64,000 nucleotides of DNA, from positions 2,767,373 through 2,831,372 of the forward strand of contig CAJINV010000009.1 of assembly GCA_905178155.1 (NCBI GenBank). The letters are read 5' to 3'. Both the position numbers and the translations under genes were made by a program. Of the stretch, positions 1-64,000 are shown one piece after another (the first letter of the stretch is position 1; every line of letters starts with the position of its first letter). The notes under the pieces were generated by a model, which was not told where the DNA came from, did not search any database, and was given only the letters and a program-made list of their open reading frames with translations. This DNA is from Amoebophrya sp. A120. Taxonomy: Eukaryota; Protista; Dinoflagellata.

Positions 1-111
1 GGTGTTTTCCCTTAGGATTTCTGCATTTACAAGTTTTCTCTCTCATGCAGAAAAATTTGTGTTGCTGAATTGACTACAAATGTGTAACTGTAACACTTTT
101 TTCCTGGGATA
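1..111. mobile_element. introner/MITE family C (truncated by window)
   Basis: right TIR ...CACTTTTTTCCTGGGATA. Confidence 0.8.
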
Positions 112-3100
112 CCTCTGCAGAAACAAACACTGCGTAGGGTACCTTCACCGGAGCGGCCATTCCTCCCGCGCCAAAGGTGAGTTTGCCCTCGTGTACATGA
201 ATAATGCCGCCAGTTGGCCGCGCATCTCCACCTGCAGGAGCTGCAGCTTCGCCGCCGTGTATAATTCTTTTCGCTCCGGCGATCGCACCTCGCTCGTTGA
301 GAACCATGAGCAACGCGACGCCCTTCGCGTCGGAATGGGGAAAAAGTGGAGCTCCAGATTCGGAGGGCGGATGCGGACCGGCCGAGTGTGCTGTCCTCAG
401 GGCGAACAAAATTTCGCGCCATGCGATATTGTCACTTACAGCGTCTCATCAAATGCAAAAATGTCTGGGTCTGGAAGATTCTGACACTTGTCATGCACGT
501 TTTGCATGAGCCATGATGTCTGTAATGCATACCCTAGCAACACAGATTTTTTGAGGGCTTCTTGATGCGTATTCCGCATGCCAAATGCCTTCTCAGCGTA
601 GCAAGAATTGCATTCCCTTTGGTACTCATGCAATACAGATTTTTTTGGAATCCAAATGCAGCATCACAAGTTGCACTCTTCCAGACCCAGACATTTTTAC
701 AGTTGATAGGTCTTCTCCCTTCTCCGCCCATGGCACGGCAAGCAGCATGTTCGTATGTTCTATCACTTGATAATCGTCCGGAGCTGCGCCGGAGGCTGAG
801 ATACCGACAAGCTGCTGCTGCTGAAACTGCGCTTTCCGCTGCAAGTCACGAAACAGCCGCCGCTCCTTGAAGCCCTGCTTCGTGAGGTGGTGCTCCTCCT
901 GAAGTGGTCCCCCGTCCCCGCCGTCGGAAGCAGGTACTAGATTTTCCTTCTTCAGACGCAGGATATCCTAAGTAAAAACGTACCCACACCAGAGTTGTAA
1001 TGCAGATTTGCAGTTACAGGAAGATTCGTAATGCGCATCCCCATGAGAGCCATTTCCAGTCGTGTTTTGGAATTTGTGATGCTGTGAACAGGATGAGCAG
1101 ATGAATCTGTGACGCGGCTGCACTTGCTAACCTGCACTACACTGCAGAGTGCAACTTGTCATGCGCGACTCACAAAACTCCTAGGTTTGAGTTGCAAAAT
1201 ATCCATCCTGACTCTGGTGTGGGTACGTTTTTACTCAGGATACAGGAAGCCACTGAGGTACCCCTTCGTTTCATCCGCGTCAAAACTGAAGCCATCCTGC
1301 CACAACTTCACGGCCTGCGTCGGGGGTTTTTGTTCTTCCGGTAGAAGGAGCCCCTTCAGATCCTCCTCCTTGATTCGCTCGGGCGGGGGTCCGTTGAAAT
1401 TGATCCGGTAGCTCCTTGGGAGCCTCTGGTACCAGTACACGCTGGTTGATGCTTATCCAAGAAAAAAACTGTGTTTAGTGTAACTTTCTTTCGCTGACAG
1501 CATCACAAATTTGCTCTACATTGTCATGCGTGGCTTGTAAGGGAAAACACACACGAATAGTGGACTTCATGGCTGTCTGGCATGACAGGTGTGACTCTGT
1601 TGCATGTTCTGCAACACAAATTTACACTTACACAGTTTTTTTCTTCCATAATGCTTGGGGCATTGGCGGAGGCTGGAACACGTCGAGCACGACGCCTTCG
1701 TTTCGCTCCAAGTGGTCTTTTACAAAGGGCAAGGGGTAGATGTCCGGGCTGGGCTCCGGATCCGTGTCGGCGCCGTCCTTCCCCCAAAGCGTCCCCTCCT
1801 GGTAGCGCAGCCAGTTGACTGTCCAGGCGGCGTATATCTTCTCATGATCCTTCCGCGCCGGCCGGACGATCGGATGGAACCCCCAAACGCCCACACTCGA
1901 CGTGTACCTCATCGCGACAGCAACTTTGCCACGCCAGGAATTGTCTCCTCGTTTATGAACTGCTATTTCCGCCTCAGGAAACTTGGTGGGGACGAACTCG
2001 TTGCCGGGTCCCCCATCATCAATAGTAGTTACAACGAAAGAGATGGTCTTCCGCACGGCTTCTGCTAGTTTCCCGTCCGCGTCGGCCAGTTGCGGGACGG
2101 CAGCAGCAGCAGCAGGAGCAGGGGGCAGCTCGCCTTCTGCTGCGTATGTGCCTGTCGGCGGTCGCAGTCCGTCCTCTGTGGATACGGGACCACACCCTCC
2201 CCCGGTCACGACGATGATTTGCGTGGAAGGAGAATCGTCGCCCGACCGGCCGCCCAGAAGCGACGCGACCGACCCCAAAATGCCTCGAATGTCGTCGGCC
2301 GCGTTCTTCTTGCGGTCACCATCGTGCCCCTCAACATCTTCCTCCCCAGCAGCACATCCTCCTGGCGCACCTGTGAGATCTAGCAGCACTCTTTTTGACG
2401 TGCGGCCATTTTTACTGAGGACCTGGTCTCGCACCTGCACCCCATTGCGGATGAAGAGGTACAACTCTGCAAAATCTGCTTCTGCTAACGATGGAGGATT
2501 TTCCCCTACTTCCGTCGCCCGCATCACGGTATCGAGCCGATCACAAAAGTCGCCGATCACGTGCAGCGTCGTACTTTCTGCAACAGCAGCGGACGTCGAG
2601 GACGGGGAGCCATCAGTGTCAGCGCCGGCGGGTGTAGTGCCGTCGGTCGAGCGCGCGGCGCAGCCGGTGTGGTCGTAAATATCGCCGATGAGGCTGGCCA
2701 CGATTTTGACGCTCGCCTCCATCTCCTCGCTCTCGGTATCGTCTTCGCCGTGTCGCTCAATGTCGTTGCTTAGCTTGGTCGCGCTTGGTTGCAAAAATCC
2801 CGCCAGGAAGGCGACGACCTGCCACGGTTCCAGGGCAGTTTTCACCCTGCGGGAGTGCCTCTCCGGTTCGGTCGTAGCAACAGCTTTTCCTTGTGCGTCC
2901 TCCTTTTCGTAGTTGCTGAGGCGTCCGAACCGATCGGCCACAACCCGGACTTCGCTCGCTAAGAACTTGTACGAAAGATTGTTGTTGTACTCGTTCACGT
3001 CTGGGAGAAAGGACAACAAGCCGGGGATCGACAGCAGCGAGTCAACCAAAGGCAAAATAATTCCGTCCACCTTCCTCGCAACCCCTGGCCCAGTTGGTTC

Positions 3101-6100
3101 ATCTGCCACTGGCGGCGGCGCCGGCCACTCGCCTGGAAGTCGGGGTGGGGTGACGTCTTTCCCTAGAAAAAACCACAGGAACAGAATTCTTTTGATGATC
3201 GATCGTACGAGCGTTCGGTCGTCCGGAGGAGAGCCCGGTATGAAGGTGCGCAACTCCGCCCCCCCTCTCAGTGGTTGTCATTCTAAACACGAGTCGTGCG
3301 GCGCACTTTGCCTCCCCACTCATGTGCCACGCAGATATGCCAAATCCAGGAGCACGTGTCCAAGCGGCCGCCGCCTTTACTTTTACTTTAGTACAGCCTG
3401 CGCAGCAGTAGCAAATTCCGGGAGCCAAAACAGTACTAAACAAGTACTACGCCCGACATGATAGGAACTTGTGGCCACGCGAAGGCTGCGGCCTATCATG
3501 TCACTCAAATGAGGCGGAAAAGGAGTTGCGCACAATCATACAGGGCGGTAGTTCGGATCCGCCACAGGCCTGGTGCTCCAACAGTTCTTCGTGCTGTTTA
3601 CAGTCCTGCGGCGTGTCCAGTACACTGCGCGTTCGCGTTTGCGTGCCGCGGTTGTCTGGGTTATCCCTGTCGAAGCACGTCGTGGAACACGGTCCCCATT
3701 CGCTCCACTCGGTATACTTGCAGCAGTTGGGAAGTTTGTCCAGCCGCTTTCTGAACTCCTCTACTCCTTTTCCTCCGCTCTTCATCCCGCACGACTTCTT
3801 CTGCTCGCTTTCTTCCTTGTCGCAGACTTTGTTGCCCTCCTCATCGATCCCCCACTTTGTGATGACAACCCACTCAGTGTACTCGGCTCGCAGCAGAAGC
3901 TCGTTCAGCCGTTCCCTCTCCTCTTCTTCGAGACACACCAGTGTTGCCATCTTGTCAAGTTCTTCCTGCAACCCCTTGCAGTTGTCGTCGAAATCGTCCG
4001 TCTCGGTCCACTCACACTTCTCCGGACAGAACTTCGGGCGCGGGTCTTCGTCGGAAACATAACCAAGGAGTTTGTGTGGGATCGGACTGATGGCGCCGTT
4101 GAAGGTGCAATCTTCCTCCCTTACAGTGTCGACCGGGGGGTTGCAGCCTTCTCTCGAACCCGAAATATGCGTGATTGTAATCGTCTTCTTCGGCCGTCGT
4201 GGTGGTTGCAGCAGAGCGATGATACTCGCGGTATCCAAGAATGCAAAAGCATCGCACTCGAACTACAACTAAGTGCAGTACAGCACGACGTGATCAGATC
4301 TGGTCTCTGATGTATGTAGCGCAATACAACTCAGCGTTAGAAATTCCGTTTTTCCTTCATCTGGAAACATTCGTATCTATAATTATGTGCTATCCCTATT
4401 ACGTAGTGCGATACTTTTACTTCTACTTTTGCAATGCATACGCTGCAGCGTCGGGAAACTTGGTCAACTTGCGCGCCGCCCCATGATCATCTGGTTCTGT
4501 GCCTGCTTCGCCGGTTAGTTCTTTGTCATCTGGTTCCCCATCAGCACCGACCTTGATACAAGGATCGGCGTCTGCGATCAGTTTCATTAGGTCAATCTCC
4601 CATTTTTTGCACGCCTCGTCGTCCTCAGTTATCCGCGAAAAAAAAGCCCTTTCTGCAAGAAACTAATCCGCTGCATTTTTGCAATAATTATATGCAAACG
4701 AACAGCACAGCTACGTCTCCCGGCGGCGAACCTCGTCAACCGATCGCTCTGCCAGCCGGGAAAAGAGGAAGCTGCTTTATCGGTCGGCGACGGGGGCGAG
4801 GCATGCAGCAAAGAATGAAAATTGAAATTCCTGTCATGCACTATAGTGCTCATGTAGAACAATTTGCAAAACACATCTTCATCGATGACTTATGAATTAC
4901 GTGTATGTTGGATATGGTATTACAATTACTGCTGGTGTGTAGACTACATGAGTGACGTTCAGTACTTAGAATAGAAAGATGATGATTAATATACAGGGAC
5001 CTCGCGTTTTTACCTAAAGACGAATCGAAATTGATTTGAGATCGCAACAATTGCGGAATAGTGTCTGCGAAGATACGAGTCTTGTACTCCATACCCTTGG
5101 TGCCTGTTACACAAGGGCCGTCGTCGAATTTCTTCGCACAAAAATCATATTTCGGATGACAGGGTTCTGGGCGCTGTACCTCATCCAAACTACCGAGTTT
5201 TTCTTTTTCATCTGGTTCGAAATCGCGGACCCACATCAACTCTAGCAGCTCTTGTGGTGGGCATTGTCCATGCGGTGGCTCTGCTGTGACCGTGACTGTC
5301 ACCGTGGTCAGGTCGTGAATGTCATTATACTACGATGAAAAATGCCCCCACCCCTGAATTTGCAAAAGCTTCTGATGCAAAGTTTAAGTTTGCAAATGAA
5401 AACTTTTTGTCTTGCATGGAAGGACTGCGAGCCTTTCTGATGCAGAATGTAGGCCCGCGGGGTATCTTTTGCATGAGAGATCCGGCTGGTGCTGGCGCTG
5501 GGCTTTTTGCAATTGCATCACAAATTTTCCATGCTGAATAATTCAGCATGGAAAATTTGTGATGCTGATTGATGTATGCAAGACGGGCAGTGTTTCTATT
5601 GGATTTGAAAAGGTTTGCAGTGCAAATGCTACCAAGTTCTGGGGTGGGGGGGATTTTTCACTTTAATATGCCATTTTTTAGTCTCGTCTCCTCAATGTCG
5701 CTGTTGCGGACGAGGCAGCACTTTTTCCGCTTTTCCCCTATAATTTTTTCCTTTAAGTCAGTAACAGAAACAGTTCCTGTTTCGCTAAGACCTTTTATTT
5801 CTAAAAATAGACCATATGCATCTGTTTTGCAGAAGTCGACCGCGGTCATGCTCTTGCTCGCGCTCGCCACCTCCACGATCTCGTATGCATTGCAAATATG
5901 TCTGGGTCTGGAAGGTGGTCACTTGTGATGCTGTCTTTGGATTCCAAAAATTCTGTATTGCATGACTAGCAAGGAAGCGTAGTCTAGTATGTGCTACGCG
6001 GGGAGGGCATTTCTCATGCGGAATAGGCATGAAGCTGCCTTCAAAAAGTCTGCCATACTGAGACATGCATCACAGACATCATGGATCATGCTCATGCAAA

Positions 6101-9100
6101 ATGTGCATGACAAAACTCGCATCCTTCCAGACCCAGACATATTTGCAACGCATATCTCCTCGTCCTTGTTGATAGCGTCGAGATGCTCGTGGCATTTGTT
6201 TATCCTGTGTAAAAACATCCCCACCCCAGAGCTGTCCTGCAGATCGGCACTGACCAGAACGTCTGTGACGCGCATCCCCATGATAGGCATTTCCTCTAGT
6301 CGTGTTTTGGAATTTGTAATGCTGTAAAGAGGACGAGCAGACGGATTTGTAGTTCTGCTGTCCTTGCTAACCTGCACTACACTACGGGCCGCAGCTTGTC
6401 ATGCGTGGCTCCCAAAACTCCTGGATCATCTGTGTTGCAGAGATCCATCCCCAACTTGACTATGGGTGGGGGACGTAGTTTTTCCACAGGATATTGTTTC
6501 GAATGTTTTCTTCCAACTCGCAATCCTTGCAGACATGCGCCGCTTCGTCGCAGTCTTCCTCCTTTTCCATAGGACCCTCTACGCAGTACTCCGGTTCACC
6601 CTCTCTTACTATTTTTTGACGGCGCCACACCTTCTTCTTCTTAGGACGAGTCTCAGACGGCGTCGCGGCCGGGGCAACCGCGTGGTCCACCGCGTGCTTG
6701 TCCGAGTCTGGTGCTGCAGTCTTCGCAATGCAGGGCTCGCATTTTTCAATCTCCGCCCAGTCTGTGTACAGGCACTCTTTGTCGCAGTCAGGACGTTGTT
6801 TGCCCTCGTCCTCAAACTTCTGCCAGCAAGATTTGCGTAGATCGATCATCTCGTGCTCTGTGTCTACTGCGTCAGTACACAAAGGACCCCCGTCCTCGGA
6901 TACGCCACGGAACCGTAATGTTTTAAAAGTCCTCACAATGTACCTCCCACCGCGGTCTTTCTTTTCCTCGTCCGTCATTCGTCTTTTCGTGCCAGGTCCC
7001 AAGTCCCCGTCGACCAAGGGCCAGCAAGGTTCGGGGCATTCATGCTTTTCCACATCACTGTCGTACTCGCACTCTTTTCGACAGAATTTACTATCAGGTA
7101 AGCCGCGGACAATGCAGTCCTTCTCCCTCGCAATCGGCTTCCGCATGCATTCTGGCTTGTTCCGCTCATCTTCGTTTCGGGGAATGCTGAGTTCGTCCCA
7201 CTCTTCTTTGGCCTGGTACAACTCCTCCGCCTCCTCTGTCGTTTTGACCTCGATGCAGTCTCCGTTTCGCGTGATAGGGGGACACTCTTTCTTCGGTTTT
7301 TTCGTCGTAACATACTCGCCACACGGTGGGCAGAAATCTATTTCGCCCGCAAACAACTCGACGCAGTGTTGGGGACCCATCTTCTCTTTTGCGCTAGGAC
7401 ACGCGAAGCCGCCATTTTTCGGAGGGTTACGTATGTTCAGATTGTACTTCACGAGCTGATTGGGCTCATCTGGGCGGAGGCAGGGCGTACACCCTTCAGG
7501 GTCTAGAACCCACTCGTAGTCACAGCTGACCGGCGCCTGCTCAATGATCCACTTGTATGGTTCTGTAGGATCATTTGTAAAAACGTCCCCACCTCCGCAG
7601 AGTTGTCATGCACATTTGCAATGACAGGAACATTTGTAATGCGCATCTCCATGAGAGGGATTTCTAGTCGTGTCTTGGAATTTGTAATGCTGTAACCCGG
7701 ACAAGCAGATGGGTTTGTGATGCGTTTGTCCTTGCTACCCTGCACTACACTACGGACTCCAACTTGTGATGCTCGAGTCCCAAAACTTCTAGGTTTGTGT
7801 TGCAAAGTCCCCATCTTGACTCTGGCGTGTGGGTGTTTTTCCACAGGATATGTAGGGAAAATTACCCAGTCCAGGCGGAACCAATCGTGATACCAATGCC
7901 ACCACACGTACTGACTGATCCACTTCAAATACTCCGTCCAATCGAACACCCAGCGTTGTAGCGCAACATTATGGGACTCTCAAGCGTTACATTCTCAAGA
8001 ACTGGATACACAATTTGTCACGCAGAATCACTATCACACCGCACACGGTCAAACTTCTTCGCATGACAAGTTTTTGCCGCGCTGAATAGCACTACTAGAA
8101 TCATCGCCAAGTCTGTGATGCAAGACACGCAAGGCCCTTGCCTTCCTATTCCTTTTCTTTTGGTAATATTTGGTTGGTTCTAGATCTTAGATGCAGAGAC
8201 GGAAGAACAAGAAGTAACAACGCAACAGTAATAATAGTAACGATTTTGGTAATAATATTCTTGCATGACAAATCGCGTGACAGTTGAGAATGTAACGTCG
8301 TTTGAGAACGCCATACACACGGGTGCCAGATTCCTCCCAATCTTCCCATTTTTCGTCGTCGTTAAAGAGCACGTAGAGGCCGTGGGGGTTGAATCGCCGC
8401 AAACCTTTCCAGGCTTCTATCGTGAGGGAAAATCGCCCCTCCCCATATCTTAGAAATGTTGGCACGCCTCAGACCATTCGCAGCGCTGAGCCCGGGCCAC
8501 AAGTTGTCTCTGTCTACTTGGAAAACGACAGCTCCGTCGCATGATCATGCAGACGGTTTGCAATGCTGTTCTTGGGCCTCGGCCTGCAGCGTAGACATTT
8601 GCCACGCTAGGTGCCTACGTCCAAACCTCTGGGATCAGAGCCAGACTGCAGCACTCTACTACTGCAAGACATATCTGAAGATTTGTGTACTGCTCGTTAC
8701 GCAAGAAACCAGCATCAGAAACTTCGTTGCAATATACTTAATAATGGGACGAGGGGGAATTTTTCCTTTTGATAATCTCCGCGTCACTGCCACATATTTT
8801 CGTCGATTCGCCCACCAACACGGATACCAAACTGAGCTGCACCCGCGTTCCCTCGTCGGTCGCGAGTTGCTCTACCGGATGCTGCGTTGCGAAATTGTTC
8901 ATGTGCTTGAGGTGCAGCTTTCGGAAAGCTTTTTGGCGAACCGGTTCGAGCTCCCCTGCTTCAAGCTCAATCTCGGCATCAGCTGCTCCGGGAACAAGAG
9001 CCGGTGGATGTTTACGAAGCCCAAGCTTGGCCAGCGCCTTAATGTCCATAATGTCCTGTCTGTCGTCGAGTTTGTTCGGGTAGTGGAGCACAGGACGGGA

Positions 9101-12100
9101 CGCGGAGTCGCCGAACCACCTATCCCGGAGCTTTCCGGCGTAAGAAGGACTGAATCCAAATTTATCGCGCGTCAACTCCGTTTCCAGTTGATGAACTATC
9201 TCTTTATTCTCCACCGGAGTAGTTGTTCCTGAAGAGTCGTCGTGTGACAACAACAGGTTTTGTACATGCTCTCCTGCGTGCCCCGGCCAGTCTTCGAGCG
9301 TGAGCGGGTTTTCCACACAGTCATGTCCCAACACCGTGGCAACAGACGGCGGCGGCAGCGGTTTGTGATCCTCCGGCCAAACTGGGTTCGGTCGTGCTAC
9401 CGCTGCTGTTGCTGGACCTGCTGGTTGTACTGGCCCACGCAGCTCTATGGATGTGTCAGAGTTGAAATCGACAAAGTTGAAATAATTTGTCATGCATAAA
9501 ATGGATGCCAGTTGGGACCCAGTTTCCAAGTGGCGCAAGACAAATTTCGGTGGTCCCTAAATGAATCCACTTTGTCATGCTGTTTAGGCAAAGAAGAGCG
9601 ATTTTCTCACGCTACTTTAGCAGCTCGAGCTGTAACCCCAAACAGGCATACAATCGGCCTCACTTGCCTTCTCTGCAACACACGTGCCTCGGGTCATGCA
9701 TTTTATGCATTACAAATTATTTCAACTTTGACGATTTCAAACCTGACGCTTCCATAAGCTCACGCCCGTCCTTCCGGGTCACGATCAGAATTTCGACGTG
9801 CCTGTTATTCAAATTTTCGTGGCTCAACTCGTTGCGCAGTAACCTCAAGATCGCCTCTAGGCGTCTGGCCTGCTTCTGGCGCAGCTCCACCTTTGCGGCC
9901 TGCTCAGGTGATGGTGTAAGGGCTGCATCATGACGAAGATCCTTGTCGTCCCCGCTGGTCCGGCGATTATAGGGATCATCAGCAGACGGCGGACTTGGTG
10001 CGGTCGTGGCGTCGAGCAGGATCCGCGCGTTCCTCCTGATCCACCTAAAATCGATAGGAGAGAATTTTTTCGTGCGGATTTGCTGAAGTTGGTTTTTCCA
10101 ATCTGCGCTGTGCAGGACCCGTTCGGGCGTTGCTTGTTCGGCACGGTACGCGTCTTCGTAGCCGCGATAGAACACCTTGCGTACGTCCGCTGCGAGAGCG
10201 GGGTCCTGAAGATCACCGCAAATGTTCTCGATCTCGTTTGCTACTCGTTCGGCCTCGGGTGCGTAAATGACCTCTTGTCTGTGCTCGTTCAGCGACCATG
10301 GTGATTTTTCCGTGGAGGTCCCTGCTGCTCCAGGCGGCGTGGTCGTTGCAGGGGTGGCCTCCTTCAACGCCGCCTCGCATCTCTTCCGAAACAACAACTC
10401 GAAAATCTCCCGTTCCCACGGCTTGTCGAGACTTGTGCGGTGTGTCATCGAGGTCGGGTTGGCCAGACTGCCGGTGGGCCACGAGTAGTAAAGCCGGTTT
10501 TTATCACCTCTTACCTCTTTTCTGCTTGTCGGCTTTTTTTCCTCTTCGAGTACGCCCTTCCAGGAGCCGACCAGTTTCCAAAATTTGTCATTCTTCTCGT
10601 TGACGTCCTTCCAGGGGTAAAGGTAGCCCACCAGGTAGGCGACCACCTGCCAGGGTGTGAACCCCGTGCTCGCGAGGGAGGGGTCCGCGGACGGGGACAA
10701 ATTCAGGTTCGCACGGGGACGGCGCGGCTTTCTTTCTTCTTTTTCTCCTGGGCTTACGTAGAATTCATACCCATTTTCGCCTCCCCCCTTCCGATACGAT
10801 CGCCGCATGACAGGGTTGCGTCTAGCATCAGTGTATCGAATGCAAAAATGTCTGGATCTGGAAGATTCTGAGACTTGTCATGCAAGGTTTGCATGAGCCA
10901 TGATGTCTGTGATGCATGCCCTAGCATCACAGGTTTTTTGAGGAATTCTTGATGCCTATTCCGCATGACAAATACCCTCTCCGCGTAGCAAAAGTTAGAA
11001 TCTTTTTGCTGCTCATGCAACACAGATTTTTTAGACATCCAAATGCAGCGTCACAAGTTGCACTCTTCCAGACCCAGACATTTTGGCATTTGATACAGTG
11101 AGCCAGTTGGTTTGGGCGGTAACGGAAAACTCCAGGGGCAGCACCCAGCCGGACCGGTAATCGAACGGGCGCCAGTCGGGCGACTCCCCGAGCTGCCGCT
11201 GGCAGGTGAGCCACGGCCTCACCATGTACATGGTTAGGTAATCCAACCAGGCGTGGAGACGCTCAAGTTGCGGCTTTTCTGGATTGTCTTCCTTCACAAA
11301 GTCCGCCAGGTCTACCCTTTCCTCGAGCCACGACACAGAATAGTCCTCGAGCAGCAGGAACTTTCCCCGCAGGTCCTCCTTGTGTTTCACGCTGCACAGT
11401 TCCCAGGTTCCCAGCGGCACTTTGTGCTCCTTGAAAAGTGTCACGTCATCCCTTTCCTCGCCATTCTGGTCGTGAAAGACGGGCTATCAGAAGAAAGAAT
11501 CCCCCCGCAACATACTCAGCAGGCTCAGGCATGTTTCCGAAAATTTGCGCTCTTGCTGATTTGAGTTCACAAATAGCATTCGTATTGCAAGAAGACAAGG
11601 GCAGAAGTTTCCGCCCCATCATGGAAGCGATTTGTCACGCTGTTGGGCCTAAACGAGAGCTGTTTGCCATGCTGAACAACTAGCCCCATACGCCCCGACC
11701 TAGCCTGGGGACCTGGCTCTGCTACACAAATCAGATTTGTGTACACAAATCCAGCATCAGAAGTTCCGTTTTGATATGGGAAGGGGGGATTTTTCCATTC
11801 GATACGGGCCCACAAACCGTGTTTACGCGGTGCGGGTCAAGTGCCTGCAAAGCCTTCCGGGCAACCTGGCTGGCGGCGAGCCCTTGCAAATTATGATCCT
11901 TCTTGCTGAGCTGTGTTGGACTAGCGGTGACGAGGAGAAAGCCAACTTTCTCCTGCTCCCTGATCTCTTCCCGAAGCGAGGAAAAAAGCTCGCGCAAGTG
12001 ATCCGCAGTTCTCTCGTATGCAAGAAAAAAAGCGTGTAAGTGTAAGTCTGTGATGCAGAAAATGCAAATGAGTTACAATTGTCATGCCAAACACGACCAC

Positions 12101-15100
12101 CCATGACGAAGTCCTCCTTTCATGTGTGAGCTCAAGTCTACTGGTACTAGCAGTGCATATTACAAGCTTTCTCTGTCATGCGGAGGCAGTTTGTCATGCG
12201 GACACTCCACAGCACCTAAGAACACTGACACAATATTTTTCCTGAATATCTCGGCGACGTTATCTTCCAGCACTACCGTCACGTCCATGAGAACGCGGAT
12301 CGTTTGTTTTATCGCAAGAAAAAACTGTTTGTGTTTCACTGTAAACTTGTATGTAATGCAGAGAAAGTATCTGAGTAGTGTTTGTCTTGCTACACATGCA
12401 AGACACTGGATTTTTAGCTGTGTTTTCTCTACTTAGGAATCTCGCATGGCAAATTTTTTCTGTGTTGTAGAACAAACTTGTGATGCAAAAGTTGCAAAAT
12501 TCTTACAGTGACACACCTTTTTCGTACGATATGCGTCACTATTACTTTGGACTTACTGCTCTTGCTTGGATTTTCATTATCCTCCACTTCGCACGTCGGT
12601 TCCTTAGCCATCTGGGCAACTTTCTCCTCCAGTTTTCTGCGGTCGTGCAGACCGTGGAAAAACAGGAGCTGGGGGTGAGTAATATGGGGCTCTCAAACGT
12701 GGCACTCTCAAGCTGTTGCATGATTTGCCGTGCCAAACTACCTTCAGAATCGAGATCGACACGATCGAGGTCGAGGTCGAGCTCCTGCTTCGCATGACAT
12801 CATAGTCTCGAAGTGCCAAAGAGGCTGCGAATCTGTGCCAAATCTGTCACGCAAGAGAGACGCAGAAGGTCATCCTCATCCCGCCTCTCACTTTTGCCAT
12901 TCTTGCATCACGAACTCATGTAACAGCTGAGCCTGTAACAGTTGAGAACGCCATAAGTAAATCTGAATGGTTGGTGTGCCTTGGGCGTGGCGCGGGTGTC
13001 GGTGTCGTGGGGGGTTGTGTCTGTCGGCGGAGGTGATTCTCCTGGAGGTCCTGCAGCAGTAGAGGCGAGGGTCGTGTCTGCCGGCGGAGGTGATTCTCGT
13101 CCTGGTTCTGCAGCAGTAGAAGAAGCAGGCGGCGACGGACCTGATCCTGTGCCTGCGCTAGGAGCAGCGGGGGTGCTGCTCGACGAACCAACTTCTACTT
13201 CCTCATCATCGCACAGCTTACGGATCAAGCGGCGCCAGGCGCCATTCTCTTGTCGTGCGGCAGATGATGTTGATCCGCCACGACCAGAAGATGTGCTAGG
13301 TCTAGCGCCGCTGCCTCGGAGCGCCCCAAGCGCCGTCCTCGCCGCCGTCTTCAACATCGACGCCGGCCCCTCTCGTGCCTGTTCTTCCTGCATTTGCAGG
13401 AAGCTGGCCTCCTGGTTGCCGAAATTCTGCTTTGCGAACTCTGCGCCTGCCCGACCTGCGCTGCCCGGTTTTTGCCACTTGAAGTGCATCGTATTTCTCG
13501 TTCCGACATTTCCCTGTAGCCCAGTCGAAACAAATCCACCGGTCGCATGATCGTAAAGCGGCACAGGTTATCAACTGTAAAAATGTCTGGGTCTGGAAAC
13601 TTGTGATGCTACATTGTGCATCATGAAAACAATTCCGAATGCAGTCCGGCATGACAACTTCCCAAAACGCTTCCTCATAGGAAATCCGCATGAGAAGCTG
13701 CGTTTTTGCATGACAAAAGAGGTTGCGACTTTTGTTGGTTATGCAATACAGATTTTCTAGGTATGGAAAGGTAGCATTACAAGTTCCAACCTTCCAGACC
13801 CAGACATTTTTACAATCCATACAGGTACCCAGTCGCTCCCATCGACGCTCACTCGAACTTGTTTGAGCTGTACATTTCCTCCCACGATGGTGCGAGCGTC
13901 TTCATTCACCGCGAAACTGGTATCCTGAGTAAAAGCGTCGCCATCCCATATATTAAGATGGGGATCTCGCAACACAAACCGAGAAGTTTTGGGAGTCAAG
14001 CATGACAAGTTCCTCTCTGTGGTTTAGTGCAGTTTAGCAAGTACAGCCGCAACACAAATCCATCTAGTCATCCTGTTTACAGCATTACAAAGTCCAAAAC
14101 ACGATGGGGAATGCCTCTCATGGGGATGCGCATTTTTACAATGTAACTGCAAATCTGCATGACAAGCATGGGATGGGGACGTTTTCACTCAGCATAACTG
14201 GGCGAGGGGCCACAGTCCTTCAGTTGTTCCCGGGTCGGCTGCTGCGGCCATTCAACGTGATGAGAGTGCACAACTCCCCCTCCCCATCGTAGTTTGTCGA
14301 GCAAAACTCCAAATCCAAGTGTTTCGTTTCCCTTTGGCACTGATTGCATGACAGACTCTGGAAGCCCAAACTGTACTACACGAAGCGTATGAATTTATTT
14401 TCATGCAAAGGCTCCACGTGATGTGCTGGCGTTTGTATTGCTGTGTGTATGCAGTACAAATGAGGGCGAGGGGGGGTAGTTGTGCACTCTCATAAACGTC
14501 CCTGCAGAACCAGAACCACCTGTAACCTGGTTGCACCGGATTGTTCTGCTTATCGTAGGGTGCGCCTTGCAACGTAGTTTTCAGCCACCACTTACCCTTG
14601 TACCACCGCGACTGGTCCACGACGTTCTCGCCAGGGGCCCCGTGTCCAGCGCACAAGGATCGCACTCGTCGTGGTAGTTAGGAATCGCAGTCAGGCATTA
14701 CAAATCTCCTATAACCAAAATCCGCATTACAGATTCCATTTTTCATGCTGAGGAAATTTGATCATGCCATGCGATTTCTCCTAGTTCTAGTTGTACGATG
14801 CTTTTGCAATTCATACGCCAATCATTTTAGCGACAGTCTCCGGATGGGGGCGGCCACCGCGTGTGTAGTGTTCTATCCCACAGAAAAAAGCTGGCAGGGC
14901 ATATTTGTAATGCAAAAATAAATACACACAAAAATCTGTCATGGGCGGCCTCATAGCATGCTGTTTAGGATACGCAATACAGATTTTTTATCCTCTTGTC
15001 CTTGTGTATTTATTTTTGCATTACAAATGTGACCTGCCAGCTTTTTTCTGTGGGATATGTTCCCGCCCGTGCAAGGTCACCCACTCGCTCCCGTCCACGC

Positions 15101-18100
15101 GAATTTTCATTGCGACGAAAAATCCCCCCTCCCCAGACCAAAGTGGGACGCTTTGTCATGCTGATTTGAGACCGCAAGTCGTCCCACCCTGTATTGCAAG
15201 AAGGTAAATCCAAAAACCCCGCCGCGTTCTCCATGCTGTATGGAGGATATGCCTGCCTTGCTCGGCGCCCACACCGAAACGCCCCTACTCCGGCTTTGTA
15301 TCTACTGCCTGCAGTCTTCTACTGCAAGACAAAGCCGATTTGTGTACACCAATCCCGCATCACAGATTTCCATTTCGATATATGAGGGGGGGTTTTATTT
15401 TGCCTTTTGATAATTCTCTTTCTGTCTTCAGACACGTCGACCTTAGGCGGCCTGTCCTCCAGCGCAGCTCGTGCTCCTGTCGCAGCGCCCGGCTCCGCCT
15501 CGGGAAAAGTGTTGGCCAGGTCACTAATATGAGAGTGCACAACCCTTCCTCTCCCTCATTTGCGAGGCAAAATGCAAAATCGTCCACGCGTTGGTCATAT
15601 TTGGCATCAAATGCATGACAAGTTCTCGATGCCCAAACCGCACTACAGTCCGTACGTGGATCATTTGTCATGCGACAGCCACATTTGAATTTGATGTGCC
15701 TTTTGCTACAGCTACTTGTGATGTTGACGGTTATGCTATACAAGTCAGGGTGAGGGGGCGGTGGAGTTGTGCACTGTCATAGTCACGGTTGGGCTTCCAC
15801 ACCTCGTATTTGTAATGAAGCTGGTACCGAAACTTGTCGTCGGGTGGTAGTACCTGCACCCATATGGCGCTCTCAAACGTTACATTCTCAACTGTTACAT
15901 GATTTGTCATGCAAAATGACCATGACCCGCCAGACGATCGAGCTGCTGCGCATGACAAGAGGGCTAAACAGCACTATTAAATCTTCCGCGCGAAACCTGT
16001 AATGCAAGACGCGCAAGGTTCTCCCTCTCGCCTGTGCTAGTCTTGCGTTGCAAATTCATGGAACAGTTGAGAGTGTAACAGTTAAGAGAACGCCATAACC
16101 CAGAAACCTCCCTTGTACCACCGTGATGGGTCCGTGACGGGCTGCCCCGGAAAGCCCAGCATATTTTCAATCGTCTCCTTATGGAAGCGTCAGGATTGAA
16201 ATCGTCAAAGTTGAAATAGTTTGTGATGCATAAAGTGCAAGGCAGAAATTGCCTCTATTGCAGAGGACGCAAGGGATGCAGATTGTAAGCCTGTTGCGGG
16301 GTAGAAATTGAGGTATCCACAGAAAATTTCCCATCCCCATCCACAATCCGGTTTTTTTAATGAAAAAATCAATCAATTTTTCAAAAAAAAAATAAGGTGC
16401 GGAAGGTAACGGCTGGACTATGTGCATCATCATTCCGATAGCTAGCGACGTCTCCCGGAAGCAAATAGGTTTAGGTATTAAGTAGCTAGATCTTCCAAAC
16501 ACACATCAGATAAAGTCGGTCAATGCCAGCGACGCCAGAGCCTGGGCCTACCCCTCGGAGAACCACGCTGGCCCCATGTCGTAATACGGGCGGGCCTGTT
16601 TGTGTCAGAAAATTTCCCATCCACAAGCCGATTTTTCGGATTTGATGAACAATCCGAGACCATTTCATCTCCGGTCAACAGCAAAAAATCGCGAAAATTG
16701 AACAACATTTTGAAAATCAGCCAAAATGAGCGAAAAGCGGCACTTTTTGAAAGTGGATGGGAAATTTTCGTACGGTGCTACGGTGAATTGAAAAATCTCC
16801 CATCCACTCACTTCTCTCTAGAAATGAGTGGATGGGAGATCTTTCAATTCACCGTAGCACCGTACGAAAATTTCCCATCCGCAAAAAAATGGTAGCGAAA
16901 ATGCTCAAATTGTTCACCATCATTCAATTTTCAAAAATTTGTGGATGGGAAATTTTCGTACGGTGCTACGGTCAATTGAAAAATCTCCCATCCACTCATT
17001 TCTCTTTAGAAATGAGTGGATGGGAGATTTTTCAATTGACCGTAGCACCGTACGAAAATTTCCCATCCACGATTTTTGGGAACACGATTTTTTTTCGAAA
17101 GTTGCACAATTTTCAAATATTTTGAAGGCCCGAGCAAGAAAATTATCGAGAGTGTTCGAGAATTTTCGCCGCGAGCCTTCCGAGGCAAAATCTCAGCTTC
17201 ATTTGAAGCCGAGCCAGCACCTTATGCTGCCGAGCCAGCGTGGTTCTCCGAGGGGTAGGCCCAGACTCTGGCGTCGCTGGCACTGACCGACTTTATCTGA
17301 TGTGTGTTTGGAAGATCTAGCTATATACCTAAACCTATTTGCTTCCGGGAGACGTCGCTAGCTATCGGAATGATGATGCACATAGTCCAGCCGTTACCTT
17401 CCGCACCTTATTTTTTTTTTGAAAAATTGATTGATTTTTTCATTAAAAAAACCGGATTGTGGATGGGGATGGGAAATTTTCTGTGGATATGAGGTGCTAA
17501 GGTAGCATAACAAAAGACGTCCTCCTTACCCAAACAGCATTACAAACGGGATTTCAGTCCTACCCAAATTTGTCATGCGTCACTTGAAAACTAGGCGCCA
17601 ACTGGTATCCGTTTTATGCACCACAAATTATTTCAATTCTGACGATTTCGATCCTGACACCCCCATACTCCTGGCTGGGAGGCACCGTCTGTCCGAGGCC
17701 GAGCTGCGCGGGCCTCCTGATTTGTTGGTTGTCCATCGCTATCGAGTGCAAAAATATCTGGGTCTGGATCTGGAAGAGTCCGAACGTGTGATGCTGCATT
17801 TGGATTCCCAAAAAGTCTGTATTGCATGAGCAGCAAAGGGAATGCAATCTTTGCTGAGCGGAAAGGGCATTTGTCATGCGGAATAGGCATCAAGATGCCC
17901 TCACAAAATCTGTGACGCTAGGGCATGCATCACAGACATCCTGGGTCACGCAAAACGTGCACGACAAGTCTCAGAATCTTCCAGACCCAGATGACATATT
18001 TGCATTTGATAATCGCCCCGGAATACGGATCGATAGCCTCGCCGTCCATATCCTTGCGGGTCAGGGGATAATCGAGGTAAAGCCCGTCCTTCTCTTCTCG

Positions 18101-21100
18101 CGGCGGCTTGAAGGGCGCAAAGCGTGCCAGGTTGTGCATTTTCTCGTCGTGCAGAGTATGGCGTTCTCAAATGTTACATTCTCAGCTGTTACATGGATTT
18201 GTCATGCAAAATGACCATGAGCCACCAGACAATGACGCTGCTTCGCATGACAAATGATTCTCGGAGGGCTAAATAGCACTAGAATCTGCACCAAATCTGT
18301 AATGCAAGACGCGCAAGACTCTCCCTTTGACCTGTGCTATTCCTGCATTACAGATGCATGTAACAGTTGAGAATGTAACGTTTGAGAGTTCCATACAGAG
18401 TCCGCGGGTCGTAGAGGGGCGGGAACCCCTTTTCCCCCGGAAGAAGGGGAGAAACGTATTGCACTGAAAAATGCCCCCATCCCCAAAGTTGCAGTAAGTT
18501 GCGATGCGAAGTTTCCAAATGAAAACTTTTTGTCATGCAGGAAAGAAGTACGAATCTTTCTGATGCATCGCTTGCATGACAGGCGCCGCGCTTGCTGAGA
18601 CATTTATTTGGAATGCAAATTTTTGCTACTCACGATGAAAAATCATCTGTGACGCTGATAGATGCATTAGGGCGAATGTTTCACAAGGAAAGGCAAAGGT
18701 TTGCACAATACAAATAATCCCAAGTAATTCTGCGGCGGGGGCATAATTTTTCATTGTAATAAAACGCCGGGCGGGTAGCTGTCGGGCGGTAGATAGGGGC
18801 TCAATGGCGTATCGGGATGAGCGATTCCGTCCGGCCCCGGTATGGCGTTCTCAAACGTTACACTCTCAACTGTTACATGATTTGTGATGCAAGAATGGCA
18901 ACAGGGAAAGGCCGGATCTTGCAACTCTTGCATTACAAATTCGGCACAGATTCCCATGCTGTTTAGCCCTTCCAAAATTTGTCATGCGAGGTAGCTTCAC
19001 TGTGTGGACGTTAATGCTCATTCTGCATGACAAACCATGTAACAGTTGAGAATGTAACAGTTGAGAACGCCATACCCGGGGGGGCGCCCCTGTAGAGGTC
19101 GGTCGCGGCACCCGGACCGGTGTTCCTGAGGTCTGGGGGTTGGTCTATCCTGACTAAAAACGTCTTCGCGCCAGAGAGAGTTGTGGCCATGCAAATTTGC
19201 ATGCCCAATAAATTGTGTCTCATGCGTAGGCCCCACGAGGAGCATCTTCTCATGCTGTCTGGGGCTTTGTCGTGCTCTAATCAGGATGAGGGGCTAGATT
19301 CGTAATGTAGCTTTGCTTTTGCTAGTACCCAAGCACGATTATAATACAGACGCAAACTTGTCATGCGCAACAGCCAAAACTTGAACTTCTCCATTTGTGT
19401 TCGCAAAATTCCCATCTTGGCTCTGTCTCTGGCATGGAGACATTTTTCCTCAGGATATGGTCAACATTTCCTGGCCGCTCAACTTTCCGAGGGTCGCCGT
19501 AGAGTGGATGGAGAAGCCCCTTTCTATCTCAACTGCAAACATGTCTGGGTCTGGAAGAGTCTAAACTTGTCATGCAGATTTTCCATGACGCATGAGGTCT
19601 GGAATGCGAGACCTAGCATGACATAATGTCATGCCTATCCTGCATGAGAAACTCCCTGCTCCCAACTCGGTCGAAAGTGGACAGCTTTTGATGCTCATGC
19701 AACATCACAGATTTTCGCATGATTCGAATGTAGCACGACAAGTTGCAATGTAATCTTCCAGAGGACCCAGAAGACATAGTTGCAATCCATATTTTGCGGG
19801 GCTGCTGGGGTGGACGAGGCGCGTCTTGTGGTAGAGGATCGACATTTTCACGTTCTAGCGTATGGAGGGATTCTCAACTGTTACAACATTCTCAACTGAT
19901 GTTACATGAATTTTCTGTGTGGGGACGCAAGAGTGGCAAAAGAGAAAGAAACGAAGGAGCCTCCGACCTCCGCATCACAAATTCAGGACAGACAATTTGC
20001 ATGCTGTTAGTTTAGAAGGCCGGCGAGATGAATTACTATACATTATATTCATGCGAAAAAAGAGGTAGACAGAGGGTCCCAGAGAGGTGGCCGAGAGGTA
20101 AAAAAGAGGTCGACAGAGGTAGAAAAGAGGTCGACAGAGGTGGAGAGGTGGCGCGGGACCCCGTTCGAGAGGGTCCGCGAGAGGGTGCGCGAATAAGGCC
20201 CGCAGTAAGCGCCCACCCTTAGGCGCCGCCTAAGTGGCACAGAGGGTGCAGAGAGGTCAAAAAGAGGGGGCGCGAGAGGTCGACAGAGGTGGAGAGAGGT
20301 GTTGCGAATAAGGGGCGACCTCTCGCGGACCCTCTTGGCCACCTCTCGGCCACCTCTGTCGACCTCTACCCGCGAGTATAGCCGGATTATTAGCAGGGAC
20401 CCCCAAAAGAGGTCAAAAAGAGGGCCTGCGAGAGGTCTGCGAGAGGGTAAAAGCACAAAGAAGCGGGCGCGAATCCGCATGGTAGTGCCCATATTTGGCA
20501 TTGCAGGCCATTCGCGGACTTGTTTTGTTCGGCGCCTTTCCGTGCCACCCTCTCGCGCACCCTCTCGCGCCACCCTCTCGCGCCACCCTCTCGCGCACCC
20601 TCTCGCGCCACCCTCCCGCGCCACCCTCTCCCGCCATGCGGCTTCTGTTCGCCCCCGGCGTTTTTTGCAGCTGCTCCCTGCGCAGAGCGCCCACAGGCGC
20701 GGGAAGCGCGCAAGTGGTCCTGCGGCTTGGCGCGGCGCAAATCGGCGGCAGGAATCCAGTACGTTTCGTTGTCCCTACTAGGCCCGTGGGGTTGTGGTCC
20801 GAGCGGCAAACAGCCTTGCCCCGGCCCAACAGCCTTGCGCTCCGGCGGCAGCCGGAGCATGGCTGGTTTCTTGTCATGCGAACAAGTGGCTTGATCGTGA
20901 TAGATGTCAACTCAATACAATCCATCGACTGCGATGGTACTAAGTGAAAATGTGCATCACAAATTCATGACACAGTTGAGAGCGTGACGGTTGAGAACGC
21001 CATATAGCGGTTCTGGCCCACGACCGTCTCCACCTCCACCAAAGAGGCCACCAATTGTGTATCTCGGCGACCCATACTTGTCGCTTCCTGACTACCAAAT

Positions 21101-24100
21101 GCAAAAATGTCTGGGTCTGGAAGAATGCAAACTTCTCATGCATATTTTCCATGCCCCATGAGGTTCGGAATGCAGGACCTAACATGACAGAGTCTGTGAG
21201 ATCTCTGTCATGCCTATCCTGCATGAGAAACTCCCTCCCAGCTTGGTCGAAAGAAAGAGGACAGCTTTCGGCTGCAGCCATGCAACACAGATTTTTGCCT
21301 GATTTGATTTTAGCACGACAAGTTCCAATCTTCCAGACCCAGACATTTTTGCCATTCATACTGACGCTTTCGCAGCTGGTCCTCCAGGTTCCGGCGCGAC
21401 CGTCAGACCAAAGCTGCCCCACATCGAAGCATCCTGAGAATCGCCATCGTCGTAACCTTCAGGAAAACCTGCTTCGTGGTCATCTGCACGGCCTTCGCAG
21501 AATGCACGCAGAAATTCGCCATATTTGGAGAAGTGGGTCGCGTCCTCCGTAGCTCCTGCTGCTTTCGAGGAGGAAGCACTCTCACTAGCAGCTGAGACCT
21601 TGACCTGCTGCAGCAGCCCGAGCAGGTAAAACCCAGCTTCGAAAGGCGAGAACATCTCAAGAAGGATATCTTTATTATGCCGCCCCCCGGCAATATCCCA
21701 CGAAAAAAGTGTTTTACAGTTACACATTTGTTGTAGTGAATTCAGCAACACAAATTTCTCAGCATGTCATGCTTACCCATCAGCATGTCATGCTTAGGAT
21801 TTTTGCATTACGAGTTTTCTCTCTCATGATGTAATGCAAAAATCCAACGGGAAAACACCTCCCATGAAACGAGGCTCCTACGCATATCCGGCATGTTGAC
21901 CGGGCTTGTCTGTGGTCTTGCTTGGCCTGCAACACAATGTTCATAGTGTAACACTTTTTTCTTGTGATAGGCAAGGTGCGTGGACGGCAACGCGAAATTC
22001 TTGTGCACGCGCGGCACGTCCGAGAGAAATATGGATTGCAAAAGTATCGTACTCGTATAAATGCATTACAAATTTCCTCAGCGTCAGCATGAGAAATAAA
22101 ATTTGTAATGCGGATTTAGCTTCAGAACAAAATTTGTAATGCATGTTTGCAATTACTACGAGTACGATACTTTTGCAGTTCATAAGAAACTGGTACTCTT
22201 GACGTTGAGGCTCGCGCATGTCCATGTCCCCCAGTTGCCCCACGCGCGCGGCCACTTTCGCGCCATCCTGGTCGGTAATGACCTTCAGCGGCAAAATGAT
22301 CGAGCCGGGCGGCAGCTCATGACGCGCAGGGTCGGGTGGGGTGATGCGGTTCGTAGGGTCTTCGGTTCCCTTACTAGGCGTGCACGTTTTGTACCACTTA
22401 CCTATCATGGGTCCATTTTTATCCTTCGCGGGGAATCCACCTTCAGCATTCGTCTATGCATTGCAAAAGTATCGTACTAGTATAAATCGCATGACAAATT
22501 TGCTCAGCATGAGAAATGAAATTTGTCATGCTGTTTTACCTTGGAAAGGAGATTTGTAATGCATGATTGCAATTACTACGAGTACGATACTTTTGCACAG
22601 GATATCGTCATCACCTCATCGATCTCTTTATCCTTTAGTATTGAAAGGAAAAATCCCCCCTCCCCACATTGAAAAGGCACGACCTCGAAAATTTGTGTTG
22701 CTGATTTGAGGTCACAAATCATTTTTGTCTTGCAAGAAGACAAGGGCAGGAACTTTAGCCCCATTCTGGAAGCGGTTTGTGATGCTGTTGGGCCTAAAGG
22801 GGAGCCGTTTGCCATGCTAAACAACTAGACACATTATACGCCCCCATCTAGCCTGGAGATCTGTCCGCAGTGCCTCTCTGCAATACAGAGCTGATTTGTG
22901 TACGCAAATCCAGCATCAGAAACTTCCTTTTGATATTGGGAGGGGGGATTTTTCCTTTTGATATTTAGCCGCATCCTGTTGCAGGGAATTCCCTCGCCTT
23001 CTGCTTCGACTAAGTCATTATCCTGAGCAAAAGCATTGCACTCGTACTAATTGCAATAAATATGCAAATCTTCTTCCTAAGGCTAAGGTAAAACAGCACT
23101 ACTAATGAATTCCACTTTTCTTCTTCCTAATGCAATTTGTATTTGTACTAGTACGATGCTTTTGCAATGCCTAGTCGGCGGTCCAGGTTTCTTTCCATTC
23201 ACCCGACCCCGGCGGTGGCCTCTCCTCACACGCACACTTGGTCTTTGTCGTGTATTGTGAGGAAAAATCCCCCCTCTCCATACTGAAAAGGCATGCCCTT
23301 AAAAATTTGTGATGCTGATTTGTGACAACAAATCCTGTCTCTCTTGCAAGGGGGCAAATCAAAAGAATCCGCCGCCTTAATATGCAGGCGATTTGTAATG
23401 CTGTTACGGCTACATAGCAGGCCTCTGATATGCTAAGCACCTACGCCAAAACACTCCTGCACAGGCTTAGGCTTTGCCTGTAGTGCCTCACTGCAAGACA
23501 GATGTGATTTGTGTACACAAATCCCGCATCACAGATTTCCTTTTTGATATGGGGAGGGGGGATTTTTCCTTTTGATATCGTGTCCAGTTTGCACTTCGGG
23601 TCCTTCAAGTGGCAATCTCGGTGCAGCGTAAACGCATAAAGGAGCCAGGACATCGGCAGCGTCTCGCCAATTTTAGCCGGCTCACGAGCAGCGTCGCTGG
23701 TGTCGGGCCCGGTAACACTGGGATAGGTTAGAAACCCGTTGTTGTGGTGTATGAATTGCAAAAGCATCCTACTAGTAGTATGTAATCGCATTACAAATTT
23801 GCTCAGCATGACAAATGGAATTTCTCATCCTGATTTACCTTGAGAAAGAGTAGATTTGTCATGCATAGTTGCGATTACCACGAGTACGATATTTTTGCAA
23901 TTCATATGGTGCTTCCACCACCGATGCTTCCACCAGGAGGCGACGTGCCGCTTATCAAATGCAAAAGTGTCTGGGTCTGGAAACTTGTGATGCTGGGTGG
24001 CGTCTCATGATGAGGCTGCAAATGCTGGCTCAGCATGACAAGTTTCTGAGCTCCTGTCCTAGGTGTTGCCTATTCTGCATGACAAACTGCGCGTCTGCAT

Positions 24101-27100
24101 CACAGAAAAACGGAGCTCTTGGGTAACGTGAATGACAGATTTAAGAGTCATGCCAGACAAGCATGACAAACGTGAATTCTTCCAGACCCAGACATTTTTA
24201 CAGTTGATACCGCTGGTAGTTCACCCACTGGTAGATCCAGAGCTGCGTGGACACACGCTCCTCGCTGTCGTGCTGCGTGGTATGCATTGCAAATATCCCT
24301 GGATGTCTGAGAACCTGTGATGCAAGGAAGGGAATAGTGAGCACACTGTAATGCGCTGCGCAGCATGGCAAGTTTTTCCGAGGTTCTGAGTTGCGTACTC
24401 CGCATGAGGAACTGCGTTTTTGCATGACAGGCAAGCGGAGCTCTTCGCGGCCACGCAGTACAGAGTTCAGAGTCATGCCAGACTAGCATGACAAATCTCG
24501 CAATCTCCCTCACCCAGACATATTTGCATTTCCATTTGATACGTGGTCGCGAGGTGCCAATCGTCCGCGTATCCTATGTAAAAACTACCAGGCCCACGCC
24601 CCATAGTCATCAAGATGGGAAATCTGCTAGACAAATCAGCCAACTTTGCCTTTGGTCGTTGCCACGCATGATGACAAGTTTGGCCTCGTAGCGTATGCGT
24701 GATCCTATGTAGCTAAGTAGCTCCAGAAGCATCACAGATCTAGCAGATCATGCTGATTCGAGCATCACAAATTCCAAAACACAAGTAGAAAATGCTTCAT
24801 CTCATGGGGCTCCGCATGAGAAACATTGTTAATACCATGCAGATTTGCATGACAACCATGGGCGGGTGTGGGCCCCGCTTTTCGACAGGATACCGAGGCA
24901 AAAATCACCATGCGGGCCAAGGTATCCTGTGCAAAAGTATCGGACTCGTACAAATGCAACTCCAGCATTACAAGTCTTCTTTCCAAAGGAAATCTGCATT
25001 ACAAATTTTTCTCATGCTGACGAAGTTTGTAATGCAGCTATACGAGTACGATACAACTTTTGCAATGCAAACAAGGGATTCCACTCCAGGCCCCGCGCTG
25101 CAAACCCATCCACGCCACACATCGTGGTCAGCGGCGGACACATCTGGGCGACCTTCTTCTCCGCAGGAGCGTCTTTTTCTCCCTTTGGGGCTTGGTAACG
25201 AGTTCTCTGGCAAATCTCTGTCACCGGAACCACCAAGCCAAGGTGGTTCTTCCTGTTCGCAGCTGCACCCCCGCCTCCCTTGTTCGCGCCCGAGCTGGTC
25301 CCAAACAAAAACCTGTCCCAATCCCTATGAACTGCTCAAACGTTACAATCTCAAGCGTTACAATACATAGAATCTGGGATTTGTCTTGCAATATGAGCAC
25401 GACAGACTCACAGACCATTTCACTTTCTGCAACACAAATTTCGGCAGATTCTAGTGCGGTTTGGGACTCCGGGACTTGTCATGCGCAGTCCTATGAGACT
25501 TGGCTAGCTCATGCACTTCTTGCATCACAGATTTCCAAATTTCCAAATTCTATTGTAACGTTTGAGATTGTAACGCTTGAGCAGGTCATAATCCCGGAGT
25601 ATAGAAAGAAAAAAGTTTGTCACAGTCATTAACTTGGAGATTTAGCATTACAAATTTTTTTAGCATCACAACTTTTCCTTGTCTTGCAGAAACACTAAGG
25701 CAAATCTCCTATGAAGTGTGGCTGTGATGCATTTTTACGCATGACAGGCATTTTTTGTATTGCAAAAATGCCCATGAGTGATCGTGACGAACTTTTTTCT
25801 TCTGATACGGAGCGAAGATTTTGCATTGGTGTACAGCCCTTTCATATGCAAGAAAAAAACTGTGTAAGTGTAAATCTGTAATGCAGAACACGCAACAGAG
25901 TTACACTTGTCATGCCAGATAGCCATGAAGTTCTCTTTTCATGTGTGTTTTCCCTTACAAGCCACGCATGACAGGCTTCCTCTGTCATGTAGAGCAAATT
26001 TGTGATGCTGTTCCTCAAAGAAAGTTACACTTACACGCTTTTTTTCCTGGATATTTCATATCGTACGAAAAAAGCGCTTCAGTGTAAGGATTTTGCAAGT
26101 TTTGCATCACAAGTTTGTTCTACATCACAGAGAAAATTTGCCATGCGACATCATTCCTAGGGGAAAACACAGCTAAAAATTTAGTGTCTTGCATGTGTAG
26201 CAAGACAAACACTTCTCAGTAGATGCAGTTTCTGCATTACAAGTTTACATTGAAACAGTTTTTTCTTGCGATATTTCATCGGTGCCAACCCAAGTTGTCC
26301 GGCGAACTGGCTTCGCCACCCGTTATCCTGTGCAAAAGTATCGCACTCGTATAAATGCAAGTCTTGTATTACAAATCTTGCTTTTAACGCAAATCCGCAT
26401 GACAAATTTTATCTCTCATGCTGAGGAAATTTGTAATGCATTTAAACGAGTACGATACTTTTGCAGTTCATATCCGTGTTTGTGGCCCCACTCCGCTTTC
26501 AGAAAGGTCAGCACTCGTTCTGCGTTGACCAGGCGACCGGGTTCTTCGGCCGATCCGTCGAGAAAAAAATCGCTAGGTGTATTACAATGAAAAAAGCCCC
26601 CAACCCGAAATTTGAATAGCTTCTCATGCGTAAGAATTTCAGACGAAGAGCTTTTTATCTATGCATGAAAGCCTGCCGAGTCTTCCTGGTGCAGAACCTA
26701 GACTGCGCAAGGGATAATCTTTTGCATAAACAGACCCGGCTGCTGGCGTTGGGCTCCTTTGCAATACAGACGCGCGCTTTGGCTAATCAGCATGGAAAAT
26801 CAAAATTTGTGATGCTGATACTTATTATATCTATGCAAGACCGAGAAGGTTTTGGTTTCCATTGGAAAGGTTCGGAACTACAAGAATACAAATGCTGCCA
26901 AATTCTGGCGGGGCGGTCGCATTTTTCATTGTAGTAGGGCGCGCCGCCAGGCCACCACTTTACCCAGGCCTCCGCGATTTGCTTCTGATTTTCTTCGGCG
27001 GGGGGCATCACGTCGCTTTTGCTCGGGATCCCATCTTTTTCTACAAATCCTACAAGGTTTTGAGCGATATGACACCCTCAGAATGGAAATCCTCAAAGTG

Positions 27101-30100
27101 GAAATAATTTGTGATGCATGAAATGCGACACCAAAAAGACTGCATTGCAGAGAACGCAATGGAGGCCGACTATTGTGCTTCTACGGGTTCAGAATTGCCC
27201 TGCTGATTAGCATGAGAGAAGGGCACCCCTTTGCCTAACTAGCATGACAGACACGCTTTGAGTGCCCGGGAAATTTGTCATGCGCCGACTATACATGGTG
27301 CTCCAACTGGAGTCGTTTTTTTGCATTACAAATTATTTTCACTTTGAGGATTTCCAACCTGAGGCTTTCATAAGCGAGGCGCTGCGCGTACTCCACAGGG
27401 AACCCGATTTCGTTCTCGAGTCGGTGTTATCAAAAAGAAAATAAATGCCCCCTCTCCATATCCAAACGAAAGCTCTGATGCTGGATTTCCGTACACAAAG
27501 CAGATTTGTCTTGCAGTAGAGGACTGCAGGCACATCCCAAGCCTGGGCTCAGAGGTTTTGACTTAGGCGCCTACCATGTTGACAAATGTCTATGCCATAG
27601 TGCAAGCAGCATCACAAACAGCCTGCAGAGTGTCAATGTGGCGGACTCTCTGGGCTTGTTACCTTCTTGCAAGACAGACAGGGTTTCTATTCTTGTGGTC
27701 ACAAATCTGCATCACAAACTCTCGGACGGATGCGCTTTCAATACGGGAAGGGGGGATTTTTCCTCACCATAAGTGTCGCGCCCTTTCCTCTTTTCTCACC
27801 CGGTCCGCTTTTGCCGCCTTGTCTTGATCCGCGGCGCTTCCTGTTATGAAATGCAAAAATGTCTGGGTCTGGAAGAATGCAAGATTTGTGATGCAGGTTT
27901 TCCATGATCCATGAGGTCTGGAATGCGAGACCCAGCGTGACAGATTCTCTGAGGTCTCTACCATGCCTTTCCTGCATGAGAAACTCCCTCTCAACTTGGT
28001 CAAAAGCGGACAGCTTTTGGTACTCACGCATACACAGATTTTTGCATCGTTCAGATTTAGCATGACAAGTTCTAATCTTCCAGACCCAGACATTTTTGCA
28101 TTTGATACCTGTTATTTTTGGGAGCGGCTCTTGCCCCGGATCCTTCCGGCAGTTTCCCCCCAGTAGGTGTGCGACACTGCGCTTGCCTTCTAGGGGGTTC
28201 TGAGCCTCCTGCACCGCAGTCTGCTCCGTGACTACCAGCAGCTCCACATGCATCAGCTTCAGTATTAAGGAAGAAAGCTCGGTGCCGCGGGTGAGAAACC
28301 CGAGAATCGCACCGACCGAATTCCGCGCCGCGTTGCCACTCGCGTCCAACAGAATCCGTGCATTTTTCCTCCGCCAGTCTCGGTGAAGGTGTGCTACTGC
28401 TTTGTCTTCTATCACTTTTTTGCTCTTCTCCTGGAAGATTTGTTCTATTGTCTTTACGTGTTTTTCTCGCCCGCCGGGGCTTGTAGGCCTCACAGCCATG
28501 GCTTCTTCTAGAAAACTTTCCCTTCTCTGCTCCTTGTCAGCCCTCGTTTTTTTCTGTTCTTTTCGTCGGTTTTGATCTTCCTGCTGCAGTCTGCGCACCT
28601 CTTCGGTACTCACGGAGAGCCGCGTCGCCGCAGCCTCGAGCTTTTTGTCCGTCTTCGTTTTTATCGCGAGAAAAAAGCGTTATAGGGACACATTAGGTCG
28701 TTGCAGGCCAAGCAAGACAGACAAGCTCTGTCTGTCATGCCGGATATGCATAGGCCGCGCCTCGTTTCATAGGTGTTTTGTTTTCCCGTAGGATTTCTGC
28801 ATTACAGGTTTTCTCTCTCATGCAGAGAAATTTGCTTTGCTGAATTCAACACTTCAAATCAATGTGTAACTGTAACACTTTTTTCCTTGGATAGTTTTTA
28901 CCAAGGAGAAAAACTGTGTAAGTGTAACTTTGTAAGTAAGAGCAGCATCACAAATTCGTTTTGCATTGCAGGAAAAACCTGTCATGCGCAGCTAGTACGT
29001 GGAAACACGTATGATAGTAGCCTATGACGCACTTCCAGCATGACAAGCGTAAGGTAACTGTTTTGCATTTTCTGCATCACAGATTTACACTTACACAGTT
29101 TTTTCCTTGGATAGTTTTCCGCTTCGCCTCAATATCCGTGTCATCCCAATCGCCCGCTTCGTCAGCATATCCAGCGCAAAAGTATCGCACTTGTAGTAAT
29201 CGCAATCATGCATTACAAATCTTTTTGGTTTTGCTAAGGTCAATCAGCATTACAAATTCTATTTCTCATGCTGAGGAAATTTGTATATGCAATTCATACT
29301 AGTTGTACGATGCTTTTGCAACTCATACAGCACCGTCGTCGTCCTCGTCCGGAAAAAGTGCCCGGATCTTTTCTGAATCAAGGGCTCCAGGCGACAAGGG
29401 CTTCAGCTCAGTTTATCAATGTGAAAAATTCCCCCTCCCCATGTTGAAACCGAAATTTCTGTTGCTGGACTTGTGTACACAAATCAGCTCTGTCTTGCAG
29501 TGAGGTACTGCAGGCAAAGCCTAGACCTGCGTAGGGGTGTTGTGCTGTAGGTGCTTAGCATAGCAGAGGCCTGCCATGTAGTTGTAGGCGCAACAGCATC
29601 ACAAGTCGCCTGCGTATTAAGTCGGCGGATTCCTTGGGTTTACCTTCTTGCAAGAGAGGCAGGATCTGTGGTCACAAATAAGCATCACAAATTTTCAGAA
29701 ACATACCTTTTCAGTATGGGGAGGGGCGGGGATTTTTCTTCACAATACACTTGGCACGGGCTGGACCACCCGATCGGGCGCGTGGTACTGAAAGCGGTAC
29801 GCGTCCGCGCTTCCGCGGAAGAAGGCCATGGTATGGGGTTCTCAAACGTTACACCTTCAACTGTATACATGATGCGTCATGCAAAATGTTGACCATGAGC
29901 CACTAGACGATCAGGCTGCTTCGCGTGACAAACTCTCGGAGGGCTAAACAGCACTAGAATCCACACCAAATCTGTAATGCAAGACGCGTATGGCTCTCCC
30001 TCTCACCTGTGCTATTCTTGCATTGCAAAGTCATGTAACAGTTGAGAATGTAAGGTTTGAGAACGCCATACATGGCCACAGCCTGCTGCAGGGGCGGATA

Positions 30101-33100
30101 CGTGCTCGCCAGCCACTGGCACAGCTCTTCCAGCGTGAGTTCGTCCTTGTTCCACTTTTCGCGCAAGCCGTCGCCGTGCTGCAGCCGAAGGTTGCACTTA
30201 TCAACTGCAAAAGTGTCTGGGTCTGGAAGAGTCGGGACCTGTGGTCATGCACATTTTGCATGACCCGTGAGGTCACTGAAGATGCAGGTGCTAGCATCAC
30301 AGATTTTTTGAGAGCTTCTTGATGCTAATTACGCATGAGAAATGCCCTCTCCGCGTGCCAAGAACTGACTCACTCGTCTTGCTGCTCATGCAACACAGAT
30401 ATTTTTAGAATCCGCAGACAGCATTACAAGTTCCACTCTTCCAGACCCAGACACTTTTGCAATCCATAGCACTTCGCCGCAAACAAATCGCGCACAGCTT
30501 GGTGAAAGCCCATGTTCTCTGTGACTGCTTCTCCATCGTTGTGCTTATCCTGCATCTTGAGACGACTATCCCAGTTTGTAGAACCTTGATCAGGTGGAAT
30601 TTCCATTCCCCCTGCACGCAGGACTCTGTCATCGGTATGCAATCCATCTGCACCTACAAGCTTCTCGAAACCGCCGGAAGTCCGGGGCCGGAGAAACCCG
30701 GCCAGGTAGGCCGCAGCCTGCCAGGCGGTCCAACCGGACTCGTCCACCAGAGACGGCGCGCGACGCGGTATCAAAATGAAAAAAGCCCCCAGCCCATATC
30801 AAATGGGAGGTCTGTAATGCAGGATCTGCGTACACAAATGCCCGCTGTCTTGCAATACGGCATCGCAGCCAGATCCGCAGCCTAGGGAGGGATGTTTGGG
30901 TCTAGGTGCTTAGCATTGCACGCGGCTGTCCTCTAGGCCCAACAGCATGCCAAATCGCTCCCATAATGGCGCGGAAGCCTCTGCATTTGTTTTCTTGCAA
31001 GAAAGAGGTGCTTTGTGGTCTCAAATCAGCAACACAAATTATCGGAAGCATGCTTTTTCGATATGGGGAGGGGGGATTTTTCCTCTCAATACGCGGCGGC
31101 CCCGTCAGGCTCGCGCGCCACGTGCGGGGCTGCCACATACCCGCCTGTTGGCCGGGGAAGTAGTAGTCCCGGTGCAGACTCTTCCCGCCGCCGTCGTGAC
31201 GCAGGCTCGTTCTGGTGGACCAGGAGCCCCATAGCGGTAACACAAGGCCCGTGTCATAGGGGAAGACCGGCGGAACTTCCGTGGGGAAGGGAACCTCGAA
31301 GAACATCTTCTCGTCCCTTGTTGAGTCGTCGTTATCAAGTGTAAAAATGTCTGGGTCTGGAAGAGTCATGCTGTTTTTGCATGACACAGAAGGTCTGGCA
31401 TGGAAGCTCTAGCATCACAGGTCTCGAGAAGCGTTCGCAATGCCGAATCCGCATGACAAACCCCTGACTTTGGTGACAGAAAGTGGGCAACTTTTGCTGC
31501 CTATGCATGAGAGATTTAGATTTTTCTGTGTTCTGAAATGCGCATCACAAGTTGCATTCTTCCAGACCCAGACATTTTTACATTTGATAGTCGTGGGGGT
31601 GGCACCACTGCGTGACCACGTCCCGGCGCGCGGCCGCCACTTTATCAAATGCAAAAGTGTCTGGGTCTGGAAGAGTGGAACTTGTAATGCTGTCTGCGGA
31701 TTCTAAAAATATCTGTGTTGCATGAGCAGTAAGTGTAAGAGGAGTGAGCTCGTGGCACGCGGAGAGGGCATTTGTCATGCGTAAGCATCACAAGCTCTCA
31801 AAAAATCTGTGATGCTAGCACCAGCATCACAGACCTGATGGGTCATGCAAAATGTGCATGACAAGCCCCGACTCTTCGTCCAGACCCAGACATTTTTGCA
31901 TTTGATACACCTCGCCAATCTCTAGGTCGTGCAGTATGGCGCTCTCAACTGTTACAGTCTCAGCTGTTACATGAATTTGTGATGCAAGAATGGCAAAAGT
32001 CAAAGGGGTGACCTTGCGCGTCTAGCATGACAGATTTGGCACAGATTCTCAACCTGTTTGGCTCTTCGAGAATTTGTCATGCGAAGCAGCTTGATCGTAT
32101 CAATTCTAATAGTGATTTTGCATGGCAAATCATGTAACAGTTGAGAATGTAACGTTTGAGAACGCCATATGCAGGTCCCAGGGATTCTCCCAAGGCAGTC
32201 CCCGGCCCCCGGGCGGGTGCACGGCGTTTATTAGCACCAACCTTTTGCGGAGGCCCCCACCGTACTCGTTTGCATCACCAGCGTATCCAGAGAAACACGC
32301 GTTATACAGTTAAGTACACATTGCGTTGCAAGCCCAGTATGACAGACAACTTCTGTCATGCGAGAAATGCTTCCGAGCTTTATTTCATCTGTGTTTTGCC
32401 TTGTGGTCTGTGCATTGCAAGTTTTCCCTCTCACGCAGAGAAGATTTGTGTTGCTGAATTGACAACAGATGTGTAACTGTAACACTTTTCTCGTGGGATA
32501 CAGCGGCAGCGGACGCGCTTCCTCCGCCGGGCGGCGTTTTACCAAGACCCCCTTGGATTTTCTCCGACCCGGCCTTGTTGATATCCAGAAAAAAAAACAC
32601 CCATCCCCATCCCATTTGTCATGCAAAACATGCATGAGCTGCAGTGTTTGTCATGCAACAAATGGATGGGGATGGGTGTTCTATTTTTCCTGGATAGTTG
32701 ATGCGGCAAACCTCCACCTCGCCGTCGTGGGAGTTGCCACGCGGCACGCAGTATGCATGGCAAAATGTCTGGGTCTGCAAGATTGATGCCACTTGTCATG
32801 CTAAATCCGAATCATGCAAAAATCTGTGTTGCATGAGCGCCAAAAGCTGTCCACTTTTGACCTAATCGAGAGGCAGTCTCTCATGCAGGATAGGCATGAT
32901 AGAACTCTCACAAAATCTGTCATGCTATATCCTACATACCAGACCTCATGGGTGGTCATGGACGACCTGCATGCATGACAATAAATCTGGCATTCTACTT
33001 CCAGACCCAGACGTTGTTGCACATTTGCTACGCAGCCGGTGTTGGCAAGGTAGGGGTCAAAAAGCATAAGCACGGCGCGCCCGAAAGACTGCTCCGGCTC

Positions 33101-36100
33101 GGCCGCCCCCAGTATGCACTGCAAAAGTATCGCACTCGTATAAATGCATTTACAAATTTCAACAGGATGAATAACATTTGTAATGCTATATCTCCCTTGA
33201 GAAAAAGGTTTGTAATGCAAGACTTGCATTAGCATTTATACGAGTGCGATACTTTTGCACAGGATACCCAGTCCTGCCGGTTGATTCGTGTATGCATTGC
33301 AAATATGCCTGGGACTGGGTCTGGAAACATGGAACTTGTAGTGCTAGTCCTACATTCCTGTATAGATCTGTATTGCATGACCAACAAAGAAACGCCCTCT
33401 TTTGTCACATAAAAGCGCGGCTTGTCATGCGGATTGCGCATGGCAAGGTCTTCGGCAAACTTGTCATGCTTGGCTGCCTTGGGAAGTATTTCGGTCGTGC
33501 ACAGTTCAGCATCACAAGTTTCCAGACCCAAACATATTTGCATTTGATATCGTGGAAGTGAGAACCAGCAACTGGGTGGACGCGGGAGCGATTTCTTTCC
33601 CTTCCCGCGAAGATGAACTCTGCGCCGTTTGATCCAGTGCCTCCCGCTGGTTCCAATCCAGGGCAGCCAGGACCCCCAACAGCTGCTCGCGTAGTTCCAC
33701 CGGCGCATTGGTCATGTCGAGGACGATTTTTTGGATCCTGCGCGTCACGGCGTCGTCATACCCAAGCGCCACTAATTCCCCCATTTTTTTCTCGGCCTCG
33801 CCCGTGGCTCGTTTGCAGTGTGGGTCGCCCTTATCAAAAGGAGAAATCCCCCCTCCCCATATTGACAGGGTACGTTTTCGAAAATTTGCGTTGCTGATTT
33901 GTGGCCACAAATCGTCTCTGTGTTGCATGAAGGCAACTCCACAGGCTCCGCCGCATTCTACAGGCGGCTTGTCATGCTCATTTTTCTACAGCGTAGACGC
34001 CTGTCATGCCAACCGCCTAGGCTAAAACCTGTCTTCTCCGGCTTGATATGGGCCTGCAGTCCTCGCCAGCAAGACAGATCTGATTTATGTACGCAAATCC
34101 AGCATCAGAAACTTCGTTGTGATATGGGGAGGGGGGATTTTTCATTCTGATACTCCTCGGCAGATGACAAGGCCCCGGCTCCGCCCGGCCGCCGCAGACG
34201 CTTTGCCAGGCGCGCTTCGGTCAGACCCCGACCGAGCACCCGGCAGCAGAAATTATCCCGCGCGCGCGCGTATCCAGTGCAAATATGTCTGGGACTGGAA
34301 ACCTGTGACGCAAGCAAAGGAATAGTAAGCACACGACTGTAATGCGCTGCCACGCATGACAAGCTCTTCGGTGCGTCTGAGTTGCGTACTCTGCATGAGA
34401 GCCTGCACTTTTGCATGACAGACAAGACGAGCTCTTCGCGGCCACGCAACACAGAGCTCAGAGGCGTGCCAGGCTAGCATGACAAGTCTCGCAATCTCCC
34501 AGACCACCCAGACATATTTGCATTTGATAGTCCAGTTACCTCGTCGAGGGGCGTTTGTTCCTCGAGGTACTCTGTACTGTCGCACAGTTTGCCCATGACC
34601 TATCGTGAGGAAAAGTCCCCCCTCCCCATACCAAATGCGGACACTTCTGAAAATTTGTCATGCGGATCTGTGACCACAAATCGTCTCTGTATTGCAAGAA
34701 GGCAAATCAAGAGACTCCGCCGCATTTTGCAGGCGGTTTGTGATGCTGCTGGACCTACAGGGGAGAAGATCTCTGTCATGCTAAGTGAAAGTGCCTACGT
34801 CAGAACAGTCCCTCCCGGGCTTTGTATCTGCCTGCATTCCTCCACTGCAAAACGCCGCTGATTTGTGTACACAAATCCCGCATCACAGATTTCGATTTCG
34901 ATATGGGGAGGGGGGATTTTTCGTTCTGATATGACCTCGCGCATCATTTGTACACCATTCCTGGGTTCGTCATCGAATGCGCGCGGGACAACAAGAAACC
35001 CGAGCAGGTAGAGGGCTGCACTGTCTATCAAGTGTAAAAATGTCTGGGTCTGGAAATTTGTAATGCTAAGAGTGAATGGGAGTTCCACTGCAATACGGAG
35101 CCAAGCATGACAAATTTTTGCGCTCCTATGTGTTGCGTGTTGCGCATGGCAAACTGCGTTTTTGCATGACAGGTACGAGGACAGCTTTGTGTCCATGCAT
35201 CACAGATTCTTGAGCCATATCAGACATGCATGACAAATGTAGCAATCTTCCAGACCCAGACATTTTTACATTTGATACTGTCAGGCCCCCATCCAAACCT
35301 CTCCTCTCCTTTAGCATTCATGCCGGTCGACACAGGTTTCGTCCATTGATGTGGGTCAGTACCTTGTTCCTCGTGGCGTGGCGGCGGGTGTACGCGCGGC
35401 AGGTGGGGCAGGTACTCGTAGCGCCGGGAAGAAGCGCGCGGCTGCGCCAGCGGTTGACCCATTAGCGGCAGGATAGCCGCCATTTGGTTGTCTGGGCAGC
35501 GTGGTAAGTCATCGGGTTTGGGGCACTCCTTCAGAGAGCCCGGCCTGATCGTTACTTGTTGTTCCTCAGGGTTACTACTCAGGACCCCACCTTTCTCGTA
35601 TAGATTCCCCAGGTGTTCCGCTTGCCACGTCGTCCGCCCAGATTTAAATATGAAAGAGCAAGTGTCGCCCCCGTTTTTGCCATCGCGATGTTGCTTTCTC
35701 AAACCAACGTCATCCGTTGCGGGGACGGCAGGACGCATGTGCTTGGGGGAATCGCCGCTGTTTTGCAGTACTGCTACCGTGTTCAAACGCCAAGGCTCCT
35801 GGTTCCCTTGTTCGTCTGAACCCAACAACGCCCCCTGTCCTGGTAAAGACAATCTCGCGACACTGGAAGTAACTACCTGGCCGGTCGACAGCCACTCAAG
35901 AGGACCAGGAGAGGTAGGAGGAGAAGACGCGTCCGTCGACCATGGGCGCCACGGAATCCAGGCGGAACGGCTGGCTTTCCGTTCCTCCAGGTACGACGCT
36001 GATGCCGCGCCGCCCAGTCCATCCGTGGCGGCTTGTCCCTCTCGTCGCGCCGAAGTTGTTGTGGTGAAATTGCTCTTCGTCTCATCTTCTGCGGGCTCCT

Positions 36101-39100
36101 TCATTTTGACGTCAGACGAAGGCGCTCCCGAAGGTGTCTTCGACTCCAGATAGGATGAATCTGAAGACGCGGCTGACGCACGAGCCAGAGCGCTGCCGCC
36201 CCCAGTAGAAGGTGAAGAGCTAGAGCGTCCTGCAGGAGTTGCACCAGCCTCGGCATGATCAAAACCGCCGGGCAGCTGCGCCACCGACGTGGATGTTGAT
36301 GTTGGTGCCATGCTTTGACTCAGTTCATTTGCTCCCGCTGCACTTTGGCTTCCACTTCGTCCGCCTGCCACCGCTGTGCTAGTAGCTCGCGACACATCAA
36401 CATCCGGGGCTGTTTCTCGTCGTCGCAACAGTTCTAGATCTGGGGCTGCAGCTTCTGCTTGGCGGTCGTCTTTAATACTTGGCAGCTCAGTAAAGGAACC
36501 GCGACCGCCCAAGAATTGCCGCAAAAGCCCCGGCGCAGCTTTCTTAGCTGCACTTTCAACGTGTTCGTACTCAAACTCGATGTCATTCTCACCTGCGTAC
36601 TCGAAAGAGTATTTCGGTACTACTACTTCTGTACCGCCGCTGGACTCAGCTGCGGTATGTGGTTTGCAACACCGCTGTTGCTTCCACCGGACGTCGCAAT
36701 CTTCAACGGGATTCACCAGAAAAAGCTATCCAAGAAAAAAACTGTGTTAGTGTAACTTTCTATCGAAGAATGCCATCAGATCACATTCACAAGTTTGCTC
36801 CTCTGCATGACATCAGAGTGAGAGAGCCTGTCGTGCGCGGCTAGTACGGGAAAAAACGTACGAAAAGATGAGCCTCTGACGCAGGTCCAGCACGACAAGT
36901 GTAGTTCTCCTTTGCGTTTTCTATTTCTGCATCTCAGACTATACACTTACGCAGTTTTTTTTCTTGGATAAAAGCCACTGCATGTCTTCTGTGTTCCATT
37001 GGACGTAGGGCAAGAAGTCCCACTGCCCGTTGGTCTTGGTCCACCACTTCCCCTATCCTGTGCATAAGTATCGCACTCTTATTGTTATTGTAGTCATACA
37101 TTACAAATCTTTTTCTTAAAGATAAAGTAAATCCGCAGTTTCTCATGCTGAGGAAATTTGTATATGCATTTATACGAATACGATACTTTTGCACAGGATA
37201 TCCCCGAGAAAATGTGTTCCGCGTAGTTCACCCAGTTGTAGAGGAACGACGTGAACTTCTTCTGGGTAAAAACATCCCCACCCCAGAGTTGTCATGCAAA
37301 TGCGCATGCCAAAAAAGTTTCTCATGCGAAGCCCCACGAGAAGCTTTTTCTGGTCGTGTTTTGGGATTTGTGACGCCAAAAGTAGCACGATGCGCCAGAT
37401 CTGTGATGCTGCTGAACTAGCTAAACAGGATTACAACACTACGAGGACAAGTTTGTCATGTGACATAGCCAAAGTTGGCTGATTTGTCTAGCAGATTCCC
37501 CATCTTGACTCTGGTACGTATGGGGACGCTTTTACACAGGATAGAACTGCAGCCCTGAACCGGAGGAAGCAGCAGAGTCAGCCCCTTTTCCTTTGCCACT
37601 GTTAAAGAGCACATAGAGCCCAAACGGATTGCTCGGGCGGTGGCCGACCAGGCCGCCGCAAGCTGTTGTTCCTTGAACCTCCCGTGAGCCATCAGGTTCG
37701 TACGTTGTTGGGATTGCACCTGGACCTGGCGCCGAATCAGACTGCCCATAAACCGCTGGGGTTGCTCGGAGCTTGCGGAGTGGAGAGGGAGAAGAGACTG
37801 CGTTTTTTTCACGAATAGGCTTACAGTCTCCACCGAGCACATCCGCGACGAACGCGACCGGGTTCTTCGGTTGCTTAGGATCGAGAGCTCCCGTTGGCTA
37901 TCAACTGCAAAAATGTCTGGGCCGGGAAGATCGCCAGGTTTGTCATGCAAATTTTGAATGACCCATGAGGTCTGTGAATGTGATGCATGCCCTAGCATCA
38001 CATATTTTTCGAGGGCTTTGCGATGCCCCTACCGCATGAGAAATGCCCCCTCCGCGTAGCACATCAAGAAACTGGAGTCCTTTTACATACTGGTCACGCA
38101 ATGCAAATTTTTTCGGAATCCGGAGACAGCGTCACAAGTTAAGAACCTTCCAGACCCAGACATATTTGCAATCCATATTGGCGTCGCCACGACGATTTCC
38201 ACGTGAAGGGCATTCAAGTTTTCCGGTGTCAGGTCCCCCGCGGCTTCCAGGACCCTCAGCATTGCTTCGAGCTCCTGCAAGCGACGTCCTTCTGCATCAG
38301 TACGAGAACCCGCAACAATCGACGCGTCGATGACAATTCGTGTATCAAAAGGAAAAACGCCCCCGCCCCATATCTAAACGAGGTTCCTAATGCTGGACTT
38401 GCGTACACAAATCAGGCCTGTGTTGCTGGAGAGGACCACTGCAGCCATATGCTGAGCCTGCGTAGGGACTTTTTGGGGTAGGCGCTGAGCATGTCACGCG
38501 TCTAGTCTGTAGGGCCAACAGCATCACAAACCGCCTGCAGAATGCGGCGCAGCCTGTGGCGTTGCGTTCTTGCAAGACCAGAGGCGATTTGTGATCACAA
38601 ATCAGCATTCCAAATTTTCTAAGGCGTACCTTTTCGATATGGGGAGGGGGGATTTTTCCTTTTGATATCGTGCGTTCCGTCTTCTCCAGTCCACTTCGGG
38701 ATCGCGCTCGTTGTTCGCCACATCACCGTGAGCGGGAGGTGGCGTCAAAAGCTTCCCTCGCCAAACCGCAGGGTATCGGTACGCTGTGTGATCTATGGAT
38801 TGCAAATTAGATGTCTGGGTCCGGAAGATTGGAACTTGTCAATTGCTAAATCTACATCATGCAAATGCAAAAATCTGTGTTGCATGACGAGTGCCAAAAG
38901 CTGTCCACTTTGGACCAAGTTGGGAGGGAGTTTCTCATGCAGCATAGGCATGACAGAGACCATCTCACAGAGGCTGTCATGCTAGGTCCCGCATTCCAGA
39001 CCTCATGGGTCCTGGAAAACCTGCATGACAGGTTTTTTACGCTCTTCCAGACCCAGACATATTTGCAATTGATATGATGCTCGTTGCGGTCCTTTTCCTC

Positions 39101-42100
39101 GGCATTCTCATCCCCCGCCTGCTCCTCCGTCTTCTTCTTCTCTTTTGCGGCCCACTTAAAGGGCTTCCTGTTCAGGCGTTTCGGCTGCGCATCTCCGTCC
39201 ATAAACTCGTCCCACTGTAACACGTATGGACTGCAAAAGCATCGCTTCGCACTCGTACTAATTATGCAGTACAAATCTCGGCTGTTAAGGTAAATCCGTA
39301 TTACAAATGGCATTTGGGCTGAGCTGGTTGTAGTATATTGCTAATTGCACCATTTTATTTTTATACTACTGCGATACTTTTGCGGTTCATAGCACGCGCT
39401 TCGCCAGGGCCTTTTCAAAGTAGTAGGCATCGGTCCACCCCCGATAGAAAAGCTGGCGCGCGGCCGTCATGTCTGCGCTGTCGGCGCGATCCAGCTTGCC
39501 CTCGTTGCATATATTTCTTTTCACGATTTCGATTCTGTATCCTAAGCAAAAACGTGCCCACAGCATAGTCTTCAAGTTGGAAATCTAGCAACACAAATCT
39601 CCAAGTTATTTTCGAAGCTGTGCATGACAAGTTTCCCTCTGCAGTGTAGTGCTGGTTGGCAAGGGAAGCCGTATGAGAAAGCCACTTTCTGCTCCTGTTT
39701 GCCGCATTTACAAATTCCAAAGCACCACGATGGGAAATGCCTCTCATGGAGCTGCGCATTACAAGTTCCTGTCACGATTGCGCATCTGCATGACAACTCT
39801 GGGGTAGTGATGTTTTTACTCATGATATGGTGCTAGTCTTTCCTTCCTCCACTGCTCCAGCTTGTTTGCTTTCATCTTGTATCTTTTCCTGCAGTCTCTT
39901 CATCGTGGCTTCCCCACACCGCAGGCGGAGCAATATGGAAGTGTCAGAATCGAAATTGACAAAATCGAAAAACTTGTGACGCACAAAATCGATGCCTGTC
40001 AGACCCACATTTTGTAGTCGGCGCATGGCAAATCCTCCCCGTCCTGGAAGCGAATCTGCCATGCGGTTTAGGGCAAACGAGCTGCCTTCTGTTATGCTAG
40101 TCAGCAGCCCAACACTTGACCCTTACCCGGACTACAATCCGCCTCCCTTGCATCCTCTGCAATAGAGTCGCTTTGTGCGTAGCATTTTATGCATTACAGA
40201 TCATTTCGATTTTGCCGATTTCGATCCTGACACCCCCATAAGCAACGTGTTAATCATATTCCGGTGCTCCGGAAAGTCCAGCGCCTGTAGCAGCCGCCTG
40301 CTGTCGTGCAGAATATTTTTTGGCCTCTGGAACTTCCACGCTCCCTGAGGCTCTTTGATCGTGCCACGTTCCTCCATATCAAATGTAAAAATGTCTGGGT
40401 CTGGAAGAATGCAAGATTTGTGATGCAGGTTTTCCATGTCCCATGAGGTCTGGAATGCGAGACCCAGCATGACAGATTTTTTGAGGTCTCTAGCATGCCT
40501 TACCTGCATGAGAGACTCCCTCTCAACTTGGTCAAAAGGGGACAGCTTTTGGCACTCATGCAACACAGATTTCTGAATGATTCGGATTTAGCATGACAAG
40601 TTGCAATCTTCCAGACCCAGACATTTTTGCAATCCATACTCCAGGATTCGAGACCACTTCGCGAAAATTTGCTCCAGATGAACCACTATCCTGTGCAAAA
40701 GTGTCGTACTTTTCTTAATGTAAACCCGCATTACAAACTTAAATTTTCTGCCTCATGCTGAGAGTTTACTACTGTAGGTTAAGGAAACTGTGGCGTGGTT
40801 GTCAGCTGTCCTCTCGTACCCGCAGGTGCTTCCCCAGTTGCCACCCCAGGATCACCGACATGGGACCTGACTATGTGGGGGGGGTGCAGAACGACACAGT
40901 AGTGCCGCGTCCTGTCCTACCGTCGTGGGGTCCTCATGCTGAGAGTGAGAAAATAATTTGTAATGCATTTATACGAGTACGATACTTTTGCAATGCATAG
41001 CCACTGCCTCCCCTCTCGGTCCCAGCCAGGTTGCGCTTTTCGGGTTTATGCTGAGAAAGCCGACCAGGTAGGCCACCGCTTCCCATGGCTCGAACCCGGG
41101 GGTAATGCTACTGACCAAACTGGGAAGCGTTGCCGGCTCCATGTTCCTGTCAAATGCAAAAATGTCTCGGTCTGGAAGAATGCCAGGATTGTAGTGCATA
41201 TTTTGGATGACCCATGACGCCTGTAACGCGTGCCCTAGCATCACAGATCTTTCGAGGGCTTCCTGATGCCTATTCCGCATGTCTCCACGTAGCACAAACT
41301 GGGCTCGTCCCCGTGATGGTCATGTAATACAGATTTTCATTTTTTCAGAATCCAAAGACAGCATCACAAGTTGCACTCTTGCAGACCCAGACATATTTGC
41401 AGTTCATAGTTCCGCTGCACGCGTGCTTGTCCGCGAATGCGCTGCCCTTCGCCTTGTTTTTCGGGTTCTCGTTGTATTCGACCAGACACCACCTCTCCCG
41501 GCGCGGTTCCCTCCGTCGCCTGGAGCTGCTTGTATATCCGCTGTCCCGGCAGGGGCTCACCGAAGTCGTTCCAGTACGTTTTCCCTTCTTGTGGGCGGTC
41601 TGCACGATCTGCATCTGGTGATGCTGCAGGAGCTCCTTCGGTTTTTAGCACTCCTGCCACCTCGTAGTTTCTCAAGCTGTCATACTTCACCTGCGGCGTT
41701 GACTTTGTGACTCCACCTGCTGCTGGCTCTACTTGTGTTGCGGCAGACTCGGAGTCTTTGAGAGCCAAAATCACGCCCGTCAGGTAGTCAAAGTGAGCCG
41801 GAAGGGGCTCCAGGTTATAACCCGCTCAGGTGTTACAATCTCAAACGTTACAATAGAATATGGAAATCTGTGATGCAAAAGGGCATGATCTAGCCACCTC
41901 TCATAGTATTGCGCATGACAGGTTCTGGAGTCCCAATCCGCACTACAATCTGGCGAAATTTGTATTGCAGAAAGTGGAATGCTCTCCGAGTCTGTCATGT
42001 TCACCATGCAAGACAAATCTCAGATTCTATTGTAACGTTTGAGATTGTAACGTTTGAGCAGGTCATACAGGTGCAGAAGAGCTCCTTCTGGACTTGCAGG

Positions 42101-45100
42101 GCTGGCCTCCTCCTTGCAAGTCAGCCACCGGTGCAGGGGATGGAGCCGGTCGCTCTCAATGCTCTTCCAAAGTTTCTCCAAAGGCAAAGCACCTTTCGTA
42201 GCCGCGTCTTGACTGCTGGTAGTGCTCGTGTCGTAAACAAACAGCTTGCCCTTCTTCGTCGGATGCAGCCGGAGACTGCACCACTCGATGTATCCAAGAA
42301 AAAAAAGCTGTTAGTGTAAATTTGTGATGCGCAACATTCAAGCTGATTGCGTCTGTCATGCTTGGCGTGCATCGTAGGGCTCGTTAAAGGGCGTTTTCCC
42401 GTAGTATCTACTGCGCATGACAGGTTTTTGCTGTCATGCGAGAGACATTTGTCATGCTAATCCTCCAAGAAAGTTACACTTACAATGTTTTTTTCGTGGA
42501 TACGATGGCCCTTCTTGCTATTGCCTCTTTTTCTTCAGCGTTTTTCGGATCGGTAACGGAAGGCCATGGAAGCTGCCCGCAAACGGTATGGAATTCTCTC
42601 AATCGTTACAGCCCTCTTAGCTGTTAAGTACATGAAGTTGCAAATGCAATCATGCAAGAATTATAGCAAAACAGCGCAAAACCAAAGGGAGGAGGACGAT
42701 TTTTGCATTGTAGCTTTCGCAAAACAAATCTGGTACAGATTCCGAGTCCTGCGAGTATTTGCCATGCGAAGCAGCTTGATCTTCATCTGGTTGTTAGGTT
42801 TATTAATCTTTCGAAATGTTTGCATTGCAAATTCAGGTAAACAATTCTTGAGTGAATGTAATTCATTTGAGAATCCCATAAATGGTATGCATCAAGTTGG
42901 GATCAAAAAGCTTCAGCACGCTTTCAGCAACCTTCTCATCGGAGGTCCTCTATCAAGTGCACATATTTCTGGGTCGTCTGGAAGATTGCAAGACTTGTCA
43001 CGCAGGTTTGGCATGTTGACCCAGGAGGTCGTCGGTCTGGACTGCTGGTGCGAGCGGGGGAAGCATCACAAATTTTTATGAAACTCCTCAATGCCTATCC
43101 TCCATGAGAAATGCCGGCTTCGCGTGTTCATCAAAATTGGACGTGTAGTATGTCGTGCTCATGCAATACAGGCTCTCGAGGCTGCTCCTCGTTCTTGACC
43201 TAGCATGATCTTCACAAACTCCCTTGCTTCCAGAGACCCAGATATAATATTTGCGGTTGATATCACCACCACAAAGGCGATTCCGGAGCTGCGCTCGATA
43301 GCCTCCTGCACTATCCTGTGCAAAAGTATCGCATTCGCAGCAATTCTATATTGCCGTCATGCATTACGAACTTTTTTCTTAAAGTAGAACCGCATTACAA
43401 ATTTCATTTCTCATGCTGAGAAAATTTGTAATGCATCTATACGAGTACGGTACTTTTGCAATTCATATGCACCGGATCCGAGCCAAACAGATGCTGCATG
43501 TCCTTGATGACCTTCTCGGCCTGGAGGATGGCTGAGGGTGGGTGTCCTGACGCGCTCGGGCCTATCCTACGAAAAAACTGCTTCACTGTGATGATTTTGC
43601 AAGATCTGCATCGCAAATTTGTTACACATGACACTGAAAATTTGTCATGCGCACTTCCCAAGGGAAAACACGCTGGAAAATCCAACGCCTTGCAGGTGTA
43701 GCAAGACAAATAGTTCTCTGTTCCATTTTCTGCATCACAAGTTCACAGTGAAACAGTTTTTTCTTGCGATAATGCCACTCGTTGCGTCAATCAGAATCCG
43801 GGCGGTTGAGGAAGGCAAGTCCGTCTCGCAATGCCCGCCGGCACTCTGACCCGCGGTGAAGAAGTTGAGGTCGCGCAACCCACTAGTGATCATTTTCATG
43901 ATCGTGTCCTTCTGCTTCTGCTCTTTCCCAAAGTTACACAAGGCCCTATTTGCCCCTACTTCGGTACGTTCGTCCTTCACCGGACCAGTTTTACTACTAT
44001 TGATGAGCTCGCACAACTTGGCCTTGTTCTTGTCATCCTTGGCGAAAAATTCGCGGTAAATCATTTCAGCTCGGCCTCCTACCAATTCCTCGACGAGTTG
44101 AGGGTCTTTCGGCTCGACCTGGAGGTTGCTCCACGTAAAAGGGTCGATTACCGCTTCCGCGTCCGAGTCGAGCAACCTATCAGCTGCGAAAATGTCAGTC
44201 TGGGTCTGGAAACTTGTAATGCTAAAAGTGGATGATAGCCGAACTGCAATACGCAGCCAGGCATGACAAATTTTTGAGCTGCTATGTGTTGCGTATTCCG
44301 CATGAGAAACAACGTCTTTACATGACAGATAGGAGAGCCTTTTCGTGCCCATGCATCACAGAGTCTCGAGTCATGTCAGACATGCATGACAAATGTAAGA
44401 ATCTTCCAGATGACCCAGGCATTTTTGCAATCCATACAACCCAAGTATGTACCACGCAGCCGCTTCGGGTGTCAACCTCGGCTGTGTAATCTCAGGCAAC
44501 AGGCGACGTATCGCGGCCTTGCTTTCACGCAAGCCGTGGAAGAAATTGTACCGACTACTAGAAGTAGTACCTCCGCTCGTCTCCTCTTTACTCTGCTGGT
44601 CCAGAAGACCCAAAAGCGGTCCTGGTGGTGTTTTTTCTCCATCCTCTACAAGAAAAGCCCGGCGCAAAATAGCGCCTATCGGATACGACCACGGATCGCC
44701 TTCTTTATCATGATCGGCAGCACGTGGGGGCTGCCGTGGAATGGGGCGCGCGTCTTCGTGGATAGGGTGGGGTCGTACGTCAGGCGGAGACTCCCGACCC
44801 GGATTCGCAGGTGGCGCGAGCAGCAACTCGAGGGCCTCCTCATTCTTGCACACATGTGCCCCCACCACGAATGGCTCCCTCTCGGTGGGTATGCACTGCA
44901 AATATTATATATGTCTGGGTCATCTGGAAAAATGCAACTTTGTGTTTGTCTTGCCTGGGGGCTAGCATGACTCTCAAGTCTGTCGGGCGGCACGTTTTTT
45001 TCCAAAAACCACCGCTTTCTGTCATCATGCAAAAACGCAGTTTGTCATGCTGGATTATAGACAACGCCTAGCAACTCGAAAATTTGTCATGCTGAGCCGC

Positions 45101-48100
45101 CATTTACTGTGGTGTCCTCATGATTCGCCGGCCAGCATCACAAGTTTCCGGACCCAGGAGACATGTTTGGAATGCATAGTGTGCGTGATCCAGGGGACGA
45201 TTGAGGGCAGAAAAGTTTGCTCCTCATACCCGAAGACGTCGTCCAGCAGAATTGCCGCCTCATGCACAGGACGTGCCCTGGTTGTGCTTTTAATTTCGTC
45301 TTGTCCAGCAGTGGCCGCGGCGGGCTCCTTCCTTTCCCTTGTCAAAGACGCCGGCCTATCAAATGCAAAAGTGTCTGGGTCTGGAAGAGTGCCAGACTTG
45401 TCACGCAGGTTTTCCATGACCCATGAGGTCCGGTATGTAGGACATAGCATGAAAGATTATGTGAGAGTTCTATCATGCCTATCCTGCATGAGAAACTGCC
45501 TCTCGATTAGGTCAAGAGTGGACAGTTTTTGGTATATCATGCAACTACACAGGTTTTTAATTTTACATCTTTCAGATTTAGCATGACAAGTTGCTTTGTT
45601 CCAGACCGCCCAGACATATTTGCACTTGATACGGCCAGAGGTCGTACAAAATGTACACGTTTCCAAACCCCTCGTTCGCGGGTGTGATCATGCTGCCCAA
45701 AGCTCGCACCTGCAATTGCAAAAACGGCGTGTCTTCAACATTCATAAACTTTCCTTTGCTATCAAACTTCTCTACGTGCCACTGTTGCCCTAGCGCTCGG
45801 GTCCACTGCTCTTTGGCTTTTGTAGAGCCCTGCTGCGTATCGAATGCAAAAGCATCGTACTCGTACACGTACTAATTGCATTTATGCATTACAAATCTTT
45901 TTCTCGAAGGTAAATGTACTTAAATCAGCATTGCAAATTTGATTTGTAATGCTGAGGAAGTTTGTATATGCATTTATACGAGTACGATACTTTTGCACAG
46001 GATACTGTGCCTGGACGTGTCGTAAAGAGAAAAGTCTACCGCGCTTGGACCGTCGGGTGAGGGCCTGATCAAATAATTCGCGGCTGCCAATTCTTCGATT
46101 GACTGGATCAAAAGCACCTGCTGTGCGTGCGTCCAGCGGCATGATAACATTAGTGCGGTCCGGTATGAAGACCTGCTCAAGCGTTACAACCTCAAACGTT
46201 GCTGCAATAGACTCTGGATTTTTTCTTGCTTGAGGAGCATGACAGACTCGCAGAGCGTTCCAGCACTTTCTCCAATACAAATTTCGCTAGATTCTGCTGC
46301 GGTTATTTCGGACTCCAGAACTTGTCATGCGCAATGCTGTGAAAGTAGGCTACTTCTTACCTTAGATCATGCACTTCTTGCATCACATCGGAGGTCTATT
46401 CTAAGGGCAGCAGTTCTTGCATCACAGATTGCCATAATCTGTTCGTAACGTTGGAGAGTGTAACATTTGAGCAAGTCATATCCTCCTCACCTGTACTCGA
46501 TCCACCTCCCACGCAAGCTGTCCTATCCGGGTCGGGCTCGCCTCCCGGTGGAGCACCGGGCCCGCCTTTCGGTGGAGGAGCACGATCCAGCACGTATTTT
46601 CCCTTTATCGTCACGCCCGTCTTGCTTGTCACGTAAACCTCGCCCGGGGGGCGGGCCACTAGGCGCAGGTCGAGCTTGCCGGGGGGAAACACGCGGGCCG
46701 CCCAAAATGCCGACTTTCGGGACGAGGTGAGGATCATAAGCTGCCAAAGGGGGCGGACCCGCAGAAAGGCATTCGAGATGTAGGACTGATACAAGTTTTC
46801 GTGCGCCCAGTTTTCGCCTTCGTGCTGGAAATCTTCTTTTAAGAAAAACAGCAAAGCATCAAGGGACCGGTCGGCCTCCTCCTGGGCTTCCGGACCAGAG
46901 TCGGCGCTGGTAGCGTCGAGCACTATCCTTCCGCGGTTCGGTCGGGGCCGCTCGTGCTTGTCCTTCCTGCCGTTCATGACCAACTGGACCAGCTCGTAGT
47001 GCTCGTCTTTGTTGAACTTCGACTCTTGCGTCATCACAAGCTTAGCGGTTTTCTCTGTGCTGTCGGTCCACTTCTTCTTTTCGTCTTCGAGCCGAGCCGC
47101 GCGGCCCTTTTCACCTTCTCCACGCCGTTCGCCATCACGCCACGAAAACTCCTGTCGATCGGTGAAGCCCCGCCACCGCAGCAGCTTCGCGGCGGGAGAG
47201 GTGTCACCCACTTGCAGGGCTCGTTTCGGAGGACTTCCTTGGGTCGTGGAAGAAAATTCTCTAGTATTGAGGACGGGAAACAGTCCCTGTTTGCATACCT
47301 TGTCGAAATAGCTGAGCTATTATCTGCAAATATGTCTGGGTCTGGAAGGTTGCGGGAACTTCTGATGCTAAATCTGAATCATGCAAAAATCTGCGCTGCA
47401 TGATTACCAAAAGCTGTCCACATGTGACCTAATCGAGACGCAGTTTCTCTTTCTCACGCAGAATAGGCATCATAGAACTATCAACACAGAATCTGTCATG
47501 CTAATATGCCCTACATACTAGACCTCATGGGTCATGGAAAACCTGCATGACAAACCTAGCCATCCTCCAGACCCGAACACATTTGCATTTGATATGAACG
47601 CGTCCGGATTCAGCATCGCTTTCATGCATCTATCGACCCAGGCTCTTTGCTATCCTGTGCAAAAGAAGTATCGCACTCGTATTAATTGGAGTTATGCATG
47701 ACAAATTTCCTTTCCAAGGTAAAACAGCATGACAAATTCAATGCTTGATGCTCAGAAAATTTGTAATGCAATTTATACTAGTGCGATGCTTTTGCAATGC
47801 ATATTTGCCACTGGCTGCGGTGGAAAAACCCGGTCAGGTAGGCGGCTGCCTCCCAGGCCTGCAATCCGAGACTTTCTCTTTCACTTCGCGGCGCCGGTGG
47901 CGCATCTTCCGGAATTTCATCTGTGTTGGCTCCTCGTCCTACTTCGTTCGCACCACCTCGTAACATTGACGGTAGAAGAACTTCCGAAACGAAGCTAGTA
48001 GGCTATTGTGAGGAAAAATCCCCCTTCCCCATATTGAAAAGGTATGTTTCCGAAAATTTGCGTTGCTGATTTGTGTCCGCAAATTGTCTTGCAAGAAGAC

Positions 48101-51100
48101 AAGTGCAGAGGCATCCGGCCAATTGTGGAAGCGATTTGGCATGCTGTTGGTCGTAGAGGGTAGCCGTTTGCAATGCTGAACAGCTAGACCTGAGCGCTCC
48201 AATCTAGGCTGCGGGTGCGGATCTGGCCGCAGTGCCTTACTGCAAGACAAGTCGGATTTGTGGACGCAAATCCAGCGTCAGAAATTTCGTTTTGATGTGG
48301 GGAGGGGGGATTTATTCTCTTCATTTTGATATAGGCGCCTCGGTGTTCACGTTGACCCGCGAAGCTTTAGTATCGCAGGAAAAAACTGTTTTACTGTGAA
48401 CCTGTGATGCAGAAAATGGAACCCAGGACTATTTGTCTTGCTACACCTGCAAGGCGTTGGATTTTCCAGCGTGTTTTCCCTTGGGAGGTGCGCATGACAA
48501 ATTTATTTCAGTGTCATGTGTAACAAATTTGCAATGCAGATCTTGCAAAATCCTCACAGTGAAACAGTTTTTTCCCGTGATATTTGGGAAACAGCGAATA
48601 CTCGCGGACCGTGCGGAACTGCGGCTGCCAATCCTGAGCCTGCCAATCCTGGGTCTGCGCCGCCTCGGCCTGTTCTTTTTTCAAGTATGTGTAGCGGAGT
48701 CCTCGTCCGTCCTCGTTGTTCGACGTCAACCGCGTCAACTGCATATACTCCTGACGCACCGTATTGAGAGGAAAGCCCCCCCCTCCCCATACCAAAAAGG
48801 GGCAGCACTTCTGAAAATTTGCGATGCTGACTAGTGGCCGCAAATCGTCTCCGTATTGCGAGAAGGCGAATCCAGACACTCCGCCGCGTTTTGCAGGCAG
48901 TTTGTAATGCTGTGTGGCCTACAGAGGACGCGCCTGCCTTGCTAGGCGCCTACACGAAAGCACCCTGCTCGGACTTTATATCTGCACGCAGTCCTTCACT
49001 GCAAGACAAATCCGATTTGTGTACACAAATCCAGCGCCACAGATTTGCTTTGCGATATGGGGAGAGGGATTTTTCCTTTTGATACACCGTTTCTCCCAGC
49101 CGCGACTTCCCTATAGGAGTGTCAGAATCGAAATTGACAAAGTCGAAAAATTTGTGATGCACAGAATCGATGGCAGTTGGAGCCTCAGTTTTCAAGTGGC
49201 GCATGACAAATTTCAGGAGCACCAAATTTCAGTTTTTGTCATGCTACTCTGGCAGCACATTGCATACAATCGGTCTCATATGCCTGCTCCCCAATACAGG
49301 CCTTCAGTGCTCTACATTTTATGCATCACAAATTTTTCGATTTTCTCGATTTCAATCCTGACACTTCCATATTCCCGAGCGGCAAAATAATCCCGTCGTG
49401 ATAGTCGAAGCCGTAGACGAGCTCACCAACGCCCTTGTCCTTGTCCGTATCACCATTTTCGGTGTGATCGGCAAGGCGCATAGGTATCTTGCCTCCCACA
49501 AACTGTCGATCGTAGCCCTCCACGCCTCGCACCCACTGTCGGACATACGACAGCACCTCTTGCTTGTAGGAGGAACTACCAGCAGGACCCGCCGGCTCGT
49601 CGTAGACTATGCGCACCTTTTTATCCTATGTAAAAACATCGCCCCCGCACCAGAGTCAAGATGGGAAATCTGCTAGACAAATCACTGAGCTTTGGTTATT
49701 TCGCATGACAAATTTCGCCCCGTAGTGTAGTCGTCTTTTAGCTAGTTCAGCAGCAGCATCACAGATCTAGCATATCATTCTGGTTCTAGCATCAAAAATT
49801 CCAAACCACGACTAGAAAATGTTTCTCATGAGGCTCCGCATGAGAGACCTTTTTGGATTTGGCATGCAGATTTGCATGATAACTCTGGGCTGGGGACGTT
49901 TTTGCTCAGGATACTTTTCGCCGAGCTTTTCCGCCAGCTCGCCGGTAAAAGTGCAAACCTTATCGAAAGGAAAAACTCCCCCGCCTCCCCATATTGAAAA
50001 GGTATGTTTCCGAGAATTTGCGTTGCTGATTTGTGCTGGCCACAAATCACGTTTGGCTTGCAAGAAGACAAGGGCAGTAGCTGCGTCCCAGTATGGAGCA
50101 GGCGACTTGTCACGCTGTTGGGCGGCTTAAAGGGCAGCCGTTTCCAATGCTGAACAACTAGACCCAGACGCCCCTACCTAGGCTGGAGATTGATCTGGCC
50201 GCAGTCTTGCCTTCCTGCAATACAAAGCGTATTTGTGTACACAAATCCAGCATCAGAAGTTCCGTTTTCGTTTTGATATTATGGGGAGGAAGGATTTTTC
50301 CTTTCGATAAACCTCAAAGGTTCCCCATCTCTTCAGCTTAAGTTTCTCCGACGACGAGGCGTCCGGGTATCAAATGCAAAAATGTTTGGGTCTGGAACTT
50401 TGCTAGACTTGTCATGCAGGTTTTCCATGCCCCATATGATCTGTAATGGAGAACCTCGCATGACAGATCCGTGAGATCACTATCATGCCTATCCTGCATG
50501 ACAAACTTCCTCTCAACTTGATCAAAAGCGGACAGCATTTGGTAATCATGCAACACAGATTTTTGCATGATTCAGATTTAGCATGACAAGTTCCAACCTT
50601 CCAGACCCAGACACATTTGCATTTGATACCGGGTCCATCTTCACGAACCGCGGGCCGCAAACCGCGTTGTAAGCTCTCCGAAAATTCTTCATGTTGTCCG
50701 CAGCTGCCGGGCTGACTTCAGTGCTCGAGCTCGACGCGAGTGTGGTACTAGCGGGATCGTTGTCAAAGGCGGCCAACGCGTACCGGGCAGCCTCGGCGTC
50801 CCCAGACAAAAGCAATAGCTCCACCGGATGAGGCGTCCCAAAGTAGAACTCCGACCGCAGCCCCCCGAGGAGGTTTAAAAGGCGTCGGACGCCAGCCTCG
50901 CGGATTTTCTTGTCGGACGAGGGCGCCGGGTCGTTGATGGGAGAGAGCTCCATGACGATTCTCGCTGGTCGTCTCTGGAATGCGAAATCTTTGTTATGTC
51001 GTTCCCGATATGAACTGCAAAAGTGTCTGGGTCTGGAAGATTAGGACTTGTCATGCTAAATCTCAATGATGCAAAAATCTGTGTTGCGTGAGTGCCAAAA

Positions 51101-54100
51101 GCTGTCCGCCTTTGACCAAGTTGCGGGGGAGTTTCTCATGCACGAAAGGCATGATAGAGACCTCAAAAAATCTGTCGTGCTGGGTCTCGCATTCCAGACC
51201 TCGTGGGTCATGGAAAACCTGCATCACAAATCTTGCATTCTTCCAGACCCAGACATTTTTACATTTGATACCCGATCGTACGCGCCCCGGTTAGTCCAGT
51301 ACTTTTGCCACTCTTCGTCAGCTTCAGCTGGGTCAATTTCAACAAATATCACAATTAAAAATCTTCCCTCCCTCGACGTCCCCATATTCAACACAAACAC
51401 AAATCGCCTGGGCGATTTGTGTAATTCCGCTTACACAAATCGAATTGTCCGCAAAATAGGACGTGCGTGCGCGGTCTCTCTGGCATTTACACCTTCCTAG
51501 CAAGAACGCAATGTTCAATTTGTGCTGTAGTACGCAAATCGCGCATGATCGCAACCGCAAGTCCTCTCTTCATATGAAGAGGGTAAGGGCGGAACATTTT
51601 TCCTTGCGATAAGGAGATCTAGATACTTCTCCCCTCCAAGCTGTATTATCGCGTCCCACGTTTTGCTCGTCAGAAAGCCCAAAAGGTAACACTGGGCCTC
51701 CCAATACTGGAACCCGGGCCCGAAAGGGCCAAGAACGCTTGTGTGTCTATCTGATGCAGGAAGATCCCGCGACACCACCGGTTCTTGGGCCTTTCCCTTG
51801 AAATCGTCGTACATTGCTTTTTTCTTGGACATGTCCGGGGGAAACTGCAGCTGGTCAGGTAGCCTAAGGCCAAATCGACTGACTCGCGGAATGCCGCCCA
51901 GTGTAGCAAAGGCGCTCATTGCCAAATAACTATGTGTGGGACTGCAATCTCCAAGTACTAGCCTCCTCACCTCTCCGTCCGGGTACTCAACGACAGCGTC
52001 TTTGAGGTTCGCCGCCGCGGATAGCTCCCGATCCTTGCAAAACTGCTCAGTGGTAAGGTCAGGCCCCTCCTGTCGGTCGCTGCTCTCGCCATCCTGCATT
52101 CTGGTCAGCTCGTGCGTAGTATCAAAATGAAAAATCCCCCCTCACCATATCGCAAACGAAATTTAAATTGGTGTATTTGAGTACACAAATCTTCACACTT
52201 GTCTTGCGGTAAAGGACTGCACGCAGATCGTAAGCCTAAGGGGGGGCCTCTTGGTGTAGGGGCCTAGCATGGCAAACGTCTGCCCTATAGGCCTTGCAGC
52301 ATGATCATTACACATCGCGCCTGTATAATATCGTGGCGGAGTCTCTGAGTTTGCCCTTTTCTTTGCAAGAGCGACAGGATATGTGGTCACAAATCAGCAT
52401 CGCAAATTTTTAGAAACATACCTTTTCAGTATGGGGAGGCGGGATTTTTCCTTTTAATACGTGGAGAGCGGCAGAATGACGCCGGGGAGGAAGGCTCCGG
52501 CTCCGCTCGCGGGTTGCCCCTGACTTTCATCTGCGACGGCCGGGTGATCACCTGAAGGAGGAGGAGTTGGAGTTGCTGGGCGCGGACCTTTTGGATATCC
52601 TGCGAACCCTATGACAGTGCACAGCTCCCCCTCGTGGTCCCCCTCATTTGTATATTAGCATGAACGGCAATACAAGCAGCAGCAAGAGAAACAAAAACAA
52701 GAGTGCCGGTTTTGCATGACAAAGACAAATTTGCGTTGGATCGTAGGACTATCTTTTGGGCTACCAAAACTTGTCATGCAAACAGTGCCCAGAGACAAAG
52801 GGTGGATATGGGTATTTTGCATGACGAATTTTTTTGAGGGGGAGGGGGAGTAGTTGTGCACTGTCAACATAGATCCGGCGCTGCCCTGCCAGCGCAGCTT
52901 GAACCCTTCTATCCACTCCGGCTTCGCAGTATCAAATGTAAAAGTGTCTGGGTCTGGAAGAATCCTCCAACTTGTCATGCTAAATCTGAATGATGCAAAA
53001 ATCTGTGTTGCGTGAGTGCCAAAAGCTGTCCACTTTTGACCAAGTTGAGAGGGAGTTTCTCATGCAGGAAAGGCATGATAGAGACCTCAGAGAATCTGTC
53101 ATGCTAGGTCCTGCATTCCAGACCTCATGGGCCATGGAAAAGCTGCGTGACAAATCGCGCACTCTTCCAGACCGCCCAGACATTTTTACATTTGATACGC
53201 AGGTTCCTCGACGTCATCGGGCTTGGCGGGAGGTTCTACTTCCTGAACCCGAGGGGGAGCAACCGAGTTATCAAATGCAAATATGTCAATGTCTGGGCTT
53301 GGAAGTAGAGTCACGCTGTACTTTTTGCAGGACACAGAAGGGCGGGCATGGAAGCTGTAGCATCACAGGTTTATTCGAGAAGCTTCCGCAATGCAGAATG
53401 AATTATCCGCATGGCAAAAATAAATCACCCATTTTGGTGACAAATAAAAGTGGGCAACGTTTGATGCTGCCTATGCATGAGATGAGATTTGTATGTGTTG
53501 TGAAATGCGCTTGCGCAGCACCAGTTTGCATTCTTCCAGACCCAGACATATTTGCAATGCATACGAGTTGTCTTCGTGCAACGACTATAAATTGCAAAAG
53601 TGTGATCGTACTCGTACTAATCGCAAGCATGACTCTTTTCCAAGGTATTACATCCGAGTTACAAACTTTGTAGTTTCTCATGCCATTTGTACTAGTGCGA
53701 TGCTTTATTTTATTGAGAGGAAAAATCCCCCCTCCCCATATTGCAAACGCATTCGTCTGAAAATTTGCGACGCAGATTTGAGGTCGCAAATCCTGTCTGT
53801 CTTGCAAGAAGGCAAAGCCAGAGAGTCCGCCGCGTTATGCCGGCGGTTTGTGATGCTGTTGGGCTTACAGAGCCGACATCTGGCATGCTGGTCCCCTACG
53901 TCAAAACCTCTCGACCCAGGCTTGGCATATGCCTGCAGTCCTCTCCAGCAAGATAGACCTGATTTGTGTACGCAAATCCAGTATCAGAAACTTCGTTTCG
54001 ATATGGCGAGGGGGGATTTTTCCCGTTGATATATTTGCTGTTCATAACAACCACTCCAGGACGTGCTCCAGTCTATGGAGCTGTCAGGTTTGAAATCGTC

Positions 54101-57100
54101 AAAGTTGAAATAGTTTGCCATGCAGAAAATGGATGCCAGCTGTAACCCAGTTTCCAAGTGTCGCATGACAAATTTGAGCAGAACCGAAATCCCGTTTGTC
54201 ATGCTGTTTGCATAAGGAAGACGCCTTTTGTCATGCTACTTTAGCAGCTCAGTTTCTACCCCTCAATAGGCTTACAATCAGCCTCATTTGGCTACTCTGC
54301 AAGACAGTCACTTTGTGGGTTGCGTTTTATGCATGCCAAATCATTAACTTTGTCAATTTCAATCCTGACGCTTCCATACAGTCCCTCGACCTCGTAAACA
54401 GGGGCGGAGTGCTATCCTGAGCAAAAACGTCCCCAACCCATAGGCAACAAGATGGTAAATCTGCAACAGAAATTTCAAAGTTTTACGAGATGCGCATGAC
54501 AAGTTTCCATCTGCAGTGTAGTGCTGGTTAGCAAGAAGAGCCGCATGAGCAGGAAGCCACTTTATCATCCTGTCCACAGCATCACAAACGCAAAAACACG
54601 ATTGGAAATAACTGTCATGGAGATTGGCATTACAAATCTTCCTATCATGGCGGATACGTTTTTGCACAGGATAACTGCGCCCCCACCTCCCCGAACGGGG
54701 CGAAGACTATACGCGCCTGGAGCAGTTTATGGCGTTCTCAAACGTTACACTCTGAGCCGTTGCATGGATTTGTCATGCCAAACTAGATGATCAGGAGCTG
54801 GTAGATGATCAAGCTGCTTCGCATGACGAATCTCCGAAGCAGCAGGGCTCAACAGCATCTAAATCCGTGCCAAATCTGTGATGCGAAAGCAGCAAGCTTG
54901 CACCTTTGACTGTTCTTGCGGCTCTTGCATCACAAATTCATGTAACAATTGAGAATGTAACGTTTGAGAACACGATACAGTTCCGCGTACCTGCCCCTGG
55001 GCGAACTATCCTGTACAAAAGTGTCGCACTCGTATTGCAATCTTCATGCTCAGTCATGCATTACAAATCCTTTTGCTATATGTAAATCCGCATTACAAAT
55101 TTTATTTCTCATGCTGAGGAAATTTGTCATGCATTTATACGAGTACGATACTGATTTTGCAGTTCATACGAACACACCTGGAAATATTCCCCCCACCGAA
55201 AGGTAAACTTGTTCGTTGCGTCGCGGACGTACAGAGCCCGACACCTGGCACGCCAGTCCGCGCCTGGCTCGAACACCTGCAACAACGCCACGGCGACAGG
55301 TTCGTCTGCAGTCAAGAGCAGGAGCTCCACACCGACGAAGGGCAGTTCGCGGGGCCGCGCAGTGCCACCCTGCACCGAGTCCAGCACTATCCACTGTAAA
55401 TTTCCTGCACACGTACAAATGCGGTCTCTGCATGGCAAGACTTGGCTTCGATCCTAGTTTAGCACGACAAGTTTCATCACACTCCAAATTGGAAAAAAAT
55501 CTGTGATGCGACCTTGTACATGTACGGGAGATTTGTATTGCATAAGCACATAGAAAATCGCATTGAAGAACGCCCGGGCTTTGATCTTGTTCATATCAAA
55601 TGTCAAAGTGTCTGGGTCTGCGTCTGGAAACTTGTGACGCTGGGTGGCGTCTCATGATGAGGCCACAAATGCTGGCCCAGCATGACAAGTTTCTGAGCTT
55701 CTAGGTGCTGCCTACAATTCTGCATGACAAACTGCGTTTCTGCATCACAGAAGAATGGAGCTCTTGGGTAACGTGCATGACAGATTTAAGAGTCATGCCA
55801 GACAAGCATGACAAACATGCATTCTTCCAGACCCAGACATTTTTCCAGTTGATAGTTCATCCGGAGACGTAACTCGACATCCTGACTCTCTGCTTCCAGT
55901 TTCTCCCATCTCATATTTTTCAAGTAATACGGTTGGTCCAAAAGTAAAATGTAGTTCAGCATTTCTTGGTCCCATTCCATGGCAATCCGCATCGGCTTGA
56001 GAATCGGCTGTGCTATTCGCTTCGCGAGCTGAAAGATTCCCCGGTCCTCAATGCCTCGTTTGATATGAAACTTTTGCTTCATCTCCTGCTGTGCCCGCCT
56101 GAACAACAAATTTTCGGTGGCCACATCGCCCCTTGCTTCCGGAGAAGGCGCCGCGCCGGCTCTCACCAGATCTAGGGGGCTCACCAGCATAGTGACGTGC
56201 CACCATTCGGTGCGAAATAAGCCATTTTCTTCTTTCGTGCTCCCTCCGGATGCCCGCGACCTCGTCTCCTGGTCCTTCACGTCCGTCCAGAGCCGAATAG
56301 CCTCCAGGTAGATCAACGAGTCCGCTGCATCCTGGTCCACCGGGGTCTTCTATGAACTGCAAAAGTATCGTACTAGTATAAATCGCATGACAAATTAGCT
56401 CAGCTTGACAAATTAATTTGTCATGCTGTTTTACCTTGGGATGAAGATTTGTAATGCATGACTGCGATTACTACGAGTGCGATACTTTTGCACAGGATAT
56501 CTTCAAGGGTACGGCAACATCGACATCCCCCCCCAAGAGGCCGATCAGGTAGGCCTGAGCCTGCCACACATAAAAACCGATCCCGTGCTGCGAATCGCCT
56601 TCGTCCTCGTCCGGCTGCACCACATTTGGCCAGAGCCGGATGTGGCAGTTGATCCGCGGCACCACGGGCATGGTTTCAAACGCTGTGAAATACCGTGCGG
56701 TGGCCTGATTCCCGGGATGAGGATTGTACGCCGGCGGCTTCTGCGCGGACCAACCCGGAATCTTGTACAAGACTCCCTCGCGGACAGTCCGCGCCCAGCC
56801 CAGCGTCTTGGTGAGTGCATACGTGATCCCCGGCCTGGCGCGAACCGGAAGAATCACGCCCAGCAGTGCGTCCGCGGGATTGCTCTGGAAATGCATCTCG
56901 TGCAGCTGTTTGTAGCGAACCCACCAGAACATCAAGAAAAAATGATCCTCGAGGCGGCGGTGAGAGTTAAAATGGGGCGGCAGACCCACGGACTGCATTC
57001 ATCGCAAATATGTCTGGGTCGGGAAAGAATGGGATTTGTGACGCGGTCTCTGGATCCTAAAAAAATTTGCATTGCATGACCAGAAAGAGGGGCCCAGTTT

Positions 57101-60100
57101 GTGCTACCCGGCGGGAAGGACATTTGTCATGCGGAGTAGGTATCGTTCTACCAGGAAGCCCCCTAAAAAAAAAAATCTGTAATGCTAGGTCATGCATTAC
57201 AAGCATCGCGGCCGTGGGTAGTTATGCAAAATATGCATGACAATGACAAATCTTCTGGCAATCATCTACTTCACCAGACCCGACATATTTACATTTGATA
57301 GACTGCTCGTGGTATCCAATCTTGAACCGGATGTTGGTCCGGATCGTCAACTCCCACGAGTAGACAAAATTCCAGCGGTGCTTATTGCGAGGAACGATCC
57401 CCCCTCTCCATATCAACGCGGGACCTCTGCCGCTGGACTTGCGTACAACACAAATCAGCCCTGTGGGGATGGTTTTGGCCTAGGCGCTCAGCATGACAGA
57501 AGTCTATGCTGTAGGCCCAGCAGCATCAACCCCGCCGGCATAATGCGCGACGTCCTCTGAGTTTGCATTCTTGCAAGATGACGTGCGCGATGGATTTCTT
57601 GTGGCCACAAATAAGCATGACAAATTTCCAAACATATACGACCTTTTCAGTATGGGGAGGAGGGATTTTCTCCGACGATAATGCTCGTACTCCATTCGCT
57701 TCCGGACCGGGTACAACCAAGAGGCGAGAGCGTAGATTCCCAGGAGCGCTGAGACCGTCTCTAGAAGATCCTCGGCCACTAACACCAGCAAGGCAGCCTG
57801 CCCCAATGCAGTGTATCCGCCGTGGAGCACAACTATTTCGTCAGAAAATTCGCCGAGAAAGGGGACATCAGGCAAAATCGGCACGTGCAATTCTGTCTCC
57901 GCGACGCCTTCGGCACTCCACAGATCCACCTTCTTGGCGATGGCCTCGTCCCAATCTTCGTGCATGAACCCCTGCTTGACGCGCTTTACTTTTAGCGTTT
58001 CTACTTCGGGAACGCCTGGGTGGTGAATAACAGTTGCAGGGTGGTGTATCATGTGGACCGCATACCCTTTGTCCGGGTACCAGGTGTCGTCTGGATCCAA
58101 ATTTTTGGGTTGAGCCAACACCTCTCTTCCGTCAGGATGAGTTTCGTGGGCCCATTCCAAAATCCTCGGCTTTTCATAGTGTTCAAAGAAAAAGTTAAAA
58201 AACTTGTCTGGTACTTCATGATTAAAACCGAAATGCTCAACCTGCTGGCCTGCTTTTACAACACAGAAATCTGTGGCACAGGGTGCGAAAGGCTTAAAAC
58301 GTGGCTTGCGGCCTGCGGTAGGAGCTGTGGGCAGTATATTCAACAAACCAAGAGGAGCAACGAGCGCGCCACGACTGCTGCAGAAGGCCCAGGCACAAGA
58401 CGCCGCATCTCGTCGCACATCTTTAAGAACCCGCGGCCAACGACGCAGGCTGAGGTGGTGCAGGCGGCTGGCTGCAACTTTGTTTGTAGCCGCCTCCCGG
58501 GGAGTCATCGGCTATTTCTGTAGACTGTGACTGATAACTCGCGCGGCGCTTCAAAAATAAATGCTATGCGCACACCGGCCGCGGCAAGAGCGTGGGGGAA
58601 GGGCTGACGGTCAGGGCGCTTCATTCTCATCCCCAGGCCGCCGGCCGCAGGCAGGTGCCCGCCGCCAAATAGATTCAGCCTGCTGCGAAGGCGATAGCCC
58701 CACAACAGAACGCCCCGAAAGGTCGCGCGCCAAAGGCAAAGCGAACCAAAAGAAAAACACCCACCGGAACCAAACGCGGCGCAAGCAGGCAGCCGGCCAG
58801 GACGGCCAAGCGGCGCGGCCCCATAGGAGAAGCAAGGCGAAGAGCTGCGGGCCCGGGCCAACGCTAGCGCGACCGACATAGCTGGGGCAGGGGGGGGCTA
58901 CGGCCAGGAGGTGACGCAATGGCAACGAGCCGAGAAAATGCGCGAAACCACCGCGCCGCTTACGCTGTGCGCGTCGTGGCACAGGGCAAACAACTCCCGG
59001 GGACCAAAACCGAATGGGGGCGGCTCATGAAAATGGTTGGCCGAGGCAGGCCATGCTCTTCGCCGGTCGCTTCTTTCCTACCCATCGGCCGAGGACCGCT
59101 TTTCGGAAACAAAACCAAGCCACCGACCCGGCCCGCCGCCCCGCCCCCCGGAGAGACCGGCGCCAAAACCACCCAGCCCGGGCCAACCTGCTCGGCTTTG
59201 GCCTTTTACGGCGCCCAACGTTTGGCAAGCTGCCTAGGTAGCCTCTCAGGTTTTCGCGTAGTTTTCGCGCTTCGATTTGTTCCCGCTTTGCCTTCTAGCG
59301 CTTCGCCGCGAAAGCGCACTGAAGCGAATTGGCGCAAATTTTTTCCCACCTCATAGTCCGCGACCAAATGGCGCAGAGACTAACGCGCGACCAGCGCGCG
59401 CAGATATATCAACGCGACCCGCACCGCGATCAAATGAGCGGGCCCCGGCAGAGAACACCAGATGGAACCAGGGCGGGCGCTGGCGGGGTGAAAGGAAGTG
59501 GCGCAAGACTCCCCAAGCCCGGGCAAACGGAAACCAAAGCGGCAGATGAACAATAAAGCGCGCGCCCGCACCAAGCTGAGAGGGCGGCAAGCAATTCGCC
59601 CAGGGGCCGCCGGCCTGCCGAAAGCCCAGAAGAGGCAGCGGCCCACAAAGGTGGCCACCATGGCTGGGCAAGAACTAGGCCAGCAAGTCCGCGCGTCTTG
59701 CTATGGACCGGAGAACACGATGGCGGGGCACACACGAAAGGGCGCTGAGAAGCACAGAGCACGGCGAGAGAATGCACAGGCCCCAAGGAAACCGAGGCCG
59801 GACCCCCGGTCGCATACATCAGAAGAACACGCCCGCGGCTAGGCCAAGAAAAGGGAAGCGAACCACCAACGCCGCCACTTTTGGCACTGCTGCGCGTACT
59901 TGCCCAAACTTGCAGGGGGGATTGTGCCTCTAGATCTTTGCAAGCCGAGGGCGGCTACATTCAGGCCGATGCTTTGCGCGCCTCCGTCCCAACCATGCAT
60001 CCAAAAAGCGGCAGGCCTCTCTGCCAGGGACCTCGGTTACGTGGGCCAGTACCAGTAGCAGCCCTGTGCCAAGTCTTTACTTTGTGGCACTTCGGTCGCG

Positions 60101-63100
60101 TGAAATATGTGGCGCAGGAGGGCCGGCCGCGCGCTCCGGTCGGACTCGGATGGCGCCACCGGGCGAAGTACTCCTACTAGCTAGGGCACTCAGCGGAAAA
60201 ACTCTAGCACCTTGCTGCAGCCACGCAGCAGATGGAAGGCGCAATAAGGCGCCCTTGCGGTTTATTCCGTCCCCATGGAAAGAGCGGCCCACTTTTCGCG
60301 AGGTCGCTTCCCAAATTGAAATCTGGGAAGCGCGAAGCGCTGGACGAGTGCTGTGGTGCGCAAAAAAAGCCAGCAATACCCGCGAAAGCCAAATCTAAAC
60401 TCTGGAGAGAAGCAGGCAAAACGGGGCACAGTTGCGACCACTGCTGCGCGTTCCTCCCACTTCCCGAAAGCTGGCGTCAGCTGTGCCACGTCCTCAGAAG
60501 TTAGGCTTTGCAGTGGTTCAATGGCGCGCTTTGTGCGCCGTCTGCAGTTAGTATATAAGCTGTCTTCCTTGTAAGTAAATACTTAAAAAGGCGAAACACA
60601 TCCGCGCCGCGACAACTGGGCCTGCGACTCCGTGGGCTGCCTACTTTGAGTCGACATCAGCTTCACAGCTGCGATATAGTGCCTACATGATAAAACGGCG
60701 CACGTGCTGGCTAGCTCTTGTCGTCGGCTTTGTTTTATTCCCTTTGCCTATTCTCACAAACGAAACTCCTTAAGAGCCTCCCTTCTTAAGCCTTTCCCTT
60801 AGGACGCTTCTTAAAAAAGGGGGGGGGCGCGGAATCGATCAGGCCACGCGGCTTTATTTTTGCGCCGGCAGTGGGCTGCGTTTTTCTGTGTGCCTTGGCG
60901 CAAATTTTTACCAGCCAGAAAACCGCGCCCACAGCATGGGCGCTCATCCATGGGGAAAAATGAAGGCGATTTTTTTCAGGGAAATTTTTCAAGGAGCATC
61001 GTTAAGGGCATTCGCAAGGAGATCTTTAAGGGGACTGCTAAGGGCCGGGGGCCCGTCGAGCGGCCCACGCGATTTGGCCAGGAGACTGACAGGGCGCGAA
61101 GCCCTACCATGAACAGCACGGCCGCCAGGGACAACAACAGGGGGGCCAATACCTACGCGCAAGCCAGCCGGCAGGCTACCTACCTAGCACGCGGCCACCG
61201 GAAGGCCCCCTCGCAACAACCAGCAGACGCTACCTGGCGCGCGGCTGGCAACGAACCGGAACGCGGGCGGCAGACGGAGGGCAGCCAGTGTGGCAGCCGA
61301 CAGACTATCGTCGGCCGGAAGGCGAGCGGCAGACAGTCGGCAGGCCAGCGGCGCCCGATATGTAACTAAGGACACGGGCGGCAGCCGGCGGGCCCGCTAC
61401 CCAAAGGCGGCCGGGAGCCTAGCGCCAGCCGCCAGGCTCGCGGCTGTCGGTAGGCGAGCGGCGCCCGGCAAGAACGCGGGCGGCGCCAGAGGCGGCCCCC
61501 AGACTGCCGGCGAGCAGCCGGAAGGCTTGCGCGCGGCAGCCGACAGGCTAAGGACGGGCAGGCGGGCGGCAGGCTAGCAGCGGCCGGCAGGCTAGCGACG
61601 GCTGGGTAGCCCAGCGGCAGCCGGCCGGCTGGAAGCGGCCGGAAGGCTAGCACCGGCGGGCCGGCCCATGGGCTAGCAGCCGCTCGGCCCGCGGGCCAGC
61701 GCCAGCCGGCAGGCCGTCGATGGCCGACAGGCTAGCGGCGGGCGGCTGGTAGGCCCGCGGCAGCCGGCAGGGGGGCAAACAAACAGCGGCCGGAAGGCTA
61801 GCAGCGGCCGACAGGCTAGCGGCGGCCGGAAGGCTAGCTACTTAGCAGCGGCCGGCCCGTGGGCCAACAGGCAGCGGCCGGCCGGTTGGCTAACAGACAG
61901 CGGCCGGCCAGCAGTTTAGCGGCCGCCGGGAGGCCAGCTGCACCCACACAACACGCGCGCCAACGGCAGGCTGGCGGAAAGCAGCCGATAGAGGACTACC
62001 GGAACGCAGGCGGCAGGCTAGCTCCCTCGATGGCGCGGCAGGGGCAAGCAGCTGCCGGCCCGTCCCGCCAGCGGGTGGCGAGTAAGATGGCGGCCCGGCA
62101 GGCTATCCACATAGATAGCGCGGGCGGGGCACCCAAGCTGCTGGCGCGGGGCTGTCGAAAGCCGGCGCGCGAACGCACCCAGCACTTACACTGACACTGG
62201 GCCCCCTCTCCATGTCTCTTTGCAGTTTACTCAGTCACCGACGTACCGGTCGCAACCGACAATCCCAAGCCCAGGCGGGCTCAGCAGGGCTCGCCCCGCG
62301 GCTCCTTACATAAGCTGAGGCCGACTTCGCCATCCCCCTGCGGCGCCTTTCGCGCCATCGCCTACGCCATCACCTCCAGCAGAGCGATGCTACAACTTCA
62401 GGGCGAAATAAAACGTCTCCAATGTTCGCCAGTTGTGTTAGAACCTTTTTCCTGCGCCACAGATTTCTGTGTGGTACCCTTATACGATACGGTGTCGAGC
62501 CTGCGGCCTCCGCCACCGTCTACCCAGTTGTGCCAGGACTGCATCGATATGTCGCGCGTGGCGACATATTCCATACTAGTGTCGCCGTACTTGTTCGTCG
62601 TTTTGACATACTTTACGCCCAGTTCTCGCTCCAGTAAATCGGCCATCTGTCTCCCCTTTGCCGTCGATCGGTCAAACATCGTGTGCCCCTCGGCGTCGAT
62701 CTTTAGACTTCCAAAATGGCCGTAAGGTTCCCAGTCCTCCTCATACTCAAAGTCATCAGGAACCTGTGTCCCCGGAGGAAAGGGGATGGGGTACCCCACG
62801 TAGTACGGGTTAACACGGCTCGGCGCTTTAAGGACGATGTCCTTCTCGGTCCACGGCACTTTTGTCGTTGTCCCAGGGATCTTCTTCGGTGTATCGTAAG
62901 CGGGGACAGTCTCGTCCCAAGGCGCCTCTTTCCATTCCCCAGTCGGAACGGACTCAACGGTCTCCTCCACCTCCACCTCCTCTTCTGGTCTCCTAATGGC
63001 CAGCGCTATTTCGGTGCCGTCCGACTTTGTCAAGGTGCCATCGCGCATGTCGTAGTAGCGCCGCACCTCGTCCGCGTCTGCTACATCTTCATGCGGAACA

Positions 63101-64000
63101 TCAAGCGGTTGGTGTGTAACGGGATCCAGGATGTCTCCAGTCCGAACGAGTTTCCTCTTGCGCCAATCCTGGCCGACACCTTCTCCAAAATTATGAAAAA
63201 GCTTCATAAGCACGTGCTCGTACTTTTTGTGCAGTACTTTTTTTTGTCCCTCTGTTGCTTCAGTTGCAGGATCTTCCTCCTCTCCATACAATAAGATTCC
63301 AACAGCCCAATTCACGTCATCTCGGTCGAGGAAATTATCCCAAGCGTTCATCATATGGCGTTCTCAGCCGTTACATTCTCAACTGTCACAGGGTTCGTTT
63401 GTCATGCAAAATGACCATAAGCCTTCCGCAACACGATCAAGGTGCTTCGCATGACAAATTTTCGAAGGGCTCAACACCACCCGAATGTACCTAAATTTGT
63501 AACGCAAAGCGCGCAGTCTTCCCGAGTTCACTTTTGCTGTTCTTGCATGATAAATTCATGTTGTAACAGTTGAGAATGTAACATTTGAGAATCCCGTACA
63601 TCACCTCGCCTAATTTCGAACCGGCGTCGCCGAGACGTTTTTTGCCGAAAATATTCAAGTGATGAAACACGTCTCCTTTCACTTCCTGATTGATGATCCA
63701 TTCCTGCTCCTTCGGGGAAAGCTTCTCCCAGTCCTTCGGCTTTTCCAATAGGTTGTCCCATTTGTGGTCCCACTCGATCCGCTGGCCCTCGTCCCCAGAT
63801 ATTGCAAGCTCCTTGTCTCCGCCAGTGACTTCGTACCCCTTTGTATCAGGAAACAACTCATGGAGCTGATCAAGCACCCAGTCCTTATTGGTAAATGTTG
63901 GAACTTTTTTCACTTTTGACAAAGGTGCCTCGAGAACCTCCCCAACGTTGTCGAGGAGGTCTATCCCGTGGCTCTCGAGGAGATCTACCCCGTGGCGGTA
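1..64000 (-). CDS. Giant multi-exon gene (partial at both ends); repetitive protein with about 11 copies of an unrecognised module plus TSP1-like Cys-rich segments; about 125 TIR-element introns
   Basis: Exon ORFs join in frame after removing each TIR element plus one 5-bp TSD at more than 60 junctions translated by hand, e.g. PQA|STSVYWY, GFL|RLKK, YKG|GQQVEH. Frame is open at 64000 and runs into an element at position 111. Confidence 0.85.
112..446 (-). CDS. exon of giant gene
   Basis: frame of ORF 74..409, bounded by TIR elements. Confidence 0.8.
447..708. mobile_element. introner family A
   Basis: TIRs; TSD CGTCT/GGTCT. Confidence 0.9.
709..963 (-). CDS. exon of giant gene
   Basis: frame of ORF 626..844; both junctions in frame. 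Confidence 0.8.
964..1242. mobile_element. introner family B
   Basis: TIRs; TSD CAGGA. Confidence 0.9.
1243..1453 (-). CDS. exon of giant gene
   Basis: frame of ORF 1231..1440; GYLSGFL motif. Confidence 0.8.
1454..1650. mobile_element. introner family C
   Basis: TIRs; TSD ATGCT. Confidence 0.9.
1651..3238 (-). CDS. large exon, one repeat module (GIILPL, EPWQVVAFLAGFL, RVLLDLT, IIVVT)
   Basis: ORF 1628..3253. Confidence 0.9.
3239..3540. mobile_element. introner family H (diverged)
   Basis: TIRs; TSD CCCGG/CAGGG. Confidence 0.8.
3541..4231 (-). CDS. exon with thrombospondin type-1-like repeat
   Basis: CKYTEWSEWGPCSTTC...GTQTRTRSV...C...C in ORF 3501..4238. Confidence 0.9.
4232..4440. mobile_element. 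introner family G (diverged)
   Basis: TIRs; TSD CGCGG/CGCTG. Confidence 0.8.
4630..5060. mobile_element. highly decayed introner
   Basis: residual TATCCGCGAA / TTGCGGAATA; removal plus 5 nt restores frame. Confidence 0.55.
5061..5324 (-). CDS. Cys-rich exon
   Basis: frame of ORF 4850..5302. Confidence 0.75.
5325..5668. mobile_element. introner family J
   Basis: TIRs; TSD TGTCA/TGCCA with 3 extra nt. Confidence 0.8.
5884..6154. mobile_element. introner family A
   Basis: TSD TCTCG/TCTCC. Confidence 0.9.
6201..6493. mobile_element. introner family B
   Basis: TSD TTGTT. Confidence 0.9.
6494..7568 (-). CDS. Cys-rich exon with degenerate TSP1-like repeats
   Basis: ORF 6460..7452: NGGFACP, CLYTDW...CEPC...VWRRQKIV...C. 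Confidence 0.9.
7569..7850. mobile_element. introner family B
   Basis: TSD TGTAG. Confidence 0.9.
7970..8315. mobile_element. introner family D with AT-rich internal insertion
   Basis: TSD AACAT/CACAC. Confidence 0.85.
8418..8774. mobile_element. introner family E
   Basis: TSD GCTTC/ATCTC. Confidence 0.85.
8775..9445 (-). CDS. exon of giant gene
   Basis: ORF 8738..9538; VATVLGHDC motif. Confidence 0.85.
9446..9756. mobile_element. introner family F
   Basis: TSD AGCTC. Confidence 0.9.
9757..10833 (-). CDS. exon, repeat module (GFTPWQVVAYLVGYL, FYRGYEDAY, NARILLDAT, HVEILIVT)
   Basis: ORF 9717..10808. Confidence 0.9.
10834..11095. mobile_element. introner family A
   Basis: TSD CAGTG. Confidence 0.9.
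11096..11484 (-). CDS. exon of giant gene
   Basis: ORF 11031..11444; GWVLPL motif. Confidence 0.85.
11485..11804. mobile_element. introner family E
   Basis: TSD CGGGC. Confidence 0.9.
12017..12248. mobile_element. introner family C
   Basis: TSD TCTCG. Confidence 0.85.
12310..12531. mobile_element. introner family M
   Basis: TSD TGTTT/TGCGT. Confidence 0.85.
12683..12955. mobile_element. introner family D
   Basis: TSD AGTAA. Confidence 0.9.
12956..13568 (-). CDS. exon, low-complexity Ser/Pro/Ala linker
   Basis: ORF 12908..13564. Confidence 0.8.
13569..13821. mobile_element. introner family A
   Basis: TSD CAGGT. Confidence 0.9.
13921..14196. mobile_element. introner family B
   Basis: TSD ACTGG. 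Confidence 0.9.
14259..14494. mobile_element. introner family H
   Basis: TSD AACGT. Confidence 0.9.
14643..14815. mobile_element. introner family G (diverged)
   Basis: TSD CCCCG/CGCCA. Confidence 0.8.
14874..15057. mobile_element. introner family K
   Basis: TIR TATCCCACAGAAAAAAGCTGGCAGG; TSD TGTTC. Confidence 0.9.
15108..15412. mobile_element. introner family E
   Basis: TSD ATTTT/ATTCT. Confidence 0.85.
15525..15781. mobile_element. introner family H
   Basis: TSD GTCAC with 3 extra nt (TAA). Confidence 0.85.
15863..16097. mobile_element. introner family D
   Basis: TSD ACCCA. Confidence 0.9.
16180..17667. mobile_element. introner family F hosting a nested foldback element
   Basis: TSD CTCCT. 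Confidence 0.9.
16314..17489. mobile_element. 1.18-kb foldback-type TIR element (family N), nested
   Basis: about 258-bp near-perfect TIRs, TAT...ATA termini, TSD TGAGG, two internal hairpins of about 130 bp. Confidence 0.92.
17740..18011. mobile_element. introner family A
   Basis: TSD ATCGC. Confidence 0.9.
18157..18395. mobile_element. introner family D
   Basis: TSD CAGAG. Confidence 0.9.
18457..18761. mobile_element. introner family J
   Basis: TSD AAACG. Confidence 0.9.
18841..19074. mobile_element. introner family D
   Basis: TSD CCCGG. Confidence 0.9.
19146..19457. mobile_element. introner family B
   Basis: TSD TGGTC. Confidence 0.9.
19525..19791. mobile_element. introner family A
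   Basis: TSD CTTTC/TTTTG. Confidence 0.85.
19861..21004. mobile_element. introner family D carrying a repetitive insertion of about 0.8 kb
   Basis: TSD TAGCG; family D halves on both sides. Confidence 0.85.
20058..20635. repeat. degenerate AGAGGTCGACAGAGGT units (direct and inverted) and 12-13 bp CCCTCTCGCGC(C)A tandem array
   Basis: visible tandem units at 20058-20370 and about 20548-20635. Confidence 0.75.
21093..21360. mobile_element. introner family A
   Basis: TSD CTGAC. Confidence 0.9.
21361..21693 (-). CDS. exon, module motif FSPFEAGFYLLGLL
   Basis: ORF 21356..21751. Confidence 0.8.
21694..21969. mobile_element. introner family C
   Basis: TSD GGCAA. Confidence 0.9.
22030..22184. 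mobile_element. introner family G
   Basis: TSD AGAAA. Confidence 0.9.
22185..22454 (-). CDS. exon, GSIILPL motif
   Basis: ORF 21941..22408. Confidence 0.8.
22455..22604. mobile_element. introner family G
   Basis: TSD TCGTC. Confidence 0.9.
22639..22963. mobile_element. introner family E
   Basis: TSD TTTAG. Confidence 0.9.
23019..23173. mobile_element. introner family G
   Basis: TSD GTCAT/GTCGG. Confidence 0.85.
23253..23577. mobile_element. introner family E
   Basis: TSD TCGTG. Confidence 0.9.
23750..23906. mobile_element. introner family G
   Basis: TSD TGGTG. Confidence 0.9.
23953..24209. mobile_element. introner family A
   Basis: TSD CCGCT. Confidence 0.9.
24281..24541. mobile_element. 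introner family A
   Basis: TSD CGTGG. Confidence 0.9.
24570..24892. mobile_element. introner family B
   Basis: TSD CCGCG/CCGAG. Confidence 0.85.
24923..25071. mobile_element. introner family G
   Basis: TSD CAAGG. Confidence 0.9.
25072..25325 (-). CDS. exon of giant gene
   Basis: ORF 25012..25308. Confidence 0.8.
25326..25590. mobile_element. introner family I
   Basis: TSD ATCCC. Confidence 0.9.
25600..25807. mobile_element. introner family O
   Basis: TIR TAT-AGAA-GAAAAAAGTT(T/C)GTCAC; TSD CGGAG. Confidence 0.88.
25845..26053. mobile_element. introner family C (tandem pair)
   Basis: TSD TTTCA x3. Confidence 0.9.
26059..26273. mobile_element. introner family M (tandem pair)
   Basis: TSD TTTCA x3. 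Confidence 0.9.
26324..26472. mobile_element. introner family G
   Basis: TSD CCCGT/TCCGT. Confidence 0.9.
26580..26936. mobile_element. introner family J
   Basis: TSD AGGTG/GGGCG. Confidence 0.85.
27068..27372. mobile_element. introner family F (variant)
   Basis: TSD AGCGA. Confidence 0.88.
27428..27771. mobile_element. introner family E
   Basis: TSD GGTGT/AGTGT. Confidence 0.9.
27845..28107. mobile_element. introner family A
   Basis: TSD CCTGT. Confidence 0.9.
28108..28661 (-). CDS. exon, NARILLDASG / HVELLVVT / VAHLLGGNC motifs
   Basis: ORF 27738..28613. Confidence 0.88.
28662..28893. mobile_element. introner family C variant (tandem pair)
   Basis: TSD GTTTT x3. Confidence 0.9.
28899..29113. 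mobile_element. introner family C (tandem pair)
   Basis: TSD GTTTT x3. Confidence 0.9.
29168..29327. mobile_element. introner family G
   Basis: TSD CAGCA. Confidence 0.9.
29414..29747. mobile_element. introner family E
   Basis: TSD CAGTT/CACTT. Confidence 0.9.
29832..30070. mobile_element. introner family D
   Basis: TSD CATGG. Confidence 0.9.
30199..30468. mobile_element. introner family A
   Basis: TSD GCACT. Confidence 0.9.
30469..30768 (-). CDS. exon, GWTAWQAAAYLAGFL motif
   Basis: ORF 30424..30774. Confidence 0.85.
30769..31091. mobile_element. introner family E
   Basis: TSD CGCGG. Confidence 0.9.
31333..31589. mobile_element. introner family A
   Basis: TSD GTCGT. Confidence 0.9.
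31643..31907. mobile_element. introner family A
   Basis: TSD CACTT/CACCT. Confidence 0.9.
31935..32169. mobile_element. introner family D
   Basis: TSD TGCAG. Confidence 0.9.
32284..32500. mobile_element. introner family C variant
   Basis: TSD CAGCG. Confidence 0.88.
32582..32696. mobile_element. introner family L (shortest, 115 bp)
   Basis: TIR TATCCAG(A/G)AAAA...CACCCATCCCCATCC; TSD GTTGA. Confidence 0.9.
32752..33030. mobile_element. introner family A
   Basis: TSD CGCAG. Confidence 0.88.
33113..33266. mobile_element. introner family G
   Basis: TSD CCCAG. Confidence 0.9.
33291..33549. mobile_element. introner family A
   Basis: TSD TCGTG. Confidence 0.9.
33550..33831 (-). CDS. exon, KIVLDMT / QLLVLT motifs
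   Basis: ORF 33512..33928. Confidence 0.82.
33832..34152. mobile_element. introner family E
   Basis: TSD GCCCT/CTCCT. Confidence 0.88.
34271..34529. mobile_element. introner family A
   Basis: TIRs; TSD diverged; frame restored by removing 5 extra nt. Confidence 0.85.
34601..34931. mobile_element. introner family E
   Basis: TSD TGACC. Confidence 0.9.
35026..35277. mobile_element. introner family A
   Basis: TSD CTGTC. Confidence 0.9.
35278..36726 (-). CDS. large exon, mostly low-complexity linker
   Basis: ORF 35220..36716; both junctions in frame. Confidence 0.88.
36727..36970. mobile_element. introner family C
   Basis: TSD AAAGC. Confidence 0.9.
37054..37200. mobile_element. introner family G
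   Basis: TSD TCCCC. Confidence 0.9.
37258..37543. mobile_element. introner family B
   Basis: TSD GAACT. Confidence 0.88.
37544..37898 (-). CDS. exon, VADVLGGDC / NPFGLYVLFN motifs
   Basis: ORF 37532..37840. Confidence 0.82.
37899..38177. mobile_element. introner family A
   Basis: TSD TTGGC. Confidence 0.9.
38343..38667. mobile_element. introner family E
   Basis: TSD TCGTG. Confidence 0.9.
38794..39074. mobile_element. introner family A
   Basis: TSD TGATC/TGATG. Confidence 0.9.
39225..39391. mobile_element. introner family G
   Basis: TSD ACACG/GCACG. Confidence 0.85.
39538..39827. mobile_element. introner family B
   Basis: TSD TTCTG/TGGTG. Confidence 0.85.
39934..40240. mobile_element. 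introner family F
   Basis: TSD AGCAA. Confidence 0.9.
40377..40638. mobile_element. introner family A
   Basis: TSD CTCCA. Confidence 0.9.
40687..40999. mobile_element. introner family G with internal insertion
   Basis: TSD ACCAC/GCCAC. Confidence 0.88.
40766..40931 (-). mobile_element. 166-bp insertion with 15-bp TSD (possible non-LTR retroposon 3' end or SINE)
   Basis: CCTCATGCTGAGAGT at 40751-40765 and 40932-40946; no TIRs. Confidence 0.6.
41148..41408. mobile_element. introner family A
   Basis: TSD GTTCC. Confidence 0.9.
41409..41815 (-). CDS. exon of giant gene
   Basis: ORF 41364..41774. Confidence 0.78.
41816..42067. mobile_element. introner family I
   Basis: TSD CAGGT. Confidence 0.9.
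42291..42502. mobile_element. introner family C
   Basis: TSD CGATG. Confidence 0.9.
42587..42880. mobile_element. introner family D (diverged)
   Basis: TSD AACGG/AATGG. Confidence 0.8.
42951..43262. mobile_element. introner family A (diverged)
   Basis: TSD TCCTC/TCACC. Confidence 0.82.
43312..43467. mobile_element. introner family G
   Basis: TSD TGCAC. Confidence 0.9.
43563..43771. mobile_element. introner family M
   Basis: TSD GGGCC/ATGCC. Confidence 0.88.
43772..44177 (-). CDS. exon, ARILIDAT motif
   Basis: ORF 43735..44352. Confidence 0.85.
44178..44436. mobile_element. introner family A
   Basis: TSD CAACC. Confidence 0.9.
44437..44889 (-). CDS. exon, TPEAAAWYILGL motif
   Basis: ORF 44371..44901. 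Confidence 0.82.
44890..45178. mobile_element. introner family A (diverged)
   Basis: TSD GTGGG/GTGTG. Confidence 0.85.
45357..45631. mobile_element. introner family A
   Basis: TSD CGGCC. Confidence 0.9.
45838..46004. mobile_element. introner family G
   Basis: TSD CTGCG/CTGTG. Confidence 0.9.
46164..46480. mobile_element. introner family I
   Basis: TSD TCCGG/TCCTC. Confidence 0.85.
46481..47317 (-). CDS. exon, GRIVLDAT / QLMILT motifs
   Basis: ORF 46396..47211, frame open further upstream. Confidence 0.88.
47318..47594. mobile_element. introner family A
   Basis: TSD TGAGC/TGAAC. Confidence 0.88.
47651..47803. mobile_element. introner family G
   Basis: TSD TTTGC. Confidence 0.9.
48004..48331. 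mobile_element. introner family E
   Basis: TSD TAGGC. Confidence 0.9.
48371..48582. mobile_element. introner family M
   Basis: TSD TTTAG/TTTGG. Confidence 0.9.
48762..49084. mobile_element. introner family E
   Basis: TSD CACCG. Confidence 0.9.
49112..49371. mobile_element. introner family F
   Basis: TSD TTCCC. Confidence 0.9.
49622..49913. mobile_element. introner family B
   Basis: TSD CTTTT. Confidence 0.9.
49961..50309. mobile_element. introner family E
   Basis: TSD AACCT. Confidence 0.9.
50368..50628. mobile_element. introner family A
   Basis: TSD CCGGG. Confidence 0.9.
50629..51008 (-). CDS. exon, ARIVMELS / PVELLLLS motifs
   Basis: ORF 50546..50953. Confidence 0.82.
51009..51270. 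mobile_element. introner family A
   Basis: TSD CCCGA. Confidence 0.9.
51347..51611. mobile_element. decayed introner, family E-like
   Basis: residual TIRs; removal plus 5 nt restores frame. Confidence 0.7.
51612..52119 (-). CDS. exon, GFQYWEAQCYLLGFL motif
   Basis: ORF 51515..52099. Confidence 0.85.
52120..52459. mobile_element. introner family E
   Basis: TSD CGTAG/CGTGG. Confidence 0.9.
52610..52871. mobile_element. introner family H
   Basis: TSD AACCC/GATCC. Confidence 0.85.
52930..53197. mobile_element. introner family A
   Basis: TSD CGCAG. Confidence 0.9.
53269..53563. mobile_element. introner family A
   Basis: TSD CGAGT. Confidence 0.9.
53586..54046. mobile_element. introner family G with its right TIR split by a nested E element
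   Basis: TSD ACGAC/ACAAC. Confidence 0.85.
53711..54031. mobile_element. introner family E, nested
   Basis: TSD TATTT. Confidence 0.9.
54074..54378. mobile_element. introner family F
   Basis: TSD CAGTC. Confidence 0.9.
54413..54673. mobile_element. introner family B
   Basis: TSD AGTGC/ACTGC. Confidence 0.88.
54728..54977. mobile_element. introner family D
   Basis: TSD CAGTT. Confidence 0.9.
55007..55168. mobile_element. introner family G
   Basis: TSD CGAAC. Confidence 0.9.
55388..55544. mobile_element. introner family P
   Basis: imperfect TIRs; TSD AGCAC. Confidence 0.82.
55594..55854. mobile_element. introner family A
   Basis: TSD GTTCA. Confidence 0.9.
55855..56350 (-). CDS. exon of giant gene
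   Basis: ORF 55786..56340. Confidence 0.85.
56351..56499. mobile_element. introner family G
   Basis: TSD TCTTC. Confidence 0.9.
56500..56995 (-). CDS. exon, GVILPV / GFYVWQAQAYLIGLL motifs
   Basis: ORF 56471..56998. Confidence 0.85.
56996..57300. mobile_element. introner family A (diverged)
   Basis: TSD GACTG. Confidence 0.85.
57383..57680. mobile_element. introner family E
   Basis: TSD GTGCT/ATGCT. Confidence 0.88.
57681..58256 (-). CDS. exon of giant gene
   Basis: central part of ORF 57504..58508; joins 62477 exon in frame. Confidence 0.85.
59870..60330 (+). pseudogene. possible degraded protein-kinase relic inside the 4.2-kb element
   Basis: ordered motifs over two frames: LLRVLAQTCRG, GYIQAD, FTLWHFG, TRMAPPGEV, SHAAD, KERPTFREV. 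Confidence 0.35.
61280..62000. repeat. decayed GC-rich tandem array, unit about 18 bp (GGCTAGCAGCGGCCGGAA-like)
   Basis: clearest units at about 61784-61838. Confidence 0.7.
62477..63353 (-). CDS. exon of giant gene (acidic)
   Basis: ORF 62398..63354. Confidence 0.88.
63354..63598. mobile_element. introner family D
   Basis: TSD CATCA. Confidence 0.9.
63599..64000 (-). CDS. exon of giant gene, open at window edge
   Basis: ORF 63491..63922; frame open to 64000. Confidence 0.85.

Follow-up and report, generated by a model that had tools for sequence, protein, structure and literature searches.

How most introns of the marine parasite Amoebophrya are removed is an open question, and the published picture is one of variable repeats and variable splice sites. 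The window analyzed here, a stretch of 64,000 nucleotides from Amoebophrya sp. A120, raised this question within a single gene. A giant interrupted gene on the minus strand occupied positions 112-58511, about 58 kb, with its 3' end past the window edge, and 121 top-level elements bounded by TAT...ATA lay inside it. Beyond it were a GC-rich (64%) intergenic stretch that held no element (58512-62397) and a second minus-strand gene (62398-64000), which was interrupted by one element at 63354-63598 in the duplication CATCA. The initial annotation had described one giant gene from 1 to 64000; this description held as far as 58511, and the second gene lay past approximately 3.9 kb of element-free DNA.

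When inverted ends flanked by duplications of k bp were sought in an unbiased scan, TAT...ATA at k = 5 made up 22 of the 30 strict matches. Profile scanning of the ends and non-overlapping pairing, in which at least three of five flank matches were required and the reading frame was not used, gave 108 automatic elements. One of these calls was reclassified as nested and 16 more interruptions were placed by hand, which resulted in 123 top-level interruptions in the window (107 automatic and 16 by hand) with a summed length of 34,004 bp, or 53% of the window. All were TAT...ATA elements except the interruption at 4630-4958, leaving 122. The element total was 125, made up of 121 top-level copies in the giant gene, the single one in the second gene, two nested copies and a partial one. 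After masking, no further element was found in the whole window besides the partial one at 1-111, which matched a library element at 91% over 114 nt. The 5-bp flanks of the 123 interruptions were identical in 84 cases, and matched at four of five positions in 22, at three in 13, at two in 3 and at one in 1. BLAST grouped the elements into families of 32, 16, 16, 10, 10, 10, 6, 3, 3 and 3 copies plus 14 singletons, close to the hand counts of the initial annotation. Its total of 127 elements was also nearly right, while its coverage of about 60% applied to the gene span only and not to the window.

The top-level elements of the giant gene, each in a 5-bp duplication and placed by the profile scan or by hand, extended from 447 to 57680. 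In the first third they were located at 447-708, 964-1242, 1454-1650, 3239-3540, 4232-4440, (4630-4958, not an element), 5325-5668, 5884-6154, 6201-6493, 7569-7850, 7970-8315, 8418-8774, 9446-9756, 10834-11095, 11485-11804, 12017-12248, 12310-12531, 12683-12955, 13569-13821, 13921-14196, 14259-14494, 14643-14815, 14874-15057, 15108-15412, 15528-15781, 15863-16097, 16180-17667, 17740-18011, 18157-18395, 18457-18761, 18841-19074, 19146-19457, 19527-19791 and 19861-21004. These were followed by 21093-21360, 21694-21969, 22030-22184, 22455-22604, 22639-22963, 23019-23173, 23253-23577, 23750-23906, 23953-24209, 24281-24541, 24570-24892, 24923-25071, 25326-25590, 25600-25807, 25845-26053, 26059-26273, 26324-26472, 26580-26936, 27068-27372, 27428-27771, 27845-28107, 28662-28893, 28899-29113, 29168-29327, 29414-29747, 29832-30070, 30199-30468, 30769-31091, 31333-31589, 31643-31907, 31935-32169, 32284-32500, 32582-32696, 32752-33030, 33113-33266, 33291-33549, 33832-34152, 34271-34529, 34601-34931, 35026-35277, 36727-36970, 37054-37200, 37258-37543, 37899-38177, 38343-38667 and 38794-39074. 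The remainder lay at 39225-39391, 39538-39827, 39934-40240, 40377-40638, 40687-40999, 41148-41408, 41816-42067, 42291-42502, 42587-42880, 42951-43262, 43312-43467, 43563-43771, 44178-44436, 44890-45178, 45357-45631, 45838-46004, 46164-46480, 47318-47594, 47651-47803, 48004-48331, 48371-48582, 48762-49084, 49112-49371, 49622-49913, 49961-50309, 50368-50628, 51009-51270, 51347-51611, 52120-52459, 52610-52871, 52930-53197, 53269-53563, 53586-54046, 54074-54378, 54413-54673, 54728-54977, 55007-55168, 55388-55544, 55594-55854, 56351-56499, 56996-57300 and 57383-57680. The longest element-free exon was 1,583 nt. The element at 40687-40999 was about 160 bp longer than its family and carried a GC-rich internal insert.

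An analysis of the ends revealed one terminal motif, TAT-N7-AAA, common to both ends of all families, and the “at least 15 TIR types” recorded initially turned out to be its variants. Each end began with TAT, continued with C or G and a variable stretch, and reached an A-run at positions 11-15. T, A and T were present at 240, 239 and 238 of the 246 ends, and A at positions 11-13 in 187, 195 and 226. Both orientations occurred in all 12 multi-member families, with 36 of 102 copies in the minority orientation. The elements were short, bounded by terminal inverted repeats, flanked by a constant target duplication and present in many copies, as MITEs are. Ten long elements were inspected, six pairs from the related loci described below and four from the window, and the ORFs listed for nine of them included no obvious transposase. 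Copies within a family were 66-81% identical on average. The terminal 3 nt matched the consensus in 301 of 312 cases (96%) versus 82% for the interior (p = 8e-15; three families, 52 copies), a difference partly inflated because the elements were detected by their ends. Predicted folds joined both ends in 116 of the 121 elements; positions 4-7 of the ends paired in only 56-70%, and the two ends of the same copy were no more complementary than shuffled ends in four of five families (p = 0.019, uncorrected, in the fifth). A GY-AG (GT/GC-AG) register within the duplication was possible at 7 of the 123 sites and absent from the other 116, so that GT(GC)-AG boundaries of the canonical U2 or Micromonas type, carried or co-opted, were not the rule. 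No consistent base bias was found at the cuts in the window and the related loci. At position 5 of the duplication, purines were favored in the window (p about 0.03-0.05), a bias that did not recur in 94 oriented elements from the related loci. The 5-bp duplication without consensus, as originally described, was thus borne out by the window flanks and the base counts at the cut sites.

When each element was deleted together with 5 nt at 122 sites, a continuous minus-strand reading frame of 8,010 codons with no stop was obtained between 58511 and 112, still open where the window ends; about 8,300 codons had been expected. Deletion of the element plus 0, 1, 3, 4, 6 or 7 nt gave 128-200 stops, and random phases gave a mean of 171 and a minimum of 111 in 500 trials. 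All 39 junctions at which both sides had a single open frame were in phase, including 33 of 33 among the automatic calls. The in-frame stops and frameshifts that the initial annotation had named as refuting its reading did not appear at the reconstructed junctions. Canonical introns that are free of stops and a multiple of 3 nt long could still lie within the large exons under this reconstruction. One-sided deletions of +2 and +8 nt gave 2 and 4 stops, respectively, and some +2 or +8 geometries cannot be told apart from +5 by the window stops alone. In one such geometry the intron extends a single base beyond the element at either end, so that every insertion adds one codon; it produced 1 stop in 115 window junctions, with 1.6 expected. 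Independent evidence on the length of the deletion was provided by a related assembly.

The terminal pattern was scanned over 14 of the 64 parts of a metagenome collection, which yielded 152 loci (L001-L152) from one related assembly, none overlapping the giant gene. Adjacent ends were paired without using the flanks, giving 306 elements, 300 of them under 450 bp. An exact 5-bp duplication was present in 235 of these 300, whereas any other length from 2 to 9 was seen in at most 27 and an exact 6-bp duplication in none. Conserved genes were found among the flanking ORFs (Pfam scan, 130 of the 140 listed), and some elements lay inside conserved domains of housekeeping genes, namely KIN17 (L033), SNF2 (L014), DNA ligase I (L010) and enoyl-CoA hydratase (L029), which are good assay targets. 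The L033 protein was 92% identical to A120 KIN17, and an element there stood beside a mapped ordinary GT-AG intron. Comparison of L033 with A120 KIN17 and of L014 with two SNF2 orthologues, one named A25, showed that removal of the element plus 5 nt scored best at five of six junctions, with one tie. Among 120 SNF2 homologues, +5 was preferred by 117 and 96 at two junctions. The phase test on the related loci, a weak test, gave 22, 13 and 10 (p = 0.02). Internal repeats of the giant protein placed +5 best at 10 of 22 junctions, +8 at 7 and +2 at 4, with one tie. At the ligase junction the PDB alignment placed the downstream side only; the spacing across it, which we take to match human ligase I, was not counted as evidence.

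These comparisons bear directly on the geometry with one base on each side. At each of the three KIN17 junctions its score fell 11 short of that for +5, and it was also lower at two of the three SNF2 junctions. In its favor, family 2 introns in the published A120 annotation start with N-T in 69% and end with A-N in 68% of 9,716 cases (PMC12130899). Among these annotated boundaries GT/CT/AT and AG/AC are over-represented, as would be expected from an aligner that slides to a motif-like edge inside a perfect 5-bp repeat. The family 2 boundaries would fit either such sliding or the two-base geometry; the homologues favor sliding, and we consider the two-base geometry improbable. Precise removal of the element with one duplicate, as first proposed, was therefore supported by the frame, by the independent 5-bp count and by the homologues.

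To locate the cuts within the duplication, mismatched duplicates were used, at which the coded residue tells which copy stays. At least 2 nt of the upstream duplicate were kept in KIN17 and at least 3 nt in SNF2. The element at 27428-27771 has a mismatched duplication, and a stop arises there if the intron begins exactly at TAT, with all 5 nt kept, which limits the number kept to at most 4. Ten residues with a paralogous repeat scored 0.5, 12, 17.5, 23.5, 23.5 and 22.5 for 0 to 5 nt kept. Together these bounds suggest an intron that likely opens 1-2 nt ahead of TAT and closes 3-4 nt past ATA, an estimate drawn from about a dozen informative residues. Codon usage was ambiguous between registers, and one or two sites (aa 1716 and 5504), judged by eye, favored the other duplicate.

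The placement of the elements was not uniform. Two clear nested copies and two elements with foreign inserts were found in the window, where at least 81 nested copies were expected under uniform insertion. Neighbors were spaced 40-79 nt apart in 43 cases (18.6 expected) and less than 20 nt apart in 5 (11.8 expected). Both patterns were replicated in the related loci, in which 48 of 175 spacings fell at 40-79 nt and none of 292 elements lay inside another recognizable element. Targeting by chromatin or a bound protein, or selection on exon size and intron structure, could account for them. The 3.9-kb intergenic stretch, a single gap, contained no element, with about 20 expected at exon density, which fits a removal that needs transcription. 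The earlier view that any insertion is nearly neutral was accordingly too broad, since the terminal TAT is conserved, nesting is rare and the intergenic gap is empty.

The same gap bears on a programmed DNA excision in an expressing nucleus or life stage, comparable to that of ciliate IESs, in which a domesticated transposase would reverse the insertion. Ciliate IESs are bounded by TA, and the symmetric ends, orientation independence and removal of exactly one duplicate all fit a DNA reaction. However, the assembled DNA retains every element, we know of no germline/soma split in Amoebophrya, and copies in this one intergenic gap would be equally harmless, yet none was present. DNA excision thus appears quite unlikely. 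For the giant gene, the literature and the empty gap instead point to removal at the RNA level. A120 has 66,565 RNA-seq-supported introns, over 60% of them non-canonical, as reported in Farhat 2021 (PMC7789003).

No RNA records were listed for 33001-43000. For 1-20000, three raw RNA runs gave element-end matches only (26, 7 and 430 reads), and the RNA contig set X6 covered exons in patches. Of the 24 RNA joints for this region from the three runs and X6, the 15 listed included no exon-exon joint. One X6 contig matched 277-446 and ended at an element edge with three unplaced letters, which is compatible with splicing and too thin to count. In run X5, about 430 reads carried a 40-nt match to the element end at 1203-1242 inside unrelated flanks; their source is either an abundant RNA in which a single element end is retained or another organism. 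If the elements were kept in the mRNA, ribosomes could hop between matching codons of the two duplicates, and the reported junctions would be template switches of reverse transcriptase. Hairpins with direct repeats favor such switching, and a 5-nt repeat always contains one full in-frame codon. Mismatches, however, were equally common inside (36 of 366) and outside (25 of 244) this codon, the two copies specified different amino acids at 19 of 122 junctions, and 121 hops on one message are implausible. Ribosomal bypassing was rejected on the mismatch distribution and the differing amino acids, and we regard it as extremely improbable.

We consider it probable that non-autonomous TIR copies in 5-bp duplications are cut from the pre-mRNA by a system that reads their ends and not GT-AG. 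The insertions would be made in trans by an integrase-type DDE transposase (IS3EU/GingerRoot/Ginger-like), as suggested by the TA..TA ends, the constant duplication and family 38 of A120. In the RNA, the inverted ends may pair and act as a ruler, which would agree with the terminal conservation, the orientation independence and the lack of a cut-site consensus. The 5' cut would likely lie 1-2 nt ahead of the first UAU, and the 3' cut 3-4 nt beyond the last AUA. Because these offsets would sum to the duplication length, the original coding sequence would be restored, and insertions in exons would be tolerated as long as both ends are intact. As the catalyst we slightly favor a relaxed, U1-less spliceosome, since the 5' end, at a 1-nt offset, would read N-UAU(G/C) and resemble a GUAU donor whose first base is free, and since the 3' arm would provide a run of U about 11-15 nt from the end whichever way the element is oriented. 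The resemblance to a GTAT donor was weak (1.7-fold in a crude screen), and the sole mapped canonical donor starts with GTAC.

The same geometry could be produced by a stem-recognizing endonuclease and an RNA ligase that release the element in linear or circular form, a route proposed for the nonconventional introns of Euglena, with only the catalyst differing. No base is conserved at either cut, exons are as short as 5 nt, and U1 was not detected in A120 (PMC7789003). In Euglena the paired motif, N3CDG...CHGN5-6|R, has fixed spacers, and distinct factors have been proposed (PMC12501133). On the other hand, nearly all spliceosomal proteins and U2, U4 and U6 are present in A120, and 15% of its canonical introns share the repeat layout (PMC7789003); the element ends gave no covariation signal. 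Cutting and ligation is thus a plausible reading, somewhat doubtful on balance. If a catalyst other than the spliceosome were at work, the elements would be excised from RNA in a scarless, sequence-free way, by a system that parallels that of euglenids. A still more tentative extension is a general RNA de-transposition in A120, in which one machine with a chemistry other than the spliceosome reads one transposon-end motif at fixed offsets that sum to the 5-bp duplication of one integrase-type transposase, needs no sequence at the cuts, and is accompanied by a transposase that avoids copies yet lands 40-80 nt away. If this unlikely extension were true, most of the tens of thousands of non-canonical A120 introns would be one transposon class under one rule.

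The element system itself is already published; what is added here is a rule that is quantitative and testable, together with two patterns of placement that were replicated. By their sequence features the window elements very likely are the introner elements of Amoebophrya A120, and the earlier link to them was right. The introner definition in PMC7789003 comprises an inverted repeat of TAT, seven variable bases and at least three A, direct repeats of 3-5 nt, repeated families of about 240 nt, no transposase and non-canonical boundaries without GT-AG, all found in the window. That text gives 3-5-nt repeats, variable splice sites and no family-specific rule, with 5-bp direct repeats named in the legend of Figure S19, whereas one 5-bp duplication and one excision rule applied to all families seen here. 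The giant gene and the related loci reduce the published picture to terminal TAT-N7-AAA, a 5-bp duplication and fixed-offset cuts summing to 5. The rule tells which base to expect wherever the two duplicates differ, allows gene models to be corrected, and points toward an integrase-type transposase with TA..TA ends and a 5-bp duplication.

Dataset S7 of Gozashti 2025 (PMC12130899) lists 58 A120 introner families, which likewise include TIR DNA elements and tens of introns in single genes. Its automated duplication calls are 2-6, 11 or none, the origins given are TIR, LTR, non-LTR or unknown, and splice sites are labeled co-opted or carried, in contrast to the single class without GY-AG at 116 of 123 sites in the window. 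Its family 38, a TIR family, is annotated “Ginger; 5-bp TSD, TA/TA termini” with Copia/Gypsy-like ORFs, so that the mobilizing enzyme, initially considered unresolved, is a less open matter. According to Kojima 2023 (PMC10045372), IS3EU and GingerRoot, which have integrase-type DDE enzymes, show the same TA..TA termini but usually make 6-bp duplications, and Ginger2 combines such an enzyme with a 4-5 bp duplication; the likeness concerns ends and duplication. Micromonas and Aureococcus introners (PMC11282704) are also MITE-like TIR elements that lie within target duplications and turn into introns, but in them one splice site is brought by the element and the other is co-opted from the duplication, which has no consensus in the window. 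The nonconventional introns of Euglena (Nomura 2025, PMC12501133) similarly have a paired terminal motif at a fixed distance from non-canonical cuts and a MITE-like origin. They differ in their CDG/CHG motif, in spacers of 3 and 5-6 nt and in the purine that follows the 3' cut, as against TAT/ATA, likely spacers of 1-2 and 3-4 and no replicated purine bias; the Euglena signature was absent from the window elements, and the likeness is one of layout only. A single 5-bp rule, cut register or nesting avoidance for these elements was not found stated in the open-access literature covered.

The claims that every intron is a TIR element and that there is no GT-AG intron held at 121 sites of the giant gene and probably failed at one. 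The interruption near 4630-4990 lacked the sense 5' terminal repeat and a family, and its original placement had used knowledge of the frame. It is probably an ordinary minus-strand GT-AG intron at 4649-4994 (GTATAT...TTTCTTGCAG), chosen on its motif among many enumerated in-frame GY-AG pairs, and would be the single exception to the element rule. Two pairs of tandem elements, each pair with one common duplication, were separated by exons of 5 nt, TTTCA (26054-26058) within 25845-26273 and GTTTT (28894-28898) within 28662-29113; a third exon, at 25591-25599, had 9 nt. Removal at these sites needs no exon definition or proceeds stepwise.

The element at 16180-17667 (duplication CTCCT) hosted a nested, younger element of 1,176 bp at 16314-17489 (duplication TGAGG), with long near-perfect inverted repeats, repeated internal palindromes, a longest stop-free stretch of about 140 codons and an end motif that fits the same TAT...ATA class. 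The sense 5' terminal repeat of 53586-54046 was split by a nested copy at 53711-54031, and its first 13 nt were intact. The element at 19861-21004 contained an insert of about 840 bp that was 78% identical to an insert in an element of a different family at L018:105-1208. Its occurrence in two families and two assemblies makes a separate mobile unit or cargo exchange possible.

The giant-gene product, of at least 8,000 aa, is a novel protein by its predicted sequence, with internal self-repeats. Several domain copies with motifs like FTPWQAAAYLLGFL and RRNARILLDAT and a cysteine-rich stretch were noted. A Pfam scan of 13 exon pieces gave only TSP1_spondin in exon 3546-4229 (E 2e-08, below the curated cut-off), which corresponds to a TSP1-like domain near aa 7160-7215. 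No relative of exon 35283-36725 was found among proteins of 843-2,405 residues, and none of exon 9762-10832 in viral contigs, a 50%-cluster library or, above 0.87, the Atlas. A role in adhesion or invasion would be a guess. The first exon of the giant gene (58250-58290) and the end of the second-gene ORF (62440-62480) shared a short inverted DNA similarity, with CATDFCVV encoded on opposite strands.

Follow-up and report, generated by a model that had tools for sequence, protein, structure and literature searches.

Introners of Amoebophrya A120 are very probably excised at a single register within the target-site duplication, with an invariant T at intron position +2

Introners of A120 and their closest described counterparts

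Introners with TAT...ATA ends and a 5-bp target-site duplication (TSD) have been published for the A120 type of Amoebophrya, a marine parasite of algae (Farhat et al. 2021, PMC7789003). According to the text and Table S4 of that paper, non-canonical introns make up more than 60% of the A120 total, the nine top non-canonical motifs of A120 all begin N-T and the nine of A25 all begin T-T; the exact borders of the introners were left open, the splice sites being called variable relative to the hairpin, and the splicing mechanism stands in print as an open question. The same text reports U2, U4, U5 and U6 together with 83 of 89 proteins of the A120 spliceosome, U1 being not detected. U2-type introns with a short and fixed distance from branch to AG, as described in the relevant parts of PMC2483917 for Yarrowia, Giardia and Trichomonas, resemble the A120 elements in having U at +2, A at +3, no pyrimidine tract and a branch A (a candidate in A120) 6-8 bases from the end, whereas they keep the +1 G, a strong branch motif and the AG at positions (+1, -2 and -1) that are free in the A120 elements. 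The nonconventional introns of euglenids, as presented in the text of PMC11282704 and PMC11170887, share with A120 the anatomy of terminal inverted repeats (TIRs) and TSDs, paired ends with a 3' overhang (pairing being predicted in A120) and the absence of GT-AG; they differ in their CAG/CTG motifs, junction base preference and circular products, where A120 has TAT/ATA, no junction preference and a single invariant T at +2. Likewise, the non-canonical introns of Fritillaria borealis and the introners of Polarella, Symbiodinium and Aureococcus, in the accounts given in PMC11282704 and bioRxiv 2020.10.14.339549, are MITE-derived, with cuts inside the TSD and a tolerant spliceosome (as would hold for A120), but need dinucleotides (AG-AC/AT; a GH donor plus AG) from the target or the element, whereas the A120 target is unconstrained.

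The window analysed here is a stretch of 64,000 nt of A120 DNA. Its catalogue, built from terminal repeats, contained 122 elements and, with six registered by hand, reached 123 top-level elements, with a perfect 5-bp TSD in 84/123 and mismatched copies in 39/123. G precedes TAT in 45/123, AG forms the final two bases in 6/123 and U is found at +2 in 123/123 of this final set, counts that lie near the 125 elements, about 40 mismatched TSDs and 47 GT of the original prediction. A pattern scan of a second assembly (JACKZZ01 contigs) yielded 170 loci from 11 of 64 parts, amounting after merging to 480 kb and 428 elements of the same families as in the window, 327/428 with a perfect 5-bp TSD. One gene of this assembly (locus L045) shows 99% identity to the A120 protein P0001 over most exons, and 83/120 window elements are matched over their full length in the loci, with 74-93% identity among the first 40 matches listed. 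Arm identity is 0.96-0.97 at bases 1-3 and 0.93-0.95 at bases 11-13. As in the A120 introners described in the text of PMC7789003, the inverted repeats consist of TAT, seven variable bases and a run of at least three A, the direct repeats of 3-5 nt and the length are similar, and the elements belong to dispersed repeated families with many copies per gene; absence from mature transcripts is represented by the elements skipped in contigs of locus L020 (see below). The window elements are the published A120 introners, and the elements themselves were already known. What appears to be new here is the single register, written 4|1 for a cut between TSD bases 4 and 5, the strand-specific invariant T at +2 and the branch candidate; no statement on these three points is contained in the consulted text of PMC7789003, whose figures lie outside this scope and may show part of them, nor in that of PMC12130899, PMC11453091, PMC13326754, bioRxiv 2020.10.14.339549 or the literature searched, subscription papers aside.

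Nearly all elements of the window lie in one gene:
77..58511, minus strand: host gene, one 7,987-codon frame once elements are removed, running past the window start; repeated modules and a TSP1-like domain

Excision of the 123 elements with five bases each leaves a single frame of 7,987 codons (58511 to 77) whenever the crossover k, the number of upstream TSD bases kept, lies between 0 and 4, and k=5 splits it. The gene, with at least 7,987 codons and about 122 introners, probably encodes a giant secreted or surface protein. Pfam searches on 15 window exons returned TSP1 and a weak DUF only, a search for homologues of the window exons found none, and viral contigs and Rfam gave no match.

The register of excision

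The original prediction placed the excision point at 4|1, giving introns of the form N-TAT...ATA-NNNN, and this placement held against the window frame, the spliced contigs and A120 proteins. The element at which k=5 splits the frame reads, on the minus strand as the sense strand at 27423-27776, ACACT-TATGGTGAGG...TTTTGATA-ACACC, with the following features:
27772..27776, minus strand: upstream TSD copy ACACT, bases 1-4 exonic, base 5 being intron +1; base 5 in the mRNA would give TGA
27428..27771, minus strand: introner element of 344 nt, starting TATGGTGAGG and ending TTTTGATA, with TAT...ATA terminal inverted repeats, of the TAT-N7-AAAAA-CCCC family
27423..27427, minus strand: downstream TSD copy ACACC, bases 1-4 presumably intronic, base 5 exonic
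27424..27772, minus strand: putative intron of 349 nt, T-TATGGT...TTGATA-ACAC, comprising the element and five TSD bases, cut 4|1

A crossover of 0-4 keeps the frame at this element (RHRLENE), and a crossover of 5 produces CAC TGA, as had been claimed; this is the only stop arising in the 7,987-codon frame, and among elements with at most two TSD mismatches the focal element is the sole informative case in the stop-codon test. Since another Amoebophrya reads stops as residues (PMC12005148, in the part concerned), the codon count of the host gene matters: its frame contains 181 TGG and 0 TGA, which rules out a reading of TGA as Trp. The 4|1 register of the intron at 27424-27772 is borrowed from related loci of the second assembly, through their spliced contigs and proteins.

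Two further elements had been cited in favour of this register:
3239..3540, minus strand: introner with TSD CCCTG/CCGGG, registered by hand; a cut of at least 4 is needed for the last Cys of the TSP1-like domain (LPPC)
42951..43262, minus strand: introner with TSD GGTGA/GAGGA; a cut of at least 3 gives AFVVVT

For the former, the requirement of upstream base 4 was borne out, and the exon preceding it has a spondin-type TSP1 match (E 2e-8, below Pfam's cut-off). For the latter, the upstream copy indeed gives AFVVVT, with V at this place in a paralogous module, and bounds the cut only to at least 3. At 42587-42880, k of at least 3 gives I and the paralogous module has the downstream-copy residue V, a conservative change that counts against 4|1.

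A check of mismatched TSDs akin to the RNA check proposed was possible on locus L020, where 3/3 informative joints fit k=4. The contigs used (X1, X7, X8) come from one sample, are RNA only by guess and represent a strain a few percent diverged from L020; being assembled, they drop rare variants, so that minor alternative cuts could be hidden. Among the 15 listed of their 30 joints, four pass over ordinary GT-AG introns and seven over catalogued elements. The joint 9481>9638 (TSD TGCTC/CGCCC) bounds the cut to at least 4 and the joint 9830>10003 (ACGAT/ATAAA) to 3-4, both in X1, X7 and X8, and the joint 5755>6036 (AATCC/AATTC; X1, X7), with one further difference nearby, again to at least 4, bounds that intersect only at k=4. 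In all three RNA-tested elements of the second assembly the element is removed with five bases, at 4|1. Four L020 elements with perfect TSDs show the five-base ambiguity to be expected. The joint 5476>5698 was left out of the register tests, its downstream TSD being apparently partly deleted in the contig strain. X4 gave 0 reads on L020, and X4, X5, X6 and X1 over window 24001-44000 gave repeat-family matches only, with zero exon coverage. At 27068-27181, 28032-28107 and 28960-29009 of the window, hundreds of raw X4/X6 RNA reads carry introner-family sequence joined to other flanks, and these are taken as copies retained in abundant transcripts elsewhere.

Proteins point to the same register. 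At L045 4778-5081 (TSD GAAGG/GCACG), K is obtained only if k is at least 4, and K is the residue in P0001 of A120 and in P0002 and P0003 of A25; homologues with this motif have K in 28/46 and N in 1. At L018 607-850 (GAAGG/GAAAA), k of at most 3 gives K, k=4 gives E and k=5 gives G, and the A120 protein P0121 (72% identical) has E. A coding-likelihood test over 130 mismatches is weak, with 75 as predicted (p=0.095) and position 1 in the opposite direction (10 vs 16). Most of the register tests bound the cut on one side only; taken with the joints and proteins above, we regard the 4|1 register as very probable.

TSD mismatches are spread evenly over the five positions (30/32/28/30/31), and TSDs with 0-2/5 matching bases have a removal length of element plus five modulo 3 in 11/15 cases, 4 being unclear. 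This evenness, and the removal length kept in decayed TSDs, led to the rejection of TSD identity as the guide of the cut. Among indels at element ends, found by inspection rather than systematically, four measure three bases and the fifth just one:
5325..5668, minus strand: exception, an additional base separating the 3' ATA from the TSD; a strict ruler would frameshift

The extra base is an A, breaks the strict ruler and may be an assembly error. At L007 1030-1272 (TSD AACGT/ACGTT), an apparent one-base loss is accompanied by a compensating one-base gain, the frame call being weak; such compensation fits a ruler mechanism, which would require it.

Base conservation along the sense strand

Conservation was scored in a set of n=423, obtained from 521 scored elements by removal of 95 with weak strand calls or short open flanks, 2 duplicates and the element at 5325-5668; elements without flanks or with fewer than 2 TSD matches also fall outside it. 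The strand was called from the codon statistics of flanking exons with the elements removed, using a model partly trained on these sequences. Because k=4, the first T of the opening TAT is intron position +2. Two positions of the focal intron stand out:
27771, minus strand: invariant T at intron +2; 0/423 elements deviate, vs 16/423 at the mirror base, the A at the 3' end
27430, minus strand: candidate branch adenosine, the first A of the 3' ATA, intron -7; 4 deviations vs 12 at its 5' partner, p=0.077

The asymmetry at +2 (p=3e-5) is present in both sources (0 vs 5 in the window, 0 vs 11 in the loci) and is gone in a strand-blind control with loci oriented by the plus strand (5 vs 6). The T at +2 that had been predicted is found in 423/423 elements and is functionally fixed, and the element at 5325-5668, left out of the set, begins with T as well. 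In ordinary GT-AG introns of L020 and L045, 10/10 donors begin GTA, matching N-TA. The acceptors of these 10 introns are A-rich and lack a pyrimidine tract.

At their outermost bases, the elements depart from U2-type introns. The +1 G of GT, GC or GA donors, proposed earlier as a donor-like signal in the form of GT, occurs at chance level (136 vs 137 expected, n=423; window p=0.095 against exon G content), and the absence of a 3' AG consensus was confirmed (AG 36 observed vs 33 expected). The +1, -1 and -2 bases follow exon composition; AG enrichment and any +1/-1 pairing rule were rejected, the junction dinucleotides being as expected from that composition. Under the 4|1 rule, 13/423 elements become fully canonical GT-AG introns, which may explain the canonical introns with repeats that have been reported for A120, and 12/423 TSDs offer GT-AG at another register. 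One fully canonical GT-AG intron under 4|1 is yielded by the TSD CCAGG at L045 6001-6264.

At the third base of TAT (+4) and its partner A at -7, the difference in changes falls short of significance on these counts (p=0.077; 0.035 uncorrected, among 24 positions), and the counts at three strand-call thresholds are 12/4, 10/2 and 9/2. Three of the four elements with a deviating -7 A have, judged post hoc, an escape in a tandem junction, a 3-base extension or a TSD offering AG|GT; the remaining exception, L159, has CTA and a weak strand call. The bases ahead of the -7 A are often unlike a branch motif (TTG, GG, CC). That this A serves as the branch point has, in our estimate, a little less than an even chance.

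Possible machinery of removal

The explanation that we favour, and hold to be moderately probable, is removal from RNA at 4|1 by a relaxed major spliceosome, with U at +2, the -7 A as branch and a fixed 3' distance. The intron would begin with the single base ahead of the opening TAT and end with the fourth base beyond the closing ATA; the relaxed spliceosome would read the invariant U, the A at -7 would act as branch point, and its fixed distance would set the 3' cut. The terminal hairpin may bring the intron ends together, replacing recognition by U1 and of the AG, and the chemistry would be that of a lariat. A structure substituting for U1 has been described in spliced-leader RNA (PMC11170887, in the part concerned). 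Spliceosomal chemistry as such is likely, and a relaxed spliceosome would be the likeliest machine, as the +2 U and the -7 A are conserved crosswise with their predicted partners free to change, a pattern more suggestive of a spliceosome recognising donor and branch than of a hairpin-cutting enzyme at work. Since TAT...ATA reads the same on both strands, an element inserted in either direction and at any target would give a clean intron; elements are found inserted in both orientations. A more far-reaching version is tentative and in our judgement somewhat doubtful: a major spliceosome lacking U1, whose entire intron code would consist of U at +2 and a branch A placed exactly seven bases ahead of the 3' cut, +1 G and AG playing no part, so that transposon ends supplying both signals either way round would make any insertion a perfect intron. 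Against the favoured explanation, loss of both the +1 G and the AG lies far from known spliceosomal rules.

In its main rival, with the same 4|1 cut, a hairpin-recognising nuclease and a ligase would act independently of the spliceosome through a staggered cut, as proposed for euglenid nonconventional introns, and release circles or linear RNA. Both +1 G and AG are unused in the A120 elements, pairing of the arms is predicted (over the first 30 bases of 70 elements, mean probabilities of 0.45-0.91; the element at 27428-27771 has a predicted terminal stem and a whole-fold z of -1.76), the euglenid introns described in PMC11282704 and PMC11170887 likewise have paired ends with a 3' overhang and are released as circles, and U1 is the component that the text of PMC7789003 reports as not detected. 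Yet the sole fixed base, the +2 T, is also present in the GTA donors of the organism's ordinary introns, the spliceosome of A120 is nearly complete by the same text, and the terminal pairs show conservation of one partner only; such crosswise conservation argues for selection on base identity rather than on pairing. Selection for stem pairing was not detected, wobble-keeping changes numbering 150 vs 139 pair-breaking ones, which gives no support to the earlier idea that the TIR stem positions the splicing machinery. We consider a spliceosome-independent route unlikely. In a further reading, the spliceosome would fix the 5' cut at N|TAT and find the 3' cut either from the end of the hairpin or by scanning from some branch in the 3' arm other than the -7 A. 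Such a 3' cut would suit a signal at -7 that is no more than suggestive, the element at 5325-5668, which keeps the frame without a -7 A, and the variation of ATA at all three of its positions; it is nonetheless rather unlikely, the -7 A being less variable than its partner at every strand-call threshold and stem selection being undetected in the data above.

Departure from a single register is a separate matter. If the crossover varied among elements or molecules, at any point in the direct repeat or at the nearest GT/AG, 4|1 would be merely the common case, in keeping with the one-sidedness of most tests, the minor forms that contigs hide, the sites called variable relative to the hairpin in the text of PMC7789003 and the TSDs offering GT-AG at another register. 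Such variability is very improbable, as RNA and protein tests all intersect only at 4 and a T that never varies at its fixed place implies that the 5' cut is fixed too. Removal of the elements from DNA, by transposon excision or ciliate-like elimination, would agree with their transposon anatomy and with X1, X7 and X8 being RNA only by guess; but these contigs are missing the four ordinary GT-AG introns as well, and the conservation runs with the direction of transcription, disappearing in the strand-blind control, which leaves this last reading with next to no probability.

A single register would fix the annotation of tens of thousands of A120 introns and explains why the reported A120 motifs begin N-T. 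It makes clear, too, how exons can be colonised by a family of transposons that is under no target constraint, and through the predicted branch point the published question of the splicing mechanism becomes directly testable. If the spliceosome is responsible, its active site accepts any base at +1 and -1. We know of no structural model of the second step that expects such tolerance.

A separate gene fragment at 62401-64000 on the minus strand, without a Pfam match, contains one introner (63354-63598). In the tandem element pairs of the window at 25845-26273 and 28662-29113, the middle TSD is common to both elements, leaving a zero-length exon, and the pairs would undergo either recursive splicing or removal as a single intron. 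At 25590-25600 two elements lie nine bases apart, for which the 4|1 rule predicts a micro-exon of 4 nt. Nested insertions, with an introner within an introner, are found at 16180-17667 and 53586-54046, and the former also contains an inverted-repeat element of a different type at about 16451-17352.
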